Source: a virus
Reading direction: 5' to 3' (one strand)
Virus record (IMG/VR): IMGVR_UViG_3300030329_004481
DNA length: 64,000 nucleotides
How positions within the stretch are numbered: the stretch's first letter is position 1; each line of letters begins with the position of its first letter. The notes under the pieces are model-generated. The model was not told the origin of the DNA, did not search any database, and worked only from the letters and a program-made list of their open reading frames with translations. The position numbers were made by a program, and so were the translations under genes. Below are positions 1 through 64,000 of the stretch, piece after piece.

Positions 1-49
1 CAATTACATTGTCTCTTTGCTTATAATATTTAAGACTCGGCGTTGCCAT
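1..49 (-). CDS. partial ORF running off the left edge (MATPSLKYYKQRDNVI...), possibly a dUTPase N-terminus
   Basis: ATG at 49 preceded by AAGGAG RBS (ctcctt 55-60); only 16 codons visible. Confidence 0.35.
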   Translation of the reverse strand, partial: MATPSLKYYKQRDNVI

Positions 50-452
50 TATCACTCCTTCTTTTATTTCCAATATTATATTTTGGAGTTAACTCCCATT
101 CATCTTTTTCTTTGAAAGAAAGAATTTTTAATTGATTTAATGCAACCTTCTCTTGTATTCTTGTTTCATCAATGATATTTAACAAACCCCAATCTGATAA
201 CAATCCAACGATTGTGTTTCTTCTTGCTTTATCATTGTCTGAAAAATTAGAAGGTTTACCATCTAAAGCAAACAATTCTTTAAAATGAACTATATAATAT
301 TTTCCTTGTTTATGAAGGATGTGACAAGACTGATATAAGACTTTTTCTTTTTTTGAAGGGATGCCGATTCTGGTAAGTGTTTCCTTTATCTTCAAGAAAT
401 CATCAGAACCTTTCAACTCAACTTCAATTAAATCATCGACTACATTAAACAT
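30..452 (-). CDS. regA: RegA translational repressor
   Basis: DDFLKIKETLTRIGI, LYQSCHILHKQGKYYIVHFKELFALDG; T4 synteny after gp62. Confidence 0.96.
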   Translation of the reverse strand: MFNVVDDLIEVELKGSDDFLKIKETLTRIGIPSKKEKVLYQSCHILHKQGKYYIVHFKELFALDGKPSNFSDNDKARRNTIVGLLSDWGLLNIIDETRIQEKVALNQLKILSFKEKDEWELTPKYNIGNKRRSDNGNAES

Positions 453-484
453 AATACCTCCAATAGTAAATTATATATTTAAAA

Positions 485-492
485 TATTTATA
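485..492 (-). promoter_or_regulatory. T4-type late promoter TATAAATA upstream of regA
   Basis: exact TATAAATA on the minus strand in the intergenic gap. Confidence 0.55.
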
Positions 493-494
493 AT

Positions 495-890
495 TTACTT
501 ACTTTTGGAAGTACCACCCCTTTCAAATGATTTTTTTATTGTTTCAAAATCTTCATCAGAAATAATGTCTAAAACATCCTTCGCCTTTTGGTTTGAATAA
601 TTAAAATACTGTTTTAAAATTTCAAGCTTATCTTCTTTCAAAGACTTATGCCACTTGGAGAACCTTTTCTTTGGACGAATCGAATGTAGAAGATAATCAT
701 TCTGCATCTTTTTATCCAAGTCATGTCTCAAATTCATTTCATTAGCATAGAGAACTGTATCAGCAAAGTATCCCAACCCTCTATTAATAATGAAAGGATT
801 GTATTCTTTTTCAAGAATACCTTTATCATCATCCTTGAGAAGATTTTTCTTCCCAAAGTTTATATCATTTATAAAATCAAACGGCGACAT
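495..890 (-). CDS. gp62: clamp loader small subunit gp62
   Basis: MSPFDFINDIN, YNPFIINRGL, RPKKRFSKW; synteny. Confidence 0.93.
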   Translation of the reverse strand: MSPFDFINDINFGKKNLLKDDDKGILEKEYNPFIINRGLGYFADTVLYANEMNLRHDLDKKMQNDYLLHSIRPKKRFSKWHKSLKEDKLEILKQYFNYSNQKAKDVLDIISDEDFETIKKSFERGGTSKSK

Positions 891-2229
891 AGTATTCTAT
901 TTGTCCATCCCATTCTAATTCAACTGATGGGTGATTTCTAAGATATTGTCTATAAGGTGAAAAGTCAATACCAACTCCCCAACCTATAAACTTCATGATT
1001 TCATTCTTACTTACTTTACCATGTCTATCTATAAATGTCAAGATTTTTTTAACTGATTGACTTCTATCAGTAACAGATTTTAGTTCACCAATTGCTTTAT
1101 CAATCATTTTATTGTGTGTTTTAATTCTATTAGACCACGCCATATTATGCTTTACATGATATAATGTTTCTTCTGCATATTGATTTCTATAGTCAACATC
1201 TGTCAAGTAACGATCCATCAAATCTACTAATTGATCTTCATTATAAAATTTACCACATTCAGCACCCAACTCACTAAACAATTCTCTATTCTCATCACTA
1301 CTCTGATACAAATATGGTAGGCCTTGAATCATACCATCTTGTGCAGAAATTGCCCAACGGTTTCCACATAGAACACCAAAAGAACATCTATGTAATTTTT
1401 CATAATATTCTTTTTTAGAATCGACTCCTTCTATATCAAAGTAATCTTCATCTTTCTTATCTGCTAGTGAACACCAAACTGTAAAGTCTTGTCTTTTTTC
1501 TCTAAGTTTTCTAATAGCACTTAGAAACATTGGATAGTTTCTATATGCTTGTGGTCTATGATTAAATACAATTACCTTTTCTGGTTCTCTACATATATCA
1601 TCAGAGATATCTGATTCATTAACACCAATATATTGTGCAGTCATAATTGATTTTAATTTATTTAATGTTTCTGTATTAAAATAAGTTTCTGCTTCATTTA
1701 AAATGTTGCCAATTTGTGTTTCAGTATTTAATCCACAAGAAGACATTTCCAAAGTTCCCATCATATTATATGGAAAATAAGTTTTTGCATACTTAGCAAA
1801 TTCTTTTGTTTCAGTCCAATGACAATATCCAACAATTGGAATCTTACCAAAGTGAGTAGCATTTGCTAAGAAGTTTGAAATATTAACTGTCCATTCTGGT
1901 AAATGAGAATATACAAAATCAAAGTCTTTATGTTTCCAATTTACAATTCTAGACCATGCACTATAGTCAAAATGACCACGCATTGAGTTTGGATATGTTG
2001 GTAATTCAAGTTGGTATTGTTTCACATTAGGAAGATTCAATAAACTAGAATAAGAAGTCAATGGTACATGCCAAATTAAATCATCTCTTATTTTACCAAT
2101 TTCTCTTACTATATCAGAAAAAAATTTTACAAAAGAATCTTTATCAATATGTTTTTGATAAGTTATATTTGGAACTACCAAAACTTGATAACAATTCTTT
2201 TTAACTTCTACATCATAAAAAAGACTCAT
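877..2229 (-). CDS. GT-B (GT4-like) glycosyltransferase
   Basis: two-domain size; VIVFNHRP and EYYEKL...AISAQDGMIQGLPYL resemble the GT4 nucleotide-sugar domain. Confidence 0.65.
   Translation of the reverse strand: MSLFYDVEVKKNCYQVLVVPNITYQKHIDKDSFVKFFSDIVREIGKIRDDLIWHVPLTSYSSLLNLPNVKQYQLELPTYPNSMRGHFDYSAWSRIVNWKHKDFDFVYSHLPEWTVNISNFLANATHFGKIPIVGYCHWTETKEFAKYAKTYFPYNMMGTLEMSSCGLNTETQIGNILNEAETYFNTETLNKLKSIMTAQYIGVNESDISDDICREPEKVIVFNHRPQAYRNYPMFLSAIRKLREKRQDFTVWCSLADKKDEDYFDIEGVDSKKEYYEKLHRCSFGVLCGNRWAISAQDGMIQGLPYLYQSSDENRELFSELGAECGKFYNEDQLVDLMDRYLTDVDYRNQYAEETLYHVKHNMAWSNRIKTHNKMIDKAIGELKSVTDRSQSVKKILTFIDRHGKVSKNEIMKFIGWGVGIDFSPYRQYLRNHPSVELEWDGQIEYYVAV
1013..1041 (-). promoter_or_regulatory. 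sigma70-type promoter inside the 3' end of the GT gene, directed at gp62/regA
   Basis: A-tract, TTGACA, 17 nt, TAAAGT with TG extension. Confidence 0.5.
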
Positions 2230-3386
2230 CTTATTATATCAATTTTATCAATATTATCTACACTCCAAAATTCTAGATCTTTTCTCAATCTACCATCTGC
2301 TCTAACAGACTCCCATCTTCTTTGTGCTTTGTTTTTCCACCACTTAACAATGTTATCAAAATAATAATTGTCAAAGTTTGATTTCTTTTCTAGTTTATCA
2401 GTCTCACCAAAAATATATTCCTTTGTATTAGCAAAACCATAATCAGAAACATAGTATCTTTTTTGTGTAGTGATAGCCATCTTTTCTTTTATGATTCCCA
2501 TTAAAGCATTGTATTTTTGCATATCATGAGTTTTTAGATTTTCTTTGAGAATGGAAAGAATTTTTGCTTGAGTTCTAAACTTTCTGCTTGTAGGTATCTC
2601 TTGATCATCTGGAACAAGTGGACCACCATTTCTTTCTTCAAGATTTAAACGAATCTTTTTATAAATCTCATCTGATAAATTTAAAAGTAATTTGCTATCA
2701 GTATCACCTTTATATCTGATGTAAGGTTTTAAACCATCATACTGACTTGTTCCTTTTATAGATCCATACAAAGATGTTGTTTCAAAAAACAATGCTTCCA
2801 TTTGATCATATTTGTTATTTACATATTCCCTAAGTTCATGACAAACACAAATAAGAGCAATTAATTTTCCACCAAGACAATTAAATCCAAATGGTTGTGA
2901 AGGAACAATATTAAATCCATTTACAAAATGTTTATTAGCAAGTTTTAATGGAGTCTGTTTAACATTGAAAAATACATTTCTTGGTTTGATATTAATAACG
3001 GGAGAACCCAATTTAATAAAACCAACATACTTGCCAGTTGTCTTTTCTTTAATTCCAAAGCGTGAAGACCTGCCGGGGGAATTATCTGCGTTGAATGATG
3101 CTGTTAATTCCAAAAGTGTTGTATAATCTTTTGTCAACATTTTTCCCTCGGCAGGTTTATCTGAAGTATGGATAATTTCAAATTCCATATCTTCAGGAGC
3201 TAGGTCTGGGTTGTCAAACAAATCACCCTCTGGACCTAACCCAAATAGCGAAAGAGAACTTGGTAGCTCTTCCATTCTCTTACGCTTCTTATATCTATAG
3301 TACGCTTCTATGTCAGCAAATTCATCATAGAAACCAACATAATCATTATAGATACTTATTGTTTCTTCTTTACTTAAAGCTAGCAT
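2226..3386 (-). CDS. DruA/DUF4338-like protein (possible GNAT-related fold)
   Basis: VPSQPFGFNCLGGKLIALIC and ETTSLYGS...SQYDGL resemble the DUF4338 GGKL and TTSLYG...SQY motifs. Confidence 0.6.
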   Translation of the reverse strand: MLALSKEETISIYNDYVGFYDEFADIEAYYRYKKRKRMEELPSSLSLFGLGPEGDLFDNPDLAPEDMEFEIIHTSDKPAEGKMLTKDYTTLLELTASFNADNSPGRSSRFGIKEKTTGKYVGFIKLGSPVINIKPRNVFFNVKQTPLKLANKHFVNGFNIVPSQPFGFNCLGGKLIALICVCHELREYVNNKYDQMEALFFETTSLYGSIKGTSQYDGLKPYIRYKGDTDSKLLLNLSDEIYKKIRLNLEERNGGPLVPDDQEIPTSRKFRTQAKILSILKENLKTHDMQKYNALMGIIKEKMAITTQKRYYVSDYGFANTKEYIFGETDKLEKKSNFDNYYFDNIVKWWKNKAQRRWESVRADGRLRKDLEFWSVDNIDKIDIIR

Positions 3387-4308
3387 CAGCCATAATCTCT
3401 GTTAAACAAGCGGCCATGTTAAGTTCTTGATCTGCAACAAATGCCGCTTTATATTGATAATCTGCAAGTGTAATAATAACTTGAGGAATTGAATTTTCTT
3501 GTACTTTAGTATTTAGCGCTTCATATAACTTTTTAAATATTTTTGTGGAATCATTATCTAAATTTTCAGCGACCCACTTTCTCATATCATTGAACTTTTT
3601 ATCTTTGAGAAGATCCATTAATTCTTCAATAGATTTATCAGAAATATTTGCAAGGATACCCGAATCAATTTCACCAGAAACACTATACCTTTGAAGTTCA
3701 TTCAAACATCTTCTAAAGTCTGGAAAATATTTATTGACTAGTTCAACAAGAACTTGTTGATTATACTTCACTCCTTCTTCTTCAAGAATGGTACATATTC
3801 TTTTGAAGAAAGAAGAAGCGATTGTTGGGGAATCTTTCTTAGCAATTTTATAATCAACAACCGCACATCTAGAATGAATTGGATCAATGATTCTATTTTT
3901 AAAATTACAAGTAAAGATAAAGGAACAATTGGAAGAAAACCTTTCAATAAAACCACGCATAGCAGGTTGTGTGGATGAAGGATTTAAATAATCAGCTTCA
4001 TCTATGATAACAACTTTTCTACCACCTGTCATAGAAACAGATGAACAATATTGATCTAATTTAGATCTCAAAAGATCAATACCAGATTCTTCAGAACCAT
4101 TTATAATGATGTAATCTGAATTAGTTTCTTTACAAAGTGCAACCGCAGATGTAGTCTTACCAATACCTGCTCCACCAGAAAGTAAAAGATTTGGAACATG
4201 ATTTTTGTCTACAAATTCTTGTAGAGAATCTTTAATAGTATTTGGAAGGATACAATCTTGAATTGTTTGTGGTCTATACTTTTCTACCCAAAGGATGTCT
4301 TTATTCAT
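3370..4308 (-). CDS. gp44: clamp loader ATPase subunit gp44
   Basis: LWVEKYRP, Walker A GGAGIGKTT, IIDEAD, SRC motif. Confidence 0.96.
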   Translation of the reverse strand: MNKDILWVEKYRPQTIQDCILPNTIKDSLQEFVDKNHVPNLLLSGGAGIGKTTSAVALCKETNSDYIIINGSEESGIDLLRSKLDQYCSSVSMTGGRKVVIIDEADYLNPSSTQPAMRGFIERFSSNCSFIFTCNFKNRIIDPIHSRCAVVDYKIAKKDSPTIASSFFKRICTILEEEGVKYNQQVLVELVNKYFPDFRRCLNELQRYSVSGEIDSGILANISDKSIEELMDLLKDKKFNDMRKWVAENLDNDSTKIFKKLYEALNTKVQENSIPQVIITLADYQYKAAFVADQELNMAACLTEIMADASFK

Positions 4309-4475
4309 GCTCCTATTTTTGTTTCAGTTATTTCAATAAATTCTAACGCAGGATTATTTTTTACAATTTTAGCTTCAGCATTAACTTCTTTTTTTGTTTT
4401 AAAGATTCTTGTCAATCTCATTGAAGAATTCTTTCTCTTAAATACTAAGTTATAATGCTTAACTTGTTTAGCCAT
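4305..4475 (-). CDS. small basic hypothetical protein, 56 aa (MAKQVKHYNLVFKRK...TKIGA); not in the ORF track
   Basis: AGGAGG RBS upstream; stop overlaps the gp44 start (ATGA). Confidence 0.7.
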   Translation of the reverse strand: MAKQVKHYNLVFKRKNSSMRLTRIFKTKKEVNAEAKIVKNNPALEFIEITETKIGA

Positions 4476-4486
4476 ACAACCTCCTA

Positions 4487-5149
4487 TTAACTATAGCTTG
4501 AAGATGATTCTGTTGCAATCCAATACTCAACACCAACACCTTTTGATTTAAAGTGTGCAATACCTCTGGATGAGATTTGAACATCATAATCATCTCTCAT
4601 TAATTTTAAGTTTTCATGTTTGAAAACAACTTTAAAGTTTTTGTCAGTATCACCAACTTCAATACCAACTTCATCTGTAGATGAATTATTAACATCCATT
4701 ACAGTTAGTTCCATTTTAGATCCATTACCAACAACTCCAATTTCTGGAAGATGTAGAACTGCTGCCGCTCTGAGCAAAGAATCTAAATCTGATTGTGTCA
4801 ACTCAAAAGCAATATCTGCTTGAGGAAACTCAATATCTTTCTCAGGTGGAGAAACAAACATACTTGGATCAGCATAAACATACTTAACTCTTTTCTTACC
4901 CTCAATCATTTTTACATGATTACCATTAAACTCAAATGTAGGTTTATTGAACATTGACAAAGTTCCAAGGAATTTGTTAAGTTCATACACCGCAAAGTCT
5001 TGAGGAAAGTTTTCTTTGACAGTCGCCCTCGCCAAAATATTTTTTTGCGGAGATACTGTTTTTAATTCTTGACCTGTTTTAAAAGCCAAGGATTGATTGA
5101 TCTCTGAAAAGTTTTTCAGAATGTCTTGTGTTTCTTTAGATAGTTCCAT
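4487..5149 (-). CDS. gp45: sliding clamp gp45
   Basis: MELSKETQDILKNFSEINQS, YWIATE C-terminus; synteny. Confidence 0.95.
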   Translation of the reverse strand: MELSKETQDILKNFSEINQSLAFKTGQELKTVSPQKNILARATVKENFPQDFAVYELNKFLGTLSMFNKPTFEFNGNHVKMIEGKKRVKYVYADPSMFVSPPEKDIEFPQADIAFELTQSDLDSLLRAAAVLHLPEIGVVGNGSKMELTVMDVNNSSTDEVGIEVGDTDKNFKVVFKHENLKLMRDDYDVQISSRGIAHFKSKGVGVEYWIATESSSSYS

Positions 5150-5159
5150 ATTTCACCTT

Positions 5160-5498
5160 TTAGAATGGATTTTCAATTGTCTTTAATTTAATTGTATCAT
5201 CTGTTTCTTCATTTGTCAAGTTTTTTTCTTCACCTTGCATGAACGCATAATAATACATCAGAACAACATAATGTAATGTCTTAAAAAGATCCTTTTTATT
5301 CTTACCTTCTTTTTTTCCAAATCTAACAAGATATTTTAATGCCGCACCACGACAAAATTCTTCCGCAATTCCTATATGAGAAAACAAATCTTGTATTTGA
5401 AAATCTTCTGCATTTTTTTCACTAACATAATGTGCAGAATAAGTTGAACTTATATAATCTTCTAAAAGACCTATAATTTCTTTTTCCTTATATTTCAC
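5160..5498 (-). CDS. DUF3310 (SaV-like) protein
   Basis: HY...FCRGAALKYLVRFGKKEG..KDLFK. Confidence 0.75.
   Translation of the reverse strand: MKYKEKEIIGLLEDYISSTYSAHYVSEKNAEDFQIQDLFSHIGIAEEFCRGAALKYLVRFGKKEGKNKKDLFKTLHYVVLMYYYAFMQGEEKNLTNEETDDTIKLKTIENPF
5191..5219 (-). promoter_or_regulatory. sigma70-type early/middle promoter for gp45
   Basis: AAAAAAC-TTGACA, 17 nt, TACAAT. Confidence 0.7.
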
Positions 5499-6418
5499 TT
5501 TATCCTTCTAGATTTCTTCTTCTTTAATTCTTCTTCACGTTTTTCTTTGAATGGACGTGTTTCCAAATCCATACCATGAGAAGCATATTGTAATTGACCA
5601 AGATCTTTCATGTTACCATTGAAAACAAAATGACCAACATGCTGAATAACCATCCAAGGACATAACCAAACACTCAATCCCATCTTTCTAACCAATTGAC
5701 AAAACATATAATCTTCAGAAAGATAGCGGTCAGAATTATTTGACGCACCTTCACCCATCCATACATCATTGTCTATGATAGTATCAAAATAAGCATGAAT
5801 ATATCTATCACCTTTGAAATGTTCTGTTCTATTATGATCTGGTTTATATGAATATTTTGGATATGTTTCTTTAAATTTTTCAAAAACAGATCTATGTATC
5901 ATCATAAATCCAGTTCCTGTTTCTAATACATCAACAGGTTCAATTAATGAAATTCTACTATTACCTCCTGTTGGATTAAAAACAAAATCACCTGTATATT
6001 TTTCTAAATCTAACGGACTATTATCACCCAAACCTGCATCAACCGCATTCCTTACCTTTTCCCAAGCAATAGTTTTCTTTGGATAAGGACCACCGATAAC
6101 TGGATGTTTATCTTTATCACATAATGCAGCAAGAGAAATTAAGTCATTCGGATCCCAAGATATATCAGAATCAACAAACATCAAATGAGTATATTGTTCT
6201 GCTCTTAAAAATTCATCAACTAAATAATTTCTTGCTCTTGTTATAAGAGACTCATTAAACAAATAAAAGAATTTAAGATCTATACCATACCTTGCAGCAA
6301 GAGTTGTAGTGTCAATTGCAGATCTAGTGTACATACCAGAACACATGCCACCATACATTGGAGTTGCAACAAATATATGTTTTTGTCTTAATTCTTCAAC
6401 AGATATTTTAATTTCCAT
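5495..6418 (-). CDS. GT-A fold glycosyltransferase
   Basis: IFVATPMYGG, SLITRARN, DxD in FVDSD, GTGFMMI, LSEDYMFC. Confidence 0.8.
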   Translation of the reverse strand: MEIKISVEELRQKHIFVATPMYGGMCSGMYTRSAIDTTTLAARYGIDLKFFYLFNESLITRARNYLVDEFLRAEQYTHLMFVDSDISWDPNDLISLAALCDKDKHPVIGGPYPKKTIAWEKVRNAVDAGLGDNSPLDLEKYTGDFVFNPTGGNSRISLIEPVDVLETGTGFMMIHRSVFEKFKETYPKYSYKPDHNRTEHFKGDRYIHAYFDTIIDNDVWMGEGASNNSDRYLSEDYMFCQLVRKMGLSVWLCPWMVIQHVGHFVFNGNMKDLGQLQYASHGMDLETRPFKEKREEELKKKKSRRIK

Positions 6419-6441
6419 AGGCTTACCTTCACGAGAGCATT

Positions 6442-6470
6442 AAAAAAGTGATGGGGAAATACCCATCACT
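6442..6470 (-). terminator. intrinsic terminator after the cobS-like gene
   Basis: AGTGATGGG/CCCATCACT stem followed by a T-run on the minus strand. Confidence 0.75.
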
Positions 6471-6477
6471 CTATTTA

Positions 6478-7656
6478 TTAGAATGGATTAAGATCAGAAT
6501 CTTCTGTTAATTCAGGTTCTTCTTGTTTCACTTCTTCAGGTTTGTCATTCACATCTGCATCAACTTTAGTATACAGATCTTTAAATGAAGTTTTAGTTTC
6601 TTCATCAAACCTATTGATACACAATTCAATTGCTTGAAGTCTATCACCAAAGATAGAATACGCTTTACAAATATGAGCCAAGCGTCTTGTAGCAATAATT
6701 TCATCCACGCCACCATCATAAAAAGTTTTGCGAATAATATCAGACCATGAAACAAGTTTTGCTGCAAAGTCTGGATCTGGACATCCAAGCGAATCCAAGA
6801 GCTTTGTAACAATATTTTTTTCAACCGCAACAGAAGGATATTCTTGTTCAATGGTAATTGGAAATCTTTCAAGGAAAGCTTCATTCATAATATTTGTACC
6901 AATGAATCTACCATCTTCACTACCTTTACCTTTAGTATTAGCAGTTGCTACAACATTAAAACCATGACTAGGTTCAACCCAACGATTTACTTTTTTCAAG
7001 TAAACACCCTTACCTTCAAGTACAGGTTGTAAACAAGCAATTTTCATAGTTGCATAATCAATCTCATCTAAAAGAAGAAGTGCACCACGCTCCATAGCTT
7101 TTACAACTGGACCATCTTCCCAAATGGTTTGACCATCAACTAAAGTATAATGACCTAACAGATCATCTTCGTCAGTTTCAGCAGTAATATTAATTCTGAA
7201 AAGTTCTCTTTTCAGTTCTGCAGCAACTTGCTCAACCATCATGGTTTTACCATTACCAGAAAGTCCTTGAATCCACACAGGATAAAATTGTCCAGATTTG
7301 ACAATTCTAGCAAGGTTTTTATAGAAACCAAACTTGACATAGTTTGGATCTTTTGAAGGAACATATACAGGAGTTGTATCAACAACAGGAACAGGATTTT
7401 TAATCATAGGTTGTTCCAATGAAACTTCAGGATTAATAGGTACAACTTGAGCAACCATTTGTGGTCCATCAAATGCAGGAATCTGGAATTGATTTCTAGC
7501 AACACGAAACTTTGGATTGACAAACCAAGTCGCAGTCTTGCGACCCATTTCACTTGCCAACTCCAAGGCTTCTGTTTTTGAGATAATAGAGCGACCAAAT
7601 CGCTCTTGAGCTTTGTTGAAAAAATCAATTTGATAGTCTTTGAATTTAGTCATCAT
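6478..7656 (-). CDS. cobS: CobS-like / MoxR-family AAA+ ATPase
   Basis: GLSGNGKT, LLLDEID, ATANTKGKGSEDGRF, NEAFLERF. Confidence 0.88.
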   Translation of the reverse strand: MMTKFKDYQIDFFNKAQERFGRSIISKTEALELASEMGRKTATWFVNPKFRVARNQFQIPAFDGPQMVAQVVPINPEVSLEQPMIKNPVPVVDTTPVYVPSKDPNYVKFGFYKNLARIVKSGQFYPVWIQGLSGNGKTMMVEQVAAELKRELFRINITAETDEDDLLGHYTLVDGQTIWEDGPVVKAMERGALLLLDEIDYATMKIACLQPVLEGKGVYLKKVNRWVEPSHGFNVVATANTKGKGSEDGRFIGTNIMNEAFLERFPITIEQEYPSVAVEKNIVTKLLDSLGCPDPDFAAKLVSWSDIIRKTFYDGGVDEIIATRRLAHICKAYSIFGDRLQAIELCINRFDEETKTSFKDLYTKVDADVNDKPEEVKQEEPELTEDSDLNPF

Positions 7657-7694
7657 ATTTCATTGGATGAAGGTTAATCAATCATTGTATATAC

Positions 7695-7723
7695 AGGATA
7701 CCACAGGGAAACGTCAATGTCAA
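7695..7723 (-). promoter_or_regulatory. sigma70-type early promoter
   Basis: AAAAAAC-TTGACA, 17 nt, TATCCT with TGTGG extension. Confidence 0.8.
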
Positions 7724-7728
7724 GTTTT

Positions 7729-10194
7729 TTATGCCGCAATCTTATCAATCATTGAATTGAGAATGACTCGGTTGGAAAGTCTGTTGCCGACCATCTTCTT
7801 GAAGGCGGTCTTGATTTGACCCTTGGTCGCATCTTCAGCAAGTCCGTCTAGGTTAGTATCTTCAAGTCCGCGCATCTTATCAATATTGATAAAATATCTT
7901 TCATCATATCCATGAGTATTTTCAACTCCAACAGAACCTTTCTTAAATGATTCAGAATATTTCTGCCAATCATTATTATCAAAATCCCAGAATCCACGTT
8001 GTTTCCACCATCTGCGAGGTGCCAAGAAAATTCCAAGGACATTTATACCAGTTGATGCTTTGACATATTTCAGAAGATCTTCAGTTTGAGAAGCACCAAG
8101 ATCAAAAGTTTTTCCATTTCTACATTTGATAAATGCTCTATGATTCCCACCATAACTGTATCTTCTTCTGGCCGCAATAGGATGATACCCATTCACAAAA
8201 TAATTTCCATAGTTCTGATTTAATCTTGAGTCTCTATATTGATCACCAGTATCAACCCATTTATCACCAAAATCAATCATTGCGTGTGAAGTTCTTGATT
8301 CACCATCAGTAAGATAAACCGCATTAACAATTTCTGCACCAGTTGATTTTTTAAACTCATAAACAATTGATGGAGTAAGAATAATTGAATCATCAAGTGG
8401 AGTACCACCGAGACCAAAAGAATGTGGACATTTTAATTGTGGACCAAATGCGCCCCATCCATATCTATTTCCAATTGAATTTCCAAGTCCAAGAAAATAT
8501 TTTGCACCTTTCTGAAATTCTCTTTTATTCATTCTACTTGAAAGAATATTTAAGAGATGAAAATCACCAGGAAAAATATCACCCTTCTTTGGATTTGTAA
8601 TTCTTTCTTTAATATATTTTTCAGAATTATAATCTTCTCTATAATTGATGTTTGTATGTTGTCTGTTTCGTCGACCATAAGCATCTGAAAACATATAAAC
8701 CTCAAATGAGATTTGAACTTTTTCACAAAATGCAGCAAGAACTAAACATTGTTCTACAGTTTCAGAAATACAATTAGACATTGATCCAGACCAATCAATG
8801 AAAAGTAAAAGTCCATGATTTTTACCATCTGGAAGAACAGTCATTTTTTTGAAAATATCTTCACTATAGCGATACTTGAAAAGATTTCCAGAATCAATGA
8901 TTCCAGTTTTTGCTGTCATTGCACGGGCATGTTGTCCTGCCGCTTTCTTCATTTCAAATTCTTTAGCAAGATAGTTAATGACTTTAGAATGCTTAGTTCT
9001 AAAATTCTTCCATAGATCATTCAACAAATTAGATGCTTCACCAGAAGCACCCCAGCCATCTGTATCTTTTCCATTATATATACCATGATCTGTTGAAGTC
9101 TGTTCTTCAATATGTGTAATCATTTCTTTATAATCAACAATATATTGATTAAGATTAAAATCAGGTTCATTCAAATAAAGATAGTCAGGAGAATTTGCAG
9201 ACTCCGCAAGTAAATCACCTTGATTACTTTCCCATTCTTGATCAGTATATGAAAAAGGTTCAACTTTACTTGCATCAGTTATACCACGATCAGGTGTACC
9301 AAATCCGCCTTTAGGTCCAGTTTGAATTTGTTCAGAATCTTTACCTTCATTTTTTTCTTCGTCAGATTCATCTTGAATATTATTTGATGAAGAATTATTT
9401 TCAGATGATTCACCATCATTTTTTTGACCAGGCCCATCTTGTGTTTGATCTGATTCATTTTCTTCTTCACCTTCACATGAAGGATTGTTACTATCAGAAG
9501 ACTCACCATCGTCATCTGAATTCATTTCCATTGAATCATCATTACCTTCTAATCTTTCAGAAGGATCATTACTTTCATCACCATATTGATTATTAAATGA
9601 ATCTTCAAAATCTTCATGTTGATCAGTGTCAGATTCGTGATCTTTTGAATAGTTCCAAAGTTTTTCAACAACATCAAGAACCTCAGCAAATGTTTCAGTT
9701 CTTTCAACCATCTCAACATATTCACGTTCTTCGTCAGAAAATTCAATGTCAAGGGCAGTTCCACATTTTGTATAAAGATTGATTCTGTCAATCAATTTCA
9801 ATTCATTTAGATCCATTCCTCTGACACCAAAAAAATCTTCTTTGAGAAGTTTGTCATAACCCTCAACCATTTGCTTACCCGCACCAGGAAACTTTCTCTT
9901 GATCTTCTTTTCAATTCTGGCGTCCTCAACTACATTAACAAATGATTTGTAACCTGGACCCCTATCAGAAGGAGTCTGGTGCCAACCATCTTCAGGTGTA
10001 TATCTGGCGTGTCCAACTTCATGAGAACACATCAGGTCATATACAGGACCATTCATCCATTTATATACAGGGAGTAGGAGTTTGCGGTTCTTGAGATCAA
10101 ACATGGCTGTGTCATATTTACCATGTTGAACATCAAGATTTTCTTCCGCCATGAGTTTGGCGACTAGGGATTTGGTTTCTCTCAAATCAGACAT
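7729..10194 (-). CDS. metallopeptidase-like/VWA protein (CobT-like partner of the MoxR ATPase)
   Basis: HEVGH, NVVEDARIE, acidic linker, MIDAS DWSGSM, LTDGE; start placed at MSDLRE after GAGG. Confidence 0.8.
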   Translation of the reverse strand: MSDLRETKSLVAKLMAEENLDVQHGKYDTAMFDLKNRKLLLPVYKWMNGPVYDLMCSHEVGHARYTPEDGWHQTPSDRGPGYKSFVNVVEDARIEKKIKRKFPGAGKQMVEGYDKLLKEDFFGVRGMDLNELKLIDRINLYTKCGTALDIEFSDEEREYVEMVERTETFAEVLDVVEKLWNYSKDHESDTDQHEDFEDSFNNQYGDESNDPSERLEGNDDSMEMNSDDDGESSDSNNPSCEGEEENESDQTQDGPGQKNDGESSENNSSSNNIQDESDEEKNEGKDSEQIQTGPKGGFGTPDRGITDASKVEPFSYTDQEWESNQGDLLAESANSPDYLYLNEPDFNLNQYIVDYKEMITHIEEQTSTDHGIYNGKDTDGWGASGEASNLLNDLWKNFRTKHSKVINYLAKEFEMKKAAGQHARAMTAKTGIIDSGNLFKYRYSEDIFKKMTVLPDGKNHGLLLFIDWSGSMSNCISETVEQCLVLAAFCEKVQISFEVYMFSDAYGRRNRQHTNINYREDYNSEKYIKERITNPKKGDIFPGDFHLLNILSSRMNKREFQKGAKYFLGLGNSIGNRYGWGAFGPQLKCPHSFGLGGTPLDDSIILTPSIVYEFKKSTGAEIVNAVYLTDGESRTSHAMIDFGDKWVDTGDQYRDSRLNQNYGNYFVNGYHPIAARRRYSYGGNHRAFIKCRNGKTFDLGASQTEDLLKYVKASTGINVLGIFLAPRRWWKQRGFWDFDNNDWQKYSESFKKGSVGVENTHGYDERYFINIDKMRGLEDTNLDGLAEDATKGQIKTAFKKMVGNRLSNRVILNSMIDKIAA

Positions 10195-10233
10195 AGGAAT
10201 CCTCAATGGGTTTATCAATCATTTTACAGGTAT

Positions 10234-10262
10234 AGTATACCACAGGTGGGGGAAGAAGTCAA
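10234..10262 (-). promoter_or_regulatory. sigma70-type early promoter
   Basis: AAAAAAC-TTGACT, 17 nt, TATACT with TGTGG extension. Confidence 0.8.
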
Positions 10263-10322
10263 GTTTTTTGAAAACCTTAACAATTTCAATACTTTAGTGA
10301 TATCTCTCATTTCCATAACAAC

Positions 10323-10351
10323 AGGATACCATAAATATTTAGAGAAGTCAA
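10323..10351 (-). promoter_or_regulatory. second tandem sigma70-type early promoter
   Basis: AAAAAAC-TTGACT, 17 nt, TATCCT with TGG. Confidence 0.75.
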
Positions 10352-10356
10352 GTTTT

Positions 10357-10475
10357 TTGACCAATTGGCTCCCGGGGAAGGATTCGAACCTTCACGTCCT
10401 CGTCCTGCAACAAAGACAGACCCTAAACAGTGGCCCGTGTCTACCAGTTTCACCACCCGAGAGTCAATTGGTCAA
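10357..10475. repeat. 11-bp perfect inverted repeat bracketing the tRNA (TTGACCAATTG / CAATTGGTCAA)
   Basis: 10357-10367 is the reverse complement of 10465-10475. Confidence 0.85.
10366..10462 (-). tRNA. atypical 97-nt type II tRNA: anticodon GTT (Asn) on a tRNA-Leu-like body, encoded CCA
   Basis: hand-folded: acceptor TCTCGGG/CCCGGGA, G73, CCA; D arm GTG-AAACTGGTAGA-CAC; anticodon arm GGCCA-CTGTTTA-GGGTC; 8-bp variable stem GTCTTTGT/ACGAGGAC; T arm GAAGG-TTCGAAT-CCTTC. Confidence 0.85.
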
Positions 10476-10513
10476 TATCAAAAAAGCAACATAAACATTG
10501 AGAATAAGTAAAG

Positions 10514-10645
10514 CTACTTCAACCAAGTTTCTTCTTCCAGATGTTTAGACTCATGTTCTTTTAATTCTTCAACATCTGTAAAAATTTCATCACATTCAAA
10601 ACAACTATTAAAACCATGCTTTTCATAGAAGTCTTGTTGCGTCAT
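10514..10645 (-). CDS. 43-aa C2H2 zinc-finger microprotein (MTQQDFYEKHGFNSCFECDEIFTDVEELKEHESKHLEEETWLK); not in the ORF track
   Basis: exact C-x2-C-x3-F-x5-L-x2-H-x3-H; ATGA overlap with the upstream aaRS-like stop. Confidence 0.75.
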   Translation of the reverse strand: MTQQDFYEKHGFNSCFECDEIFTDVEELKEHESKHLEEETWLK

Positions 10646-11517
10646 ATTAGATTTGCTTTCTTCATTCCATCGATCATTCTTGTAACACCAATTCCGCCAC
10701 CAAACCTTGGTACAAAATCATGTTCCAAAAATTCATCTAATTCTTTTAATACTCTTTCTTCACCAAATAATTCATAAAGTAAATTTGCATAACCGCCGTC
10801 AGATATTGTATGAAATTGTTCTCTCATCATATCCACATCATCAGCTCTTTCTGCAGAACCAATTGTTTCTTGCCCACCAATAATTACATCACATTTTAAT
10901 GCGGCCATTCCACCAGTAGATAAAGGTGTAGGGTCTTTTTTCATATTCCAGAATGGTGAGGTTGTGTAAGGGAAGTGTGTGAGGAAAAATACGTCTCCGT
11001 ATTCATTATACATATCTGACTCATGTTTAGCGGTAAGTAAGTTGTCAGATGCTGTATACTTACCGCACATCGATAAATAATTACCACCAGGGAAGTGGTC
11101 CGTATATGGTGCCCTTCCATGATCGCACTTAAATCCTAAATGAACGAGTAACTCATCTTCCATCTTAATTAAATCATCAAATGTACCAGGCATTTCAAAT
11201 TCAAACATTGGAAATATAATTTCATGCCTACCAGGTATTGGATTTGGTTCTTGTCTATAACTAGTACTTACACAAAAACAACCAGGAATTTCTGGTCTTG
11301 TAAGCAATTCATATTCTAGCCACATCTGGCCAGTTTGAGGTAGTGGCCAAATTTCACCATTGTATTCGTATGTCGCAACTGTAGTTGGATCTTCACAAGC
11401 GGCAAGAATAGATAATCTATTTTGTGTGTGAACTTCTACAAAGTTTTTAGAAAGAAAAAATTCTCTGAGGCGGGATGTAACAGTAGTGAAATCGTTTGGA
11501 TCAATCAATGATGTCAT
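10642..11517 (-). CDS. class IIb aaRS-like catalytic core (AsnRS/AspRS paralog or archaeal-type asparagine synthetase) lacking the N-terminal anticodon-binding domain
   Basis: motif 1 LREFFLSKNFVEV, LPQTGQMWLE, motif 2 SYRQE..RH..FPMFEFE, ETIGSAER, motif 3 GGGIGVTR; only 291 aa. Confidence 0.85.
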   Translation of the reverse strand: MTSLIDPNDFTTVTSRLREFFLSKNFVEVHTQNRLSILAACEDPTTVATYEYNGEIWPLPQTGQMWLEYELLTRPEIPGCFCVSTSYRQEPNPIPGRHEIIFPMFEFEMPGTFDDLIKMEDELLVHLGFKCDHGRAPYTDHFPGGNYLSMCGKYTASDNLLTAKHESDMYNEYGDVFFLTHFPYTTSPFWNMKKDPTPLSTGGMAALKCDVIIGGQETIGSAERADDVDMMREQFHTISDGGYANLLYELFGEERVLKELDEFLEHDFVPRFGGGIGVTRMIDGMKKANLI

Positions 11518-11542
11518 AAAATTCCTTTCGAGATTTCTTTTT

Positions 11543-11550
11543 TATTTATA
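11543..11550 (-). promoter_or_regulatory. late promoter TATAAATA upstream of the aaRS-like gene
   Basis: exact motif in the intergenic gap, 25 nt upstream of the ATG. Confidence 0.65.
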
Positions 11551-11555
11551 CGATT

Positions 11556-12212
11556 TCAATTCTCTGGATCATAAGATTTGCCTACATCTTTTCCAAATTC
11601 TGTAAAATAACTTAAATCAGTTTCTTTTGCTATTCTATTCTCAACTGAATATACTGTTTGATCTATTAAATAACCTGGATTCTTTTTAAGTCTATTAAAA
11701 GTAAATGCAACATCACTCCAAACAATTCTATTATTTGGATAACAGAAAAAATTACCATCATCCATTTTAAAAAAATGTCCACATTTATGTTCAGGGTCTT
11801 CAGAAAAATTAACATCTAAATTGCCCGCTTTGTTTTCAAAACCCCAATCTAGAGTGAACATATATTCACCCCAATGTTTTTTTCCACTATGGTCTACTAG
11901 TTCTGCTCTCTTTCTCGCAAGTCTTTCTCTCACATTAACATCAATGTATGGTGAAAAACAATCCCAATAATGATGCATATCTAGATCATAAACTGGTGCA
12001 TCTTTTTTCCAACAAAAAGCAGTTATAGGTCTTCTAGTCCAATTAACTCCATTTTCTAATAAACATTCAAATAGTGGAACTCTATGTTCAATACTTGCTA
12101 CTGAATGAATATCAACTACTGAATACTGTCCTTGTCCTTTACTATGATCATACAAATATTCATCCCTTATAAAACAATTTATACAAGGAATATTATGATT
12201 TAAGTATGACAC
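11556..12212 (-). CDS. conserved hypothetical protein of marine T4-like phages
   Basis: CFIRDEYLYD, YWDCFS, YMFTLDW, EHKCGH, YPNNR; GTG start overlapping the upstream TAG. Confidence 0.7.
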   Translation of the reverse strand: MSYLNHNIPCINCFIRDEYLYDHSKGQGQYSVVDIHSVASIEHRVPLFECLLENGVNWTRRPITAFCWKKDAPVYDLDMHHYWDCFSPYIDVNVRERLARKRAELVDHSGKKHWGEYMFTLDWGFENKAGNLDVNFSEDPEHKCGHFFKMDDGNFFCYPNNRIVWSDVAFTFNRLKKNPGYLIDQTVYSVENRIAKETDLSYFTEFGKDVGKSYDPEN

Positions 12213-12448
12213 TAAACTGAAGCATGTGCAATAGGTGACAAAGATGTTTCCCAACCGCCAATAACAATTGCTCCTGTATCTGGATGAGTTAATACTTTAT
12301 ATTCACCATCAACGTCCCATGTATCATCAACTAAGTTTGGTTTATCCACAAAGAGTGTAATAGTACCATCTTTATCTTGGGCATACCATTTCCACTTATC
12401 ATCAACCATAAATTCAAACCTAATACGTTTCTTCTCTGTATTCTCCAT
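12212..12448 (-). CDS. hypothetical protein
   Basis: ORF coupled to neighbours; WYAQDKDG motif. Confidence 0.6.
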   Translation of the reverse strand: MENTEKKRIRFEFMVDDKWKWYAQDKDGTITLFVDKPNLVDDTWDVDGEYKVLTHPDTGAIVIGGWETSLSPIAHASV

Positions 12449-12620
12449 TTGACCTCATTGTTGTATAGTTGTTTGAGTTTTGATCATAAGAATCAAATAC
12501 ACCATCTTCATAATCTTGCAATTCTTCTGTAGAACCATTTCTAACAATAGTATTTAATTGTTGAGTTATGTTTCTTTGCTTTTTATGTAAATGTCTTTTT
12601 TCGATTTTAGATTTGGCCAT
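12420..12620 (-). CDS. hypothetical protein
   Basis: overlapping ORF in the operon with an AGGA RBS. Confidence 0.55.
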   Translation of the reverse strand: MAKSKIEKRHLHKKQRNITQQLNTIVRNGSTEELQDYEDGVFDSYDQNSNNYTTMRSNGEYREETY

Positions 12621-13125
12621 TCTTTCTCATCCTTTTAATATTATTTTTTCTTTTTTTCATTGCTTGTTTTAAAGTAAAATTTGAAACACTCCAAAAAAAT
12701 TCATTACCTTCCATATGTTCCATTTCATGTTGAAATATTTTAGAAGATAATCCATTAAACACCGCACCTTTTGTTGAACCATCACGGACTTCAAACTGTG
12801 CTTTAATTGATTCTGCTCTCCGGACTGCAAGAACTAGACCAGGGTAGGATAAACAACCTTCTCTTTGATAAGTTGTTTCTTCACTCTTTTCAACTATTTC
12901 AGGATTAAAAACTACAATAGGTTTATTATCCCAAAACATAGCAAAGACTGATAAAGGAATACCAACTTGATTTGCAGATAAGCCAATACCTTTATGGTCT
13001 AACATACTTTCAATCAAATCTTTACTAAGTTCTTCAGGATCACGTTGAGGTGATTCCCAATTGAATTGGTCTGGTGGAGTATATAATATTTCTTCTTTTT
13101 CATTAACTAGAGGTAGGACGCTCAT
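12607..13125 (-). CDS. def: peptide deformylase
   Basis: GIGLSANQVG, EGCLS, QHEMEH. Confidence 0.95.
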   Translation of the reverse strand: MSVLPLVNEKEEILYTPPDQFNWESPQRDPEELSKDLIESMLDHKGIGLSANQVGIPLSVFAMFWDNKPIVVFNPEIVEKSEETTYQREGCLSYPGLVLAVRRAESIKAQFEVRDGSTKGAVFNGLSSKIFQHEMEHMEGNEFFWSVSNFTLKQAMKKRKNNIKRMRKNGQI

Positions 13126-14836
13126 AATCTGCTATTTGGCTAAAATAATTTTTCTTTTCAAATTTAATCACACTTCGGAATTTATCATATAGGACTTCAC
13201 CTTTATGACTTATTACAAATGTATTAATATCTTTGTCTAAAGAATTAATCAATTTTAAAAATTCCTCCGTACCATTACTATCCAATGATGAATCAAATAC
13301 TTCATCTAATATCAGAAGATTTGTATTCATACTGTTTTTAATCTTAGCTACTTGTCTCCAAGAGAAAAGCAATGCTAAATCAATTCTCATCTTTTCACCT
13401 TCACTAAAAGATGAGTAACTAAAGTCATCTCTATACCTAGATTTTATTGTCTCATTAAAATTTTCATCCAATTCAAATGATATGAAAAAATCTAATGCAG
13501 AAAGATTTCTTTGTATGCACTTATTTATAATTGGAAGATAGGTTTTTATAATACGAGATTTAATTCCACTATCTTTTAATATTGAACTTGCTACATTATG
13601 TATCTCCTTTGTTTTATATTCATCTTTAAGTAGTGATTCCAATCTTATTAATTTATCTTTATAAACTTCCAGTTGCTCATTTTCTTCATCTATCCTACCA
13701 ACTTCAGAAAGTTCTGACAATTCTGTTTTAATTTTTTCTATATATTTTTGTAATGCTGATATTGATTGTAGGTTTTTATTAATTTCTAATTGTACATCAT
13801 TAATTTGAGTTTGATATTCAGATATGTCATTTAATGATTTCTCTGTATCTGAAATCTCTTTCCACAATTCTTCTAAGCCAGTTGTTTGTTCTTTTACTCT
13901 AGACTGTTTATCTTTAATTTGTTCTTCTCTAAAAATTTCATCTATTGCTTGTTTACAAGTTGGACAGTCTGAATTTTCTTCATAAAAATGAATCTCATGT
14001 TCTTTTGATTTTATACTATCTTCTACCCTATCTTTTAACTTATCTAATTTCTTTTTTCTACTTTCTATCTTTTGAACATTACCCATACGACTAAGTGTAA
14101 CTTGTACTTCTTCTTGATGTTTATCATTCAAATGTGCATACTCTTGAATCTGATCTTCTGACTCTTTTATTTTTTGTTCATTGTCTTTAATCAATTTCTG
14201 ATTATCTTGTCTCAAAGAATCAATATAATTATTTTGTACTTCAATTGAATGTTCTACTTTTTGTTTATCAAAATCAAGATCATCTATATTGTTTTTATTT
14301 TCACTAACTCTATCTTTTAACAAAGTATTCATTTTACTGAATATTTGAATATCCAAAAGATCTTCTATAATAGTTCTTCTATCTTTATCTTTCAATTGCA
14401 TAAAAGGAACAAATGTAGAACTTCCTAATATGACAACTTGAGTAAATGATTTATAATTAAATTGTAATATTGATTTTTCTAAAAACTCTTGATAGTCTCT
14501 TGAATGGGAATCTTGATTTAATAATTTTTGATTACATTTAATTTCAAATATGTTGGGTTTAATTCCCCTTGATACTTGATAAAAATTATTACCAATAGAA
14601 AATTCAATTTCAACTAATGCTCCTTTTTCATTTATTGTATTAATTAGTTGTGGTTTATTGATGTTTCTAAAAGCCTTCCCAAACAAAGCAAAACATAGCG
14701 CATCAAGTATTGTTGACTTGCCCGCACCATTCTCACCTATTATTAATGTTGTTGGAGATTTGTCTAGAATTACTTCAATAGGATTGTTACCAGTGGACAA
14801 AAAATTTGTCCACTTAATTTTTTTAAAATGTATCAA
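13103..14836 (-). CDS. gp46: recombination endonuclease ATPase subunit gp46 (Rad50-like)
   Basis: GENGAGKS, CPTC hook, FSEGEK, LILDEVFDSSLD. Confidence 0.96.
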   Translation of the reverse strand: MIHFKKIKWTNFLSTGNNPIEVILDKSPTTLIIGENGAGKSTILDALCFALFGKAFRNINKPQLINTINEKGALVEIEFSIGNNFYQVSRGIKPNIFEIKCNQKLLNQDSHSRDYQEFLEKSILQFNYKSFTQVVILGSSTFVPFMQLKDKDRRTIIEDLLDIQIFSKMNTLLKDRVSENKNNIDDLDFDKQKVEHSIEVQNNYIDSLRQDNQKLIKDNEQKIKESEDQIQEYAHLNDKHQEEVQVTLSRMGNVQKIESRKKKLDKLKDRVEDSIKSKEHEIHFYEENSDCPTCKQAIDEIFREEQIKDKQSRVKEQTTGLEELWKEISDTEKSLNDISEYQTQINDVQLEINKNLQSISALQKYIEKIKTELSELSEVGRIDEENEQLEVYKDKLIRLESLLKDEYKTKEIHNVASSILKDSGIKSRIIKTYLPIINKCIQRNLSALDFFISFELDENFNETIKSRYRDDFSYSSFSEGEKMRIDLALLFSWRQVAKIKNSMNTNLLILDEVFDSSLDSNGTEEFLKLINSLDKDINTFVISHKGEVLYDKFRSVIKFEKKNYFSQIADYERPTSS

Positions 14837-15060
14837 TTATCCTCATTTAATAATTCTGGTTTTGGTTGAAATTTTTCATTTCTTTTTTTAAGTATGTAAT
14901 CCAAATGATCTGTAATAATAATATTCACCATTTTATTAAAGGTGACATCTCGCTCATGTGCTTTTCTAGCAATTTTTAAAAATGTATCATCTTCCATCTC
15001 AACAGGAACAGATACCCATGCTTCTTCATCTTTATTAGGATTTGTGTGTGAGTCTTTCAT
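14833..15060 (-). CDS. hypothetical protein, possibly ribbon-helix-helix
   Basis: VEMEDDTFLKIARKAHERDVTFNKMV. Confidence 0.6.
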   Translation of the reverse strand: MKDSHTNPNKDEEAWVSVPVEMEDDTFLKIARKAHERDVTFNKMVNIIITDHLDYILKKRNEKFQPKPELLNEDN

Positions 15061-15062
15061 TA

Positions 15063-16127
15063 TTACTCCAAGTTAAATTCAGTTTGTAATGATTCATTAT
15101 ATAAGTCTTTCATCAAAAAGTCAAGTTTTTCTTTATCGACCTCTGTTTCCAAGGCCTCAATGTACTTTGAGACTATTGACATAGTGTCTTCTGCGGACTC
15201 AATGTCTTCCATTCCTTCTTCCATGAAGATGTCAGAAAGATTGTCAACAACCATTACATTTATTGGATCACATTCTTCCACCTTTTGTACTAATCTTTCA
15301 AGTAGGTATGCATCACTTTTTTTCTCAACAACAATTTTAACATAACAACCTTTATAGTCTGAATAATCTTGATTAACAATATCTGTAAAGTCTTTATTTT
15401 CATCATTATAATAAATCTTTTTGTATATGACCCTTTCATTAGGAATAAATTCTAACTCTCTTGTTTCAGTATCAAAGATGTGAAATCCTTTTTTATCAGC
15501 ATAGTCTTGCCATGTTAATTCATAAGGGGTTCCAAGATAATAAACATTTCCATTGTCAGATTTATGATGAAAGTGTCCACTCAAAACAGTATCAAATTTT
15601 TTAAACATTTCTGTTTCCATACCATTATTACAATATGCTCCTTTGTACATTTCAAAACCATTAATTTCAAAATGACCAAACATTATTGATGAACTACTAT
15701 CCTTCATAGAATCTAAACACAATTGATAATTTTCAGAATTAATCCACGGCATGAATAAAATATTTAAACCATCAAATTCCATTTCACATGGTTCACCATA
15801 AACATTAAAATTATATTCTCTTAATAAGAGATCTGTGCTAGCAACATCATTTGTGTTTTTATAATATATGTCGTGATTACCCAAAATAAAATGACAGTTA
15901 AAGTTTTTGCATACATCAAAGAAGTCCTTTTTCCAAGTTGTTAAAGTGTGAAAGTTTATAAATTTTCTTCTATCAAATAAATCACCCAAATGAATGATTG
16001 TGTCTATTTCTCTTTCTTTTACTGTAGGGAAGAATTGATTTTTATAAAAATTTAAAAAATAATCATTGAATATTGTAGAGTCATTTCTTGCACCTGCATG
16101 TGTGTCAGTCAACAATGCTATTTGCAT
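15063..16127 (-). CDS. gp47: recombination endonuclease subunit gp47 (Mre11-like)
   Basis: DTH, GDLFD, GNHD, GHFH; start at MQIALL after GGAG. Confidence 0.95.
   Translation of the reverse strand: MQIALLTDTHAGARNDSTIFNDYFLNFYKNQFFPTVKEREIDTIIHLGDLFDRRKFINFHTLTTWKKDFFDVCKNFNCHFILGNHDIYYKNTNDVASTDLLLREYNFNVYGEPCEMEFDGLNILFMPWINSENYQLCLDSMKDSSSSIMFGHFEINGFEMYKGAYCNNGMETEMFKKFDTVLSGHFHHKSDNGNVYYLGTPYELTWQDYADKKGFHIFDTETRELEFIPNERVIYKKIYYNDENKDFTDIVNQDYSDYKGCYVKIVVEKKSDAYLLERLVQKVEECDPINVMVVDNLSDIFMEEGMEDIESAEDTMSIVSKYIEALETEVDKEKLDFLMKDLYNESLQTEFNLE
15096..15124 (-). promoter_or_regulatory. sigma70-type promoter inside the 3' end of gp47
   Basis: AAAAAC-TTGACT, 17 nt, TATAAT. Confidence 0.7.
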
Positions 16128-16641
16128 TCTCTCTCCTTTTTGTTTTCTTCTTTTTATATTGCTCAAAACTTTCAATGAAATCATATATCTCAGAAAATTT
16201 ATCCATGGTAACTTGATCTGTTGCAGAAGTAACTTGATCTGCATCAACATAATCAACATTATCTTCTAAAAATCTATTCTTATCTATTGTTTTATATTTA
16301 ATATATAATTGCTTTTTTTCTTTTTGAATTCTTCTTAGAAAAGCATAATAGATAATTTGTGTAAAATATGAGAATGGGTTTTTAGATTTCTCTGGATCAA
16401 AGTTATTTACATATTGTAAACAGTTTTCAATACCATCAGAAATCATATCATCTTTAAATGCATAATTAATAAAATTAGGTCTATGTGATAGTCTTTCTGC
16501 TATTAACATAAAACACTCACCAATATAATCTGATAGGTCTGGTGGGGTTGTTCCAAGTTCAACAGACTTTAGGTATTTTTCTCTATGAATTTGTATTTCT
16601 TCAAAAAACCTTTGATTGTTAACATAATGTTTAGACGCCAT
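16105..16641 (-). CDS. gp55: late-transcription sigma factor gp55
   Basis: HYVNN, MISDGIENCLQY..NFDPEKSKNPFSYFTQI. Confidence 0.96.
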   Translation of the reverse strand: MASKHYVNNQRFFEEIQIHREKYLKSVELGTTPPDLSDYIGECFMLIAERLSHRPNFINYAFKDDMISDGIENCLQYVNNFDPEKSKNPFSYFTQIIYYAFLRRIQKEKKQLYIKYKTIDKNRFLEDNVDYVDADQVTSATDQVTMDKFSEIYDFIESFEQYKKKKTKRRENANSIVD

Positions 16642-16674
16642 GAATACTCCTTGTTATATTTTTTAATTAAGTAT

Positions 16675-16703
16675 AGTATATCATAGCAAATTAAAATAGT
16701 CAA
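16675..16703 (-). promoter_or_regulatory. sigma70-type promoter for gp55
   Basis: TTGACT, 17 nt, TATACT with TG. Confidence 0.75.
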
Positions 16704-16718
16704 GATTCTTATTTTAAC

Positions 16719-16746
16719 TTGACAATTAAAAATACTACGCTATAAT
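16719..16746 (+). promoter_or_regulatory. consensus sigma70 promoter pointing antisense into uvsW
   Basis: TTGACA, 16 nt, TATAAT. Confidence 0.55.
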
Positions 16747-16753
16747 GTCAGTG

Positions 16754-18277
16754 TTATCCTTTGAAGTTGATATTACGTATCTTGTAAGGAAAGTTCTCTT
16801 CGTTGTATAATTGTATTCTGTCTTTTAAATGATTTAATGTATAGTTTGTTCTTTTCTTCCATGTTAAATCATCACTAATATCATATAAGGTTGCTATTTC
16901 TTTTGATTCACTTTTACGCAACCCCCTTCCAATAGATTGTAAATTCCTTATCCTTGATTTAGAAGGAGAAGCGAACACAATGTTATGGAGATTCCTAATA
17001 TTGATGCCAGTACTATATACACCATAACTTGCCACGATAATGGCGTTTTTTGATTGTTCTGTAATTCCTCTAAACTGCTCTCTTTGTTCTGTAGCAGTTC
17101 CTCCGTAAATAAAAAAGACTTTTCTATTATCATCACAACTCCCTTTAATCATCTGATATAGATCATTTCCATGTTCCACAAGAGAAAATAGAATTAAACT
17201 ATTTCCTTTTAGCGTCAATGCTAAATTCTTAATAAAAGTATTTCTATTTTCATTTGATGTAAGAAAATTCAATTCTTCTCTATATGTATGTTTTTTTACA
17301 GATTCACATATATCATCTGTATATTGAAGAACCAAAGATTCTATTTTGAAAGGTGATAGTATCTTTTTTTCTATGAGATCTTTAGTTGTTGTTGATCTAT
17401 AAACCTTTCCAAATAAACCCTCTAGTACTAATTTGTGTGTTTGTGTTCCATCTAATGTTCCTGTACAACCTATTCTATAATCAGCATTTATACACTTGGT
17501 CATTATACTTGTAAGAGATTTAGACTTAAATCCATGTGCTTCATCTCCAAACACTGCATCAAATTGGGAAAAGTAATTTTCCTTCATTTTATATATACTC
17601 TGCCAAGTAGAGATGATGATAGGTTTTTCTGATACTTTATCTTGACCCGCATATACTACATGACAATTTTCTTTATTTGACCAACCATTGTTTTTAGAGT
17701 AGTCTCCAAAATCAGTATACATTTGAGATGTTAATGATGTTGTGGGTACAACTAATAATATTTTTTGTTTATCTAATACGTCTTGAAGATATCTAATGAG
17801 AAGATATAGTATAAATGATTTACCAGAAGCAGTTGGTGAAACTAATAACATTCTTTTAAAAATTACACCTGTTCTCATTGCATCAAATTGATAATCATGA
17901 GGATCAAAAGGAAGATTTAAATTTATAACATAATCAAATAAATCTTCATCAGATACTTTAATATATTCTTGTATTTGACTGACATATGGATAATTTCTTT
18001 TTTTAGCAAATGATTCAACATATGGAAGCAACCCATAATATAATTTTTGATCATAAGCACTAAACAGTCTTATCTTACCATCCCATAGTTTATTTCTAAA
18101 CGCTGGCATGAACTGAAACCCTGGAACACTAAACGTAAAGTAATCTGTCAATTCTTGTAAAACTGATGGATTTGATTTTACTCTAATGTACGCTTCATTT
18201 ATTTTTGATATGAATATGGTGTCAACATTATCCCTTAGTTGGTTCACCACCTTTGAACTTATGCCACTCGATTGCAT
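16754..18277 (-). CDS. uvsW: UvsW DNA helicase (start uncertain)
   Basis: WDGKIRLF, SPTASGKS, DEAH, LQSIGRGLR. Confidence 0.95.
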   Translation of the reverse strand: MQSSGISSKVVNQLRDNVDTIFISKINEAYIRVKSNPSVLQELTDYFTFSVPGFQFMPAFRNKLWDGKIRLFSAYDQKLYYGLLPYVESFAKKRNYPYVSQIQEYIKVSDEDLFDYVINLNLPFDPHDYQFDAMRTGVIFKRMLLVSPTASGKSFILYLLIRYLQDVLDKQKILLVVPTTSLTSQMYTDFGDYSKNNGWSNKENCHVVYAGQDKVSEKPIIISTWQSIYKMKENYFSQFDAVFGDEAHGFKSKSLTSIMTKCINADYRIGCTGTLDGTQTHKLVLEGLFGKVYRSTTTKDLIEKKILSPFKIESLVLQYTDDICESVKKHTYREELNFLTSNENRNTFIKNLALTLKGNSLILFSLVEHGNDLYQMIKGSCDDNRKVFFIYGGTATEQREQFRGITEQSKNAIIVASYGVYSTGINIRNLHNIVFASPSKSRIRNLQSIGRGLRKSESKEIATLYDISDDLTWKKRTNYTLNHLKDRIQLYNEENFPYKIRNINFKG

Positions 18278-18665
18278 TCCTAATATTCCATGTCCTTTGA
18301 GACAATTCTTTTATTATTGCTTCAATGTATTTTACTTTTTGTTCTTGTAATAAGATTTTTGATTTCACTTCTTGGTATTTTTCATCACCATCTATAAAAG
18401 CATTTATGTCGTCTTTATGTTTTAATTTAGCATTAAAAACTTCATTACTATTTTCATCTATACTTATACCATTATAATATGCCCATAATTTTTTTCTTTG
18501 GATTGTTACTTGTGATTCCAAATATTTTAAAGATAGAATTTCTACATTGAGTAGTTTCCAATATTTGTTATGTAACTCTGGTATTTTTAAGGATTCAGAA
18601 TCTAAATCATATGGATCAATCTTAGAGTCATTATCCCATAACCCTTCAATATCTTCAATTTTCAT
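18228..18665 (-). CDS. uvsY: UvsY recombination mediator
   Basis: ESLKIPELHNKY, RTWNIRNAIEWHKF; synteny. Confidence 0.9.
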   Translation of the reverse strand: MKIEDIEGLWDNDSKIDPYDLDSESLKIPELHNKYWKLLNVEILSLKYLESQVTIQRKKLWAYYNGISIDENSNEVFNAKLKHKDDINAFIDGDEKYQEVKSKILLQEQKVKYIEAIIKELSQRTWNIRNAIEWHKFKGGEPTKG

Positions 18666-18672
18666 AATGTAA

Positions 18673-19209
18673 TTAATCGTTAAGTGTTTCTATATCAAAT
18701 GACCTATATGTGAATGTTGCATCAGCTTGTAAATATTGAATGTCTTCATTATTAGTATCAAATGTCAAGCTAGTTAATTGTGTGGGAAAAGCATCTTTAA
18801 AAGTAAATTTTAAATTTGCTGTTGATGCTCCTGATAAAATTAACAGTACCGCATCAGATATTACACCACTCTCTGGACCAAGATTTTGTGGATCACTTTT
18901 TTGTACTTCTTTATACTGATCAAAGTTGTCTGGAAAACCTAAACCTTTCATCCATTCAAATATTTCAATATAATTTTTCATATCTTCATCAATAATAAAT
19001 CTTATTAATAATTCTTGAAACTCTATTCTATCACCTGGTAATGGTATAGCAGTGAATGGAGTTTGTACTGGTATTCCTTGTAAACTAATACCTGGAAGTG
19101 TTACACCTTGACAAAAGTATTCTACATTAGGTAGTTTGTTAACGGCAAACTGAAACCCAACGGGAGAAAGGTAACTGAAATTATCTGGTGTATATTTTAA
19201 CTTTGCCAT
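18673..19209 (-). CDS. gp3: tail completion / sheath stabilizer gp3
   Basis: YLSPVGFQF, PNVEYFCQ, FIIDEDMKNY, DAFPT; start at MAKLKY. Confidence 0.88.
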   Translation of the reverse strand: MAKLKYTPDNFSYLSPVGFQFAVNKLPNVEYFCQGVTLPGISLQGIPVQTPFTAIPLPGDRIEFQELLIRFIIDEDMKNYIEIFEWMKGLGFPDNFDQYKEVQKSDPQNLGPESGVISDAVLLILSGASTANLKFTFKDAFPTQLTSLTFDTNNEDIQYLQADATFTYRSFDIETLND

Positions 19210-19232
19210 ATTATAATTATTTAGGTAGGCAT

Positions 19233-19270
19233 AAAAAAAGGAGAGCCCCAAGAAAAATAGGCTCTCCTTT
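19233..19270 (-). terminator. intrinsic terminator after gp23
   Basis: AAAGGAGAGCC/GGCTCTCCTTT stem plus T-run. Confidence 0.85.
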
Positions 19271-19281
19271 GCAAATCAAGA

Positions 19282-20637
19282 TTACATCAAGTTTGTAATC
19301 TTAACCATTCTGTAGTACACATTTTGGTTAGTAGCACCAAGTGTACCATCGATGTCAATTGCACCACTTGCAGCGGATGTAGCGAAAGGATTAGCTACCA
19401 TGCCATAACGAGTTTTAAACCCGATTCTTGGCTGGAAGTTATCTTCACCAATTGCTCTTACCATTTGCAACGGAACATAAGGACAATAGAAAATACCCGC
19501 ATCGTATGGGCTTGATCCTTTGTAACCTACAATCATGTAGTTTGTTGTAGCATTTGCAGCAAATGGATCAATGTAAACACGATAGCGACCGTTAAGAACA
19601 CCAGCAAAAGTATTACCAGTATCATCAACATTAATTCCGGTTTGGAGAGCTGGTGTGTAATCAAGTACTCCAGCCATCTGAAGTGCGGACGCAACGTCTG
19701 AAGAACAGATAATCATATTACCTTTTCCTCTACGTGTATCTTTTGCGATCGCATTAGCTTCACGTTCGATTTGGAACATCAAACCTTTGAATTTTTCTAC
19801 TGACCATCTACCATTAGAATCTGTATCAAGATCAAAAGTACCACCAGATGTTGTACCATACTCAGCTCCAGGCTTAGCGGAAGCACCAATTGATCTTACA
19901 ACTTCTCTGTTGATCTCAGCAAGAATTTCAGCGGAAAGAATATTAGCCAATTCTGTCTCAGCATCCAACCCATGGATAGCTTTCAAGTCTTGAGCCAATT
20001 CCATTGAATATGCACCTTTGAGTGCTCTACTCATTGCTGTTACAGTGACCTTCTCAATTGAGAAAGACATTTCTGGGAATCCATCACCATTAACTTGAGG
20101 ATCATTAGCACCTCTAAGTTCAGCGTTTTGCCTTGACATACCGCCATAGGTCATGTATCCACTTTCAGCAGGATTAGCACCTGTCTGTGTATTTTCTGCA
20201 TTTGTATTAGCAGAAGCGAATGAAGTGTTAGCTTCATTAAAGAGAGCTTCATCACCTGGGTGAGTGCTAGATCCACTATAAGCACCATAACGTGCTCTCA
20301 TAGCGAAAATAAGTCCAGTAGGACCTGTCATTGGTTGAACACCGCAGATGTCATAAGCAACCAAGTTTGGCATCGCACGTCTTACGAGTGAGATTAAAAC
20401 TGGATCGTAGATATCTACAGGACCATTACCAGCAGTAGAATTAGATCCGGCCATATACATTCCAGGACCAGACTCATTCAAGAGTCCCATTCCACCATTT
20501 TGTTCTCTCAAAGATCTCTCCTGATTCTCCAAGATAACTGCAGTTACCTGCTTTTTATATGGGTCTTTGATTTCATCCAACTCTGGATGATTGATCACAG
20601 GAGCCCACTTTTTTTGAATTTCTTCAGCGATATACAT
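19282..20637 (-). CDS. gp23: major capsid protein gp23
   Basis: DICGVQPMTGPTGLIFAMR, ELAQDLKAIHGLDAE, FQPRIGFKTRYG. Confidence 0.98.
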   Translation of the reverse strand: MYIAEEIQKKWAPVINHPELDEIKDPYKKQVTAVILENQERSLREQNGGMGLLNESGPGMYMAGSNSTAGNGPVDIYDPVLISLVRRAMPNLVAYDICGVQPMTGPTGLIFAMRARYGAYSGSSTHPGDEALFNEANTSFASANTNAENTQTGANPAESGYMTYGGMSRQNAELRGANDPQVNGDGFPEMSFSIEKVTVTAMSRALKGAYSMELAQDLKAIHGLDAETELANILSAEILAEINREVVRSIGASAKPGAEYGTTSGGTFDLDTDSNGRWSVEKFKGLMFQIEREANAIAKDTRRGKGNMIICSSDVASALQMAGVLDYTPALQTGINVDDTGNTFAGVLNGRYRVYIDPFAANATTNYMIVGYKGSSPYDAGIFYCPYVPLQMVRAIGEDNFQPRIGFKTRYGMVANPFATSAASGAIDIDGTLGATNQNVYYRMVKITNLM

Positions 20638-20658
20638 TTTATCTCCTAAAGTTTGTTA

Positions 20659-21912
20659 TTACTTATTTGTTCTACCCAACATATCAAGATACGCTTGCAT
20701 TGAAGACTCTCTTGATTCTGCTTGAACATTTTCAATTTCTTCATTCAATTCCTCAGGTGTTGATGTTGTTTCTTCAACTACATCTTCACTCTGAACCACG
20801 TCTGTTTGTGGAAAATAAGATTCCTTCAACATATTTAATTTAGCTTTGAATTGTTCTTCATTTTCAAACTCAACACCTTCAGACAAATCTGAAATTTTTT
20901 GTTTTTGTGTATCTGCGAGATCTACACAAACATCATTAATCAAAGATTCTTTTGTTGATTCTTTGAGATTAGTTTTCAATTCTACATTCTTTTCAATTTG
21001 CTCATTTAATTTGCCTTCAAGTTCTTCGACCTTCTCAAACAAATCATCTACAATATCAATTTTTTCTTCTGGAACATCAATATAATGTTCTTTGAAAAGA
21101 TTTCTCAATCCATTCATGAAGTCCTCAGTCAATTCGTTTCTGATACCTTTTTCAATTGCAAGTTCATTCTCTTTCATCCATTCTTCGACAACATAGTTAA
21201 GATAGTTGTCTACCTTTTCAACCATTTCTGCTTGAAAGTTCTTTGTGGATTGTTCAATTTCTTCAAGGTATTCTTCCTCAATTTGTGTCACTCTTTTGTT
21301 GACTTCTTCAACAACTTTTGACTTAACTGCGGCCTCAAAAATTCCTTTTGCTTTTTCTTTAAAATCTTCAGAAAGTTCTTCACCAGCAATAGCTTGAATG
21401 TCAGACTCAGTGTCCAATTCAATCTCATCAGCTGTTAAGTCTTTTCTTGAGTAAAGAATTTTTTCTTGTGCTTCGGCAACAACTTCTTCATCAGAAGTTT
21501 CTTTATTCAATTCTTGTAGATCAAGTTCTACAACATCTTGAATAAGTCCGAATTTTTCTGAAAGTTCATCTTTTGACATAGTTTTCATCATGTCATAAAT
21601 TTGAGCAACCATTCCATTTTTTGTAAGGGATTTTGAAATGGTTTCAGTTGCTTCTTCTTCAGAAATTTCTTCTCCGTCCTGCTCTGATTGCTCATGAGCT
21701 GGTTTAACTGAACTTCCTTGAGTTGGTTGAGAACTGTCACCCGCAGACTTGTCTGCTTTTCTAGCTGGTGCTTTTTTAGTTCCTGGTTCCAACTTACTAG
21801 CTTTTCCAGTATTAGGATCATCCCCACCTAAATCTGATACCCCTGCAGGAGCTTCATTTAGCTCATCCGAGGGAGCTTGTTCAGTTACTTCTTGTTCTTG
21901 ATCATTTAACAT
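20659..21912 (-). CDS. gp22: prohead core scaffold gp22
   Basis: LSEDFKEKAKGIFEAAV, VDNYLNYVVEEWMKENELAI. Confidence 0.93.
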   Translation of the reverse strand: MLNDQEQEVTEQAPSDELNEAPAGVSDLGGDDPNTGKASKLEPGTKKAPARKADKSAGDSSQPTQGSSVKPAHEQSEQDGEEISEEEATETISKSLTKNGMVAQIYDMMKTMSKDELSEKFGLIQDVVELDLQELNKETSDEEVVAEAQEKILYSRKDLTADEIELDTESDIQAIAGEELSEDFKEKAKGIFEAAVKSKVVEEVNKRVTQIEEEYLEEIEQSTKNFQAEMVEKVDNYLNYVVEEWMKENELAIEKGIRNELTEDFMNGLRNLFKEHYIDVPEEKIDIVDDLFEKVEELEGKLNEQIEKNVELKTNLKESTKESLINDVCVDLADTQKQKISDLSEGVEFENEEQFKAKLNMLKESYFPQTDVVQSEDVVEETTSTPEELNEEIENVQAESRESSMQAYLDMLGRTNK

Positions 21913-21958
21913 AGTTCGCTCCTACTTTGTTATACAAATAAAAATTGCGTATTAATAT

Positions 21959-21966
21959 TATTTATA
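21959..21966 (-). promoter_or_regulatory. late promoter TATAAATA for gp22/gp23
   Basis: exact motif in the gp21-gp22 gap. Confidence 0.8.
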
Positions 21967-21971
21967 ATTAT

Positions 21972-22619
21972 TTATAGTTTAGAAATAAAATCTCTAAACG
22001 CATTTAATTTAGATTCTTCTAAATGAATCATTGACGCTTTCTTAATACTTTTCATATATTTATTTATTTCAGTTTCTTTAATTATTCCATTATCCCAAAT
22101 CCATTCTTTACCTTCCATAATACCTTCTACAAAAGCATTTGGAGCAGATGGATCTGCAACAATGTCTGCAGCAGTTGAAAGATAAAAATCATTTCCTACC
22201 ACGTTACCATTCTTAGATGGTGTCAAAGAACCCATTCCTCTAGATGATACTCCTAGAGTAGCACCCGCATTAATTAGTTCTCTAACAATGTTACCATTTG
22301 GTGTACCTAATATCTTAGCTTCACCAATAAAGTCATTACCTTCTTTTGTTAAGTTGGTAATCATATGTGAAACTCTATCAAGATTTACAGTTGGTCCGTC
22401 TGGATGTCCAAGCTCACCAAATGCTCTATTCTTAGTTACATATTCTTTATTATATCTTTTAACTTCATTTTCCAAAACAGGCAAAGGATAAGTTCTTTTG
22501 TTTCTATTCATTTGTTCCGCTTGCATAAAAATGCCACGAATTTTATAACTTGTTTTACCGTCTTTACCTTCTTCAGAAATATATTCTAAGTGTTCTGACA
22601 TTTCTGTAATTAACTTCAT
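21972..22619 (-). CDS. gp21: prohead protease gp21
   Basis: MKLITE, GELGHP, GVSSRGMGS, DIVADPSAP. Confidence 0.96.
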   Translation of the reverse strand: MKLITEMSEHLEYISEEGKDGKTSYKIRGIFMQAEQMNRNKRTYPLPVLENEVKRYNKEYVTKNRAFGELGHPDGPTVNLDRVSHMITNLTKEGNDFIGEAKILGTPNGNIVRELINAGATLGVSSRGMGSLTPSKNGNVVGNDFYLSTAADIVADPSAPNAFVEGIMEGKEWIWDNGIIKETEINKYMKSIKKASMIHLEESKLNAFRDFISKL

Positions 22620-23026
22620 TTCTTTGCCCTCATTTTTGAGATTCTATCTTTACGTTTTGAAATCAGATCCCTATACATTTTGCCTCCAGGTCTAGTAAAA
22701 GCGGACATCTTGGCTTTTTGTGCGGGAGTATTTTTTAACCTATCAACCATTTTTTCTATTTGTGCTTTTGCTCCAGGACTTTGTTTTTGTAATTTAGAAG
22801 CACTTAAATCTTTTCTCACTCTTAATTTAAGAGCAGTCAAAAATTTTCTTCTTGCTTGTTTTCTAAGTGCTTCTTTACCGCCTGTAGGTATTGCTCTATT
22901 TTTATTTCTTCTCAACCCCGCAATCCTTTTAGGTTTTGAGCGTTGAAAGTGAATCTTTCTTTTAAATCTTTGTGTAGCTGTTAAAGCTTCTTCTAGTTCT
23001 AATTTGAAAGATTGAAATGTTTTCAT
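22616..23026 (-). CDS. basic prohead core / internal protein (gp68 position)
   Basis: capsid-targeting-like MKTFQSFKLELEE; K/R rich; synteny. Confidence 0.6.
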   Translation of the reverse strand: MKTFQSFKLELEEALTATQRFKRKIHFQRSKPKRIAGLRRNKNRAIPTGGKEALRKQARRKFLTALKLRVRKDLSASKLQKQSPGAKAQIEKMVDRLKNTPAQKAKMSAFTRPGGKMYRDLISKRKDRISKMRAKK

Positions 23027-23391
23027 GCAGATACCGATTGTGGAGCATTCAAAACTTCGCCAGTAGGTTGTCCTGTTACTGGGTCCATTACTTGAATTAC
23101 ACTGTCAGGTTGAACTGGTTCTTGTATTTCTGGTTCTTGATTACTCATCTGATCAATTACTTCACCAGTGGGTTGACCATTTGTAGGATCTACTACTTGC
23201 ATTTCCTGTTCTGGTTGTTCACCATCAACAGGTGCATCTTTAAACAATGTCTGTGCTATTTCAGCTTTTCTTACTTCTAACTCATCCATTGATCTTTTAC
23301 TAAGAAGACCAAGAACACTTTCCCTGGCTCTATTATTGTCTCCTGTCATAATTGCGGAAACTACGTCACTTGTACTAAATTCATTATCCAT
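23023..23391 (-). CDS. prohead core protein (gp67-like)
   Basis: acidic; LEVRKAEIAQTLF; position after the portal. Confidence 0.65.
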   Translation of the reverse strand: MDNEFSTSDVVSAIMTGDNNRARESVLGLLSKRSMDELEVRKAEIAQTLFKDAPVDGEQPEQEMQVVDPTNGQPTGEVIDQMSNQEPEIQEPVQPDSVIQVMDPVTGQPTGEVLNAPQSVSA

Positions 23392-23405
23392 TAAATCTCC
23401 TTTTA

Positions 23406-24989
23406 TTAATATTGACCAAATCCACCTGATTGTTGGTCATCTGTCTGATTATATTTAGGATCATTTTGCTCTTGAGACATTTCTGAATCAAGTCTATCCT
23501 GTTCTTCCTCAGTTTGTCTTAGAATCTTATTTCTAACAAACTTATGTGAATAATATTTTCCAGCATATTCATCCATATCTCTAAGAAGGTTTGCTCTATT
23601 TTGTAATAACTCTGATTCTTTTAATTCAGAGAAATGAGAATCTTTTTCAAATTGATAATGAATTCCCTCTTTTATTTTAGCCCAATCTTCTTTAGCGATA
23701 ACTGTTTTTAATCTTAATTGTTTTTCTAAAAGATTATCAAACAATGTAGTGAATTTTTTTCTAAGTCTTTCAATGAATCTTGTGAACTTTAATTCATCTC
23801 TAGTAATTTCTGTTGCTCTACCTAAAGTAAAACTAGCATCAGTTTCTAATCTAGATATTGGCACATTTAATGCTTTGTATAGTTTTCTTTGAAAGTATTC
23901 AATATCTTCAATTTCACCAAGATTTTGACCACCAGGTAAAGTTGTAATTTCTGTTCCTCTACCACCTTCACGTCTTGGAAGCCAGTAGTCTTCTAACATG
24001 GTCATTACTTTTCTATCATCTCTAACTTCACCAGTTTCAGCATTATAAATTAATTTATTTTTATAGCGCTGCATAATATCTCTAAGATACTGTTCTGCTT
24101 TCATTTTTGGTAAGTTACCAACATCAATATAAAATATTCTTCTTTCAGGTGCTCTTGAAATTCTGTAAATAACAAGTGAGTCTTCAATCATTCTTAATTG
24201 ATTGAGAGGTTTAATTGCTTTATGTAAATGTGATATAACCATTTTTCTTCCTGCATTGGTTACACCAGATCCCGCATAAGCAACCATATCAGGTGCTATT
24301 CTAATTTGTTTTCTTGTATAGTCACTACCATTAACTGGCATTCCACCTTTAGAATCTTGTATTTGTGGTTTTTCACTATACAAATAATATTCATAATATT
24401 CACCAGACAAATCTCTTTTTACTGAAGCACCATCTGGTACTCTTTGATCTTTACCTCTTTTCTCTCTAACTTTTCTTATTTTTAAAGGATCAACATATCT
24501 TAATTCTTGTAATCCTGCAGTTGGTTCATCAGGATTAATAACACATTGATAATATATTCTACCATCAATGTACCATTTTCTAAAAATATCATATCCATTA
24601 TTGTCAAAATCAAGAAGTCTCATTATTTCATTAAATTCAACAATAATTCTATCTTTAATTTTTGAAGATAAATTTAAACCTTCTAAAGAAATAGAAACTG
24701 GTGGAACTTCTCTGCCTGTGATAATTGATTCATTAATAATATCATCAATAGCCATGTCAACTTCAGGTTGTAGAGTCATAGTTCTGTATCTATTAATTAG
24801 ATCAGACTCATTTTTTGCAGTACCTTCCATATCAATGTAAGTACCATACGCTCCACCCGCTGACATTCCAAGAGATGATGCTACATCATAAGTGCCTTCT
24901 AAATCATCTGGTTTAGCAAAAGCTAAAACAGGTTGATCAGGTTCATCAGGTTTTCCAATTTTAAATCCAAATAAATTTATTTGTGCCAT
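23406..24989 (-). CDS. gp20: portal protein gp20
   Basis: RAPERRIFYIDVGNLPK, MLEDYWLPRREGGRGTEITTLPGG. Confidence 0.98.
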   Translation of the reverse strand: MAQINLFGFKIGKPDEPDQPVLAFAKPDDLEGTYDVASSLGMSAGGAYGTYIDMEGTAKNESDLINRYRTMTLQPEVDMAIDDIINESIITGREVPPVSISLEGLNLSSKIKDRIIVEFNEIMRLLDFDNNGYDIFRKWYIDGRIYYQCVINPDEPTAGLQELRYVDPLKIRKVREKRGKDQRVPDGASVKRDLSGEYYEYYLYSEKPQIQDSKGGMPVNGSDYTRKQIRIAPDMVAYAGSGVTNAGRKMVISHLHKAIKPLNQLRMIEDSLVIYRISRAPERRIFYIDVGNLPKMKAEQYLRDIMQRYKNKLIYNAETGEVRDDRKVMTMLEDYWLPRREGGRGTEITTLPGGQNLGEIEDIEYFQRKLYKALNVPISRLETDASFTLGRATEITRDELKFTRFIERLRKKFTTLFDNLLEKQLRLKTVIAKEDWAKIKEGIHYQFEKDSHFSELKESELLQNRANLLRDMDEYAGKYYSHKFVRNKILRQTEEEQDRLDSEMSQEQNDPKYNQTDDQQSGGFGQY

Positions 24990-24998
24990 AATATATTC

Positions 24999-25619
24999 CT
25001 AGCCAGAGTTATTGTTAGTAGGTTGAATAGATTCAATTACTGTACTTTTTGGGTTTATAGTATCTGTATCAGGAGTTGATCTTCTATAATTAGTATTCAT
25101 ATACTGATAATCAAAAGTACAAGTAAATTCCTCTATCGCACTTGACGCATCCCATGAAACAGCTATATCTGTTAACGTCACTGGGAAAAGTCCATATAAT
25201 ATATATGACTTAATTAAATTACCATTTTTTGAATATTGATTAACTGTTGCTTCTGAAAGGTAATCAAGTTTTGCAGGATTATTTTTAGATATTTTTTCTG
25301 TTCCTAATTTTTCAAAACCACTAACGTGATCAGCCCATCTTTCTAATCCATTTCTCAATTCAAAATCCTCATCATTTATAAATGTACAAGTCCATTGTGG
25401 ATAAGTTCTTTCACCAGCAAATTTAAATCCTCTACCAAGAAATGATACATTCATTGATGTTGTAATTGAAGCTGGAAGAAAGGTACTTTTTGCAGTCCAA
25501 GATGTCTTTTTTAATTCAACTGGTATGGGCGAAGGAAACTTTAATTGTACATCAAATAAAGCGGCCCTCGCGCCACCATGTTCTAACGCTTGCGTTTTGA
25601 ATTCTTCTATGCTGAACAT
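24999..25619 (-). CDS. gp19: tail tube gp19 paralog 3
   Basis: GGARAALFDV, FAGERTY..WTCTFINDEDF.LR, IEEFTCTFDYQY. Confidence 0.8.
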   Translation of the reverse strand: MFSIEEFKTQALEHGGARAALFDVQLKFPSPIPVELKKTSWTAKSTFLPASITTSMNVSFLGRGFKFAGERTYPQWTCTFINDEDFELRNGLERWADHVSGFEKLGTEKISKNNPAKLDYLSEATVNQYSKNGNLIKSYILYGLFPVTLTDIAVSWDASSAIEEFTCTFDYQYMNTNYRRSTPDTDTINPKSTVIESIQPTNNNSG

Positions 25620-25631
25620 TAAATAAAACCA

Positions 25632-26171
25632 TTATACAGATGCAATTACTGTATTTCCACTTGGACTTGTTTTTTCAGTAAAATAATCATATCTAAATGT
25701 TATTGTATATTCTTGAAACCCTTCAGTGCTCCAATCCAAAGCCAAATCACCAACTGAAATAGGAAACGCATTTACTAATGAATATGTATTACCTTTACTT
25801 CCATCTTTATGAAGTTGAGTTATAGTATAGGTTTTGTAGTTAGTATTATTATGATCTCCATAACCTGTTGATCTACTACCTTCTCTTTTTCCAGATAATT
25901 TTTCCATTCTGTTAACTATAGTTTTTCTCAAGTCACCATCATCATTTAAAATTGTAATTGTCCATGGATCATATGTTCTATAACCTGCTAATTTAGTTGC
26001 ACGACCTCTCCAATTAATAGGAATAACATTTATATTATGTCCTGGCAATTGACCAGATCGAATCATATACTCATCTTTTGCTGCAATTTCTCCACCTGTG
26101 ATCGCGAACAATGTAGGTCTTGCACCACCACTAGCGAGTGCTGTTTTTAATTCTGTTACACTAAAAGCCAT
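25632..26171 (-). CDS. gp19: tail tube gp19 paralog 2
   Basis: GGARPTLF, LAGYRTYDPWTITILND, FP..VG.L.LDW. Confidence 0.8.
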   Translation of the reverse strand: MAFSVTELKTALASGGARPTLFAITGGEIAAKDEYMIRSGQLPGHNINVIPINWRGRATKLAGYRTYDPWTITILNDDGDLRKTIVNRMEKLSGKREGSRSTGYGDHNNTNYKTYTITQLHKDGSKGNTYSLVNAFPISVGDLALDWSTEGFQEYTITFRYDYFTEKTSPSGNTVIASV

Positions 26172-26198
26172 TTTTTTATTCCTTTTTTAGAAAATTAA

Positions 26199-26855
26199 TC
26201 AACCTGACGACCCGCTAGGTCCGGCATCACCTGAACCACCAACACCCCCAAGGCCAGTACTAGTAGAATATGAATTACCATGATCCGCATATGTATATTG
26301 CCATGTACAAGTAAATGTTTCAATTGTATTTACTGCATCATGACTTAAATCAATTGGTGAAACAGAACTTGGCCATAGACCTTTAAGATCAACTTTTGTA
26401 ACTGGTATTGAATTTCCAGTAGTTGAATCTTTTTTATCGTCTAATGAAAAAGAAGTAATAGTTGCTGAACCTAACATAGCGCTATGTGCTATACTTCCGG
26501 CTCCTCTAACGTTACCAACTGTTGAATTAATTTGTTCCATCCACCTTTCAATTCCAACTCTAATTTTCATACCTTCATCATTCAAAATGGTAGTTGTCCA
26601 ATCCCCAAATGTTGTGTCTCCTGCAAAATAAACAGTTCTGCCAAAATACGAAACAGGAATTTCTCCTATATTATATCCTGGCATTGCTGTAGAATTAACA
26701 AGAAAGCGAAATTGTGATCCATTATCGTCACTATCATTTAAACCCGTTGTAGTGATTGATGATGGTACAGTAATATTTACTTCAAATAGATTAGCTCTCG
26801 CACCAGATTTTGTAATGTTTCCAACAAAGGAATCTACACTAAACTTTGTTGCCAT
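26199..26855 (-). CDS. gp19: tail tube gp19 paralog 1
   Basis: GARANLFEV, FAGDTTFGDWTTTILNDE, IETFTCTWQY. Confidence 0.82.
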   Translation of the reverse strand: MATKFSVDSFVGNITKSGARANLFEVNITVPSSITTTGLNDSDDNGSQFRFLVNSTAMPGYNIGEIPVSYFGRTVYFAGDTTFGDWTTTILNDEGMKIRVGIERWMEQINSTVGNVRGAGSIAHSAMLGSATITSFSLDDKKDSTTGNSIPVTKVDLKGLWPSSVSPIDLSHDAVNTIETFTCTWQYTYADHGNSYSTSTGLGGVGGSGDAGPSGSSG

Positions 26856-26865
26856 TTATCTCTCC

Positions 26866-29103
26866 TTATTGTACTACTTCATTAAATGCAACACCAGTTC
26901 TAACTGCCACAAAACTAAGTTCAACAAAGTTGATGGATCTTGCTGGTTTCACATAAATTGCACCAACAAATTGATTTGAGTCAATTACTTGTGGTGTATT
27001 ATTTGATTCATCACACACTACCAAGAAATCTGTAATACCACCTCTTGCTTGAATATCTCTCAAGAAAGGATCAACAATAGAAACAAACTGTGATCTTGTG
27101 AAATCATCATTGAATTCAAAGAGTGCTTGTTCTGCCGCTTGTGAAATAGATTTCTCAAGTGTTATGAAAAGTTGTCTTACATTAATTCTATCAAAAGCAT
27201 TTGGTTTTGACAATAATGTTTTGTCTCCAAAAAGAACAGTTCCTTGTCCTGGAAATCTAACTACAGAATTAATACCCTTTGTGTAAAGTTTATCTCTATC
27301 TGCAGAAGATGGATTCCATGCAAGATCACCAACATTTCTAAGATTTCCTCTAGAAAAACCTGCTGGTGAAAAGAATGCTCCAGCTGTTTCTGATGTCAAG
27401 ACTGTTAGTCCAGCAATGTCAGCGTTTAATGGAATAAATCTATCTGTTTGGTTATGTCTATCAAATTGTTTTTTCCAACCAGAATCAACTACACCATAAG
27501 AAGAACTTGGTAAAGCGTTTCTAAATGCGACAACCGCATTAGCTTTATCTGCATTTCCTACAACATCTGATTTTTCAGGAGAAACAAAAGCCATACAATC
27601 TTTTCTGTATTCAGCAACATTTGTTATAATATGTGAAGCAACTGTTGAATTAGCCTCACCAGCAAATAGTACTGATACTGAAGTATCTGATGCTTCTTTA
27701 AATTTATCCCAACCTGCTGTATAATCTGCATTGGATAAATTTTGCAATCCATCTATTCCACCATTAAAAGAATATGTTGCTACCTTACCACAAGCTGGAA
27801 ATTTAACTGATCCTGCTGCATTTGATCCCCAAGATGATTCTGTACTATCATTAGAATTTTTAGTACTAATAGATCCTGATGGATGTGACATAAACCAAAC
27901 AAACCTATCATTGTTTAATTTATTCTTATAATAGTCTGGTGAATTTTTTGCAACAGAAACATTAAAATACTTTTGAATCTGTGTACCAGCAGTTGATGAT
28001 GTTCTTGTTGTTCCCCACATTCCAGTTTCATCAACTATTACAATATGAACTTCATCATTTGAAGCTCCAATGTTTTCACAAAATTGTGATGTTGTTGGTG
28101 CTTCCGCTTGTGTTTGAGAACTTCCAGGTGAACAAGCATATTCCCATTGTCTATTAAATGTTTTACTTGTCACTGCTGTTTTTGCTTTTGATACAAGTGT
28201 TAAAGCCGTATCAGATGCTATTGATGCAACTTTTAATCTTACTGAATTTGATGCATCATCTGTTACAGTAATAAAATCTCCAGGTTGTACTTGTCTTGTA
28301 AAAAATGTTCCAGTACCAGTTACCGATTTACTATTAACTGCAACTGATATTGTACCAAAAATAGCACTTGAATCTGATTCAAATCCAGAAGTTTTATAAA
28401 CATTCATACTTACTGTAGTTTGTGCTGTTACTGATGATGCTCCAGGTGTTTGTACAACATATGCAGTATCAGTTCCAGTTGTATTCATAACATTATTAAC
28501 TAAGTATTTTTCAGCACCAATCCAAATTGTATCATTGTCTCTGACTTCTTCATAAAAGTTGGCATCTGTACTAGACAATAATCCAGTTGTTCCATCAATT
28601 GTTATTGAACCAGTTAATGTCCCAGATTCTTTGTCTGGACCACAAATAGATATTTTTAAAGCGTTACCTCTTTGTCCCGCCCATTTTGCTACAAAAGGAC
28701 CATAAGTTCCATTTTCACTTCCACCAGTCGATGGATCATAATTAACTTCATAACCTTCTTGATTTTTAATTAGTACTGTTGCACCCTCTTGTGTTGCACC
28801 ATACGTTGTATTTGCTGTGGATGCATTTCTTGCTGAAGTGTTAGCAATTCTTGAAACTTCTACAGTACCTCCGTATGAAAGAAAGTTTGCACATGAATAA
28901 TATGAAACAAATGTACTTTCATCTGGAATGTAAAATTGGTCGTCTAATTGGGATACTGTTGAAACTCTACCTCTTGCTGGATCTTCGATTGGACCCCAAA
29001 GGAAAGGCCCGGAAAACCCACCTTGCGTTGTGGCTATAGTAGGTACGACAGTAGTTAAGTCTATCTCTCTAGTGAGTACACCAGGGCTTACTGTGAATGG
29101 CAT
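26866..29103 (-). CDS. gp18: tail sheath gp18
   Basis: SPGVLTREIDLT, FSPAGFSRG, FDRINVRQLF, KPARSINF. Confidence 0.96.
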   Translation of the reverse strand: MPFTVSPGVLTREIDLTTVVPTIATTQGGFSGPFLWGPIEDPARGRVSTVSQLDDQFYIPDESTFVSYYSCANFLSYGGTVEVSRIANTSARNASTANTTYGATQEGATVLIKNQEGYEVNYDPSTGGSENGTYGPFVAKWAGQRGNALKISICGPDKESGTLTGSITIDGTTGLLSSTDANFYEEVRDNDTIWIGAEKYLVNNVMNTTGTDTAYVVQTPGASSVTAQTTVSMNVYKTSGFESDSSAIFGTISVAVNSKSVTGTGTFFTRQVQPGDFITVTDDASNSVRLKVASIASDTALTLVSKAKTAVTSKTFNRQWEYACSPGSSQTQAEAPTTSQFCENIGASNDEVHIVIVDETGMWGTTRTSSTAGTQIQKYFNVSVAKNSPDYYKNKLNNDRFVWFMSHPSGSISTKNSNDSTESSWGSNAAGSVKFPACGKVATYSFNGGIDGLQNLSNADYTAGWDKFKEASDTSVSVLFAGEANSTVASHIITNVAEYRKDCMAFVSPEKSDVVGNADKANAVVAFRNALPSSSYGVVDSGWKKQFDRHNQTDRFIPLNADIAGLTVLTSETAGAFFSPAGFSRGNLRNVGDLAWNPSSADRDKLYTKGINSVVRFPGQGTVLFGDKTLLSKPNAFDRINVRQLFITLEKSISQAAEQALFEFNDDFTRSQFVSIVDPFLRDIQARGGITDFLVVCDESNNTPQVIDSNQFVGAIYVKPARSINFVELSFVAVRTGVAFNEVVQ

Positions 29104-29200
29104 TTTTTTCTCCTATAAATATAATTATATTTAGTTGACTTTTAGCGTGTTAAGTATAGTTCTCTCAACCTACCAATAGTTCACGTATCTAATATATTTA

Positions 29201-30835
29201 TCAAATTTCGGAGTTCCAGTATTTACCAGAACGAAATTCTTGCCATCCATGATATTCGGTAGGATCTAATTCATCTTCAAAACCATCATTGTAAAAACCT
29301 AAAGGAAGGGAATGTTCATCATTCATTCGCTCTTGTTGTTCCAACAATTCTTTTCTAATATCTGAATTTGTTATTTCTTTAAAATATCTTTGATTAACCA
29401 ACCAACCAAATAAAACTAGACACATTACTAAGTCATCATTATATCCTTCTTCTGCTTGATAAGAAGTTCCTTTTTCAGCAAATGTCATAAATTCAGATAT
29501 AATATCAAAATCTTCAATAAGTAAATGATCTTTTTCTATTAGTTCTTTTAAAGTTGAACAACCCATTCTTTTCACTGCTTTGGATGTGACAATTCCAACT
29601 CTTGAATTTTTCTTAAATCCACCACTAACTTCTTGTCCACCATGTGCTGCTGATGTTATTATTGTATTTTCATATTCTATATCATAATATAAAATATCAG
29701 CAACCTGATTTCCATTTCCATTTGTTTCCACTAAAGCATAAGATCCATTATATTTTTTAGATATTTGTTCAACCACATGAGGAAATATGATTGGTGATAT
29801 TTCATTATTTCTATATTTTGCAACAACTTTATATGGTATTTGTGTAACATCTATAATTAGAAATGCAGAATAATCTTGGCCAATGCCTGAAGCAGTGTCA
29901 ACTAAAGTACAATAGATATGTCCCTTTTGCGGTTCTTCATATACATCAAGTTCTTCTTGTTTTCTTACTGGATTTCTATATGGCATGTTTCTTAATTTAT
30001 TTGGATCAATTAAAGTGTTTGTAGATCCTAAAAATTCACATTCAAATTCTTGTCTCCATTGTCTTTCACTTGTGTTATCAATTGTTTGTTTTTTCCATGC
30101 TTCATCTCTACCAGGAACATCATTCCAATTAATAGCAAATGGTATATAATTGTTTCTTTTTTCTTCCGCGTCAATCCACATCTTATAAAACTTATTCATT
30201 CCATTAGGAGTTGATACAATAAAAACTTTTGTAGATTGACCAGATGAAATAGTAGGATATACAGAGTCAAAAAATTCTTCTGCTAAAGATGGTGGATCAA
30301 CGTGTGCAAACTCATCAAGAAAAATTACATTAAATGAAGATCCTCGAACCGCAGATGATGATGTTGCTGCTGCCATTACTTTACTTCCATTTTCTAATTC
30401 GATATTACCTTTATTCCAAACTGTTATTCCTTGTTGTAACCAAGATGGTAAATGTTCAAAAGACATTTGCAATCTACTTAAAAGTTCTCTAGCAAGTGAG
30501 CCTTTGTTTGCAAGAATTCCAACTTGCACACTTTCATTAAAAAGTATATAATGTAAAAGGTAAGAAATGATTGTAGTTGATTTTCCAGACTGTCTAGGAA
30601 GTTTTGAAATTACAAATCTATTATTATGAAAGGTTTGAATCATCCTTTCTTGATATTCATATAATTTAAAAGGAACTAACCCGTGATCTACATGAACAAT
30701 TTGAACATAGTTTTCTATGAAGTATTGTGGATCAGTTGAACATTTAATTAATTCTTTTACTTGTTCAGGTGTAAAATTTATCTGAACATTTGAATTTTTT
30801 AAATTTGGATTACCAAGATAATTTTCAGAGGGCAT
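29201..30835 (-). CDS. gp17: terminase large subunit gp17
   Basis: YLGNPNLK, PRQSGKS, FLDEFAH, STPNG, DDLVM. Confidence 0.97.
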   Translation of the reverse strand: MPSENYLGNPNLKNSNVQINFTPEQVKELIKCSTDPQYFIENYVQIVHVDHGLVPFKLYEYQERMIQTFHNNRFVISKLPRQSGKSTTIISYLLHYILFNESVQVGILANKGSLARELLSRLQMSFEHLPSWLQQGITVWNKGNIELENGSKVMAAATSSSAVRGSSFNVIFLDEFAHVDPPSLAEEFFDSVYPTISSGQSTKVFIVSTPNGMNKFYKMWIDAEEKRNNYIPFAINWNDVPGRDEAWKKQTIDNTSERQWRQEFECEFLGSTNTLIDPNKLRNMPYRNPVRKQEELDVYEEPQKGHIYCTLVDTASGIGQDYSAFLIIDVTQIPYKVVAKYRNNEISPIIFPHVVEQISKKYNGSYALVETNGNGNQVADILYYDIEYENTIITSAAHGGQEVSGGFKKNSRVGIVTSKAVKRMGCSTLKELIEKDHLLIEDFDIISEFMTFAEKGTSYQAEEGYNDDLVMCLVLFGWLVNQRYFKEITNSDIRKELLEQQERMNDEHSLPLGFYNDGFEDELDPTEYHGWQEFRSGKYWNSEI

Positions 30836-31059
30836 TAATTTTTTACAATAAACTCAACTTCATTATTATTAATTTTTGCGGTAACTAATGTGTGTAAATC
30901 TTCTTTAATTGTAGATATATCTGTTTGTATTGAACTAATTCTTTCATTAATTACCGCAATATCCGATTTGTGGGTAACAACTTCCAATGACATCCATCCC
31001 ACCAAAGTTAAAGTAGCAGTGAGAAATATTGGTTCTACTAGTTTCCAATGTTCTGTCAT
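30835..31059 (-). CDS. small membrane-anchored coiled-coil protein
   Basis: hydrophobic N-terminal helix then heptad-like segment; TAATG coupling to gp17. Confidence 0.6.
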   Translation of the reverse strand: MTEHWKLVEPIFLTATLTLVGWMSLEVVTHKSDIAVINERISSIQTDISTIKEDLHTLVTAKINNNEVEFIVKN

Positions 31060-31073
31060 ATAAAACTTTAATA

Positions 31074-31361
31074 TTAACTTCCGTATGTTCCCATTGCATT
31101 ACTTGCATATGAAACAGAAGTTAAACTTGCTCCTGATCCAGTTGCAGCAATTGTGTCAGCTGGTGCTTTTCTAACAAGTAATGAATTACCTGCAGGAATT
31201 ATCAAAGTTCCGCTATTACCTGAACCATTTGTAACACTACCATCTAATGTTATTGTTACTGCCGCTCCAGCTGATGCTGCACACCAAACCATGGTTGCAT
31301 TAGAGAGAGTGGTTGCTGACCCTCCTGCATCTTGTGTTCCTTTTATACTAATTGCGTCCAT
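31074..31361 (-). CDS. small Ala/Gly/Ser/Thr-rich putative virion protein
   Basis: composition; preceded by a late promoter and AAGGA. Confidence 0.6.
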   Translation of the reverse strand: MDAISIKGTQDAGGSATTLSNATMVWCAASAGAAVTITLDGSVTNGSGNSGTLIIPAGNSLLVRKAPADTIAATGSGASLTSVSYASNAMGTYGS

Positions 31362-31380
31362 ATTATTTTTTCCTTTTAAA

Positions 31381-31388
31381 TATTTATA
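31381..31388 (-). promoter_or_regulatory. late promoter TATAAATA
   Basis: exact motif, intergenic. Confidence 0.7.
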
Positions 31389-32345
31389 TTAACTCTTTGT
31401 TCTATACATTGAAGTCCAACCTGTGTCAGTATTGACGTAAACAAGCACAAAAGATGCACCATTTGTTGCTAGTGTAAGATCTACAGTATCTGCATTAATT
31501 TTATGACTATTCCTATCAATAGTAATATTATTAGTTGATGAATCATGACCGGCATCAACAATTTCTATTTGATCTCCCATAGAAGCGGATGCAGGTAATG
31601 TCATTGTTAAACCAGAACTTGGAGTATAAGTATCAACTAATAGTCTATCACCAGCAGATGCGGTATAATTTGTAGTTTTTAACTGCCAAGGTGAAATTCC
31701 ACCAGAGCCTGCTAAGTATGCTTTAATAGATTGTTGTGTTGCTAAAGCGGTATCACTATCTGATGCAAAATTATCTTCATCTAAAATTCTATCAACTCTT
31801 GAACCAGTTGAAAGACTTATTCCATATTCTGAAATATTAAGTTCTTCTGTTCCAGCTACACCAACACTTACGTTTGCATTTGTTCCTGAATCTGATATTG
31901 AAACATTAGATGATAGAACTTTAATTGAAGGTGCCACACCAGAATCAATATATGCTTTAATAGATTGTTGTGTTGCTAAAGCACTATCTGAATTTGTTGC
32001 TAAAGTATCTTCATCTAATATTGAATTAACCCTACCACCTGTTTTTAATTTTAAACCAGATTCAGAAACACTTAATTCTTCTGTTCCAGCAACTGCTACT
32101 GCAATATTAGCATTTGTTCCAGTGTCATTAATATTCACATTGGAACTCAATTTTTCAATTTTTTCTAAGTATACTGTTACTGTAGGATCATGGATATAAT
32201 CTATTGAATTATATGAAGTTGTTCCATCTCCAATTTTTAATCTTTTATGATCTGTTTCATATGCTAATTCACCAGAAGCTAAAACAGTATTATTACCATA
32301 CCAATTACCTCCAGTGTCACGTCTTATTTGTATTTGAGTAGCCAT
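31389..32345 (-). CDS. fibre/decoration protein with an Mtd-like N-terminal domain and an internal duplication
   Basis: IQIRRDT...LASGELAYETD..LKIGDG; two copies of SSNV...GTEEL...ILDED...LATQQSIKAY. Confidence 0.75.
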   Translation of the reverse strand: MATQIQIRRDTGGNWYGNNTVLASGELAYETDHKRLKIGDGTTSYNSIDYIHDPTVTVYLEKIEKLSSNVNINDTGTNANIAVAVAGTEELSVSESGLKLKTGGRVNSILDEDTLATNSDSALATQQSIKAYIDSGVAPSIKVLSSNVSISDSGTNANVSVGVAGTEELNISEYGISLSTGSRVDRILDEDNFASDSDTALATQQSIKAYLAGSGGISPWQLKTTNYTASAGDRLLVDTYTPSSGLTMTLPASASMGDQIEIVDAGHDSSTNNITIDRNSHKINADTVDLTLATNGASFVLVYVNTDTGWTSMYRTKS

Positions 32346-32361
32346 TTTTCTCCGTTAAAAA

Positions 32362-32925
32362 TTATGATGCGTTTCCACCATCTATTGTATATGTTGTTGG
32401 TAAACTTGAAGAAGGTAAAAGTCCAGAAACATCTGTTGATAAGTCTATTAAATTTCTTGTAATTGCTTGACCAGAAATTGTAATATAATCTAAAGTCCCT
32501 GCTAAAGTAACATCTGTTGAGTTATCAGTTCCAGAAGCGTCAACTCCTAAACTAGTTCTTGCTCCTGCGGCATCAGTTGCTCCTGTTCCTCCTGATGCGA
32601 CTGGTAATGTTCCTGTTACATCTGTAGTAACATCAACTTGTCCTCTAACAATATCTTGTCCACTTAAAGAAATATAATCATAACTTCCAGATACAGTAAC
32701 ATCTGTTGAGTTATCAGTTCCAGAAGCATCAACCCCTAAACTAACTCTGGCAGTTGCTGCAGTTTCATTTACTATTGTTGATGAATTTGCATAAACTAAA
32801 AAATCACCATCTGCTGCTCCACTTACATTGATACCTTGCATTGTTGTAACATTTTGTCCAGTAACATCTGTAAGATAACCACCACCAGCGGTATATGCAT
32901 TTCTATAACTATTTAAATTTGCCAT
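32362..32925 (-). CDS. fibre-like virion protein with a 63-aa tandem repeat
   Basis: LPVASGGTGA; two copies of SLGVDASGTDNSTDVT. Confidence 0.7.
   Translation of the reverse strand: MANLNSYRNAYTAGGGYLTDVTGQNVTTMQGINVSGAADGDFLVYANSSTIVNETAATARVSLGVDASGTDNSTDVTVSGSYDYISLSGQDIVRGQVDVTTDVTGTLPVASGGTGATDAAGARTSLGVDASGTDNSTDVTLAGTLDYITISGQAITRNLIDLSTDVSGLLPSSSLPTTYTIDGGNAS
32506..32727. repeat. 33-nt exact direct repeat (32506-32538 and 32695-32727), 189 nt apart
   Basis: agtaacatctgttgagttatcagttccagaagc occurs twice. Confidence 0.85.
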
Positions 32926-32926
32926 A

Positions 32927-34336
32927 TTAGTTCTCTGTTAATACCCATCCGTTATTTGAATCTGCGTAGACTAATTCAAATCCTGCTCTATTTGTTGATA
33001 CTGCAAGATTTTCTGTGACTCCCATTATTTTATGATTTCCTCTTTCTACTGTTATATTATTTGTAGAAGAACTTCCAGTTATATCAACAATTCTTACTGT
33101 ATCACCAGCTGTAACTGATACAGGTAGAGTTACAATAATTGCAGAACCAGAACAATCAACTAAAAGTTTATCACCTTTTGTTGCAGTTCTACTACCATTA
33201 ATTGGTATCCAACCATCTTTGTCTGTTGTATAAATTGGTGTTCTTTGATCATCAGATGATCCACCCGCACTTCCGCCATATCCTGTTGCACTTGTTCCAC
33301 CAGAATAAATGTATAAAATATCTGGTGCGTCTTGTGCTATTTTAATTTCTGTATATGCGTGGGCACTTCCAGGAGTTCCATTGTAATTTACTCCTGTTGT
33401 ATATTCTGTACCCCCTTGATGTGTTCCATCAATGGTTGTAGAAAATTTTAAAAGTTGATTTGCATTAGAAGCATCAGATTGATCAAATCTATAATTAAAT
33501 CCTTTTTGTAAATGTAAAGGAAATCTTTCATGTAAATTTGTTTTTAATTTATTACCATCAATAACAAATACATTTTGGGAAGAACTTCCATCATCAGCAA
33601 TAGTAACAGTGAATGTTTGATTATATTTTGATTCAATAAATGCTTTTACAGATTGTTGTGTGACTAGAGCAGTTGCTGAATTACTTGTTAAATTATCTTC
33701 ATCTAAAATGTGTGTTATATGTGGTCCAGTGACTGCGGATGCAGTTCCAGAATCATAAGAAATCATTCCTGTTGTGGCTGAAAAATCTTGTCCAGTTCCA
33801 CCATATTGTGAAGATATTGCAGAAGCTTGCCAAGTACCATTAGTTATAATTCCAACCGTGGATAAAGCAACTGAACCTGAAACTGGTGTTAATCCTGCAT
33901 CAACTGCTGTTTGATCTGTCCATTGAGATGTTGCTGAATCATAAGCTAATATTCTATTATCAGCAGGTGTGGTAGAAACTGTTACATTATTTAAGTTTCC
34001 TAGTAATACACCATTAACATGAGATCTTGTTGCTAATACATCGGAATTAGCAAGAATTTGTACTGTGTCACCTGTTCCAATAACAGTATGAATAGCACCG
34101 CCAGCACCCCCATGAATTGTTACAGTTGAACTTTGTGTAACTGTTTCTGGTGAACCACCGTCTCCCCTAACATCCCAGGAAAATGTTCCTGTGCCTGTCA
34201 TCAATCCAGATAGTTCTTCAATTGTAGTTCTTTTTATTCTATTTTCATCAGATGCATCATTTACTACAATTGAATCAGAAGTTGAAAGATTATTTTGGCT
34301 AATTAAATCTAATTCACTAATTACTTTATTTGACAT
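32927..34336 (-). CDS. fibre-like structural protein
   Basis: GTWQAS.I...YGGTG, YRFDQSDASN, C-terminal GD...NNITV.R..HKI...LVY...GW domain shared with 31389..32345. Confidence 0.72.
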   Translation of the reverse strand: MSNKVISELDLISQNNLSTSDSIVVNDASDENRIKRTTIEELSGLMTGTGTFSWDVRGDGGSPETVTQSSTVTIHGGAGGAIHTVIGTGDTVQILANSDVLATRSHVNGVLLGNLNNVTVSTTPADNRILAYDSATSQWTDQTAVDAGLTPVSGSVALSTVGIITNGTWQASAISSQYGGTGQDFSATTGMISYDSGTASAVTGPHITHILDEDNLTSNSATALVTQQSVKAFIESKYNQTFTVTIADDGSSSQNVFVIDGNKLKTNLHERFPLHLQKGFNYRFDQSDASNANQLLKFSTTIDGTHQGGTEYTTGVNYNGTPGSAHAYTEIKIAQDAPDILYIYSGGTSATGYGGSAGGSSDDQRTPIYTTDKDGWIPINGSRTATKGDKLLVDCSGSAIIVTLPVSVTAGDTVRIVDITGSSSTNNITVERGNHKIMGVTENLAVSTNRAGFELVYADSNNGWVLTEN

Positions 34337-34911
34337 TAAATATCCTTCTCGGAGTAAAAAATATGTCTATCTATTTTTACTGTCTTATTAACATTTTTAG
34401 CCCATCTAGGATCTGGTATATAATCTGCATGATAAAAAGTAGCACCATCAGTTATATCAAATATATCATTTGGTTTCAATAAAAATCTTGCAACATCAAC
34501 TGATTTATTCCAAAGTTGTCCTTTAAATGGTACATCATGTTTACCATCGCAGTACCAGCTAAACTGGCAACGATCTCTAACTGGAAAACCATTTGTGTAA
34601 TGTTTTCCTTGCTTTATAACTCCACAAACAGTATTTGGGAATTTTTTACTATTCATTCTATTTAGTACCACTTGACCGACAGCAATCTTTCCTGCGGTGG
34701 ATTCTATTGCTGCTTCAAAGTAAATGTTTTTAGACATACAATCCAAATCAACAGGATCAACAATTGAAATTGTTTTCTTTGCTTCTTCTTTATAAATTGT
34801 TGGTTGAATTGTAGGTGCTGGTGGAACCCAAACAGTTTGGGTCATATTACTATTAATAGATTGTGAAAATATAATTAAAAATATAATTGTGGATATAAGT
34901 ATGCGTAACAT
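34336..34911 (-). CDS. cell wall hydrolase, SleB/Hydrolase_2 family
   Basis: NIYFEA, AVGQVVLNR, FPNTVCGV, CQFSWYCDG, GATFYHA, HIFY; N-terminal signal/anchor. Confidence 0.92.
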   Translation of the reverse strand: MLRILISTIIFLIIFSQSINSNMTQTVWVPPAPTIQPTIYKEEAKKTISIVDPVDLDCMSKNIYFEAAIESTAGKIAVGQVVLNRMNSKKFPNTVCGVIKQGKHYTNGFPVRDRCQFSWYCDGKHDVPFKGQLWNKSVDVARFLLKPNDIFDITDGATFYHADYIPDPRWAKNVNKTVKIDRHIFYSEKDI

Positions 34912-35035
34912 ATTACCTCTTATAATGGGTTATTAAGAGCCTATCTGATTTGTTTTTTAAATATTTGATGAAGTGAAATACTTCTTTTGATTTTTTATGA
35001 TAGGCATTTGAAACCTTTTTCTAGAGTTGTAGTAT

Positions 35036-35043
35036 TATTTATA
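35036..35043 (-). promoter_or_regulatory. late promoter TATAAATA upstream of the SleB/fibre operon
   Basis: exact motif. Confidence 0.65.
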
Positions 35044-35430
35044 CTACTTAACCTCTGTACTCCTAGTGATTTCAAGGATCTTATCTATTTGTTTCTGAAT
35101 TTTATCAGTTCTATTCGGCCAATAGATATATTCCTTTTCTGGGTTTTTCATCAAGTTTTTAAGTAATGGAATTATCATTTTTTCCAAACCCTTGAAAACT
35201 TGTTTGTTTTCTTCTTTATATTTTTCTTCTAGTTCTTTCTTTCTAGCATCAACCTCCAATGTCAACATAGTTTGAATTGTATCTAGTCTTTCTAAAACAT
35301 GATTGCTCTGTACTTCAACTTTTCCAACAGCTTCTGCTGTTTTAGAAGGACTAACTATTTCTCCAAGTTCATCTGCATCAACTGCAGAAAAACCAAAATC
35401 AAAATCTAAATCTTCCCAATCGTCAGCCAT
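35044..35430 (-). CDS. conserved hypothetical protein of T4-like phages
   Basis: DFDFGFSAVD, IIPLLKNLMKNPEKEYIYWPNR. Confidence 0.7.
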   Translation of the reverse strand: MADDWEDLDFDFGFSAVDADELGEIVSPSKTAEAVGKVEVQSNHVLERLDTIQTMLTLEVDARKKELEEKYKEENKQVFKGLEKMIIPLLKNLMKNPEKEYIYWPNRTDKIQKQIDKILEITRSTEVK

Positions 35431-36611
35431 TATTTAAATCCTATTTTTCTTAACTGTTTAATTGTATCATCAGCACTAGTGTGATGAATTCCTATTCCAC
35501 CCTTTGCTCTAAATTCTTTTATATTACCTTCATGATCATCTATTAAAACATTTGGTCTTCCATCTCTACCATCTTTGGCAAACTGTTGTTTGTCTTGTCT
35601 AGAAACTGCTCTCATATCACTTTGATCTAAATTAAAATGTCTTTTCATCCATTTAGTTTTATCACCTGCTGCTTGTTGTGATATTTTCCCTCTACTACTT
35701 CTTGGAATAGCAGTTAACATAATTGGTTTATATTTTCCAATAAATCCCCAAAGTTTTTTAGCATCTGGCATTAGTGGAAGTTTAGCAAAAGTGTTAGAAG
35801 GTAGATCAGGCCAAAACTTATCTTTAAACTTTGTACCTAAATGTTTACCAGTAAATGCATGAAAATCTGCAACCACTCCATCCATATCACAATAGATTTG
35901 TGGTGCATCAAATTCTTTCAATTCAATTTCTTCTTTAAATCTTTTCAATTTCTTTTCTTTGTCTATCCATTTTTTAGCAATGTGATTATCTAAAGGTTTT
36001 TGAACTATTGATCTTATTTTAACAAAAACTTTTCTTAGAACATCCTCATCCGCATCATTATTATCAACAATAATAAAATTTTTATTACCAAAATATCCTT
36101 GAAACTTTCCAAGATTTTTTTGAACATCTTCCCAACTTGATTTTACAATATTATCTGGTAATGTTCTAGATCTCATTTGATTTCTTTGTAATGCAACATC
36201 TAGAGATGTATTTACAAATATCATTAATGTATCATAACCAAGACCACGCAATCCCTCTGAAGCTGATTTAATTCTATCATAATCTTTACCAGTACCATCA
36301 ATAATTAAACCAAGTCTACCATCAACCCATTGCCTCATTCTCATCTTTGTAAGTTTCTTTGCTCTATCTCTTATAACTTGCGATCTTTCAAAATCTTTAT
36401 CATCAAATTTTGTAAAGTCCATTCCCAATCCAGATGATTTTAATTTAAGTTCATATATATCATCTGAATTAACAATCTTCATTCCCAATCCACCTGTAGC
36501 TTTATCAGCAACATATGACTTACCAGAACCTGGCCCACCCGCTAGAAATATTGCTTTGAATATTGAAGGGTCATACATCCCTTCAGTCAAAAATTGATCA
36601 AAAGATCTCAT
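35430..36611 (-). CDS. P-loop kinase (zeta-toxin/AAA_33-like) fused to a HAD-family nucleotidase/phosphatase; capsid-targeting-like N-terminus
   Basis: GGPGSGKS, IIDGTG, ALQRN..RSR lid; C-terminal DMDGV...LIDD; start MRSFDQFLTE. Confidence 0.8.
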   Translation of the reverse strand: MRSFDQFLTEGMYDPSIFKAIFLAGGPGSGKSYVADKATGGLGMKIVNSDDIYELKLKSSGLGMDFTKFDDKDFERSQVIRDRAKKLTKMRMRQWVDGRLGLIIDGTGKDYDRIKSASEGLRGLGYDTLMIFVNTSLDVALQRNQMRSRTLPDNIVKSSWEDVQKNLGKFQGYFGNKNFIIVDNNDADEDVLRKVFVKIRSIVQKPLDNHIAKKWIDKEKKLKRFKEEIELKEFDAPQIYCDMDGVVADFHAFTGKHLGTKFKDKFWPDLPSNTFAKLPLMPDAKKLWGFIGKYKPIMLTAIPRSSRGKISQQAAGDKTKWMKRHFNLDQSDMRAVSRQDKQQFAKDGRDGRPNVLIDDHEGNIKEFRAKGGIGIHHTSADDTIKQLRKIGFK

Positions 36612-37182
36612 GCCATTGATCTCCATGTTTTTTTGTATAGTACATACTTGTTTCTAGTTTTTCCTCAACTGTAAATTGTTCATCTTTCATTTTCAATAGA
36701 AATTTTTGATCTCTTTGTTTCCCCTTATGTAATTTGGAAAACAAATCTTGAAATTGATTTCCTCTACTATCTACAGAAATACTTTTTCCACCATGATCAA
36801 ACCGAGCATGTACTTTACCATGATCATTTCCTGGTGACTTGTTTGTACCTAAAAGTGAAAAATCTTCACCATCTTTATGAATAACAGAATGTTGATCATA
36901 TTTTTTTCCTAATTCTAACATATGTTTTCTTTCAATATTAGGAATCATTAAAGATTTTTCTTTTACAAATCCACCTTCTTCTTTATATCCACCTCTCATT
37001 TCAACATACCCATGACCCAACTTTCTGACATGCTTTTTTAATTCAGAAAATCTTCTCTCATTTTCTTCATCAGAATGTTCTTGTCTATGTGGAGACAATA
37101 TACCCATCTTTGGTGTATGATTGACGTGATGCATTACTCTAGATAAACTAGACTCATCAATTGATTGTTTGAAACTTTTCAT
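36598..37182 (-). CDS. putative internal head protein (DUF3293-like)
   Basis: MKSFKQSIDE; GILSPHR...EN..R...L...G...YDQHSV pattern. Confidence 0.55.
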   Translation of the reverse strand: MKSFKQSIDESSLSRVMHHVNHTPKMGILSPHRQEHSDEENERRFSELKKHVRKLGHGYVEMRGGYKEEGGFVKEKSLMIPNIERKHMLELGKKYDQHSVIHKDGEDFSLLGTNKSPGNDHGKVHARFDHGGKSISVDSRGNQFQDLFSKLHKGKQRDQKFLLKMKDEQFTVEEKLETSMYYTKKHGDQWHEIF

Positions 37183-37184
37183 TT

Positions 37185-37331
37185 TTAATCCTGTGAATCA
37201 ATAAAATCTTGTTTTGTTGGCGCACCTTTTGAACCAGGTTTGCGCATAGGTCTTCCTTCTTTTCTTTTTTTATGGATATTATGCCATAACCCTTTATTTT
37301 TTTCTTCTAAAAATTGCTTAAATGTTACCAT
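37185..37331 (-). CDS. 48-aa basic protein (MVTFKQFLEEKNKGLWHNIHKKRK...GAPTKQDFIDSQD); not in the ORF track
   Basis: fills the gap between two ORFs, overlaps the upstream stop, capsid-targeting-like N-terminus. Confidence 0.75.
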   Translation of the reverse strand: MVTFKQFLEEKNKGLWHNIHKKRKEGRPMRKPGSKGAPTKQDFIDSQD

Positions 37332-37594
37332 GCTTTACAACTCCAATATCTTGCTTTAGTTCTTGGTCCAGGATTATCACAATTATGCCTCGCTCTAAAA
37401 GATTTTCTTCTAGCTGGGTTTGATTTTTTAATCCTCATGTTAGGATCACCGAATTCAACTTTTTTAACATTACCAGTTGATGGATCTTTAACATATACTT
37501 TTGACTTTTTAACATCACCTTTCATTTTTTTACCAAGAGGAACGTCTCTACCTTGATACTCTGCTTCCGTTACAAACTCTCTATATGTCTTCAT
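37325..37594 (-). CDS. small basic conserved phage protein (DUF6321-like), putative internal protein
   Basis: MKTYREFVTE; VKKVEFGD, RRKSFRARHNC, ARYWSCKAW. Confidence 0.7.
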   Translation of the reverse strand: MKTYREFVTEAEYQGRDVPLGKKMKGDVKKSKVYVKDPSTGNVKKVEFGDPNMRIKKSNPARRKSFRARHNCDNPGPRTKARYWSCKAW

Positions 37595-37598
37595 TTTC

Positions 37599-39239
37599 TT
37601 ACTTTCTTACGTTAGCTACTGAATCTCCAGGGTTTCCTGTTTTGTTTAATATTGATACATGATATATTCTATTTGGATCAGGATTTGATTGAATCAAATC
37701 TGTAACATAATCCCTCATCTCACTTTGTTGACGTATAGTAGTATACCATGAGATTCTACCATTGTCAACTATTTTCTGTGGCTTATTAAAATGTATTGGA
37801 AAATCAACATCAGAAAAGGTTGCTCCTTTAAATTCTGCTCTCATTTTTTTCCATTCACTTCCAGAAGCCAACGTTATATGCAAATCTTTGTCTACTAATG
37901 GTTTTAACTCTGGTTCTCTTTTCAAAACCATTTTTTGCATTTGCTTTATTATATTTATTTCTTTTGGTTTTAACTTATACTTGAGAACACTTTCAACTTT
38001 TATTTCTTCATTTATTCCAATTTGATTCATTAAAGATTTCTTGTCATTCTTTCCTGTCTCTACTGCATATTTAAATAACATATTTAATGCATCACCAATT
38101 GCTCTACCCCTAAGACCTGCTTGTGAAAGATCTCTACCATTGACTCCTAACTCTTTGAGAGAAGTTGGTTTTCCTTTTCTTTTCATATCTGCTAATATCA
38201 TTGATACTGTTTTTTGTTTTTTTGCTTTCAAATATTCATCAATATTTTTTATAGCAGATGGGTGACTTGAAGTATATTGAACCAATTCTAATTCATTGTT
38301 AAGTATAGAAGGATTGTGAATTACCATAACTACACCTTCTATTGATTTTTTTGTTTCATTTGATATTTTCATTGTTCTCTGTGCATTTTCTCCTGCTAAC
38401 CATTTATAATCTTTTAATAGTATAGCTAAAAATGCAGGAAACGCAGACTTTTCAAGTTTATCCATTGTATCATAATCAATGTCTCTTATACCTTTAAACA
38501 AATTGCTCATTAATCCAGTTTTAAACATCAACTTAACACCTTTACTTGGTACAGTTGATTTTGTAAACATCTTTGCAAATTCTTCTTGGAATCTATCTGG
38601 TGATACTGTTTTAATTTTTTCAGATTGTTTTTTAATTTCTCTTTCTGTTTTTGGTTCTAAATTAAAATCAAATCTGGCTGCAAATTGCATTGCTCTCATC
38701 ATTCTCAACGGATCTTCTTCAAATGCGTTTGGACTAATTACAGATATCTGTTTGTTCTCAATGTCAAACTGTCCTCTACCCTCTATGTCGTGTGTTTCAC
38801 CAGTTTCAACATCTTTAGCGATAGCATTCATCCAAAAGTCTCTACGCATTTGATCTTGTTGTAAAGTGATACCTTTACCTAACTTGACTTCAAAATCTTT
38901 ATGTCCAGACCCTGTGCTTTTCTCATCAACTCTTGGAACAGAAATATCAATAGGTTCATCACCTTTTTCAAAATGAGTTGGAGTAAATTTTAATATACCA
39001 AAAGATTTTCCAACAGCATCAACCCTACCAAATTTAGATATCAATTTTGATAACTCATCAAGTTCTAAACCAACCACAAGTAGATCTAAATCTTTTGATA
39101 TTTTACCCAACATTTCATCACGCACCGCTCCACCAATTTGATATATTTTTCCACCAGCAGTTTTAATTGCGGACTTAACCTCTGGTTTAAGTGCGTGGGA
39201 CACATTTGATTCTATTATGTAATTTTTAAATTTTCTCAT
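37599..39239 (-). CDS. cca: class II tRNA nucleotidyltransferase (CCA-adding type) fused to a C-terminal 2H phosphoesterase
   Basis: GGAVRD, DLD, RRDF.MNAIA, EDPLRMMRA.QFAAR; C-terminal HITL and HVSI. Confidence 0.82.
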   Translation of the reverse strand: MRKFKNYIIESNVSHALKPEVKSAIKTAGGKIYQIGGAVRDEMLGKISKDLDLLVVGLELDELSKLISKFGRVDAVGKSFGILKFTPTHFEKGDEPIDISVPRVDEKSTGSGHKDFEVKLGKGITLQQDQMRRDFWMNAIAKDVETGETHDIEGRGQFDIENKQISVISPNAFEEDPLRMMRAMQFAARFDFNLEPKTEREIKKQSEKIKTVSPDRFQEEFAKMFTKSTVPSKGVKLMFKTGLMSNLFKGIRDIDYDTMDKLEKSAFPAFLAILLKDYKWLAGENAQRTMKISNETKKSIEGVVMVIHNPSILNNELELVQYTSSHPSAIKNIDEYLKAKKQKTVSMILADMKRKGKPTSLKELGVNGRDLSQAGLRGRAIGDALNMLFKYAVETGKNDKKSLMNQIGINEEIKVESVLKYKLKPKEINIIKQMQKMVLKREPELKPLVDKDLHITLASGSEWKKMRAEFKGATFSDVDFPIHFNKPQKIVDNGRISWYTTIRQQSEMRDYVTDLIQSNPDPNRIYHVSILNKTGNPGDSVANVRK

Positions 39240-39252
39240 ACTATTATTTATT

Positions 39253-39936
39253 CTAACACCTATTTGATAATAAACATATTAATTCATTAAATCCCATAAC
39301 TGTAAATGCCCATTCACCTTGAATTGTCACATAAAGAGATTTAATTCCATCTAAAAATATGTAAGAAGTTATAGCACCAATAATACCACAAAGAAATGAT
39401 TGAAAACTATACCTTAGCCATTTAAATTTATTTGTTGCTAACACTCTACCTAGTCCATATATATCACCAACTATAGCATCGTAAGTTCTTGAATCTCTTT
39501 CTAATCTTTGTGCATACTCTTGTTTAAATTCTTCTAATGGTATGTATGAAAAATGCCCAAAAAACAACGGATTAAAAAATGGTGATGATCTGTCTATTTC
39601 TTTTGATCCTGGTTTTTTAGGATATCCTGTTCTTGGCATAATTACAGCAATAGCACATAATAGTGCGATAGTAGAAAAAAATCCTAGTATAGATAATGGT
39701 ACTGCAACTTGTTCATGTTCCATGTTAGCAACTGTTACAGAAAAAACAATTGAAGAAACTGTTATCATTATATTAGCTTTTGTATCAGCCATTAATGACA
39801 TCTGTACTATGTTTGTAAGATTAAGACGAAGAATATTATCTACCGCAGTAGAAGATTTTCCTTCATTAGTTTTATCTAATTCTTCAAATAAAGTATCTGG
39901 TGCTTCAAAGTTTTGAATATCCCATTGATCTCTCAT
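39253..39936 (-). CDS. Pycsar effector-type transmembrane protein (PycTM/DUF5706)
   Basis: MADTKANIMI followed by 2 TMs, PR, LFFGHF, KFKWLRYS and a further TM. Confidence 0.8.
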   Translation of the reverse strand: MRDQWDIQNFEAPDTLFEELDKTNEGKSSTAVDNILRLNLTNIVQMSLMADTKANIMITVSSIVFSVTVANMEHEQVAVPLSILGFFSTIALLCAIAVIMPRTGYPKKPGSKEIDRSSPFFNPLFFGHFSYIPLEEFKQEYAQRLERDSRTYDAIVGDIYGLGRVLATNKFKWLRYSFQSFLCGIIGAITSYIFLDGIKSLYVTIQGEWAFTVMGFNELICLLSNRC

Positions 39937-40814
39937 TATCTCTCCAATAATACTTTTAATGTTTGACTTGGAGCACTACAACTTTTTCCAACTCCACCCC
40001 AATTTTTATTAGATATTAATGGTCTTATAACATATCCATCTGTCCTACATTGACAATCCTTTACAGATGCAGGAAACGCTGAAATTTCATTACCAATTCC
40101 ACATCTACCCATAGTCCAATACCAACCATTACACAATTTACCTCTAAATTCATAAGTTAAATTATCAATGTTTGAAACTATATCATTAATTAAAGAATTG
40201 TTATCACATACTATCATATTATCTGGATTACCTATTGATATATTATCCCAAACATAATTAGAAGCATTATCCCAAAAGTCTATATAGGTCTGTCTCTGTG
40301 TTTGGGTAGAAGTTTGGTTGTATGTAAAATTATCTGACCATGAAAACGTATGAGTGGTTATTGTAACTACTGTTTCATTGTCAATCGTTTCAGTCTCTTG
40401 AACAGGATAATCAGGATTGATAGAAACAGGAATAGTAACAACGAAGGGACTTGGGCTATTAAAATAGACCTTAAAAGGATCTGATGTTCCTGTTTGATAA
40501 GCAATGGTAGGAACATCACTAGTAAAATTGGAATAATTAACTTCAATTTGAATGTCAATTGGAACATTTACAACACCAGATAAATTTTCATTTAAATCTG
40601 TTTCATCATATATGTTCTTCTGAATAAAATCTTTGATATTGATATGATGACGTTGAGGTAGTACTGGCCTTGAAAAATAATATCTATAATTTGCTTCTGG
40701 GTATTCGTGTTGATATTTTAGTTTTACATTTATAATTTCTTTTTTATCTGCTTCACAACTAATTATACTTAAAAGTCCTATCAACAATCCTAATTTTACT
40801 ATCTTCTTGATCAT
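39936..40814 (-). CDS. putative lipoprotein with a Cys-rich C-terminal domain
   Basis: MIKK + hydrophobic stretch + IISC lipobox-like; C-terminal W..G.CG, CQC, IRP, NWGG..SC. Confidence 0.6.
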   Translation of the reverse strand: MIKKIVKLGLLIGLLSIISCEADKKEIINVKLKYQHEYPEANYRYYFSRPVLPQRHHINIKDFIQKNIYDETDLNENLSGVVNVPIDIQIEVNYSNFTSDVPTIAYQTGTSDPFKVYFNSPSPFVVTIPVSINPDYPVQETETIDNETVVTITTHTFSWSDNFTYNQTSTQTQRQTYIDFWDNASNYVWDNISIGNPDNMIVCDNNSLINDIVSNIDNLTYEFRGKLCNGWYWTMGRCGIGNEISAFPASVKDCQCRTDGYVIRPLISNKNWGGVGKSCSAPSQTLKVLLER

Positions 40815-41004
40815 GTATGTATACCTCTTTTATTGGTCCATCTATATTTTTGTCCCAATAATCTAAAAATTGATTTATCCTTGGATAATCTGGTTGTTGA
40901 TCTTCTGTTTGCCATATAAATTCATTTACCAAATGTAAATAATCTGGAATATAATAGACAACTTGCACAGATGCCTTAGTCCATTTTTTTATAATATATG
41001 CCAT
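40759..41004 (-). CDS. usg: Usg-family protein
   Basis: YYIPDY.HLVNEFIWQTED..PDYPR...FLDYW..NIDGPI. Confidence 0.75.
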   Translation of the reverse strand: MAYIIKKWTKASVQVVYYIPDYLHLVNEFIWQTEDQQPDYPRINQFLDYWDKNIDGPIKEVYIHDQEDSKIRIVDRTFKYN

Positions 41005-41010
41005 TAAATA

Positions 41011-42420
41011 TTATCTTAGTGGTGGAGCGTAAAGTAAACCCCCTTGAGTATACAACTTATTGTAACCTCTTTTTAAATTTATAGGAGTTTCTGTCCCAAG
41101 ATATTTTTCGTAAATTTCTTCATAATTACCTATTTGTTTTATAATTTGATATGCCCAATCTGCATTCAATCCTAACTTTGCACCAAGATGTGGAAACTTA
41201 TCACCATCTCTCTCACCCATAAATCTTTGTATTTTAGGATCTTTATTTTCTTTAAACATATCAATATTTTGAGAAGTAATTCCCAATTCTTCTGCAATAA
41301 AAAATACATAAACTGACCATCTTGTAATATCTGACCATAATTGATCACCATATCTTATTGCTGGACCAAGTGGTTCTTTTGAAATTACTTCTGGCAAAAT
41401 CATATGTTTTTCTGGTTCTGGATATTTTGTTCTGTCTCCCGCCAATGCTGATCTATCAATACCATACATATCGCACTCACCCTGTAAATATAATTCAACA
41501 ATATCTTCATCAGGATAAACACCAACTGGTAAATATTTCATATTCCATAGTTCAAAGAAATCTTTGATGTTTTGTTCTGCAGTAGTGTCAATACTGTAAC
41601 AAACTGTGGCTCCGGAAAGGTCTTTAGCACTTTTTGCACCAAGTGTTTTTCTAACCATAAAACCTTGACCATCATAAAATGTTGTTGGTAAAAATTCTAT
41701 ACCATGAATAACATCTCTTGTATATGTCCATGTGGTTGTTGCAGACAATGCATCAATAGTACCATCTTTCAATCTTTCAAATCTAGTTCTACCAGTGATA
41801 GGAATGAATCTAATTTTTTCTTTATCTCCAAATATTGCAACTGCAAATGATTTACAAATATCTGCATCAAAGCCTTCCCAAATATGATACATTGGACCTT
41901 CAGACGGATTTATTGTTTTTCCTGACCTTTCACTAAATCCCCATTGATTATCATAAACACCACATTTTACATATCCACGTTCTTTTATTTTTTGTACTGT
42001 AGTTCCATATTGTGGATTGTATTCATTGCCCCCTTGATACTCATCTTCTGGCCCTTGTACCATTGAAATGTGTTCACTCTCAACTGACTTTAATCTTATA
42101 ATTTCTTGTTGTAAATTATCATATTCTTTTTTAGGAACTACCTCAACACTAGGAATCATACCTGAAAACATTGCTTCTCTTTGTTTTGCCAGATCATCAA
42201 TCTTTGCTTGTAATGATAATCTATCTCCTATATCAGTAGCAGGATCATCTCTCCTTTCCACTAACATATTAATTTCATCTTGAAGTGTGCGTATTGAACC
42301 CTCTAAAGTTTCATCAACAACTTTTATATTTCCCTTGGGATCTGCGAATACTTTTTGCCCTATTGTTTCTGTTGGGATTAATAATAAAGTAAAAAGTAAA
42401 ATAACAAATAGTGATTTCAT
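41011..42420 (-). CDS. aapJ: general L-amino-acid ABC transporter substrate-binding protein (AapJ/BztA-like) with an extra N-terminal coiled coil
   Basis: signal peptide; GFDADIC, TTWTYTRD, FYDGQGFMV, LPEVISKEPLGP, GNY.EIY, GGLLYAPPLR. Confidence 0.88.
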   Translation of the reverse strand: MKSLFVILLFTLLLIPTETIGQKVFADPKGNIKVVDETLEGSIRTLQDEINMLVERRDDPATDIGDRLSLQAKIDDLAKQREAMFSGMIPSVEVVPKKEYDNLQQEIIRLKSVESEHISMVQGPEDEYQGGNEYNPQYGTTVQKIKERGYVKCGVYDNQWGFSERSGKTINPSEGPMYHIWEGFDADICKSFAVAIFGDKEKIRFIPITGRTRFERLKDGTIDALSATTTWTYTRDVIHGIEFLPTTFYDGQGFMVRKTLGAKSAKDLSGATVCYSIDTTAEQNIKDFFELWNMKYLPVGVYPDEDIVELYLQGECDMYGIDRSALAGDRTKYPEPEKHMILPEVISKEPLGPAIRYGDQLWSDITRWSVYVFFIAEELGITSQNIDMFKENKDPKIQRFMGERDGDKFPHLGAKLGLNADWAYQIIKQIGNYEEIYEKYLGTETPINLKRGYNKLYTQGGLLYAPPLR

Positions 42421-42881
42421 TTTAGTGTTCTGTAGATTTCCATTAATTCAGCATCAGGCATTTCTTGTGCCATAGTATAATATCTCTGATGCCCAACTTT
42501 CATAAAACCTTTGAGATCTGCAAAACTTGGATAAGTTGCATGAAGGCCAGATATTAAATGATCTGGATCTAAATGACATTCTGCACAAGCATTTCCTTTT
42601 GCAAAAACTCTTGTACCTAATTTATATCTTTCACTTTGTACCAATACTGTATTTAAATCTTTTTCTACCCATCTTATTTTTTCATCTAAATCTGGTATGA
42701 CCATAAAAATAAGATATGCAACAAGTCCCAGAATAACTAAAATAAAAGTTTTTTGTCCTTTTATAGATGCAAGAGTTTCTTCCTCAATTGCTTTAACAGG
42801 TTCAAACTCTACTTTTTCATCTCCATTTGTAGTTACTGTTGCTTTTATTGATCCTTCAGATTGCTTCTTTGCTTGTGCCAT
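42417..42881 (-). CDS. membrane-anchored c-type cytochrome-like protein
   Basis: one TM, G..VF...CAECH haem motif, distal Met candidates, C-terminal helix MPDAELMEIYRTL. Confidence 0.7.
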   Translation of the reverse strand: MAQAKKQSEGSIKATVTTNGDEKVEFEPVKAIEEETLASIKGQKTFILVILGLVAYLIFMVIPDLDEKIRWVEKDLNTVLVQSERYKLGTRVFAKGNACAECHLDPDHLISGLHATYPSFADLKGFMKVGHQRYYTMAQEMPDAELMEIYRTLK

Positions 42882-43234
42882 TATTTACCTTTCGACGCAC
42901 TCTTTAATTTAGATTGTAATTGCTCGGCAAACATTTTGAGAATTATAGGAATACTCACATTTGACGTTAATCCAAATAAGAATCCAACAGGATATTTGTA
43001 TGTGGCATAAGCTGCTACTTGGGGTACATTATCAAACACTAAAACAATAAGAATATATCCTGTAACGGACATACCCATATTGATAAACAAATCAAGACTA
43101 ATAAGCCACCAGTTTCCTTGATACTTATCTTTGTTATCGTGTCTATAATTAAACAAAAATACAAAAAATGACGAAAATAATATGATGGCAAACATTGATA
43201 AATTTGCCGTGCTAAAAAGGTCATTCATTACCAT
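42881..43234 (-). CDS. 3-TM membrane protein (holin-like topology)
   Basis: three hydrophobic segments, basic C-terminal tail. Confidence 0.55.
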   Translation of the reverse strand: MVMNDLFSTANLSMFAIILFSSFFVFLFNYRHDNKDKYQGNWWLISLDLFINMGMSVTGYILIVLVFDNVPQVAAYATYKYPVGFLFGLTSNVSIPIILKMFAEQLQSKLKSASKGK

Positions 43235-43634
43235 TCTCCTTGTTTTTGAGCATTTTTAACAAATCAGCTGTAGAACCAACATAAAGATTATTATTTACAG
43301 ACGATGGTCCTTGAACATTTTTGTCTCTTAATACTTCTTTTTTTGTTTTTTGGAGATTCATTAACTTTTCATTAGTGTCTCCTAAGTTTTTAATCAATTG
43401 AGAAGCAACTTCAAAATGCCTTGCATGCTCAGTTGATTTAGCTATCTCCAATAGCTCATCAAGGGCTTCATGTCCTTTTTCCATTAAATTATAATAATTT
43501 TCTCTCGCATAAGTATAATCTGTATTTATATCTTGATCATCTGATATAACATTTAATCTGGTTTCTTTTTTATTAACAATATCTTTAATTGGATCATCAT
43601 TTAATACTTCTTCTACCATACTTTTTATCTCCAT
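43221..43634 (-). CDS. gp16: terminase small subunit gp16
   Basis: DYTYARENYY, A..TEHARHFEVA.QLIK, NNNLYVGSTADL. Confidence 0.93.
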   Translation of the reverse strand: MEIKSMVEEVLNDDPIKDIVNKKETRLNVISDDQDINTDYTYARENYYNLMEKGHEALDELLEIAKSTEHARHFEVASQLIKNLGDTNEKLMNLQKTKKEVLRDKNVQGPSSVNNNLYVGSTADLLKMLKNKENGNE

Positions 43635-44524
43635 GGCACTTCCTCATTATCTATAGATACGCTGAATCCAAAATCATTTCTTGTTCCATCCGCATCTTCT
43701 GGTGTAGGTTTAATTTTAATTATTGCGGTATTTGCTGCTCCTATCATATTAGAATCACTAGTTTCCATAAAAATTATACCTGATGAATCTTGTGATCTTA
43801 TATAATTTGTAGAACGCCTATTACTATCTTCCAATTTAATTCTATCAAATGCTCCTATTTCATCTGAAATATATTCTTGTTCTGGTATTGTAATTGGTAT
43901 TTGCACTTCTTTGATAATTTTTCCTTCTGTTGACAATTCTGGATACATAAAACTTTTCATTGTAAATTGCATATCCCAAGAGATTGCTCTCCTAGTTTCA
44001 AAATCACCATCATATGCGTCAAGATAATTGACAGAGTTTAAAACTATAGGAACATCAACTTTAATATTCATTTTAGGAATCATGTTCAAAGTAACAGTAA
44101 AGTCTGGTGTAAAATTTGGTAATATCTGTTCAATTATTTGCGCACCATCTTCCGCATTTTTGACAAGAACATTTAGGTCAAAAATAAAATTATAAGGAAC
44201 TGGATTGTGTTGAGTTGTATAGTTTCCAGAAACAGATGATGCATTCTTGTTAACAGAAATTAATTTTCTTGTACCATCATACATCACTTGACTCATTTGA
44301 AAACCAATCCTTGGAAGTATTATAGCAGGTCTACCATCATTCAAATTTGGTTGATTTATCCTCACCATAAATTTTTGTTTTGGTCCATAAGCCACTGGAA
44401 CCATTATTGTTTCAATTACAGCACCAGAAGAATTTGTCCTTTTAACAGAAATATTATTAAATAGTGATCCAAAAGCGACCACCATCTTTCTAATTGTTTG
44501 ATGGTATGTTGTTGTTCCAAACAT
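43625..44524 (-). CDS. gp15: tail sheath stabilizer gp15
   Basis: YHQTIRKMVVAFGSLFNNI, VPVAYGPKQKF, QIIEQILP.F.P. Confidence 0.93.
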   Translation of the reverse strand: MFGTTTYHQTIRKMVVAFGSLFNNISVKRTNSSGAVIETIMVPVAYGPKQKFMVRINQPNLNDGRPAIILPRIGFQMSQVMYDGTRKLISVNKNASSVSGNYTTQHNPVPYNFIFDLNVLVKNAEDGAQIIEQILPNFTPDFTVTLNMIPKMNIKVDVPIVLNSVNYLDAYDGDFETRRAISWDMQFTMKSFMYPELSTEGKIIKEVQIPITIPEQEYISDEIGAFDRIKLEDSNRRSTNYIRSQDSSGIIFMETSDSNMIGAANTAIIKIKPTPEDADGTRNDFGFSVSIDNEEVPWR

Positions 44525-45366
44525 TAATATTGTCCTTCAGAAAATGGATCTCTATCTGAAAAATCAAATATAGAATCACTTTCACTTTGAATTGTATAAT
44601 TATTTGCTTGTGTGTCAGTTACTATGATCTGTGTATTTGGAGTTGCAGTCATATTCCATGAAGCACCACTAGTTCCACCAACGACTGCAGAAGTTGTTAT
44701 TATAGTACCTACAATATTTCCAACTCTTAATGTTTTAGTTGAATAATTCCAATTTAATACTTTTGCTGTTGTAGTTCCGTTTGTAATAGTTTCATCTACT
44801 TGAAAATTTCCAGAACCGGAAGCAAAAACAAGATCCATAGCATAACCATAATCTTTTTCTATATCATCGATTGCCGCAATACCAGTATCAATATCTTCAT
44901 GACTATATTCAAACAATTCACAAGTAAGTGTGTATAATGGTAAATTTCCTAACTGATAAAATACCTTTTCGTGTTCAACAAATCTAATTTCAAATAATCT
45001 ATCATTCAATGGAAAATAAATTAAATCACCTTCAAATGGTCTTTGTCTACCTTCAATATCCAAATCTGTCCATCTTCTTTGTGATACTGTAAGTATTAAT
45101 TGATCTCTTATTTCAACACCAAATTGTCCTATTATATCTCCTTCACCACCAAACCCATCAATTGATTCCACATACATCTCAACAGAATGAGCACTTGTAA
45201 ATTTGGATGCAACATCTTCCGCATAAAGATTATCTGTTGCAACTAAGGTTCTGGGCATATAACTAACATCTATGCCATGTATTTGAATAGATTCTTCAAC
45301 TAAATCATTAACTAATTCTTGTTCTAATATTGAATCTGTTTGCTGAAAGTAAGTAGATACTGCCAT
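44524..45366 (-). CDS. gp14: neck protein gp14
   Basis: ESIQIHG..V.YMPR, RPFEGDLIYFP, FYQLG, DFSDRDPF. Confidence 0.93.
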   Translation of the reverse strand: MAVSTYFQQTDSILEQELVNDLVEESIQIHGIDVSYMPRTLVATDNLYAEDVASKFTSAHSVEMYVESIDGFGGEGDIIGQFGVEIRDQLILTVSQRRWTDLDIEGRQRPFEGDLIYFPLNDRLFEIRFVEHEKVFYQLGNLPLYTLTCELFEYSHEDIDTGIAAIDDIEKDYGYAMDLVFASGSGNFQVDETITNGTTTAKVLNWNYSTKTLRVGNIVGTIITTSAVVGGTSGASWNMTATPNTQIIVTDTQANNYTIQSESDSIFDFSDRDPFSEGQY

Positions 45367-45367
45367 A

Positions 45368-46114
45368 TTATCCTACTGCAAAATCAACTGGATATTGATA
45401 TTTGTTTTCTAATTCATCCTTGAGAACTTCAATATTTGTTTTTGCTTCATCGAGTATAGTTCTACCATCAAGTGTTGTTCCTCCAGGTAATTGAACTCCT
45501 TGATATTTGATTAAATTATATCCCCATTGTTGTCTAAACAGCTCTGTAGTGTATTTTTTTAACCACATATCATTATAAACATCCGTATATGTTGTTGGTT
45601 CAACCAATTGAAAAGCTTCAGCAACTAGATATTCATCTACTGCAAATTCTTTAGACCAATCTACATCAACATACAATCTATCTTGATGTCTAGAAAATCT
45701 CATTCCTGGTTTACCACTAAATAATTCTTGTAGTACACCCAAATGTTGTTGTGTCATATAATATGGTACTACTGACGTTTTAGCTAGATCATAAACATCA
45801 TTTAAGTACATTTGATATCTAACGTCAAACATATTCTTGACTGAGCCTGAACCTAATGGAAAAACTCTAATAATACCAATTGTACCTTCTGACACTGTGA
45901 TATATTCATTGTCTATGTCTGTTTGAGTTATTTGATGTTTTAAATATGTTTTTACTGTTGCATCTGCGTGAAACTCTTGAAACATTTGAAGACTTTCTTC
46001 TACTCTGTCTTCAAGTTGATCATCGTCAACATTTATTTGTATAACTGGTTTCCCCAATGCTCTCAAACAATATTCTTTTAATTCTGTTCTTGATGCGGGT
46101 TGTGTCATTGACAT
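45368..46114 (-). CDS. gp13: neck protein gp13
   Basis: ELKEYCLRALGKPVIQINVD, QWGYNLIKYQGVQLPGG. Confidence 0.95.
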   Translation of the reverse strand: MSMTQPASRTELKEYCLRALGKPVIQINVDDDQLEDRVEESLQMFQEFHADATVKTYLKHQITQTDIDNEYITVSEGTIGIIRVFPLGSGSVKNMFDVRYQMYLNDVYDLAKTSVVPYYMTQQHLGVLQELFSGKPGMRFSRHQDRLYVDVDWSKEFAVDEYLVAEAFQLVEPTTYTDVYNDMWLKKYTTELFRQQWGYNLIKYQGVQLPGGTTLDGRTILDEAKTNIEVLKDELENKYQYPVDFAVG

Positions 46115-46156
46115 ACAATATCCTATTTTTAAGGCGTTAATATATATACTATAATC

Positions 46157-46164
46157 TATTTATA
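46157..46164 (-). promoter_or_regulatory. late promoter TATAAATA for gp13-gp16
   Basis: exact motif upstream of gp13. Confidence 0.75.
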
Positions 46165-46172
46165 AGGAAGGA

Positions 46173-46874
46173 TTGATGACAACTGAGATTGATGAAAACA
46201 AGATAAACATTGATTATTCTTTGTTTTCTTGGGATGATTATGAAGAATTTATGACGCAAGTACAATATGTTCTTATGAATCCATTTTGGTGTGTTTCAAA
46301 TCAACATATTAATATGATGTGTGAGATAATTGATCATGACAATGATAAACTTTTAGAACATTCTCTAAAATCATTTGATGAAAAATATACCCAAATTCAA
46401 CAAATACATTTGCACAACTTCTATTTGCAACAAGTTGATACATTTTTTAATATATTTTTACTTTACAATAATCACAATTTTAATTATCAAAATAATATAA
46501 AAGAATTAACAAAAAAATATGGAAGGTATGATGATCAAATAGAAAAATATGTTATTGTGACAAATGTAGAAGAATATGAACTATTTATTAAAGAAAAACA
46601 AAAATTAGACAGTACTCTTGCGTTAACTGAATATGATAAAATAAATCCTAATTTATACCTACAAGAAATAAATTTAATTTTATTTAAAACTGAACGAACA
46701 AAATACAACAGTTATTTATCAATAATTGATGAAAATGCGGACAACGCTCCGCCAAAATATAAACGCAAACCACTATTAATGTACAAACTTATTTCAGATA
46801 TCTTTGATATCAAAAAAATTCAAAATTTAAAAATAAATTATGAACTAATCAATAAGCATTTTACAAATTACTAA
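46173..46874 (+). CDS. hypothetical protein (paralog of 47536..48177)
   Basis: AAGGA RBS; shares IxYSxFxW, YxKIxP and DIFD...NLKIN. Confidence 0.7.
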   Translation: MMTTEIDENKINIDYSLFSWDDYEEFMTQVQYVLMNPFWCVSNQHINMMCEIIDHDNDKLLEHSLKSFDEKYTQIQQIHLHNFYLQQVDTFFNIFLLYNNHNFNYQNNIKELTKKYGRYDDQIEKYVIVTNVEEYELFIKEKQKLDSTLALTEYDKINPNLYLQEINLILFKTERTKYNSYLSIIDENADNAPPKYKRKPLLMYKLISDIFDIKKIQNLKINYELINKHFTNY

Positions 46875-47542
46875 TGGAACTATTAATTACTGGTGATAAA
46901 GGTTTTATAGGATCAAATCTTGTAAACTATTTAAAAGATTATCATATCTATGGTATAGATTATCCCAATAACATTATGACTTGTGTTTTACCACCTGTTG
47001 ATTGTGTAATACATTTGGCGGCTTCAACAGGTGTAAGAGGATCACATAAACATCCAAAATCATATTTTGATAATAATGTAAAAGCAACAAAAAGAATATT
47101 TGATCATTATAAAGATACAAAAATTTTATTCGCATCAACATCATCTGTAAAACAATTACAAAGTCCATATTCAATGTCAAAATATGCTTGTGAACTTATG
47201 GCTCCTGATAATGTTGTGATCATGAGATTTTTTACTGTATGGGGAGAACAAAATTATAGGAGTGATATGTTATATGGTATGGCTATGAATGATAAATTAA
47301 AATATGTAACAGATCATAAAAGAGATTTTACTCACATCTATGATGTTTGTAGAGCAATTAAAATTCTGATTGAAAAGGGAGTTGGTGGAGAAACTTATGA
47401 AATAGGACATGGAACACCAATTACTAATTCTGCATTTTTAAAAAAGATAGGGTACAATAAATCGTTGAAAATAAAAGAAGTAGAAGGTGAATCTGATATT
47501 ACTTGTGCAGATCCAACCAAAATAAAAGAATTGGGATGGTAA
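46874..47542 (+). CDS. NAD-dependent epimerase/dehydratase
   Basis: ITGDKGFIGS, HLAA, YSMSK, RFFTVWG, RDFTH. Confidence 0.9.
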   Translation: MELLITGDKGFIGSNLVNYLKDYHIYGIDYPNNIMTCVLPPVDCVIHLAASTGVRGSHKHPKSYFDNNVKATKRIFDHYKDTKILFASTSSVKQLQSPYSMSKYACELMAPDNVVIMRFFTVWGEQNYRSDMLYGMAMNDKLKYVTDHKRDFTHIYDVCRAIKILIEKGVGGETYEIGHGTPITNSAFLKKIGYNKSLKIKEVEGESDITCADPTKIKELGW

Positions 47543-48177
47543 AAAAAGTTAAGATAAATTATAGTTATTTTGAATGGTCTTATTTTTCTGATATTTTAAA
47601 AATAATATCTAGAATATGTTTATATCCTGCTGAATTGACCGGGCCAAGGATAGGAAATAAAATGATGTCATTTTTTGATGAAAATACTCTTAAATTTTCA
47701 AAGGATAGAAAATTTCAAATATATTTAAATATTACAAAAAATATAAACACATTATATAAAATATTCAAAGAATATGAATTGCATTACAATATCTACAAAA
47801 ATGAAAAAAAGAATATAACAAATGATCAAAACTTATTACTTGAAAATAATAAAATTATTAAAAAAATTGATAAATTAAATAAAAAAGTGCACACATTATC
47901 ATACAATAAAATTGATCCAAAATATTTTATATTTACTTTTTATTATATGCATAAAGCTTTTGGAAAATATATGGTTGGTTCTAAAGGTTTTAATAATAGT
48001 GAGAATGGAAATGAACTACAAGATATATCAAATATAAAAATGATAATGAAAGAACCTTTTTTTACTGTACATATATTTGATGTTTTATATGATATTTTTG
48101 ATATGGACGAACTAGACAATTTAAAAATAAATGAAAAAATTATAAATGAGATGTATTCAGAGTTAATAAATGATTGA
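47536..48177 (+). CDS. hypothetical protein (paralog of 46173..46874)
   Basis: shared motifs as above; start placed at MVKKV. Confidence 0.65.
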   Translation: MVKKVKINYSYFEWSYFSDILKIISRICLYPAELTGPRIGNKMMSFFDENTLKFSKDRKFQIYLNITKNINTLYKIFKEYELHYNIYKNEKKNITNDQNLLLENNKIIKKIDKLNKKVHTLSYNKIDPKYFIFTFYYMHKAFGKYMVGSKGFNNSENGNELQDISNIKMIMKEPFFTVHIFDVLYDIFDMDELDNLKINEKIINEMYSELIND

Positions 48178-48784
48178 TATTATAATAATATTTTTATGGT
48201 GGCACATCATAGCAACATTTGGATTATCAATAGGATATCATCGATATTTTTCTCACCAAACATTTAAAGTATCGTATACTTGGGAAATAATATTTTTAAT
48301 ATGTGGTTATATGTGTGGAGCAAGATCACCAATTACTTGGGCAGCAGTTCATAGATTACATCATGAATATTCAGATACTAAAAAAGATCCACATTCACCA
48401 AAATTTATAGGATTAAAATCTTTATTTTCATTGTGGACTATTGATTACATTCCAAAAAAATATTTCAAAGGATTATTAACTCCCCATTTAAGATTTGCTC
48501 ACAAATATGGAAAATATATATGGTTAGGAATAGGTTTGATACTATTGATAATTAATTTCAATTTCTTTGTAATTTTTTGGTTGTCACCATTTTTAATTAG
48601 TTATATTGGATTTGGAATATTAAATTATTTTGGTCACAATCCAACTCCAACTAATAGATTGTGGATTAATTTATTTGCTCCAAGTGAAGGTTGGCATGAA
48701 GAACATCACAATCATCCATCAAAATATAAAATGAACAAATATGATATCGCTGGATTCATTATTACAAAAATCAAAAGCAGTTAG
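48170..48784 (+). CDS. membrane fatty acid desaturase (delta-9-like)
   Basis: His boxes HRYFSH, HRLHH, HEEHH; DPHSP; TM helices. Confidence 0.9.
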   Translation: MIDIIIIFLWWHIIATFGLSIGYHRYFSHQTFKVSYTWEIIFLICGYMCGARSPITWAAVHRLHHEYSDTKKDPHSPKFIGLKSLFSLWTIDYIPKKYFKGLLTPHLRFAHKYGKYIWLGIGLILLIINFNFFVIFWLSPFLISYIGFGILNYFGHNPTPTNRLWINLFAPSEGWHEEHHNHPSKYKMNKYDIAGFIITKIKSS

Positions 48785-49532
48785 AACATTTCCATTATTT
48801 CCCTTACCGGAAATAGAATTAGATTTAACAGAAGTAAAACATTATAATTGGAATAGTACAAATATAAAAGAATGGTTAAGTCCAGTTATAGATTTGTCAG
48901 GGTTTGAATATGTTTATCCAATAAATGGTATTACAGAGGGATTAAATTATTGGATGTGGCAAGAAGATAGAATATGGATGCATAGTGGAGATTATCAATG
49001 GATAACACCTTCTGTACCACATCAAAATATGGGTATAACATATTTGACAACACCATCATCTATAGATGGAAACTTTAAAGAAGTACCTAATGTATATAAT
49101 TATGTTCTTGATATAGCATATGTAGGATCAACTAAAATTGAAAAAATTAATATACATAACAATGTACAAAAAATATTTTTCTCATTGTCAAAATGTTTCG
49201 GTTTGCGTAACATAAGAACAGGGTGGTATTTTAGTAAAACTCCTGATAAAAAATTAGAACTACTAATAGGATCTGCAAAATATTATAATTATTATGCACA
49301 AGCAGTAGCAGAACATTTTATCAATAAATATGATATAGATATTGTATATAAAACTCTTCGACCTATACAAGAAGAAGTATGTGAACAATTTAACTTAATA
49401 CCTTCTGATGTTGTATGGTTAGCAACAACCAATGATCCAAAATTTGAAAAATTTAAAAGAGGAAACATTTGCCGTGTCAGCATTGCGGAAGAAATATCAA
49501 CTGCCTACCATAGCAGAATTACCACAAATTAA
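48741..49532 (+). CDS. PLP-dependent fold-type I enzyme (aminotransferase-like)
   Basis: GITEG, LDIAY, FSLSKCFGL...RTGW. Confidence 0.75.
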   Translation: MISLDSLLQKSKAVRTFPLFPLPEIELDLTEVKHYNWNSTNIKEWLSPVIDLSGFEYVYPINGITEGLNYWMWQEDRIWMHSGDYQWITPSVPHQNMGITYLTTPSSIDGNFKEVPNVYNYVLDIAYVGSTKIEKINIHNNVQKIFFSLSKCFGLRNIRTGWYFSKTPDKKLELLIGSAKYYNYYAQAVAEHFINKYDIDIVYKTLRPIQEEVCEQFNLIPSDVVWLATTNDPKFEKFKRGNICRVSIAEEISTAYHSRITTN

Positions 49533-50121
49533 AATAAATTTATCAAAATTAAAAACAGAATATCTAAAATTTTGCTCAAAATTTATAGATGTGGAAACTG
49601 CAAATCCTCATTTATGTATGAATCATAAAAAACTTGTAAGTGAAGTTTATGATAATTTTGAACAAATAAATCTTACAGAATTAAATGGCGAGCCCATGCC
49701 ATATACTGATAATATAAAAGAAAGAATAAAACGTAGAGAAGAAACATTATACAATAAAAAGACACAAGATTATATTGGTAGTTATTTTGAAAATATAGTA
49801 GAACAATTTATATCTCCTGCTATGAGGATAAGAATTACAAAACTTGCTCCTAAAAAAGAAATAACATGGCACACAGACTATGACCCAACATATGCTACAA
49901 GAATTATTATACCAATATATTCCAATAAAAAAGTTAAAAATTTATTTAAAGTCAGAAAAAATGTTGAAGAATATTTTTTAGAAGAAGGTAAAGCATATTT
50001 TATAAATGGGGGATTTGCTCATTCAGTTAAAAATGATAGTGAAAATTCAAGAATTGCATTAATGTTTAGTTTAGATGGACAAGATGATTTGGAAATTGTG
50101 CCCAATAGAATTACATATTGA
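49432..50121 (+). CDS. 2OG-Fe(II) oxygenase (Asp/Asn beta-hydroxylase-like)
   Basis: WHTD, RIIIP, HSVKN...RIAL. Confidence 0.8.
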   Translation: MIQNLKNLKEETFAVSALRKKYQLPTIAELPQIKINLSKLKTEYLKFCSKFIDVETANPHLCMNHKKLVSEVYDNFEQINLTELNGEPMPYTDNIKERIKRREETLYNKKTQDYIGSYFENIVEQFISPAMRIRITKLAPKKEITWHTDYDPTYATRIIIPIYSNKKVKNLFKVRKNVEEYFLEEGKAYFINGGFAHSVKNDSENSRIALMFSLDGQDDLEIVPNRITY

Positions 50122-50542
50122 AGAAATAAAAAAATTATTTAACAAAACAAAAGGACATAAACATCAAGACAATTATATTAAATGGCCTTTATTTGAATAC
50201 ACAAAATTTGCAAGAATGGGGTGGGACAAACATCTTATATATTATTCTGCTGGTATTGAAAGACCTGAATACAATGGATCAATTAGAATAATGAGTAGAC
50301 ATACTAGAGACAGATCATATAATTTTGGAACATATAATGATGATTTAAAAAGAGGTTTGGAAACTTTAGAACAAAGTACATACTATGCAAAAAAATTAGG
50401 ATATAAAAATATATGGGTTAGTAGAGAAGAAAGTCCAAAACTTTTAGAATATTTTTCCAAACATTCACAATATGATTGGAAATTAAATTATGAAAAATTA
50501 CATTATGGTGGTAAACAATATATTTTAAGAATCAATGACTAG
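50075..50542 (+). CDS. hypothetical protein, possibly GNAT-like
   Basis: RIMSR...YAKKLGYKNIWVSRE. Confidence 0.5.
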   Translation: MDKMIWKLCPIELHIEEIKKLFNKTKGHKHQDNYIKWPLFEYTKFARMGWDKHLIYYSAGIERPEYNGSIRIMSRHTRDRSYNFGTYNDDLKRGLETLEQSTYYAKKLGYKNIWVSREESPKLLEYFSKHSQYDWKLNYEKLHYGGKQYILRIND

Positions 50543-51161
50543 TATAGTTTTTCCTCCTGGTAAATTTTTTTGTTACTTGAGACAACCAAAAAGTGCAAGT
50601 CTAAGTATGACAAAATGGATTATAGATTTTGCAAAACAAAATAAAAAACCATACTTAACTAGTTTGCCTTATCAACAAAAAAATTTTAATGTTGATTATG
50701 AAAAAAATACAATAATCACCCACCACATGACCGCACAAAGATTAAAAAATACTATTCCTCAATGGTGGAATGATATGGAAAAAATGGTAACAGTTAGAAA
50801 TCCATGGAATATTTTAGCAAGTAAATTCTATCATATGAAAAAATTGGGTGTTAATCAAGTTGCAACAAATACCTTTAAAGAATTTTGTTATGAATTAAAA
50901 AATTTAAGGGGAACTTTAAATCCAGGAGAGAACTACTATAAAATTGATGGTGATATGATCGCAGATCATATTATTCCTGTAGAAAATTTACAAGAATATT
51001 TAAATGAAATTTTTAAAGATTTTATTGTTCCAAAAGTTCAACACACAAATATAGGAACAGTAACACAAGAAAAATATAAAAACCTTTATACTGATGAAAT
51101 AAACAATATGATAGAAATTGATTTCAAATATGAAATAAAATTATTTGATTATAAATTTTGA
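50535..51161 (+). CDS. sulfotransferase family protein
   Basis: PKSASLS 5'-PSB-like, HMTA, VRNPW...S. Confidence 0.75.
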   Translation: MTSIVFPPGKFFCYLRQPKSASLSMTKWIIDFAKQNKKPYLTSLPYQQKNFNVDYEKNTIITHHMTAQRLKNTIPQWWNDMEKMVTVRNPWNILASKFYHMKKLGVNQVATNTFKEFCYELKNLRGTLNPGENYYKIDGDMIADHIIPVENLQEYLNEIFKDFIVPKVQHTNIGTVTQEKYKNLYTDEINNMIEIDFKYEIKLFDYKF

Positions 51162-52711
51162 TGTAATGGCCTAGATGGGTCACTTTCCCAACCAATCATA
51201 TCATTCTCAAAATTTAATTCATTGATATTTGACAAAGGAACAAGATTATCTTGAGGACGTTTATAATCTGCAGCATTTCCTTTTTCATGATCACCCAAAA
51301 CTATTCCCCCTTCACCATAAACACTTCCTGTTTTAAATTTCAATTCAATACATAAATTTTCTATTTCTTCTCTGCGTCTCACTCTAACATCCATAGTATT
51401 ATATTCTTTTCCATTCTTTGTAACCCATTCATTTTCTTCATCAACATAATAATCAAACATATTATTTTTAAATACTGGTGCACCAGGTAAAATTATCATT
51501 GTTCCACCAATTTCTATTCTACTGATAGGATTTCCATTGATCATATGTTTATGATTTTTTATCCACTCTAAATTTTCTTTATGGTGTTTTTCTTTTTCAT
51601 TAGGATATCCAACAACCATTAATAAAACAACATTAACATTATATTTACTATATAATTCTAAATTTTTTTCCATTATATCATTACTAAATTTTTTTCTCAT
51701 GTGAGTGCGAATTTCTTCTGAAAAACTTTCTACACCAATACTAAGTTGTTTAATATTTGCTCTTTCCATTTTTTCATATATTCTTTCAGGCTGATTTTTA
51801 AAAATAGCCAATCCTTTGATGGATTTAAATAATGATCCATCTTTTATTATTAAATCTAATAATTTTTCAAATTCTTTTTGATTGCCATTAATCAAACTAT
51901 CATAAAAATATATTTCATTAATTCCAATATTTAATAAGTTTTTCATTTCATCATAAATATTTTTCGCACTTCTCCATCTAAACTTTGGCCAATAATGCTC
52001 TACATCACAAAATGTGCATCTCCTAACACACCCACGACTTCCCATTATTCCTGCTTCAAGTTTTTCATATTTCCAATTTGGATTATAATGAACTCTCAAT
52101 CCTCCTGGATCACCAGAAACGTAATTAGCAAAATCAATTCCTGTATAATCAGCTATAGGCAATTGGTCTAAATTTTCTATTTGTGGTGATTTGACAATTC
52201 TATCTTTTATTTCACCTTTAATAATTTTAGGTAAAACCAAATCTCCCTCATTTGATACAGCATGATCTGCTAAATCATTTTCAATGATCCATTCAGCATA
52301 AGTTGATATTGGTGATCCACCAACTATTATTTTTTTATTAGAATTGTATTGTTTAATTTTAGGACTTAACATTTTCAAAGTGGGCAAACTTCTATAACTA
52401 AAACAACTTATTCCTGCCCATTCAGCATCATTGTTTGCAATTTCTTTTGCCCATTTTTCAATGTAATCATTATAAACTTCTTTAACAAATTGTTTGAATT
52501 TCTTTCCCTTATACAAATCTGTATTGGATTCTTTCCATATTTCCCACCATTTACTATTAATTGTATCTTTCCATAATTCATAATTAAAATCTCTCAATTC
52601 AACATCAATACCTTCTTGTTTACAAGAAGCCTGTAAATACCCTAAAGCAAGACTAGGAGTATTAACTCCATTTTTAGGAATAGTACATAGGAGTAATTTA
52701 TTTTTCATCAA
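51149..52711 (-). CDS. B12-binding radical SAM enzyme
   Basis: PSLALGYL, IIVGG, GSRGCVRRCTFC, FYDSLING, IGVES, VGYPNE. Confidence 0.88.
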   Translation of the reverse strand: MMKNKLLLCTIPKNGVNTPSLALGYLQASCKQEGIDVELRDFNYELWKDTINSKWWEIWKESNTDLYKGKKFKQFVKEVYNDYIEKWAKEIANNDAEWAGISCFSYRSLPTLKMLSPKIKQYNSNKKIIVGGSPISTYAEWIIENDLADHAVSNEGDLVLPKIIKGEIKDRIVKSPQIENLDQLPIADYTGIDFANYVSGDPGGLRVHYNPNWKYEKLEAGIMGSRGCVRRCTFCDVEHYWPKFRWRSAKNIYDEMKNLLNIGINEIYFYDSLINGNQKEFEKLLDLIIKDGSLFKSIKGLAIFKNQPERIYEKMERANIKQLSIGVESFSEEIRTHMRKKFSNDIMEKNLELYSKYNVNVVLLMVVGYPNEKEKHHKENLEWIKNHKHMINGNPISRIEIGGTMIILPGAPVFKNNMFDYYVDEENEWVTKNGKEYNTMDVRVRRREEIENLCIELKFKTGSVYGEGGIVLGDHEKGNAADYKRPQDNLVPLSNINELNFENDMIGWESDPSRPLHQNL

Positions 52712-53309
52712 TGATCATATATCGCACAGGATTGTCTCCTAAATTTTTTACCTCATGGGATTTAGTGACATCTAGTTGCCATATTTCTCCTGGTTCTAGA
52801 TTGTGCGTAATTCCTTTACAATCTTTAAAGCAATTACCCCCATTAGTACTTATTATCAAATGATAACGATTTGTTTCATTATCACCATCTATATGAGGTT
52901 TAAGAACAAAATTTTTATATCTTTGTCCAACAATAGCTTCACTTTTACTTAAATCACAACCAACTTCATTCTCTATTGATTTTTTAATATAGTCTACTAC
53001 TGTACTTGTATCTTTTAAATATTTAGCAGAAAGTGTGGTGGTATGCGTTTGATGGTTAAACAACCTCAAACTCATAGCATCATATAATTCAAAATTATCT
53101 ATTCTTTGTTGTTTCAGTCCTTGCTTTCTATTAGCATACCAACTTTTTTGAGTTGTTCCTCCAGGATATATTATCATAGTTCTACGAGGAAGATCTTTAT
53201 CAGCATATTTTTCATAGTCATTAACTAAATCATAGTAGGGTGATAATTCTTTATTTAACATATCTAACTTGTCAAAAAAGTTATATTTTAATTTTACTAT
53301 GTTACTCAT
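52698..53309 (-). CDS. 2OG-Fe(II) oxygenase (AspH-like)
   Basis: PHID, RYH, HEVKN...R. Confidence 0.78.
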   Translation of the reverse strand: MSNIVKLKYNFFDKLDMLNKELSPYYDLVNDYEKYADKDLPRRTMIIYPGGTTQKSWYANRKQGLKQQRIDNFELYDAMSLRLFNHQTHTTTLSAKYLKDTSTVVDYIKKSIENEVGCDLSKSEAIVGQRYKNFVLKPHIDGDNETNRYHLIISTNGGNCFKDCKGITHNLEPGEIWQLDVTKSHEVKNLGDNPVRYMIIDEK

Positions 53310-53883
53310 CTAAAAAATCCACTATCAAATGTATGCGACTATGTGTCAAACTATCATTATTTGCTGCATGCTCTTTACTTGTATCCAATTTCCATATCTC
53401 ACCTGGCTTAGGATAAAATTTTTTTTCTGATTCAAATATTTCAAAATAACTATCTTTGTTAGATGTTAAGGGTATGTGATATCTTGTTAATCCCATAGTA
53501 TCAATATGTTTTTCTAATCTAAATTTTGATCCAGCATATACTATAGCGACTTGTACTTTACCATTTACTCCCAATGTTTTTATTAATTTTTTCACATAAG
53601 GACTTATGGTATCTTCTTTTTTTAAGTAAGCACTCACCATCCTAGTACCAAATTTTGTGTATCTTGTATATAACTTGACATGATTATTTTCTATAATATC
53701 CCATTTTTCTCCTTTACGTTTATGACTAGTATAGTGAGATGTACCAGAAGGATAATTGCACATAACTCTAATTATATCATCAGGCCATTTGTCAGCGATT
53801 TTAGTAACTTCTTGTATGTAATACTGCAAATCAATAAGTAATTGTTCACTATCAACATTAATGTTTAATTTTTCACACTGCAT
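53302..53883 (-). CDS. 2OG-Fe(II) oxygenase (AspH-like)
   Basis: HID, RYHIPL, HAANN...RIHL. Confidence 0.8.
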   Translation of the reverse strand: MQCEKLNINVDSEQLLIDLQYYIQEVTKIADKWPDDIIRVMCNYPSGTSHYTSHKRKGEKWDIIENNHVKLYTRYTKFGTRMVSAYLKKEDTISPYVKKLIKTLGVNGKVQVAIVYAGSKFRLEKHIDTMGLTRYHIPLTSNKDSYFEIFESEKKFYPKPGEIWKLDTSKEHAANNDSLTHSRIHLIVDFLDE

Positions 53884-54376
53884 TTACATCTCCAATCAAA
53901 TGTAATCTATTTGTTTTTCCAAAATTGTACGCCGTGTGTTTTTTACTAGTATCTAATTCATATACTTGGTTAGGTAAATAATTAATTTTAATATCTTCTG
54001 TTTCAATGAAACAATTTTCATTTGTAGTTATTGGAATGTGTATTCTAGTCCCTTCAAAATAATCAGTATGCCAATTCATTTCAAACCCTGGACTCATACA
54101 AGCAACTACAAAATTGTCAATATTATATTGCTGTTTTATATCTTGTAAGAAATTTAAATCATATTTTTGTTTATATTTACAATGATATATCTCAATATTA
54201 GGTTTAGGACCAATGCATTTGTATATATTATTCTCAACAAATGTAGGCAATTTCATTTGTTCCCAACTACGATGTTCACTTATATAAAAAGTTATCCTAC
54301 ATGGTTTTTTTATAGAATTTGTTAATTCTTCAGCATTGTCAATAATGAATTTAAAATTGTTGGTTAAGTTGACCAT
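53873..54376 (-). CDS. 2OG-Fe(II) oxygenase (AspH-like)
   Basis: WHTD, RIHIPI, HTAYN...RLHL. Confidence 0.82.
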   Translation of the reverse strand: MVNLTNNFKFIIDNAEELTNSIKKPCRITFYISEHRSWEQMKLPTFVENNIYKCIGPKPNIEIYHCKYKQKYDLNFLQDIKQQYNIDNFVVACMSPGFEMNWHTDYFEGTRIHIPITTNENCFIETEDIKINYLPNQVYELDTSKKHTAYNFGKTNRLHLIGDVNAV

Positions 54377-55253
54377 CTAAAGATCTTTCTACAAGTCTAC
54401 AAAACTTTTTGTCTGTTAATGGTACATAAAATATTATATGACAACGGAATACATCTGTAGGATTATCAACTGCGTGATCATAAACATAATTAAATACCCA
54501 AGCTTCACCAGGACTATAATGTTCACCATAAATTATATCATTTTTACGCACAAGCATATTTACTTTAGGATCAGTATATAGTGGTAAATGTACAATAGCT
54601 TTATCATTTACAATAATATCATTATGCCAAGGAAGTCTTGCATGGTTATGCCAATTTAAATATCCTCCATCTTTAATTTTCCATATGTGCATACGATATT
54701 TGTTGTCAGCAATATGTTTATCAATAAAATTTGTAACAGTAGGTAGTTGATCATAAATTTCAGTTTTATAAAATTTCATATCTTCGCTATTTAAACGAGG
54801 AACATTATCTACAATACTTGCAGCATACTTTTGATATTCAGGATACGCCCATGCTGATTCTTCTTTTGCTTGTTTACCTTGTCCTGTCCAACTATGAGGT
54901 GTGTAGTTAATCATTGTTTTACTATACCAATGAGGATGCAACAAAGGCCCCCTTTCTTGTGTTTCTTTATAATTACGCAGATTACATCTGCTATATGACT
55001 CTTCGTCTAACTTTTGAACCTCTTGCCATGCTTGTTCATAATCAAATACAGGTAAATCAAGTTTAAGATGAGGAATTTCTTTTATCTTAGCACTGACAGG
55101 ATTTTCATATTCATATTGTTTAATTTTTTCTACATATTTTTGTTTTTCCTCATGATCAACTTGTTTATCAAAATCAGGAACAAACTTATCTTCTTTACTT
55201 TTCCAAGGTACTTGAAGATTAGGATGAATATCTTTTTCATTTATAATTTTCAT
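54351..55253 (-). CDS. AspH-like oxygenase with an HxH metal motif
   Basis: WHNH, VHLPL, HAVDN...RCHI. Confidence 0.72.
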   Translation of the reverse strand: MKIINEKDIHPNLQVPWKSKEDKFVPDFDKQVDHEEKQKYVEKIKQYEYENPVSAKIKEIPHLKLDLPVFDYEQAWQEVQKLDEESYSRCNLRNYKETQERGPLLHPHWYSKTMINYTPHSWTGQGKQAKEESAWAYPEYQKYAASIVDNVPRLNSEDMKFYKTEIYDQLPTVTNFIDKHIADNKYRMHIWKIKDGGYLNWHNHARLPWHNDIIVNDKAIVHLPLYTDPKVNMLVRKNDIIYGEHYSPGEAWVFNYVYDHAVDNPTDVFRCHIIFYVPLTDKKFCRLVERSLDGQLNQQF

Positions 55254-55966
55254 GGTGTGTACCCTTCTTCATAGTGTGGTTTCCAATCTAAAAAATCAAC
55301 CATAAAAAATATACGCCCAGCACAACCTGGCCGACTGTTGTCAAATATATGTATATTTTGTGTATTTACTTTGTACAGCACTGCTTTGTCCATACTTAAC
55401 CAAACTTCTTCAACTTCACCATCTTCGTGTGTATACTGCCAACCAAATTGTCCTTTTAGTGTAGTAGTAATAGGAAATTGAAATCTATGATGCGTATAAA
55501 GATCCTGATGCCATTGCATGCAAAAATCAGGACCTTTGTACATCACCAACATTACTTTGTATTTGTCTTGCAATTCTTCTTTTTCAGCAATAGTATCAAT
55601 TAACTTTTGTACATATTTTCCTACTTCATAGTTTGGTTTCTTAGTGAGTATACCATGCACAATGTATTCCTCATCTGTACCTTTTCTAAAATAATTACAA
55701 TTAAGAACATAATTATTAAACTCCACTTCTTCATAGAGTCCTTGTTCAGTTCTTTCACGTTTTTGTTCTGGTGATGTATAAGGTGTGTGTCCCATCGGCC
55801 AACTTAAATTAAAGTAATCTCCGCCTGGATTATTATATCCACTATTAAGATGTTGTTTTATTAAGTTAATAGCAGGTTGTATATCAGAAACTATACCATT
55901 ATACCATTCTTCTGTCATTTTAACATCTAATACTTTACTAAGGCCAAGTTGTTCGCTTCGGTGCAT
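55250..55966 (-). CDS. 2OG-Fe(II) oxygenase (AspH-like)
   Basis: WHQD, RFQFPI, HIFDN...RIF. Confidence 0.75.
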   Translation of the reverse strand: MHRSEQLGLSKVLDVKMTEEWYNGIVSDIQPAINLIKQHLNSGYNNPGGDYFNLSWPMGHTPYTSPEQKRERTEQGLYEEVEFNNYVLNCNYFRKGTDEEYIVHGILTKKPNYEVGKYVQKLIDTIAEKEELQDKYKVMLVMYKGPDFCMQWHQDLYTHHRFQFPITTTLKGQFGWQYTHEDGEVEEVWLSMDKAVLYKVNTQNIHIFDNSRPGCAGRIFFMVDFLDWKPHYEEGYTP

Positions 55967-56597
55967 TCCGACCTCCTAACGCTTTGTCCCATAACCAATA
56001 ACAAGCATCTGGTGTGGGTTCAACATTTAAAAGCAAAAGCAAACAACCATCAATAAAACTTACAACCCAATGATTTTTTAAAGTATTCAAAAAATATGAT
56101 TTTCCTTCTTGTAATGGTAAAATTTTATCTTCATACCCCCACTTAAAATCATTTGTTCCTGTGTTCCAAATTGGTATAACAATGCGAAATGAATCCAATC
56201 CATCGTGGTGAGGGGGAAATATACCACCTTTATTTAAATTTATAAAGTGACTTCTACAAAGATAAGGTTTTGCATCTTGAATAAGTGGAATATCATCTGA
56301 TACTAAATCATACAATTCTGTTTTAGTTTTAAAATCAGTCTCTAAAAAATTAGTACCATTTTCTTTATTATAACTTCTGATACTATCTACACTTGGACTG
56401 ACAGGATTACCATCTTTATTTACAATAGCCAATCCCTTCACACCTGGATTTACTCTCTCAAACCATCCATTTTTATCTCCATATTCAAAAACTTTCTTTG
56501 CTATTTTCACATAATCAATTTTAGGATATAGAGTTTCTAAAAAATCGCCGGCACTAACTATAGCACTATAGTTAAGTTGTCTGTCTAGCATACTCAT
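55938..56597 (-). CDS. 2OG-Fe(II) oxygenase (AspH-like)
   Basis: PPHHD, RIVIPI, LNTLKNHW. Confidence 0.72.
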   Translation of the reverse strand: MSMLDRQLNYSAIVSAGDFLETLYPKIDYVKIAKKVFEYGDKNGWFERVNPGVKGLAIVNKDGNPVSPSVDSIRSYNKENGTNFLETDFKTKTELYDLVSDDIPLIQDAKPYLCRSHFINLNKGGIFPPHHDGLDSFRIVIPIWNTGTNDFKWGYEDKILPLQEGKSYFLNTLKNHWVVSFIDGCLLLLLNVEPTPDACYWLWDKALGGRNAPKRTTWP

Positions 56598-57204
56598 TAA
56601 AATGCTCCTTTATTTTTTCAAAAGTATAATCATATTTAAAATTCAATTGAAATAAAAAACGTTTTTTATTTGTTTTATTTTCTACACTATGTTTTATTTC
56701 AGTATTAATTAAGGTAGTTTGATCATATATTGTTTCAAATCTTTTTGGTGTTAACCAATAAGTTGTGCTACCTTCAAGACTTAAAGGAAAACTCAAATTA
56801 CATTTTCTAAAACTATCAATATGTGGAATAAATGTGCTATGTTCTGGAATAACAATAATACTAGAACAATGAAAAAATAAATTTAAATCAATATCTAAAT
56901 TACTTATTACATCAGATATTAATTCTCTTGAGTGATTTAATAAATTAAAATAATGTTTTTGATCTGATACTGGAACTAATTCAGGACTTTCAATATATGC
57001 ACCTTGATTAAATGAATTAGCTATTGTTAAATATTTACACTTTTTATCCTCAACAGCATCGTATGAAATTACTTTGTCATTAGTTACAGTAAAAAAATAT
57101 CCATTCTTTTCTAATTTTTTTACTTCATCATATATTAAAGAACGTAAAAAATTATCTAATTTATAATCAATATTAATCCAAAGGTTTTTTGAATCCAAAT
57201 TCAT
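56572..57204 (-). CDS. 2OG-Fe(II) oxygenase
   Basis: PHID, NLSFPL, INT...HSVEN...RFLFQ. Confidence 0.75.
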   Translation of the reverse strand: MNLDSKNLWINIDYKLDNFLRSLIYDEVKKLEKNGYFFTVTNDKVISYDAVEDKKCKYLTIANSFNQGAYIESPELVPVSDQKHYFNLLNHSRELISDVISNLDIDLNLFFHCSSIIVIPEHSTFIPHIDSFRKCNLSFPLSLEGSTTYWLTPKRFETIYDQTTLINTEIKHSVENKTNKKRFLFQLNFKYDYTFEKIKEHFNEYARQTT

Positions 57205-57790
57205 CTATTTCCCATGCATAATCTCTATGTATAAAACTATCAATTTTTTCTGAAACTTTAATATCTTCTTGATCATAATTTTGTACTAATATTTTAGGAA
57301 CAGTACTTATATTAAAAAATTTTTTCATAATTTTATTAATATCCTTTACATCATAAACATCACAAATAACATTATTATCAATAGTATAAATTTCACGATT
57401 AAAATTACAAGTTCCTTTAATATCAATTAAACTTTTTGTAAAATCTTCAATATTATTGAGACAGTAATTATTTAAGTTTTTCCAATTATATTTAGAACCT
57501 GTATATTTGTTAAAGTAATAATAACTAATTAAACATATCCAAGGGTTTCTTATAAAAGTAAATTTTTTTGAAATGTTCCACACGTCCAATCTTTTTTTCA
57601 AAACTTTAGCGGACATATGACTAATAAATTTATAATCATCAAGAGTGTCCGTATCTTTACTTCTAACTTCTAAAATACTTACAGAATTTTCTTCAGCATA
57701 CTGTCTCATACATTGTTTGACTGCATGACTACCTGTTTTTTTACTACGCAGGTATACTAATGGGGGATTCTGATATAGGATTGTTGGCAT
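57173..57790 (-). CDS. sulfotransferase family protein
   Basis: KKTGSHA, HMSA, FTFIRNPW...ISYY; start placed at MPTILY. Confidence 0.75.
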   Translation of the reverse strand: MPTILYQNPPLVYLRSKKTGSHAVKQCMRQYAEENSVSILEVRSKDTDTLDDYKFISHMSAKVLKKRLDVWNISKKFTFIRNPWICLISYYYFNKYTGSKYNWKNLNNYCLNNIEDFTKSLIDIKGTCNFNREIYTIDNNVICDVYDVKDINKIMKKFFNISTVPKILVQNYDQEDIKVSEKIDSFIHRDYAWEIDEFGFKKPLD

Positions 57791-59561
57791 GCTTTTTTTC
57801 CATACTTCCATCTGAAGAATATAATTTAAAATACTTTTTTTTAGTTTCAAAAATGTCAATATGATCTATTGTAAAATTTTTATATACTAATCGTATTTCA
57901 TTTGCTGCTATATCTAAATTATCATATATATCAACAGCTTCTCTTAATCTCATATGACTTTTAATTATATATTGAACACTTAATAAATCAGTAAGCCACA
58001 CTTTATCTGAATTAGTAGTAAGATTTTTTCTAAAAGCATACTGGTGGTCTAATAAAAATGATTTAAATAATGGCATATTATCTATATTGTCAAAAAAATC
58101 ATATGCTTGTTCTCTAATATGTTTTTTACTATTCAACATATATTTTCTAGCAAAACCAGTATTAAATAATGTACCAAACCACCACCAATACATATACATT
58201 TGTTCCAAATCTTCAGTAGAATAACTATAGCATCTATTAAACATAGTAATACTTCGCCATTCTAATTTATTATTTTTATTATTTTTAGTTTTATAATTTT
58301 TTGCATTAAGTCTATTTTTATGATAATCTGTCAATTTTAAATCTAATAAATCTTTTGGTGCATAAATCTTAATCAAATTAGCATTATATTTTTTCCTAAA
58401 TTCTTGACTATAATATGTTGTGTTTGGCATAACAGTAAGAGGATAAGCTCTATTGAAATAACATCCATTGTCTATATCTTTTTGTAAAACATCTAACCAA
58501 GTTTCTGATGTTTCACCAGGCATTCCTATTATTAATTCACTATTAATTTCATAACCTTGTTTTTTTACTTCATTATAAATTTCAATCATTTTTTCATTTC
58601 TAATATTACTTCTTTCAGCAACTTTTAATGCTTCCTCTGTATGGGTTTGGATACTCAATTTCATAGTATTATTATTTTCTTCAAATTCTTTTTGAATTGT
58701 AGACATAATTTCTGGTAAGAACCTACTACCATTTTTAGCTAAACCACAAAAGGTCACTTTCATGTCTTTATTGTATTCATATTTCTTTACAACAAGTTCT
58801 CTAATATATTCAAGATCTTCTTTAAATATTCCATAATTAGCATCAATAAATTCAATTCTACTAATATTTCCTTTAAAGGCATATTCTATAACTTTTTTAA
58901 TTTCATCTTTATCAAATTTTGTTATCTTACTTCTAATAACACTTCCCCAATCACAAAAAGCACAAGAATAAGGACATCCCCTATTAGTTTCCATAGGAAT
59001 AACCACATTATCTCCATCCATTTCAAAAAGATGAGTTAATGTCCCATCAGTATATGGTGTTGGAGTCCATTCAACCTTATAAAGTTTTCTATCGACATTT
59101 ACATTATTCCAACCAATTCCAACTGTACCTTCATGAGTATTAAAAGGTTTGTCAATATTCAACAAAAATTGTTTAAAGTTTTCTTCAGCTGGGCCGACAA
59201 AATGTAAATCAGAATACGGCCTTTCAATACAAAATTCTTGTGAATCTTTATTATTTTCTGGAATCTGAGGTCCACCATAAACAACAATTCCATTTGGATT
59301 TATTTCTTTAAATCTTTTAGCTATTCTATCATTAATTTCTTGATTCCATATATAACAAGTCAAACCCAAAATGTCAGTCTTTTCTAATTTTTCTTGAAAT
59401 TTTTTACTACTTTCATTTCTTTGTAAAAATTCTGGTTCAAGAAAATTAAATTTTTTTAATATTTTTTTATCTTGCTTGCAATAAGATATCAAACACCCAG
59501 CTGGATATGGAAGCCAATCTTGAAACTGTATACTAAAAGTGCATATTAGTATATTTTTCAT
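57744..59561 (-). CDS. B12-binding radical SAM enzyme
   Basis: WLPYPAG, CYIWN, VYGGPQ, ETNRGCPYSCAFCDWG, DANYG, ELIIGMPGET. Confidence 0.9.
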   Translation of the reverse strand: MKNILICTFSIQFQDWLPYPAGCLISYCKQDKKILKKFNFLEPEFLQRNESSKKFQEKLEKTDILGLTCYIWNQEINDRIAKRFKEINPNGIVVYGGPQIPENNKDSQEFCIERPYSDLHFVGPAEENFKQFLLNIDKPFNTHEGTVGIGWNNVNVDRKLYKVEWTPTPYTDGTLTHLFEMDGDNVVIPMETNRGCPYSCAFCDWGSVIRSKITKFDKDEIKKVIEYAFKGNISRIEFIDANYGIFKEDLEYIRELVVKKYEYNKDMKVTFCGLAKNGSRFLPEIMSTIQKEFEENNNTMKLSIQTHTEEALKVAERSNIRNEKMIEIYNEVKKQGYEINSELIIGMPGETSETWLDVLQKDIDNGCYFNRAYPLTVMPNTTYYSQEFRKKYNANLIKIYAPKDLLDLKLTDYHKNRLNAKNYKTKNNKNNKLEWRSITMFNRCYSYSTEDLEQMYMYWWWFGTLFNTGFARKYMLNSKKHIREQAYDFFDNIDNMPLFKSFLLDHQYAFRKNLTTNSDKVWLTDLLSVQYIIKSHMRLREAVDIYDNLDIAANEIRLVYKNFTIDHIDIFETKKKYFKLYSSDGSMEKKHANNPISESPISIPA

Positions 59562-59980
59562 GATGTTACTGTTATTTCTTTTATTTTATAAGGTTGTTGT
59601 AAGATCCAATCAATTATGCTAACCGCATAATCAACTGGCATTTTAGATACATTTTTATTTTTTTGACTTTCAGTATCTATATAACCAAAATTTACACAAG
59701 TTGTATGTATACCTTCAGTAAACAAATGGTGGTTTGCTTCTCTAAGAGATTTTTTTTCTATTGCGTATCTATAACGAAATGTATAATCACTAGCGTGTGA
59801 TCCTATATTAATTATACGTTTATTTAACTCTGCGGCTTGGTATAATAATTCTACTTGTTCAAAACCATTGTGTTTACAATTAATAAAAATATCACAAGAT
59901 TTTAAATTTTCACAATTTCCATACTTTTCAACAAGAGATTTTCCCAAACCCCTTCTTGTTCCTGTAATAAAATATTTCAT
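59558..59980 (-). CDS. minimal short-chain dehydrogenase (SDR)
   Basis: ITGTRRGLG, IINIGS, YAIEK; start placed at MKYF. Confidence 0.78.
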   Translation of the reverse strand: MKYFITGTRRGLGKSLVEKYGNCENLKSCDIFINCKHNGFEQVELLYQAAELNKRIINIGSHASDYTFRYRYAIEKKSLREANHHLFTEGIHTTCVNFGYIDTESQKNKNVSKMPVDYAVSIIDWILQQPYKIKEITVTS

Positions 59981-61008
59981 AAAAAGGTTTTGTCTCCCGG
60001 CCATAATGGTAATTTGACTCCAGGTTTACGTTTGGGTATTTTACTATCAGCAGAACTTACACAAGCATCTGACAAACAAGGTTGCGGACTATCAAATAAT
60101 TTAAATCCTGTTTCTATATTACCTAAAGGTAAATCTCTGCAAGAATAAGACCGCTTAATGCTCCCATCAGGCTCGCGGATAATGATACTGCGATGGCCAG
60201 ACGAACAATCCCACCCCCTGAAATTATTAAAATTAAACGCATTGAATCTTTCTGCTTGATCCATTTCATAAGTTTCACCTTTTGAGTCTATTAATTCTAT
60301 TTCCATAGTTGGAGTTTTTGATTCATTATATAATATGTCTAATTGACTATCTGTGTATCCTTCTACTACTTTTGTGGCAGTTGGATTAGATTGTGGTTTC
60401 AATGTTGTATGTATCCCCCTCTCTTTGAAATACAAAACATGATCACATAATTTAAAAAATCTTTCCGGAACCATAACCATATTTATTGTAATGCGAATAC
60501 CATTGTCTTGACAGAAAACTAATTTGTCAGCAAATTCTTCTATTTTCTTTTCTGTATTTAAATGTTCAAAATGTGCAGACGCAGTAATAGAAGCTCTGTC
60601 AAATTGTTTTGCGTATTTTACATATGTCTCAAACCAACTCATTTTACGTGAGCAGTTTGATGTCATGTGAATTCTTTGTCTCTTACAATTAATATTATCA
60701 TCAGCTAAATGTTGCAAAATATTTAAATATCCAGGATGAAAAGTGGGTTCTCCACCAGACAAAGACCAATTAAAACTATTAAACCCATTGTTTCTTGCTT
60801 GACGTTTTATTTCATCTATGGTAGATAAACATAGTTCCGTAGGTCTATGATCTTTTTTATCTGACCTAGCATAAGGCCAACAGTATGTACATTTGTAATT
60901 ACAGAACCTGCCAAGTAACCATGACACAGTGAATGTATCATGATAAAGCATAGTTTTTGTTCCTACAAGTTCTATATCATTAAAAGGTATTTTTGTAAAG
61001 TCTAACAT
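59977..61008 (-). CDS. radical SAM enzyme with a C-terminal Cys-rich (SPASM/twitch-like) region
   Basis: CNYKCTYC, SGGEPT, C...G..I..DG, PC...AC. Confidence 0.88.
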   Translation of the reverse strand: MLDFTKIPFNDIELVGTKTMLYHDTFTVSWLLGRFCNYKCTYCWPYARSDKKDHRPTELCLSTIDEIKRQARNNGFNSFNWSLSGGEPTFHPGYLNILQHLADDNINCKRQRIHMTSNCSRKMSWFETYVKYAKQFDRASITASAHFEHLNTEKKIEEFADKLVFCQDNGIRITINMVMVPERFFKLCDHVLYFKERGIHTTLKPQSNPTATKVVEGYTDSQLDILYNESKTPTMEIELIDSKGETYEMDQAERFNAFNFNNFRGWDCSSGHRSIIIREPDGSIKRSYSCRDLPLGNIETGFKLFDSPQPCLSDACVSSADSKIPKRKPGVKLPLWPGDKTFL

Positions 61009-62819
61009 ATTCTTTTTATTTTTAATAAATTTTTATGTGAATATTTTTCAATATCTATAACATTTGCAAATTTATTAAAAAAATTAACATAATAAGTTGG
61101 ATCACCTGAAAACCAATTCCTTTCACCTTCTGCAATACAGAATATAAATGTGCCATTTATTTTTAATAAATTTTTAAAAATTCTTTTTACTGTTTCTTCT
61201 ATATAAAAAAAATCTTTAACTTCTTCATTTAAACCATTGAATAAATTTAATCCAACCGCATACATACTATCAAATTTTTCCAAAGGAGAATATGTATAAA
61301 GATTTTCAACTAAAAAATTAGCTCCTTTAGAATTATTTCTAGCATACTCAATTGCTTTATCTGATAAATCTATTCCTGTCACATCTTTATATTTGTAATT
61401 ATCATATAAAAAATTAGTATGAATTCCCATGCCACAACCAAAATCTAAAAGTTTATCAGAACAATTCCATCCAGAAAATTTTTCAATTTTTGGAATATAA
61501 TCTTTTGAATATTGTTTTAAACCTTCTATTTTGTTTTCTTTTGATAAATTTAAATCTGAACTTGGTCCCATATCACTTTTAAAAAACATTTCTTCATTTG
61601 CATAATACTTGGTTTGATGAACATTGTATAAAGTAGATGGACAAACATGAGACAAATATCGATATTCTTTTCGATTTATCAACCAAGGACAAGCCGTTAC
61701 CAAGTCTTCAGCATTAGGTTTAACAAAATCCGCTAATTTAGTAAAAGATAAAAAATCATAATAACTATCTTTATCTTGTTCCGCTTGTTTAAAACCTTCA
61801 GCTAATTTTAAAATTCCACTTTTTGTTGACCTTTTGTTTACAGGAATATTTTTTATTATTAAATCATGTGCTTTTTCTAAATGCTCTTTTGGTAAAACAG
61901 AATAAGATAAGTATTTTGGAAAAGCAACTATATTTTTAAAATAACTATCTATACCTTGTTCTTCAAAATATTTAAATATTTTAACTGGTTCAAAAATATT
62001 ATAAGCCATCCATAAAGTAGTTATACTTAAATATATATTAAATACTTTTTTAAATTTTTTTATATTATCTAATACGTGTTCAATTGTAAAATTTTGTCCA
62101 CCTCTAATATATTGATATAATACATGATCTAATGCTTCTAAACTAATTGATAAATTAACTTTTTTAAAACATTGAAATAAATTAATAAATTTTTCATTAT
62201 ATATTGTTCCATTTGTATGAATATCTAATATAACATTTTGTGTGTTTATATTTTTAATAATATAATTTAACAATTCAATATTTGCTGGTTCAGCAAAAGG
62301 TTCTCCACCTTTTATCGCAATAAATTCTATATTTGGGCATTTATTAATAATATCTTTTACTGTTTCTAAGTTATTAGCATTTTTTTTAAAAACATTTCCC
62401 TTATCTTCATATTGTCTTGGAAACCCTCTATAATCTTTCCAGTTAAATTTTTCAAATATTTTTTCAGTTGGTATCCATGAAGTGCTGTAACTTCCACTAC
62501 ACATTTTACATTTTAAATTACAAATATTACTCATATCAATCTCCAACATACGAATATCCATTACATCATGAAATTCAATATGTTCAAAGGATTGATTGAG
62601 AAATTTTCTACGACTCCATCCTACTTTATCTTCTTTTGTTTTACAACTTATACAATTATTATGAAATTTTCCATCTAATAAAGATTTCCTCAGAGATTCT
62701 GTCTGTTTCCAATATTCATCTAAATTTTTTGTAGGATTTGAATTCTTATACACAGGATCAGGTAATAAAGAACCATCCATATGAACAACTAAACTATTCC
62801 AAGGAGCTTTACAAAACAT
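61002..62819 (-). CDS. twitch-type radical SAM enzyme fused to a class I SAM methyltransferase
   Basis: CKAPW, CISC, CNLKCKMC, GGEP; C-terminal LLDFGCGMG, GIDLS. Confidence 0.85.
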   Translation of the reverse strand: MFCKAPWNSLVVHMDGSLLPDPVYKNSNPTKNLDEYWKQTESLRKSLLDGKFHNNCISCKTKEDKVGWSRRKFLNQSFEHIEFHDVMDIRMLEIDMSNICNLKCKMCSGSYSTSWIPTEKIFEKFNWKDYRGFPRQYEDKGNVFKKNANNLETVKDIINKCPNIEFIAIKGGEPFAEPANIELLNYIIKNINTQNVILDIHTNGTIYNEKFINLFQCFKKVNLSISLEALDHVLYQYIRGGQNFTIEHVLDNIKKFKKVFNIYLSITTLWMAYNIFEPVKIFKYFEEQGIDSYFKNIVAFPKYLSYSVLPKEHLEKAHDLIIKNIPVNKRSTKSGILKLAEGFKQAEQDKDSYYDFLSFTKLADFVKPNAEDLVTACPWLINRKEYRYLSHVCPSTLYNVHQTKYYANEEMFFKSDMGPSSDLNLSKENKIEGLKQYSKDYIPKIEKFSGWNCSDKLLDFGCGMGIHTNFLYDNYKYKDVTGIDLSDKAIEYARNNSKGANFLVENLYTYSPLEKFDSMYAVGLNLFNGLNEEVKDFFYIEETVKRIFKNLLKINGTFIFCIAEGERNWFSGDPTYYVNFFNKFANVIDIEKYSHKNLLKIKRIC

Positions 62820-63996
62820 TTTTTAATTCTATAAATTTGTCTAAATTGAAAGAAGAATCTATAGCTAAATTAAACTCATTAAAATCTACCATTGATGCTT
62901 TTTTATGATAAGATCCTTGACTCTCTCCATAATCTAAACTCAAATATTGTATTAGTGTTTTTCTTAATCTAGGATATCTTGTTTTGATATCATTTTTTTT
63001 ATATTTTTTAATAAGATTATCTTTATACCTTTTTGGTAAAACATAAATTGTTAAAGGTTCTGGTGTAAGTACTCTATTTGATCCAATCCACGGCCATTCT
63101 TCACAATCAGATTTAATATGACTAAATTGCTGAACATAATCAATATATTCCTCAAAAAAATGAATGTTCAACGCTTGCCAACATGGAGCAAAATGAATAT
63201 CCCAATTTTTATTTTCTGTTATGAAAGAAAACCAAAGTCTGATAACATTATCAATTTTTTCCCAAGATACTCCTGGTCTTATGTATTCATTTAATTCACC
63301 AATACCATCTATACTAAGTTTTATTACACCACCATTTGCTAACTTTAATTTTTCTATTATTTGATCATCTGGAAATATTGTTCCATTAGTATTATATTCA
63401 AAAAATATATTTTGAATCATATTTTTAGGCATTAATTGAATAAAAGAATTATGTTCTTTACTTATAAATGGTTCTCCTCCCATAATTTTTATATATTCCA
63501 AATTAGTAAACATGGAAGGATCTTCAATTTCCATTTTCCATAAACCTTTATCTCCTGTATCTAAGGACCATTTTTTATTATATAAAGATGAAAATTTTCC
63601 CCAAACACTATTCCATTTTGTACTATAACTTGGACCACACATTCTGCAAGTTAAATTGCATTCATTTGAAAAAGATATATCAAGAGCTTTAATTTCAGAT
63701 AAACTTTGATTTATATTATAATTTTTTAATTCAAATTTATCATTCATAAAAATTCTATAACTATTAACACCCATCTTTTCTTTGTTTAAACAACGTTCAC
63801 ATCCAGCTGGAATTTTCCCTTCTATCATTTCTTTTCTAATTTCTTTAAAATAATCAGAATTAAAACTATCAATTATAGAAGAATCTTCAACTCTAGGAAC
63901 TTTTACATTATTTGATCTATTTTGTATTTTATTTTCAAATTCACAACATGGACCAAATACATGATTTTGAAACTGCTTTACATGAATAAATGGCAT
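62809..63996 (-). CDS. twitch-type radical SAM enzyme (true start probably beyond the window edge)
   Basis: PCC, CERC, CNLTCRMC, MGGEP, TNGT, SIDG..YIR. Confidence 0.85.
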   Translation of the reverse strand: MPFIHVKQFQNHVFGPCCEFENKIQNRSNNVKVPRVEDSSIIDSFNSDYFKEIRKEMIEGKIPAGCERCLNKEKMGVNSYRIFMNDKFELKNYNINQSLSEIKALDISFSNECNLTCRMCGPSYSTKWNSVWGKFSSLYNKKWSLDTGDKGLWKMEIEDPSMFTNLEYIKIMGGEPFISKEHNSFIQLMPKNMIQNIFFEYNTNGTIFPDDQIIEKLKLANGGVIKLSIDGIGELNEYIRPGVSWEKIDNVIRLWFSFITENKNWDIHFAPCWQALNIHFFEEYIDYVQQFSHIKSDCEEWPWIGSNRVLTPEPLTIYVLPKRYKDNLIKKYKKNDIKTRYPRLRKTLIQYLSLDYGESQGSYHKKASMVDFNEFNLAIDSSFNLDKFIELKNVL

Positions 63997-64000
63997 AACA

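Follow-up and report, generated by a model that had tools for sequence, protein, structure and literature searches.

Several synthetase catalytic modules are known to work without a fused anticodon domain. GluQRS (YadB) and PylSn/PylSc each act on a specific tRNA: GluQRS is a class I enzyme that modifies queuosine-34 of tRNA-Asp, and PylSn is a separate tRNA-binding protein. EpmA/GenX (PoxA), a LysRS-like class IIb core without an anticodon domain, aminoacylates EF-P, a non-canonical acceptor. AS-AR (PDB 3P8T/3REX) and AsnA are stand-alone class IIb cores of ~290 aa without tRNA-binding appendages, and we know of no AS-AR that is linked to a tRNA gene. The locus described here comes from a marine T4-like phage and lies in a stretch of 64,000 nucleotides (the window). 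It combines a class IIb core with a deviant tRNA(GUU), and comparison with related phages supports the two as a conserved unit. From upstream to downstream, its features are:

11543..11550, minus strand: TATAAATA, a T4-type late-promoter-like octamer, 25 nt before the enzyme ATG
10642..11517, minus strand: enzyme ORF of 291 aa, a class IIb (AsnRS/AspRS-type) catalytic core with no OB-fold anticodon-binding domain
10514..10645, minus strand: 43-aa C2H2-like zinc-finger ORF, a lineage-restricted accessory with an ATGA overlap with the enzyme
10463..10513, minus strand: spacer and tRNA 5' leader, 51 nt, the final 11 nt of which pair with the 3' trailer
10366..10462, minus strand: tRNA of 97 nt with U1-A72, G73, an encoded CCA, a tRNA-Leu-like D arm and a 9-bp variable arm
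10357..10367, minus strand: 3' trailer strand, from C75, which pairs with the leader at 10465-10475 and lengthens the acceptor helix in the precursor

The earlier note had proposed a three-part unit, and the enzyme core, the 43-aa ORF and the tRNA were all confirmed at these coordinates. Its translational coupling is likewise present, the ATG of the small ORF overlapping the TGA of the enzyme as ATGA, and its gap of about 50 nt corresponds to the 51 nt that separate the stop of the small ORF from the tRNA. The claim of a late promoter stood in part: TATAAATA does occur there, inside a 38-nt intergenic gap, but with 10 copies in the window, 9 of them on the coding strand, against 13.4 expected, the octamer shows no enrichment. 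A late promoter upstream of the enzyme is therefore no more than plausible. The interval from enzyme to tRNA contains neither a sigma-70-like site nor a terminator.

Score, motifs and fold all place the enzyme among the class II synthetase cores, subclass IIb. In a Pfam profile search, residues 12-287 match PF00152 at 60.3 bits (cut-off 25), and the protein matches phrog_29758 at 344 bits. The AF2 model (pLDDT 88) is alignable to chain residues ~120-421 of archaeal AspRS/AsnRS, and in both AsnRS and AspRS the catalytic domain alone is covered; the enzyme starts at the catalytic domain. The description as an Asn/Asp-type core without an anticodon domain therefore holds. Motifs 1-3 are invariant across the family, as are the ATP-binding arginines of motifs 2 and 3, the RxE motif, R88, E90, R97, H98 and the arginine of GGGIGxTR. 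The catalytic motifs are intact. The best structural and profile match is the class IIb domain of AsnRS (PDB 8TC8/8H53, 1X54, 9SH8, 2XTI; Z 26-27, identity 22-25%), with Brugia AsnRS as the top match of the family profile (7e-10). The model yields Z 23-27 against all class IIb enzymes, including 27.1 for human AsnRS, 26.5 for archaeal AspRS, 23.4 for archaeal asparagine synthetase A and 23.3 for EpmA/GenX. The discriminating motif, LPQTGQMWLE, resembles those of AsnRS (QSGQLYAE, QSSQLYLE) and is unlike that of AspRS (QSPQ..KQ), with an AsnRS-like x-E where AspRS has K-Q. E68 and R224, both invariant, align with AsnRS pocket residues (the Glu after the QSxQ motif and the Arg in GSxxR), which we take, from AsnRS structures, to make the pocket specific for Asn.

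Despite this likeness, the enzyme is distinct from AsnRS in that it has no OB-fold, reaches only 22.2 bits on the curated AsnRS model TIGR00457 (cut-off 342.6) and falls in a separate clade. In the tree, which contains no AS-AR or AsnA reference sequences, the family makes up a clade of its own (UFboot 100) whose sister group is AsnRS together with archaeal-type AspRS (UFboot 70), with EpmA and LysRS as the outgroup. EpmA differs in belonging to the LysRS lineage, and no link of the enzyme to EF-P was seen. The genX model TIGR00462 (cut-off 286.9) does not match the window enzyme and gives 21-33 bits for CPR homologues. AS-AR and AsnA are weaker matches than AsnRS, with no sequence-level match in PDB searches; the NCBIfam AS-A models (NF005052-55, cut-offs 309-389) do not match the window enzyme at E<0.1 and give CPR homologues 18-29 bits, far under the cut-offs. 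The sequence comparisons are best explained by descent from the archaeal/eukaryal-type AspRS/AsnRS lineage, in which the anticodon domain would have been lost and the AsnRS-like amino-acid pocket kept.

The tRNA is a hybrid. Its D arm, with a 3-bp D stem, and its long variable arm are those of bacterial type II tRNA-Leu, but it carries G73 rather than A73, and GUU or GUC instead of a Leu anticodon. U1-A72, G73 and GUU are shared with bacterial type I tRNA-Asn, from which it differs by the long variable arm, by U37 in place of A37, by a position 33 that is not always U and, in some members, by GUC. Compared with a canonical elongator tRNA-Asn, GUU is retained, and the short variable loop, U33 and purine-37 (t6A) are not. 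The earlier note had called the tRNA chimeric and a deviant tRNA(GUU), and both terms fit: the body is tRNA-Leu-like, the acceptor end and anticodon are tRNA-Asn-like, and U1-A72, G73, GUU and the long variable arm are all present. The window tRNA is called Asn(GTT) by ARAGORN and scores 33.3 bits against 29 on the Rfam tRNA model (RF00005) and 81 bits on model R1; the cloverleaf into which it folds has a variable arm of 9 bp, U37, an A31.G39 mismatch and the anticodon loop CUGUUUA. ARAGORN and Rfam miss many members of the family or mislabel them (Asp, Ile, Glu, '???'), and members were located by a custom stem scan and model R1, on which CPR tRNA-Leu genes reach 62-68 bits as against 63-87 bits for members of the family.

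Because the thermodynamic z-score of the window tRNA alone is not significant (-0.43), support for the structure was taken from covariation. Compensatory changes affect 18 of the 20 pairs across the family and 99.9% of cells are paired, a level reached in 0/500 shuffles; this pattern in the alignment indicates selection on the cloverleaf. None of the 62 aligned tRNA sequences departs from U1-A72 and G73, and the invariant columns include the GG (G18-G19), the T-loop and the GU at positions 34-35. Loop positions 32, 33, 37 and 38 vary. Of 97 sequences, 14 have a residue other than U at position 33 and 74 carry a pyrimidine at position 37 (U37 in 71), which would argue against an ordinary decoding tRNA. 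The variable arm, once suggested as a recognition handle, ranges from 13 to 39 nt and would make a poor universal one. Three lineages have switched to GUC with the same enzyme; in one comparison (L031 with GUU, L032 with GUC) the acceptor stems are identical and the enzymes ~98% identical. An exchangeable variable arm and anticodon next to a constant acceptor end fit recognition of the acceptor end only. The leader-trailer fold (131 nt) has a z-score of -4.1, with 0/200 shuffles as stable, and its pairing is kept in L009 through compensatory changes.

The association of the two genes extends well beyond the window. The tRNA directly follows the enzyme gene in 76 of 84 phage loci, 4-180 nt past the stop codon, and in most loci it starts 4-10 nt past it. 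In the other direction, the enzyme lies directly upstream in 61/61 contigs, this set being those retrieved by the tRNA 5' half with sufficient upstream DNA. In P-SSM2 the family tRNA is the sole tRNA in 252 kb. The pairing of enzyme and tRNA is kept in hundreds of phages, so the co-occurrence in other phages on which the earlier note had made its proposal depend is clear. A table entry, 'tRNA ligase', is the only mention of the enzyme found in the literature (PMC3037559), and the search on the tRNA, the PyrD fusion and the enzyme family returned nothing beyond it. Whether the enzyme charges the tRNA or serves in nucleotide synthesis (see below), a family of at least 265 clusters at 50% identity is annotated only in these words.

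Our preferred reading, tentative at a probability of roughly 0.4, is that an AsnRS-derived adenylating enzyme acts on the acceptor end of a private tRNA. The locus would be a phage operon transcribed late, in which enzyme and tRNA are constant and the zinc finger is optional. The private tRNA would be a tRNA-Leu body bearing the tRNA-Asn identity set (GUU, G73, U1-A72, encoded CCA). We infer that asparagine is the substrate and that the enzyme contacts the tRNA, and likewise infer which way the transfer runs and what it serves: the enzyme would form asparaginyl-adenylate, and the asparaginyl group would then be exchanged between the enzyme and the 3' end of the tRNA, only the acceptor end being read. 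The anticodon and U1-A72 may ensure that the RNA is still recognised by Asn-specific factors of the host (AsnRS, or a non-discriminating AspRS plus GatCAB, are candidates) or by the ribosome. Should the enzyme charge the tRNA, hundreds of ocean phages would carry a natural synthetase-tRNA pair in which the anticodon is disregarded and recognition depends on the acceptor end of a Leu/Asn hybrid. Such a pair would bear on the evolution of tRNA identity and on phage takeover of translation, and could provide a compact orthogonal pair for genetic-code engineering. Against the proposal, a core without an anticodon domain cannot itself account for the invariant G34 and U35. Homologues without the tRNA also count against it, as does the full-length AsnRS that core-bearing Bacteroidota also encode, and a plain synthetase role does not predict the repeated linkage and fusion to dihydroorotate dehydrogenase (DHO_dh).

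These homologues show that the enzyme is not private to phages, contrary to the phage-private system of the earlier note. Proteins 55-64% identical occur in Patescibacteria, Bacteroidota, Rickettsiales and giant-virus-like contigs, none with such a tRNA, and often tied to pyrD, pyrE, pyrF or prs; the cellular genomes with a homologue number in the hundreds, and the family counts 414 genomic and at least 599 viral loci. This spread beyond phages, linked to pyrimidine genes, is a new finding. Since homologues occur without the tRNA, the chemistry of the enzyme needs no such RNA. In the tree tRNA-linked and tRNA-less enzymes are intermixed, their motif 2 loop is identical, and neither comparison gave any sign of tRNA-specific adaptation in the tRNA-linked enzymes. 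Patescibacteria genomes with the core have gatB and no asnS. The possibility that the core is the missing AsnRS of Patescibacteria was rejected: just 4 of the 81 Saccharimonadia sampled carry it, all of them without asnS over the cut-off, and AsnRS over the cut-off was found in 0/81. In Saccharimonadia the core is a sporadic accessory gene. Dus adjoins the core in 22 of 80 loci, all from Patescibacteria, which may be one inherited arrangement and carries little weight.

The main rival, in our view possible yet rather unlikely, makes the enzyme a tRNA-independent metabolic ligase of pyrimidine synthesis and hence an auxiliary metabolic gene. From ATP and a substrate of the Asn or Asp type it would provide DHO_dh with dihydroorotate or a closely related compound, the phage tRNA being a separate add-on, for example a scaffold for host Asn synthesis or a decoding supplement. 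The gene neighbourhoods speak for it. Giant-virus-like contigs encode proteins of 584-661 aa in which PyrD and the core are fused, and five Bacteroidota loci have a true class 1A PyrD (404 bits, cut-off 301) immediately upstream of the core, together with a divergent pyrE-pyrF fusion. The operon of Candidatus Bandiella reads core-pyrF-PRTase-DHO_dh-prs and that of a Rickettsiaceae MAG core-DHO_dh-prs. A short DHO_dh gene precedes core and tRNA in phage loci L061, L082, L136 and L172; among cellular loci, a DHO_dh gene lies within 3 kb of the core in 11 of 80. The core-pyrimidine cassettes carry no pyrB, pyrC or carAB. However, DHO_dh and OMP decarboxylase are both absent from three of the five Patescibacteria genomes with the core and from the complete P-SSM2 and P-SSM7 genomes, and there is no DHO_dh nearby at most tRNA-linked phage loci. 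Replacement of PyrB by the core in Bacteroidota was considered and not upheld: pyrB is absent in 7/7 genomes with the core but also in 17 of 34 relatives without it, and is thus a clade trait. Such a ligase leaves unexplained why the tRNA never occurs without the enzyme, and we know of no class II core with a reaction of this kind. If the pyrD linkage reflects the real job of the enzyme, a synthetase core would have been recruited into nucleotide synthesis across phages, giant-virus-like elements, Rickettsiales and Bacteroidota; a textbook pathway would gain a new route or step, and the viral metabolic genes a new class.

It is unlikely that the enzyme is instead an ammonia-dependent asparagine synthetase, like archaeal AS-AR and bacterial AsnA, with the tRNA-Asn charged by host enzymes and the two together raising the Asn supply for the Asn-rich proteome of an AT-rich phage. 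The stand-alone core of ~290 aa has the architecture of P. abyssi AS-AR (Z 23.4 over 246 residues), its catalytic motifs are intact, many genomes have the enzyme without the tRNA, and GUU with G73 is the AsnRS identity set. Yet true AsnRS is a closer match for the enzyme than AS-AR is (Z 27 against 23, identity 23-25% against 18%), and the pocket has L-E where AspRS, the parent lineage of AS-AR, has K-Q. The NCBIfam AS-A models are not only unmatched by the window enzyme but give 19-29 bits for CPR homologues against cut-offs of 322-389. Core-bearing Saccharimonadia, moreover, lack an AsnRS that could use free Asn; the tRNA does not occur by itself, and U37 with a variable position 33 suits decoding poorly.

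In formal terms, a carbonyl bridge between the two nitrogens of asparagine gives dihydroorotate. The core could accordingly be imagined as an asparagine-dependent dihydroorotate synthase with tRNA(GUU) as its Asn donor, an idea that we consider a long shot and all of whose chemical steps we infer. Asn-AMP would form in an AsnRS active site left unchanged and react with CO2 to give the N-carboxyanhydride, after which the side-chain amide would close the six-membered ring. The conversion of aminoacyl adenylates by CO2 to N-carboxyanhydrides is a fast known reaction (PMC4262824). Carbamoyl-phosphate synthetase, ATCase and dihydroorotase would be bypassed, and PyrD, PyrE and PyrF fed. Where the host of the phage forms Asn exclusively on tRNA, its non-discriminating AspRS (reading GUU and G73) and GatCAB (reading U1-A72) would load the private, non-decoding tRNA(GUU), which would hand its Asn to the core by a reversed transfer step. 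Such a route would explain the invariant anticodon, the absent anticodon domain, the decoding-unfit loop and the pyrD fusions.

Counter-defence appears improbable as a purpose. An altered tRNA-Asn might escape host anticodon nucleases or another depletion of tRNA-Asn, its own charging enzyme being included since a suitable synthetase would be missing for the altered tRNA or from the host. The foreign, Leu-type body and the varying loop positions around a fixed anticodon would suit this; the move of three lineages to GUC with the same enzyme would not, the cellular homologues and the pyrD linkage are left unexplained, and to our knowledge no nuclease targeting tRNA-Asn is known in these hosts. 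Least likely of all, and very improbable, is a tRNA-like element that is not aminoacylated and works in cis on the enzyme mRNA, whether as a sensor or as a 3' signal for processing or stability: its start so close to the stop codon, its absence wherever the gene is absent and the leader-trailer helix that sequesters the CCA end in the sub-clade of the window would agree with this, but a processing signal needs no encoded CCA, invariant G73, T-loop, G18-G19 or GU at 34-35.

On the preferred reading of an AsnRS-derived enzyme with a private tRNA, the zinc finger is the optional part of the operon. The 43-aa ORF scores 20 bits on zf-C2H2 (PF00096), under the Pfam cut-off of 25.2, and three orthologues keep its C-x2-C-x12-H-x3-H pattern without change. 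Orthologues, 65-72% identical, are confined to L014-L017 and L197, where they occupy the same position, giving ~6 of ~200 loci with a zinc finger; it is missing from relatives whose enzymes are 82-85% identical. A peptide so restricted is not a core subunit and cannot serve generally as the trans-acting reader of the variable arm. Unlike in PylSn/PylSc, no constant partner protein stands beside the enzyme. Prediction of a complex between enzyme and peptide gave a score of 0.00, which counts neither for nor against binding. The peptide is a clade-specific add-on and no required subunit. A spacer like the 51-nt one of the window is present in L005-L008, loci without the zinc-finger ORF.

Four features follow one another on the minus strand of the window:

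11543-11550 (-): TATAAATA octamer of the late-promoter type, 25 nt upstream of the 291-aa ORF
10642-11517 (-): 291-aa enzyme ORF, a class IIb synthetase core
10514-10645 (-): 43-aa ORF with a C2H2-like zinc finger, its ATG overlapping the enzyme's TGA (ATGA)
10366-10462 (-): 97-nt tRNA, 51 nt beyond the 43-aa ORF

The enzyme core, the small ORF and the tRNA(GUU) described in the earlier note are all present at the positions it gave, including the ATGA overlap, and neither a terminator nor a sigma-70-like promoter was found between the three genes. The octamer, proposed there as a late promoter, is suitably placed before the enzyme, yet it is not statistically enriched across the window. The window belongs to a relative of T4-like cyanophages. 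The same gene occurs in Prochlorococcus phages P-SSM2, P-SSM5 and P-SSM7, annotated as 'tRNA ligase' and followed by an 85-88-nt 'tRNA-Asn'; the sole mention of the enzyme family found in the literature is a gene-table entry that reads 'tRNA ligase' (PMC3037559). Upstream of the enzyme, a 232-aa ORF (11556-12254, -) matches phrog_3704 ('ferredoxin', auxiliary metabolic category, E 6e-46) and no Pfam family. Just 3' of the tRNA and 5' of an 829-aa acidic ORF (7729-10218; no Pfam match) lie two sigma-70-like promoters (10323-10351 and 10234-10262, -; TTGACT-N17-TATCCT and TTGACT-N17-TATACT); each has an extended -10 TG and sits within a repeated AAAAAACTTGACTTC block.

The 291-aa protein consists solely of a class IIb synthetase core (PF00152, 60 bits, residues 12-287) and falls in phrog_29758, a phage family with no assigned function. 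Conservation across the family alignment is strong, and every catalytic motif is invariant. The AF2 model (pLDDT 88) superposes best on the catalytic domains of AsnRS, at Z 27.1 with an rmsd of 2.6 over 255 residues and 23% sequence identity, followed by archaeal/eukaryal AspRS (Z 26.5), archaeal asparagine synthetase A (AS-AR, Z 23.4), GenX (23.3) and LysRS (about 23). AsnRS is also the best match of the family profile (7e-10), a search that reached neither AS-AR nor its bacterial counterpart AsnA, and the motif that tells Asp enzymes from Asn enzymes, LPQTGQMWLE, resembles AsnRS, whereas AspRS has K-Q instead. A small maximum-likelihood tree, drawn from AsnRS, AspRS, LysRS and EpmA but no AS-AR or AsnA sequences, recovers the family as monophyletic (UFboot 100). 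Its sister group unites AsnRS and archaeal-type AspRS (UFboot 70); bacterial AspRS falls outside these, and LysRS/EpmA form the outgroup. At 50% identity and E<=1e-30 the family splits into at least 265 clusters, and nearly all listed full-length members are cores that stand alone, about 270-375 aa long, alongside a few longer fusions. One cluster (P0010) carries the core behind a fused GIY-YIG/NUMOD3 homing-endonuclease domain, a hint that the enzyme gene may be mobile. The divergent members P0146, P0113 and P0158 have lost the arginines of motif 2 or of motif 3 (motif 3 ends, for example, ...ITQ) and may be inactive paralogues.

The window tRNA scores 33.3 bits against an Rfam tRNA threshold of 29, and its fold is a cloverleaf whose variable arm is 9 bp long. 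The loop sequence CUGUUUA gives a GUU anticodon followed by U37. A31.G39 is a mismatch, the acceptor end has U1-A72 and G73, and the gene encodes the CCA. Its precursor contains an 11-bp leader-trailer helix (10357-10367 with 10465-10475, -; z -4.1) that takes in C75-A76 and lengthens the acceptor stem; this helix is limited to the window's sub-clade and is maintained in the related locus L009 via compensatory changes.

A stem scan of loci yielded 97 distinct tRNA sequences, nearly all of them downstream copies at related loci. G34 and U35 are invariant; at position 36, 93 sequences have U and 3 have C. Nearly all normal tRNAs carry U33, yet 14 of the 97 show C, G or A at this site. A purine is the norm at position 37, as t6A in tRNA-Asn, yet 71 sequences have U there and 3 have C. 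Variable regions are 13-39 nt long, and a large subgroup carries an 11-bp variable arm with a CUGCAA-like cap loop. Across an alignment of 62 sequences, pairing in the cloverleaf reaches 99.9%, both partners change in 18 of 20 pairs (matched by 0 of 500 shuffles), and U1-A72 and G73 do not vary; the supported stems include the D stem, which played no part in sequence selection. The family covariance model gives tRNA-Leu genes of unrelated bacteria 62-68 bits, close to the 63-87 bits of family members; as judged from sequence, the private tRNA therefore has a tRNA-Leu-like body, with a tRNA-Asn-like acceptor end and anticodon, and 'chimeric' had been an apt description. In L004 (3940-4033) a family tRNA has an additional D-loop hairpin and a short variable region, and ARAGORN does not detect it.

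Enzyme and tRNA co-occur in both directions, bearing out the association that the earlier note had proposed to check. The tRNA accompanies the enzyme gene in 76 of 84 phage loci, mostly 4-10 nt past the stop codon. Conversely, viral contigs were scanned for a pattern built on the 5' half of the tRNA; among 80 examined of at least 120 matches, 61 extend 850 nt or more upstream, and in every one of these the enzyme gene immediately precedes the tRNA. P-SSM2 has no further tRNA within 252 kb. The enzymes of L031 and L032 are about 98% identical with matching flanks, yet their tRNAs differ (84-nt GUU vs 97-nt GUC). This exchange of cassettes also involves L039 and L046; the GUC form has G37 and another D arm, and all that the two forms share is an identical acceptor stem and G73. 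A tmRNA lies a few kb from the module in phage contigs L058, L062, L064, L076 and L077.

The 43-aa ORF had been proposed as the third part of the unit. It is a genuine small gene, with ATGA-coupled orthologues (65-72% identical, invariant Cys/His pattern, identical placement) only in L014-L017 and L197; it is sporadic, restricted to one clade and absent from L004-L008, though the enzymes there are 82-85% identical.

The most economical explanation of the phage module, with a probability of roughly 0.4, is that the enzyme would physically partner the tRNA's 3' end, because linkage runs both ways, the acceptor end is invariant and the remainder of the tRNA is exchangeable. It accounts neither for the constancy of the anticodon nor for the homologues that lack the tRNA and are linked to pyrD. 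Species-representative genomes hold 414 core loci at 55-70% identity, the majority in Patescibacteria and others in Chitinophagales, Saprospiraceae, Rickettsiales and further groups. Only 4 of 80 loci examined have a tRNA beside the core, and these have the look of phage sequence that ended up in MAG bins.

The main rival, judged less likely, is a primarily metabolic role, the family feeding dihydroorotate dehydrogenase (DHO_dh, PyrD). A bona fide class 1A PyrD lies directly upstream of the core on Bacteroidota chromosomes, with a divergent pyrE-pyrF fusion; Candidatus Bandiella has a core-pyrF-PRTase-DHO_dh-prs operon and a Rickettsiaceae MAG core-DHO_dh-prs; in several phage loci a short DHO_dh gene precedes core and tRNA; and PyrD-core fusion proteins occur in contigs with giant-virus-like genes. 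However, one metabolic account does not fit all core contexts, given that PyrD and PyrF are both missing from 3 of 5 core-bearing Patescibacteria genomes and from P-SSM2 and P-SSM7, that core-bearing Bacteroidota retain full-length AsnRS, and that pyrB is missing there and also in many core-less relatives. A combination of the two ideas, in which catalysis of the AsnRS kind would convert Asn to dihydroorotate and the phage tRNA would be a non-decoding scaffold where host AspRS and GatCAB make Asn, is distinctly improbable. Core-bearing Patescibacteria have gatB and no asnS, but the core is not their housekeeping AsnRS, since only 4 of 81 sampled Saccharimonadia carry it.

Dus lies directly upstream of the core in 22 Patescibacteria loci. 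At L248 (3859-3885), on a Pacearchaeota-labelled MAG contig, a remnant 3' of the enzyme resembles the two acceptor-stem halves plus GCCA directly joined, and looks like an internally deleted tRNA or a minihelix. Among relatives of a Chitinophagales MAG (G006-G048), aspartate carbamoyltransferase is not above the curated cut-off in 24 of 41 Bacteroidota genomes; a pyrC-like gene is present in 5 of 5 checked (G006-G010), and pyrD or pyrE-pyrF lies beside the core where examined. The first step of pyrimidine synthesis may be unusual or missing clade-wide. The DHO_dh-synthetase core fusions (P0001-P0009, 584-661 aa; P0005 at L084:4001-5785) lie on contigs that are probably from eukaryotic giant viruses, because RING-finger, AAA and thymidine-kinase genes occur on them together with long TATAAAAA repeats.

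Follow-up and report, generated by a model that had tools for sequence, protein, structure and literature searches.

A Leu-type phage tRNA with asparagine identity elements, encoded beside an AsnRS-like catalytic core: a possible captive asparagine carrier

Transfer RNAs that take part in decoding carry U33 and a purine at position 37 almost universally, and t6A37 is expected on those that decode ANN codons. Long variable arms combined with unexpected anticodons occur in the nematode nev-tRNAs. They occur too in the allo-tRNAs and in other tRNAs with class II bodies and anticodons other than those of Leu and Ser; the allo-tRNAs are built on an 8/4 or 9/3 acceptor/T architecture and have Ser or Ala identity (Mukai et al., 2017; PMC5389517). 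For asparagine, the anticodon and G73 constitute the identity set of AsnRS and of ND-AspRS (PMC9976931), and U1-A72 is a determinant of bacterial GatCAB (PMC2811023, PMC9976931). A published table of antideterminants lists G73 against LeuRS, and C2-G71 of E. coli tRNA-Leu against SerRS (PMC9976931). Here we describe a phage tRNA that joins the asparagine elements to a Leu-type body and lies directly downstream of a gene for an AsnRS-like catalytic core, hereafter X.

The window, i.e., the whole 64-kb stretch of DNA that was analysed, belongs to a T4-like marine myovirus with gp46/gp47-like genes, CobS and peptide deformylase, its genes laid out in long same-strand arrays at approximately 30% GC. 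ARAGORN found a single tRNA in it, an Asn(GTT) tRNA of 97 nt including CCA, at positions 10366–10462 on the minus strand. An earlier sequence-only reading had placed an unusual tRNA at these positions, to which the strand can now be added. On the reverse complement, the acceptor stem is UCUCGGG/CCCGGGA, with U1-A72 and U3.G70, and U8 and G9 are followed by a 3-bp D stem with the D loop AAACUGGUAGA. The anticodon stem GGCCA/GGGUC contains the mismatch A31.G39, which closes the loop CUGUUUA; in this loop U33 is present, the anticodon GUU occupies 10426–10428 (minus strand, read from 10428 to 10426) and position 37 is U. The variable region (10394–10418, minus strand; ARAGORN and reverse complement) is 25 nt long and forms a stem of 8–9 bp with a 6-nt loop. 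The T arm is GAAGG-UUCGAAU-CCUUC, and the 3′ end consists of G73 and an encoded CCA. All the anatomical features that the earlier reading had listed, namely a Leu-type D loop, a long variable arm with an 8-bp stem, the GUU anticodon, a discriminator G, U1-A72, U3.G70, A31.G39 and U37, were thus recovered.

The default filtered Rfam scan of the window reported no tRNA, which was an effect of the filter rather than true absence, since the gene scored 33.3 bits in sensitive mode with relaxed filters, above the RF00005 gathering score of 29. In R1, our own covariance model built from the phage family, it scored 83.8 bits. An alignment of 45 distinct tRNA homologues (A2) showed standard pairs in 99.9% of the stem cells on the four canonical helices, and compensatory changes on both sides in 18 of the 20 pairs. 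None of 500 shuffles attained this covariation signal, nor did any slid register approach it; across all 45 sequences only one cell, A31.G39 of the window, is unpaired. An identical copy of the tRNA is present in a 244.6-kb contig (L210) that may be the window's own source, and the X protein recurs unchanged in 58 blocks of the assembly collection, indicating that the odd bases of the tRNA are not a one-off assembly error. Strong covariation and an identical copy mean that the tRNA is real and under selection. The sequence-only reading had proposed a search for covariation in homologues and had named random decay or assembly error as grounds for abandoning its interpretation; both grounds fall away. 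A pseudo-tRNA or an assembly artefact might have been suspected from A31.G39 and U37 in the window and from the weak anticodon stems of close relatives; this explanation can be dismissed almost with certainty, being ruled out by covariation over the 45 homologues and by the copy in L210, and further opposed by the exact X protein in the 58 blocks and by hundreds of loci with the same module.

The family conserves some parts of the molecule strictly and lets others drift. U1-A72, G73, G34 and U35 are invariant in all 45 homologues, as are the columns of a canonical elbow (U8, G18G19 and the T-loop UUCGA). Position 36 is U in 42 homologues and C in three, and CCA is encoded in 43 of 45. As regards suitability for GatCAB, U1-A72 is kept in 45/45; a supernumerary D-loop base (U20a/20b) is an antideterminant, and at sequence level the numbering of the Leu-type D loop is ambiguous at this point. 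Within the anticodon loop, position 33 is U in 37 homologues, C in five, A in two and G in one, i.e., U33 is lost in 8/45; position 37 is U in 33, C in two, A in seven and G in three; and positions 32 and 38 vary as well. With a pyrimidine at position 37 in 35/45, t6A37 cannot form in these members, and the loss of U33 and of the purine at 37 argues against routine decoding. The length of the variable region ranges from approximately 5 to 32 nt, and the closest relatives, whose X proteins are 92–97% identical, have a 79-nt tRNA that lacks the long arm, has an anticodon stem of 3 bp and reads CTA instead of CCA.

The pair C2-G71 is found in 40 of the 45 homologues, the window tRNA included, and bears on a further proposal of the sequence-only reading, the insertion of Ser at Asn codons. 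A missense tRNA of this kind, whose class II body would be charged by SerRS or LeuRS and would bring Ser or Leu to Asn codons, would account for the long variable arm and the G73 that resemble tRNA-Ser. It is nevertheless highly improbable: G73 counts as an antideterminant for LeuRS, as does C2-G71 for SerRS in E. coli tRNA-Leu (PMC9976931), the D arm is of Leu type and not of Ser type, nothing points to SerRS, close relatives have lost the arm and retained the gene, and X is left out of the explanation. The two antideterminants together argue against charging with Leu or Ser and for a tRNA insulated from the synthetases of class II bodies, the SerRS rule being one of E. coli that may not be that of the hosts.

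The decisive context, which the sequence-only reading had missed, lies just upstream on the same strand; that reading holds for the anatomy and only in part as a whole. The product of gene X (10642–11517, minus strand) is the catalytic core of a class IIb aaRS, 291 aa long. A 43-aa ORF (10514–10645, minus strand) with a C2H2-like C-x2-C...H-x4-H pattern overlaps the stop of X and lies ahead of the tRNA; it was also called in L205–L210 and in the L013 group and is absent from most other loci. No promoter-like site was found between X and the tRNA in the window, which fits co-transcription of the two. Directly after the 3′ end of the tRNA there is a promoter-like site (10323–10351, minus strand; TTGACT, 17 nt, TATCCT, with TG) within an 18-nt direct repeat, and a second promoter-like site (10234–10262) is found at the other copy of that repeat (10254–10271). 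The acceptor stem is extended into its flanks by a 20-nt inverted repeat, with the 5′ arm at 10456–10475 and the 3′ arm at 10357–10376. Marine RNA-library contigs contain fragments of X from relatives and the 3′ part of one relative's tRNA, as contigs of a kind that cannot show transcription, ends or processing.

The pairing of X with the tRNA extends far beyond the window. At least 599 IMG/VR contigs carry a relative of X, and among the 80 phage loci fetched, 72 have the tRNA beside X in the same orientation; the gap has a median of 7 nt and is typically 4–10 nt across very diverged phages. Approximately eight loci have no tRNA downstream of X. In the protein collection, clustering the relatives of X at 90% identity gives more than 8000 groups, hardly any of them with a name; at the 50% level, 432 clusters have E below 1e-10. 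X is also present in three huge uncultured phages and, under the annotation 'tRNA ligase', in the Prochlorococcus phages P-SSM2, P-SSM5 and P-SSM7 (54–58% identical). P-SSM2 and P-SSM7 have the same module, in which X is directly followed by a tRNA(GUU) that has a long arm, U1-A72, G73 and CUGUUUA as its anticodon loop; the copies in the three Prochlorococcus phages differ from that of the window in their shorter variable arms and in that CCA is not encoded. The tRNA coordinates in the P-SSM2 record are stale and point into a CDS, and ARAGORN puts the real gene beside X. Our literature search found no study of the X/tRNA pair, only a table entry that gives 'tRNA ligase' as a sporadic 'host-like' gene of two cyanophages (PMC3037559), and it found nothing on the presence of AsnRS in Prochlorococcus hosts.

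Analysis of the X protein showed a match to PF00152 only, with no anticodon-binding domain (the N-terminal OB-fold of AsnRS) over its 291 aa. NCBIfam models for asnS and aspS scored approximately 22–24 bits against cut-offs above 340 (asnS, 22.2 bits against 342.6), and sequence searches of the PDB returned distant AsnRS and AspRS matches only, with 3P8T marginal. The AF2 model (pLDDT 88.7) matched AsnRS of human, Pyrococcus, Thermus and Brugia best in Foldseek, with AspRS and LysRS ranking next. Neither motif 2 (R-x-E...GRH...F...E-F-E) nor motif 3 (GGGIG-x-x-R) varies. In HMMER alignments, QTGQMWLE of X aligns with QSSQLYLE of AsnRS and QSPQLYKQ of AspRS, and FEFE with E-x-E of AsnRS and D-x-E of AspRS, X resembling AsnRS in both. 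The Lys and Asp of AspRS that bind the aspartate side chain are replaced in X as they are in AsnRS. By these two diagnostic positions, the predicted pocket of X is AsnRS-like.

Two near-identical phages, L030 and L031, bear on what the anticodon is for. Compared in 50-nt windows, their X genes and flanks show at least 96% identity, and the interior of the tRNA has been replaced, leaving a GUU-type tRNA in one and a GUC-type tRNA in the other on the same acceptor stem. The two X proteins have identical pocket motifs (alignments A1/A4). The same pocket behind both tRNAs indicates that X does not read the anticodon, and one amino acid placed by X on both would make decoding with both unfaithful. 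The swap is the strongest point of our analysis, and it argues that the anticodon would serve to recruit a protein, an anticodon reader of the AspRS or AsnRS type, rather than to read codons.

Taken together, parts that can be grasped by proteins are conserved and parts needed for decoding drift, which favours a reading in which the tRNA is a captive Asn carrier of X and not a routine decoder; we hold this reading tentatively. The acceptor end would be the handle for X or GatCAB, and the anticodon with G73 the handle for AsnRS or AspRS. The tRNA would be made on the same transcript as X and would then be loaded with Asn, either by host enzymes that read the conserved elements (AsnRS directly, or ND-AspRS through the anticodon and G73 followed by GatCAB through U1-A72) or by X, acting on the acceptor end. 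Its Asn-bearing 3′ end may then sit in the AsnRS-like pocket of X. The sequence-only reading had offered four roles, and of these the non-ribosomal aminoacyl carrier is the best fit, given the unconserved U33 and purine 37 and the exchange of GUU for GUC. Some observations count against it: U33 in 37/45, the canonical elbow and the encoded CCA are compatible with translation, and the 79-nt relatives with no long arm and with CTA suggest that the RNA may be dispensable in some lineages.

The features compatible with translation are those expected if X and the tRNA were instead a private orthogonal pair, X being a mini-AsnRS that recognises only the acceptor end, possibly together with the long arm, and charges Asn onto a tRNA that decodes AAY during infection. 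The altered loop and class II body could then confer resistance to host anticodon nucleases or independence from host AsnRS. Class IIb cores make contact with G73 and the 1-72 pair, nuclease evasion has reportedly been described for phage tRNAs whose anticodon loops are mutated, and the tight linkage of X to the tRNA, the AsnRS-like pocket with motifs 2 and 3 intact, the encoded CCA, the elbow and U33 in 82% of the members would all follow. Less easily explained are the pyrimidine at position 37 in 78% and the loss of U33 in 18%. With GUC and GUU tRNAs behind the same X, moreover, one amino acid would arrive at Asp and Asn codons, and X has no anticodon reader, leaving the conservation of GUU without a reason unless decoding provides it. 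X in cells, finally, travels with pyrimidine genes and not with a tRNA. On balance we consider an orthogonal pair somewhat unlikely. The nuclease-evading tRNA-Asn of the sequence-only reading survives within it as a live rival, with the carrier role fitting better.

The cellular relatives were collected from one genome per species and comprise 414 loci, in many Patescibacteria, Saprospiraceae, Chitinophagales, Aureispira and some Proteobacteria. No class II-bodied tRNA(GUU) was found beside cellular X, the exceptions being three MAG contigs that resemble binned phage. All invariant motifs are common to phage and cellular X, indicating that their chemistry is probably the same. Ordinary tRNA-Leu genes, at 60–70 bits, were the best matches of R1 in four bacterial genomes. 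A frequent arrangement in Patescibacteria places X after SerRS and Dus (23 loci). Four X-positive genomes of this group contain gatB and no asnS above the cut-off; no class II-bodied tRNA(GUU) was found in them either, the best R1 matches being tRNA-Leu. X as the missing AsnRS of Patescibacteria was considered and set aside, since its presence in only 2 of 151 sampled genomes makes the phyletic test powerless.

In some other cellular loci the neighbours of X are genes of pyrimidine synthesis. Two fusions, PyrD::X and X::PyrF, were found in gene clusters that also contain PyrE, PyrD or PyrF. In eight Bacteroidota loci X lies near a PyrE-PyrF fusion gene, with a pyrD match too in five; the arrangement in L097 is pyrD-X with a PyrE-PyrF gene alongside in divergent orientation. 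ATCase was absent from all seven X-positive Bacteroidota genomes tested, and among 98 X-negative members of the same order it was present in 90; CarB was absent from four of five X-positive Bacteroidota genomes. The X-positive Bacteroidota keep PyrC-like genes and a full-length AsnRS, and the presence of asnB and gatB is mixed among X-positive genomes. Five genomes of the same order without ATCase have no X match, which weakens a simple rule by which X replaces ATCase. The genomes behind the association of X with absent ATCase are related to each other and thus phylogenetically non-independent. The gene context, the fusions and the absence of ATCase and CPSase make X look metabolic and suggest that in cells it may feed the pyrimidine pathway.

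Through these cellular relatives in, or fused to, pyrD, pyrE and pyrF, and only through them, we infer a use of Asn by X. It is rather doubtful, though conceivable, that X opens a tRNA-dependent shortcut into pyrimidines, in which host-loaded Asn-tRNA (or free Asn), CO2 and ATP would be turned by X into carbamoyl-aspartate or dihydroorotate, so that X would take the place of carbamoyl-phosphate synthetase and aspartate transcarbamoylase.

Cellular X without a private tRNA also implies that X can work alone or with the housekeeping tRNA-Asn, and that the tRNA may be no substrate at all. The two genes could then have independent functions, X being a metabolic enzyme that consumes or produces Asn with no need of a tRNA, and the tRNA an odd, host-charged tRNA-Asn kept for co-expression. 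As an example of such a division, the tRNA could buffer Asn decoding while X alters the Asn pool. The conserved identity elements facing the host and the phage loci without a tRNA would agree with this; a gap of 4–10 nt maintained across very diverged phages, a tRNA cassette that was swapped yet stayed in the same place on the same acceptor stem, and loop features that are poor for decoding would not, and we regard independent functions as unlikely. Even less probable is that the RNA acts as a decoy or sponge for a host anticodon nuclease or for another factor binding GUN anticodons, or as a ligand that reports the charging of tRNA-Asn to X. The invariance of G34-U35 in an otherwise variable loop and the non-canonical body would suit such a role, and the decoy of the sequence-only reading retains that much. 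It does not explain X, however: G73, U1-A72, the encoded CCA and the obligate linkage to an AsnRS-like enzyme would have no reason, and no nuclease target is known for these hosts.

If the tRNA is indeed a captive carrier, it would be a natural tRNA withdrawn from decoding and dedicated to one enzyme in hundreds of ocean phage lineages, and X with its tRNA would be a ready-made candidate for an orthogonal enzyme/tRNA pair. Combined with the pyrimidine context, it would hint at an undescribed entry into nucleotide synthesis and at the reprogramming of abundant marine hosts by phages; the shortcut, if real, would give the phage a pyrimidine supply that escapes feedback control. Were X a mini-AsnRS instead, the pair would be the smallest known system for charging Asn, and one blind to the anticodon.

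Compared with described tRNAs, the window tRNA belongs to RF00005 by its score above the gathering threshold, its cloverleaf of four covarying helices and its elbow of U8, G18G19 and the T-loop. With canonical bacterial tRNA-Asn, which is class I, it shares GUU, G73 and U1-A72, and thereby the identity elements of AsnRS. It departs from it in having a 25-nt variable region and a Leu-type D arm in place of a short variable loop, and in its anticodon loop, where canonical tRNA-Asn has U33 and A37 and the window tRNA has U33, not conserved in the family, and U37. Bacterial tRNA-Leu has the same D arm and loop and the same long variable arm; its A73 is replaced by G73 in 45/45 homologues, and the anticodon is that of Asn instead. 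The long arm and G73 are likewise those of bacterial tRNA-Ser, from which the phage family is set apart by the antideterminant C2-G71 in 40/45 (an E. coli rule). The allo-tRNAs have in common with it a long variable arm and an unexpected anticodon; unlike them, it has a 7-bp acceptor stem, a 5-bp T stem, Asn identity elements and an enzyme of its own to which it is linked.

As for the enzymes, X resembles the AsnRS catalytic domain (PDB 1X54, 8TC8, 2XGT) in its class IIb fold, its motifs 2 and 3 and its pocket residues, and differs in the replaced Pro of motif 1 (HTQ), in the missing anticodon-binding domain and in its pyrimidine-gene context in cells. The archaeal AS-AR (PDB 3P8T) and E. coli AsnA are, like X, stand-alone class II cores of approximately 290 aa derived from AsnRS/AspRS; they are tRNA-independent and have no link to a tRNA gene, and the similarity of X to them is marginal (3P8T profile, E = 0.054). 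The elements read in the transamidosome of ND-AspRS and GatCAB, i.e., the anticodon, G73 and U1-A72, are all kept in the window tRNA. Compared with that route, the phage module has no gene for GatCAB or AspRS, and its tRNA would act as a scaffold reserved for a further enzyme and probably not used in decoding.

The tRNA (10366-10462, minus strand), which combines a Leu-type (class II) body with the anticodon GUU, was bracketed by a 20-nt inverted repeat (10357-10376 and 10456-10475, 90% complementary) that lengthened its acceptor helix by approximately 13 bp into the leader and trailer. This repeat may constitute a precursor-processing structure. Just 3' of the tRNA and ahead of an 829-aa gene, the window contained two copies of an exact 18-nt direct repeat, AGAAGTCAAGTTTTTTGA (10254-10271 and 10343-10360). 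Each copy overlapped the TTGACT hexamer of one of two promoter-like sites on the minus strand (10234-10262 and 10323-10351), in which TTGACT was followed after 17 nt by TATACT or TATCCT, with TG.

Between the tRNA and X, the gene for a 291-aa class IIb synthetase core with an AsnRS-like pocket (10642-11517, minus strand), a 43-aa ORF with a C2H2-like motif (C-x2-C...H-x4-H; 10514-10645, minus strand) overlapped the stop of X. Gene calls placed the same ORF in L205-L210, which are the closest relatives, as well as in the L013 group; most other X-tRNA loci had no such small gene called. Of the flanking genes, both on the minus strand, that at 11556-12254 matched the PHROG family 'ferredoxin' (phrog_3704) and that at 7729-10218 matched 'peptidase' (phrog_459); neither had a match in Pfam. 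The latter also matched a cobalamin-biosynthesis-like family, and CobS adjoins it. Elsewhere, the sole plus-strand block of the window (46173-51161) comprised eight overlapping ORFs of 155-263 aa, with 25-27% GC and a reversed GC skew.

In other genomes, X was linked to pyrimidine genes: at loci L083-L086, L097 and L154 it either formed a fusion with dihydroorotate dehydrogenase or with OMP decarboxylase, or adjoined pyrD and a pyrE-pyrF fusion. No match to ATCase was obtained in the X-positive Bacteroidota genomes tested, nor to CarB in four of five.

The tRNA behind X varied among related loci. In the near-identical phages L030 and L031, the same X was followed by a class II-bodied tRNA of GUU type in one and of GUC type (named by anticodon) in the other, and L038 and L045 also belong to this set. 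The two types of tRNA had identical acceptor stems and different D arms. In L003 (3941-4040 region), the D loop carried an extra inserted hairpin of approximately 17 nt, and this tRNA was missed by ARAGORN. The variable-arm loop ACUGCAAU was conserved and common to many other members of the tRNA family. In Prochlorococcus phage P-SSM2 (L001, NC_006883.2), the recorded tRNA-Asn feature fell within a CDS and did not match a tRNA sequence; its annotated coordinates are stale, the true gene lying approximately 2 kb away, directly 3' of the 'tRNA ligase' gene, the P-SSM2 version of X.

Follow-up and report, generated by a model that had tools for sequence, protein, structure and literature searches.

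A hypervariable radical SAM and oxygenase island in a marine T4-like phage that may tailor a carbohydrate-containing molecule

The analysed window is a 64,000-nucleotide stretch of viral DNA (IMG/VR record IMGVR_UViG_3300030329_004481) from a T4-like marine phage that is abundant, uncultured and about 245–252 kb in size, and whose MCP identity of 60–63% places it equidistant from pelagi-, methylophilales- and cyanomyophages. Positions 46173–64000 are the proximal ~18 kb of an island of tailoring enzymes that is cut by the window end and reaches ~78433 in window-equivalent coordinates. A sequence-only reading of this DNA had described an island of 18 kb or more; on the 244.6-kb source contig it extends over ~32 kb and contains 38 genes in three operons, with virion fibre genes on one side and gp13/gp14 on the other. 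Gene calls confirmed the two tightly overlapped, convergent operons of that reading: a plus-strand operon of eight overlapping ORFs (46173–51161) and a minus-strand operon that enters from beyond 64000 and ends at 51149, their 3′ ends sharing 13 bp (51149–51161). Past the window end, the minus-strand operon runs ~10.9 kb more on the source contig and is followed by the third operon. The AT-richness that had been suspected by eye is real, as the GC content is 0.270 in the island versus 0.320 in the remaining window (Mann-Whitney p = 1.5e-6). The features of the region are as follows.

45368–46114, minus strand, gp13-like neck gene with a T4-type late promoter upstream
46173–46874, plus strand, unknown protein, 233 aa, first gene of the operon, paralogue of 47503–48177
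46874–47542, plus strand, shortened extended-SDR of nucleotide-sugar epimerase/dehydratase type, 222 aa (PF01370, 2.3e-21)
47503–48177, plus strand, unknown protein, 224 aa, paralogue of 46173–46874
48170–48784, plus strand, miniature membrane desaturase, delta-9 type, 204 aa (PF00487, 5.5e-10)
48741–49532, plus strand, short PLP fold-type-I enzyme, class I/II aminotransferase type, 263 aa (fold of paralogue family)
49432–50121, plus strand, AspH-like 2OG-Fe(II) oxygenase, 229 aa (PF05118, 2.6e-7; triad)
50075–50542, plus strand, unknown protein, 155 aa, kept with its neighbours in relatives
50535–51161, plus strand, sulfotransferase-like, 208 aa (PF00685, 0.0073, below cut-off)
51149–52711, minus strand, B12-binding radical SAM, 520 aa, last gene of the minus-strand operon (PF04055, 4.3e-21; PF02310, 5.6e-10)
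52698–55966, minus strand, five consecutive AspH-like oxygenases, 203/193/167/300/238 aa (PF05118, BLAST paralogy, H..D..H)
55938–57204, minus strand, two divergent 2OG oxygenase-like genes, 219 and 210 aa (facial triad alignment)
57173–57859, minus strand, sulfotransferase-like, 228 aa by ORF call or about 205 aa by gene call (PF03567, 1.7e-4)
57744–59561, minus strand, B12 radical SAM C-methyltransferase, TokK/CysS/KedN5 class, 605 aa (PDB matches)
59558–60004, minus strand, mini-SDR, 140–148 aa (motifs TGxxxGxG and YxxxK)
59977–61008, minus strand, core radical SAM (rSAM-343), 343 aa, with C-terminal Cys-rich SPASM/twitch-like region (PF04055, 1.3e-13)
61002–62819, minus strand, N-terminal-twitch radical SAM fused to a class I SAM methyltransferase, 605 aa (NF033640)
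62809–64000, minus strand, N-terminal-twitch radical SAM, 402 aa, truncated at the window end (NF033640, 247.9 bits)

The two paralogous proteins of the plus-strand operon remain without a family, the first (46173–46874) having no match in Pfam, PHROG or NCBIfam and the second (47503–48177) none in Pfam or PHROG; the true start of the first is likely the ATG at 46176, which follows AAGGAAGG. The SDR at 46874–47542 carries GxxGxxG and YxxxK motifs and generated LegB/RmlB/GalE-type NCBIfam matches, and its 32 PDB matches were all NDP-sugar enzymes (top match 6zl6, 4.5e-13); this exclusive matching to NDP-sugar epimerases/dehydratases speaks for a glycan substrate. The desaturase contains three His boxes (HRYFSH, HRLHH and HEEHH) and is the sole island protein with TM-like segments by hydropathy; it points to lipid rather than glycan. 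The PLP enzyme was identified through the fold of its paralogue family, which includes a 293-aa gene past the window end. The SxSK lysine is invariant in the family alignment (A5), and the AF2 model (pLDDT 93.3) matched C-S lyases, GntC, CobD and aminotransferases at about 1e-9 in Foldseek; the PLP enzymes of the island resemble amino-acid-type enzymes rather than DegT-type sugar aminotransferases, an observation that speaks against a glycan. The 155-aa product of 50075–50542, earlier called GNAT-like, generated no Pfam or PHROG match that would confirm the label; counterparts exist in related loci L003 (67% identity) and L148 (58%). The two sulfotransferase-like genes are paralogues with PKS/KTG and RNPW motifs recognized by eye, and their assignment draws on weak matches: PHROG 3347 (Gal-3-O-sulfotransferase) at 0.001 for 50535–51161, and PF03567 for 57173–57859, at 22.2 bits (cut-off 22).

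All eight AspH-like oxygenases of the sequence-only reading were recovered through PF05118, BLAST paralogy or H..D..H alignment. Five passed the PF05118 cut-off, 55250–55966 was assigned by BLAST to a paralogue, and 55938–56597 and 56572–57204, which had no Pfam match, retain the H..D..H triad that is invariant across a nine-paralogue alignment. The 167-aa and 193-aa oxygenase genes correspond to a single 377-aa gene in L003. The five radical SAM enzymes were likewise all confirmed by Pfam and NCBIfam. The B12-binding enzyme at 51149–52711 fell under the cut-off of every NCBIfam subfamily and is 74% identical to its L003 counterpart. The second B12 enzyme (57744–59561) scored 160.6 bits with NF033712, far under the KedN5 subfamily cut-off of 700, and matched TokK (7kdx, 1.4e-43) and CysS (9n1b, 1.1e-27) in PDB; as these nearest solved relatives act on small-molecule antibiotics, they speak against a glycan substrate. 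Of all island genes rSAM-343 shows the highest conservation, and its profile matched viperin, anSME and SkfB at about 1e-7. The mini-SDR is its conserved partner, with homologues in L003, L004 and bacterial cluster 6, the last showing weak adh_short matches. The methyltransferase domain noted earlier is fused to the radical SAM protein at 61002–62819 (NF033640, 202.8 bits, cut-off 170; PF04055 plus Methyltransf_25, _31 and _11). With the desaturase, the PLP enzyme and two SDRs, namely the epimerase-type enzyme and the mini-SDR, the tally for 46173–64000 agrees with the earlier inventory apart from the GNAT-like gene, and NRPS, PKS and precursor peptide are indeed absent from the stretch. The whole island on the source contig contains at least ten radical SAM and 10–11 oxygenase genes, and its N-twitch paralogues share 22–31% identity.

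A RiPP-like peptide, one of three options offered by the sequence-only reading, is unsupported. There is no room for a RiPP precursor ORF because island intergenic gaps never exceed 15 bp. Pfam-type family searches of the island detected no RRE/PqqD domain, protease or exporter/transporter. The RiPP cluster was rejected for want of precursor, recognition domain, protease and exporter.

Relatives of the island were collected to examine gene content. One relative (34–81% amino-acid identity) retains the gene order across the whole window part of the island, and rSAM-343 has at least 473 relatives among viral contigs. Among 80 fetched viral loci carrying rSAM-343, N-twitch radical SAM genes occur in 77–78 (about 3.5 copies per locus), the 356-aa radical SAM (rSAM-356), the second core gene of the module, in 62, the mini-SDR in 22–36, AspH in 17–30 and the desaturase in 19–20. 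Gene content is therefore not random across relatives; gene order and core co-occurrence are retained. The NDP-sugar SDR of the 46874–47542 type was present in just 2 of the 80 loci, and other phage versions carry PP-loop ATPases (SGGxDS motif) and nitroreductases, both of which speak against a glycan.

In reference genomes, 241 relatives were found, and the best 77 loci belong almost all to Bdellovibrionota, plus CPR. rSAM-343 (up to 61% identity in these loci; 50–62% in Bdellovibrionota and CPR loci) and rSAM-356 each occur in 47 of these best 77 cellular loci, a 242-aa methyltransferase-like gene in 25 and the PLP enzyme in 19. GT2 was the only recurrent annotated non-homologous neighbour in the bacterial loci (17 of 145 nearest neighbours; at least 21 of 77 loci), and 5 of the 11 genomic GT2 matches of isolate Bdellovibrio sp. 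HCB2-146 lie within its 17-kb locus. This enrichment in homologous bacterial clusters speaks for a glycan; its absence near phage modules and from the two largest of the bacterial rSAM arrays that were examined speaks against it. Five large genomes of related phages, one of them complete (342.6 kb), mostly lacked GT2 and never carried it near the module, and no Wzx flippase was found near the bacterial clusters examined. No island protein passed a sequence test for glycosyltransferase (Pfam, BLAST, hhalign). A 447-aa island protein was modelled with a GT-A-like N-domain and a methyltransferase C-domain, the N-domain matching a dozen glycosyltransferases at Z 6.3–7.9, where Z <8 possibly reflects a common arrangement. 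In the relative P0033, GT-A-like and methyltransferase-like domains of this type are fused to an AspH/2OG oxygenase domain.

The island is a hypervariable mosaic in which cassettes surround a mobile core, which consists of rSAM-343 with its mini-SDR partner, rSAM-356 and several paralogous N-terminal-twitch radical SAM enzymes. The accessory genes vary. They encode AspH-like hydroxylases, B12-dependent C-methyltransferases (one belongs to the iterative TokK/CysS class) and SAM methyltransferases, together with PAPS-type sulfotransferases, PLP enzymes of amino-acid type, an SDR of NDP-sugar type and a small desaturase. We infer that the target of modification is, most likely, a surface molecule of sugar type rather than a peptide, and we tentatively favour, at a little under an even chance, combinatorial tailoring of a carbohydrate-containing molecule as the role of the island. 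The enzymes would act in the cytoplasm during infection on a precursor, either a nucleotide sugar or a glycan linked to lipid or protein, and would diversify it stepwise. Radical hydrogen abstraction could lead to epimerisation, deoxygenation, or C–C or C-methyl formation; the precursor would also be hydroxylated, and the new hydroxyls might be capped by O-methylation or sulfation. The outcome would be an altered surface structure relevant to recognition, either on the host envelope (superinfection exclusion) or as virion decoration. Host-envelope or glycan remodelling is the best-fitting of the three earlier options.

Hypermodification of tail fibres or other virion proteins, in which radical SAM enzymes epimerise or C-methylate, AspH-like enzymes hydroxylate, and sulfo- and methyltransferases add caps, was the main idea of the sequence-only reading; it is unlikely but draws on several observations. 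On one side of the island are fibre-like virion genes with a high content of Ser, Thr and Gly, and on the other the neck genes: the gp13-like gene (29% identity to the PF26809 gp13 in L004) is followed by gp14, gp15 and gp16. The island also comes right after gp13 in a second T4-like phage, and a lone N-twitch radical SAM gene lies directly after gp23 in another lineage. AspH, anSME and SkfB-type relatives use proteins or peptides, the P0033 fusion recalls the collagen lysyl hydroxylase LH3, and beta-hydroxylase and sulfotransferase operons have been proposed to act on tail-collar/collagen-like proteins (Iyer et al. 2010, PMC2938197). Next to the Bdellovibrio locus is a fibre protein that carries an S74 chaperone domain, but such a neighbour was found at just one further locus. 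The gp13 adjacency noted by the sequence-only reading is true here and in one other T4-like phage; it is weak evidence, because at 80 other viral loci with this core the neighbouring genes are ThyX, RNase H and CobS/CobT-like, and neither neck nor fibre homologues occur within 10 kb. The T4-type late promoter TATAAATA, located directly before the gp13-like gene (46157–46164, minus strand), was not found in the island operons. The flanking fibres contain ordinary beta-helix repeats; beyond these, neither collagen-like repeats nor any other evident target repeat was seen.

A free small molecule, built without a scaffold enzyme from a host amino acid, nucleoside or cofactor and manipulating the host or competitors, is similarly improbable. 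It would suit the TokK/CysS-class iterative methylase, known only in antibiotic pathways, the PLP enzymes near GntC, CobD and C-S lyases, the proximity of the rSAM-343 profile to viperin and MoaA-type nucleotide-acting enzymes, and the recurrent PP-loop ATPases and nitroreductases; metabolite synthesis has also been proposed for cyanophage dioxygenase arrays (PMC2938197). However, the island has no exporter, resistance gene, scaffold or ligase enzyme, and GT2 is enriched in the bacterial loci. The N-twitch copy number varies from 2 to 11 across loci in free order, a pattern easier to reconcile with a polymer being decorated combinatorially than with a fixed route to a small molecule.

Somewhat less probable again is that there is no single pathway and that independent cassettes accreted in a recombination hot spot, the plus-strand operon (desaturase, SDR, PLP enzyme, AspH, sulfotransferase), for example, remodelling a host membrane lipid and the radical SAM operon being unrelated. 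Hypervariable islands of T4-like marine phages do gather unrelated host-like genes (PMC7029224; PMC3037559), the operons number three, the only membrane protein is the desaturase with its delta-9-type His boxes, and the desaturase–PLP–AspH–155-aa cassette moves as one block in L003 and L148. However, genes for the desaturase, the PLP enzyme, AspH and the mini-SDR accompany the radical SAM core in phages and bacteria far above chance, and are interleaved with radical SAM genes at other loci. Hypermodification of phage DNA or RNA, such as a tailored sugar or side chain on a base, is very improbable: phage DNA glycan hypermodification is reportedly documented (Pyle et al. 2024, as cited in PMC12619734), and many related phages have the module amid nucleotide-metabolism genes (ThyX, RNase H) with accompanying PP-loop ATPases, but family searches of the island showed neither a DNA glycosyltransferase nor a base-modifying enzyme (hydroxymethylase, DpdA/TGT, or Tet/JBP over threshold), the DNA-modification clusters known to us are far smaller than 38 genes, and chromosomal Bdellovibrionota clusters would be hard to account for.

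Returning to the preferred carbohydrate reading, the island type matches the host recognition cluster (HRC), a hypervariable island of pelagimyophages and cyanomyophages in which radical SAM cassettes and glycosyltransferases lie between VrlC and gp14 (Zaragoza-Solas et al. 2020, PMC7029224). Both occupy the slot from VrlC/tail-fibre genes to the gp13/gp14 neck genes in marine T4-like phages, are tens of kb long and are non-syntenic among relatives. O-chain modification was proposed for the HRC from GT8 genes, its radical SAM module being left undissected, whereas the present island is rich in radical SAM and oxygenase genes and has no sequence-detectable glycosyltransferase. Runs of divergent 2OG-Fe(II) oxygenases recall the arrays of tandem dioxygenases in Syn9 and other cyanophages, and the linkage of AspH-family hydroxylases to P-loop sulfotransferases recalls bacterial beta-hydroxylase and sulfotransferase operons, for which hydroxylation followed by sulfation was proposed (Iyer, Abhiman, de Souza, Aravind 2010, PMC2938197). 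Those arrays contain JmjC, classical 2OGFeDO and halogenases, whereas nearly all oxygenases here are PF05118-like inside a radical SAM operon, with no tail-collar/collagen-like substrate gene present.

As in TokK/ThnK (carbapenem) and CysS/KedN5, the protein of 57744–59561 combines a B12-type N-domain with a radical SAM core, and aligns to TokK over residues 15–394, but it lies in a phage island without beta-lactam or aminobenzoate pathway genes. Mycobacteriophage virions are reportedly glycosylated (Freeman et al. 2023), and chlorovirus PBCV-1 encodes its own cytoplasmic synthesis of glycans for virion proteins. Like these glycan systems, the island places putative virus-borne sugar-handling enzymes beside structural genes, and the 447-aa N-domain showed a weak fold match to PBCV-1 A64R (Z 6.7) alongside other GT-A enzymes. 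Unlike those systems, it has no proven glycosyltransferase, and to our knowledge radical SAM and 2OG oxygenase chemistry is not part of them. Two window genes and four past the window belong to NF033640 (N_Twi_rSAM), a named family without an assigned reaction, and share four conserved N-terminal cysteines before CNLxCxxC, then GGE and SxDG; here they form arrays of at least six divergent paralogues, one methyltransferase-fused. The family comprises 6,292 clusters at 50% identity (E ≤ 1e-30), and tandem double versions exist elsewhere.

The island of tailoring-enzyme genes that begins at 46173 is real, conserved and striking, and belongs to a class that has already been described but is functionally unsolved. 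ORF calling resolved two operons in the window, with T4-type neck/tail genes on the left flank (gp14-gp16 by Pfam):

43221-43634, gp16
43625-44524, gp15 (PF16724)
44524-45366, gp14 (PF11649)
45368-46114, gp13-like gene, behind a TATAAATA late promoter at 46157-46164
46173-51161, plus operon, eight overlapping genes
from beyond 64000 down to 51149, minus operon, a long run of overlapping genes

The operons are convergent, as proposed from the sequence alone, and their 3′ ends share 13 bp. TATAAATA was without enrichment across the window, and promoter scans at both operon starts gave chance-level results. The suspected AT-richness was borne out by a GC content of 27.0% in the island against 32.0% in the rest of the window (p = 1.5e-6).

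The window was placed on its source contig (ENA ERZ5402506 NODE_14, 244,604 bp, from a metagenome) and read outward by exact-protein look-ups. Identical proteins occurred in dozens of assemblies, Tara Oceans surface samples included, the longest contig being 251,780 bp. The minus operon runs about 10.9 kb past the window and adds four radical SAM genes of the NF033640 type (hereafter N-twitch), a 356-aa radical SAM gene (rSAM-356), a strong AspH gene, a second PLP paralogue and several orphans. Next comes a third, divergent operon of six genes, including a P4H-type 2OG oxygenase and a methyltransferase-like gene, and the far flank carries virion structural/fibre-like genes (PHROG 6005, 32294), a gp8-like gene and the gene for a 1999-aa DUF4815 protein. 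The size first put at 18 kb or larger thereby grows to about 32 kb and 38 genes on the source contig, with at least 10 radical SAM enzymes and 10-11 oxygenases in total; the desaturase is the sole island protein with membrane segments. In the major capsid protein, identity to the Methylophilales, Pelagibacter and cyano-myophage counterparts is 60-63% in all three cases.

All five radical SAM enzymes claimed in the window were recovered by Pfam, NCBIfam and PHROG scans: two with B12 domains, one with a C-terminal Cys-rich region and two of the NF033640 type, one of which carries a fused class I methyltransferase, the methyltransferase domain noticed earlier. NF033640 (N_Twi_rSAM) is an NCBIfam model without an assigned reaction, and its curated cut-off of 170 bits for the whole-protein score was exceeded by 61002-62819 (202.8 bits), by 62809-64000+ (247.9 bits) and by seven matches in a relative's island. 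As expected of members, a Cys-rich twitch-like N-terminal segment precedes the CxxxCxxC motif. Alignment of six N-twitch paralogues showed invariant C6, C73 and C76 and the CNLxCxxC motif, which are predicted to bind Fe-S; the N-terminus matched the twitch of BtrN weakly (E 0.078). The family comprises 6,292 clusters at 50% identity (E <= 1e-30). Many of its best profile matches (P0080-P0093 and others) measure about 800-870 aa and match the profile in full twice, which marks them as tandem-fused double enzymes, and a lone N-twitch gene lies directly 3′ of gp23 in another T4-like lineage (146-kb contig), in two independent contigs (L006:10001-11131, L007:5917-7047). The 57744-59561 product is clearly homologous to TokK (1.4e-43) and CysS, which act as iterative C-methylases in antibiotic pathways, and, judged from its sequence, probably works like the B12 radical SAM C-methyltransferases of the KedN5/TokK/CysS class; its score against NF033712, the model of that class, was 160.6 bits for a cut-off of 700, which leaves it outside the subfamily. 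The 520-aa B12 enzyme (51149-52711) searched against phage records with tblastn gave a weak Streptomyces phage match only. The literature searched on N-terminal twitch enzymes, Bdellovibrio radical SAM arrays and radical SAM sugar enzymes yielded nothing specific.

The count of eight AspH-like oxygenases in the window also stood: five genes, together with one beyond the window, pass the PF05118 gathering cut-off (22.6 bits) and are members of that family, and the rest were recognized by BLAST within the island and a nine-sequence alignment. The HxD...H iron triad was used as a second criterion; an H..D..H triad is invariant in the nine AspH-like paralogues, three of which fall below the Pfam cut-off and are members by alignment only. 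The closest relative (L003:15215-16348) has a single gene of 377 aa with tandem domains where the window has two adjacent AspH-like genes, 53302-53883 and 53873-54376. Both proposed sulfotransferases are candidates, each with a weak match (PF03567, PF00685): 57173-57859 scored 22.2 bits and 50535-51161 scored 16.2 against a cut-off of 22, and the 5′-PSB/3′-PB-type motifs (KTGS/PKSAS and RNPW) were seen by eye only. The predicted epimerase is probably an NDP-sugar-type extended SDR (46874-47542; PF01370, 76.8 bits against 20.9) with GxxGxxG and YxxxK, which matches nucleotide-sugar epimerases/dehydratases only; at 222 aa against about 320, its substrate-binding domain is partly missing. The SDR is a mini-SDR of 140-148 aa with TGxxxGxG and YxxxK. 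The proposed GNAT-like gene (50075-50542) stays putative, as the family scans gave no match to it. The PLP enzyme is likewise real, its family being modelled (pLDDT 93.3) as a fold-type-I enzyme closest to C-S lyases, GntC, CobD-type decarboxylases and class I aminotransferases. Oxoamine synthases were not among the top matches of the PLP model, which were C-S lyases, CobD and aminotransferases, so a sphingolipid-like interpretation of the plus operon was rejected. The desaturase was confirmed as a small one (48170-48784) of just 204 aa in which the three delta-9 acyl desaturase His boxes (HRYFSH, HRLHH, HEEHH) are all retained; this very small version recurs in related phage islands, sometimes twice.

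A megablast search of 50,697 phage records with the island returned nothing, with no match in cultured phages. In the closest IMG/VR relative (L003), gene order is unchanged throughout the window part, at an amino-acid identity of 34-81%, and N-twitch genes number at least seven; beyond that part, the number and identity of radical SAM genes differ. A 201-kb T4-like contig (L004) has a different island in the same slot, directly after gp13, and shares with the present one the radical SAM gene at 59977-61008 (rSAM-343), its mini-SDR partner, N-twitch, AspH and the desaturase. That island also encodes a polysaccharide lyase (PF14099; L004:8234-9040) and a SpoU methylase beside its radical SAM genes. 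The rSAM-343 profile found at least 473 relatives in viral contigs, and co-occurrence was counted in 80 fetched loci.

Island gene families in the 80 viral loci
N-twitch genes: 77-78/80, about 3.5 copies each
356-aa radical SAM: 62/80
mini-SDR: 22-36/80
AspH types: 17-30/80
PLP enzyme: 23/80
desaturase: 19-20/80

These counts point to a mobile core with variable accessories. Random gene content across relatives had been named as evidence against a common pathway; the content is not random, as judged from the conserved order and the co-occurrence.

Outside phages, a profile from a closer N-twitch set, run against reference genomes that represent each prokaryotic species once, found 241 relatives. 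The best 77 of these loci were examined and belonged almost all to Bdellovibrionota, with a few from CPR (Parcubacteria, Dojkabacteria) and others; several genomes had more than one locus, and arrays reached 9-11 consecutive radical SAM genes.

Island gene families in the best 77 bacterial loci
rSAM-343 homologue: 47/77, identity up to 61%
rSAM-356 homologue: 47/77
242-aa methyltransferase-like homologue: 25/77
PLP enzyme homologue: 19/77
mini-SDR and AspH homologues: less frequent

GT2 glycosyltransferase was the sole recurrent annotated family among the 145 nearest non-homologous neighbours (n = 17), and GT2-like genes occurred in at least 21 of the 77 loci. The isolate Bdellovibrio sp. HCB2-146 has 11 GT2 matches in its genome, five of them inside a 17-kb locus at about 1.882-1.899 Mb of NZ_JBLEQP010000001.1; this locus also encodes a methyltransferase, a GNAT and a fibre protein that carries an S74 chaperone domain. 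This 641-aa fibre-like protein (Peptidase_S74; L021:15278-17203) adjoins the cluster, and such a neighbour recurs in one other fetched locus only. The two largest bacterial radical SAM arrays examined held no GT2; the association of GT2 with the bacterial clusters is thus partial. Because the same core is present in a cultured Bdellovibrio, the role of hypervariable islands in marine T4-like phages, a long-standing question, becomes testable by ordinary genetics and by mass spectrometry of glycans or proteins.

In slot and behaviour, the island matches the host recognition cluster (HRC), the hypervariable island of pelagimyophages and cyanomyophages: it lies between VrlC/tail-fibre genes and gp13/gp14, and its gene content differs between related phages. 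Radical SAM cassettes, glycosyltransferases and AspH already figure in the published account of the HRC (PMC7029224), and Iyer et al. discuss tandem dioxygenase arrays of cyanophages as well as hydroxylase-sulfotransferase operons for which fibre-like substrates were proposed (PMC2938197). Of glycosyltransferases, which the HRC also carries, the island has one candidate at most. Pfam detected none in it, BLAST with Pfam-confirmed bacterial GT2s against the island and its phage relatives returned nothing, and a GT2 profile aligned with the 233-aa orphan and with the 447-aa family by hhalign at a probability of 0.1 each. The one candidate is this 447-aa protein, encoded just beyond the window (L002:16405-17748), which was modelled with a GT-A-like N-domain and a methyltransferase C-domain; the GT-A-like fold match (Z 6.3-7.9) is suggestive, not conclusive. 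Foldseek searches with the model gave weak NNMT/PNMT methyltransferase matches only in the PDB and uncharacterised phage proteins only in BFVD. In a relative, the protein is fused with its downstream AspH gene (P0033, 693 aa), which argues that the two share one substrate. ESM Atlas matches for the 447-aa protein and a 371-aa protein were all below 0.9 and serve as leads only; the latter may be a further 2OG oxygenase. The profile of the 242-aa methyltransferase-like family matched no solved structure.

A glycan-tailoring reading is favoured but unproven: that the island acts on a carbohydrate-containing substrate is the best-placed of the readings, at somewhat less than an even chance. For sugar count the matches of 46874-47542, the GT-A-like fold of the 447-aa protein and its AspH fusion; against it count the lack of a glycosyltransferase detectable by BLAST or hhalign in the island, the general lack of GT2 in five large related phage genomes, the amino-acid type of the PLP enzymes and the TokK/CysS homology of 57744-59561. 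Nor does the island resemble an O-antigen or capsule locus, having no glycosyltransferase accompanied by a flippase, polymerase or ABC exporter; the Bdellovibrio clusters have GT2, with no Wzx flippase found nearby.

Protein modification is rather unlikely. The island abuts gp13 here, which had suggested virion proteins as substrates, but across the 80 viral loci the module sits among ThyX, RNase H and CobS/CobT-like genes rather than beside neck or fibre genes, so gp13 adjacency is not a conserved property of the module and the virion-protein version is weakened. The peptide version, a RiPP-like product, is rejected: no island protein contains an RRE/PqqD-like domain or is a leader protease or exporter (Pfam, E <= 0.01-0.05), the radical SAM motif begins no more than about 20-40 residues from the N-terminus or after the twitch segment, and the adjoining region leaves no short precursor ORF, all intergenic gaps among the 38 genes being 15 bp or less and the shortest ORF at least 148 aa. 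Weighed on the absent RiPP parts and the evidence for and against sugar, a free small molecule is just as unlikely as protein modification, a mixed bag of independent cassettes is a little less probable again, and nucleic-acid modification is very improbable.

A more far-reaching reading is speculative and improbable: the radical SAM core and its accessories would be an attack-surface editing kit shared by bacterial predators (large phages, Bdellovibrionota and CPR episymbionts), in which combinatorial radical rewriting of glycan or protein on host-recognition fibres would diversify recognition or shield those fibres from prey defences. If true, this would be radical chemistry so far undescribed for any surface structure. 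Whichever product is found, its identity would assign chemistry to a very large orphan family of about 6,300 clusters (50% identity), the N-twitch radical SAMs, and would explain why abundant ocean phages spend more than one tenth of their genome on oxygen-sensitive iron-sulfur/cobalamin enzymes.

Further families accompany the radical SAM module in the viral loci. CobT-like (DUF2201 metallopeptidase/VWA) and MoxR/CobS-like AAA genes lie beside it at L145:14128-16500 and in about 28 other loci, which is noteworthy given the cobalamin-dependent enzymes in the module. A PP-loop protein of about 250 aa (SGGADS) occurs in 36 of the 80 loci (L086-L165; e.g. L123:7953-8693, L148:4560-5420) and a nitroreductase-family protein in 24, both absent from the window's island.
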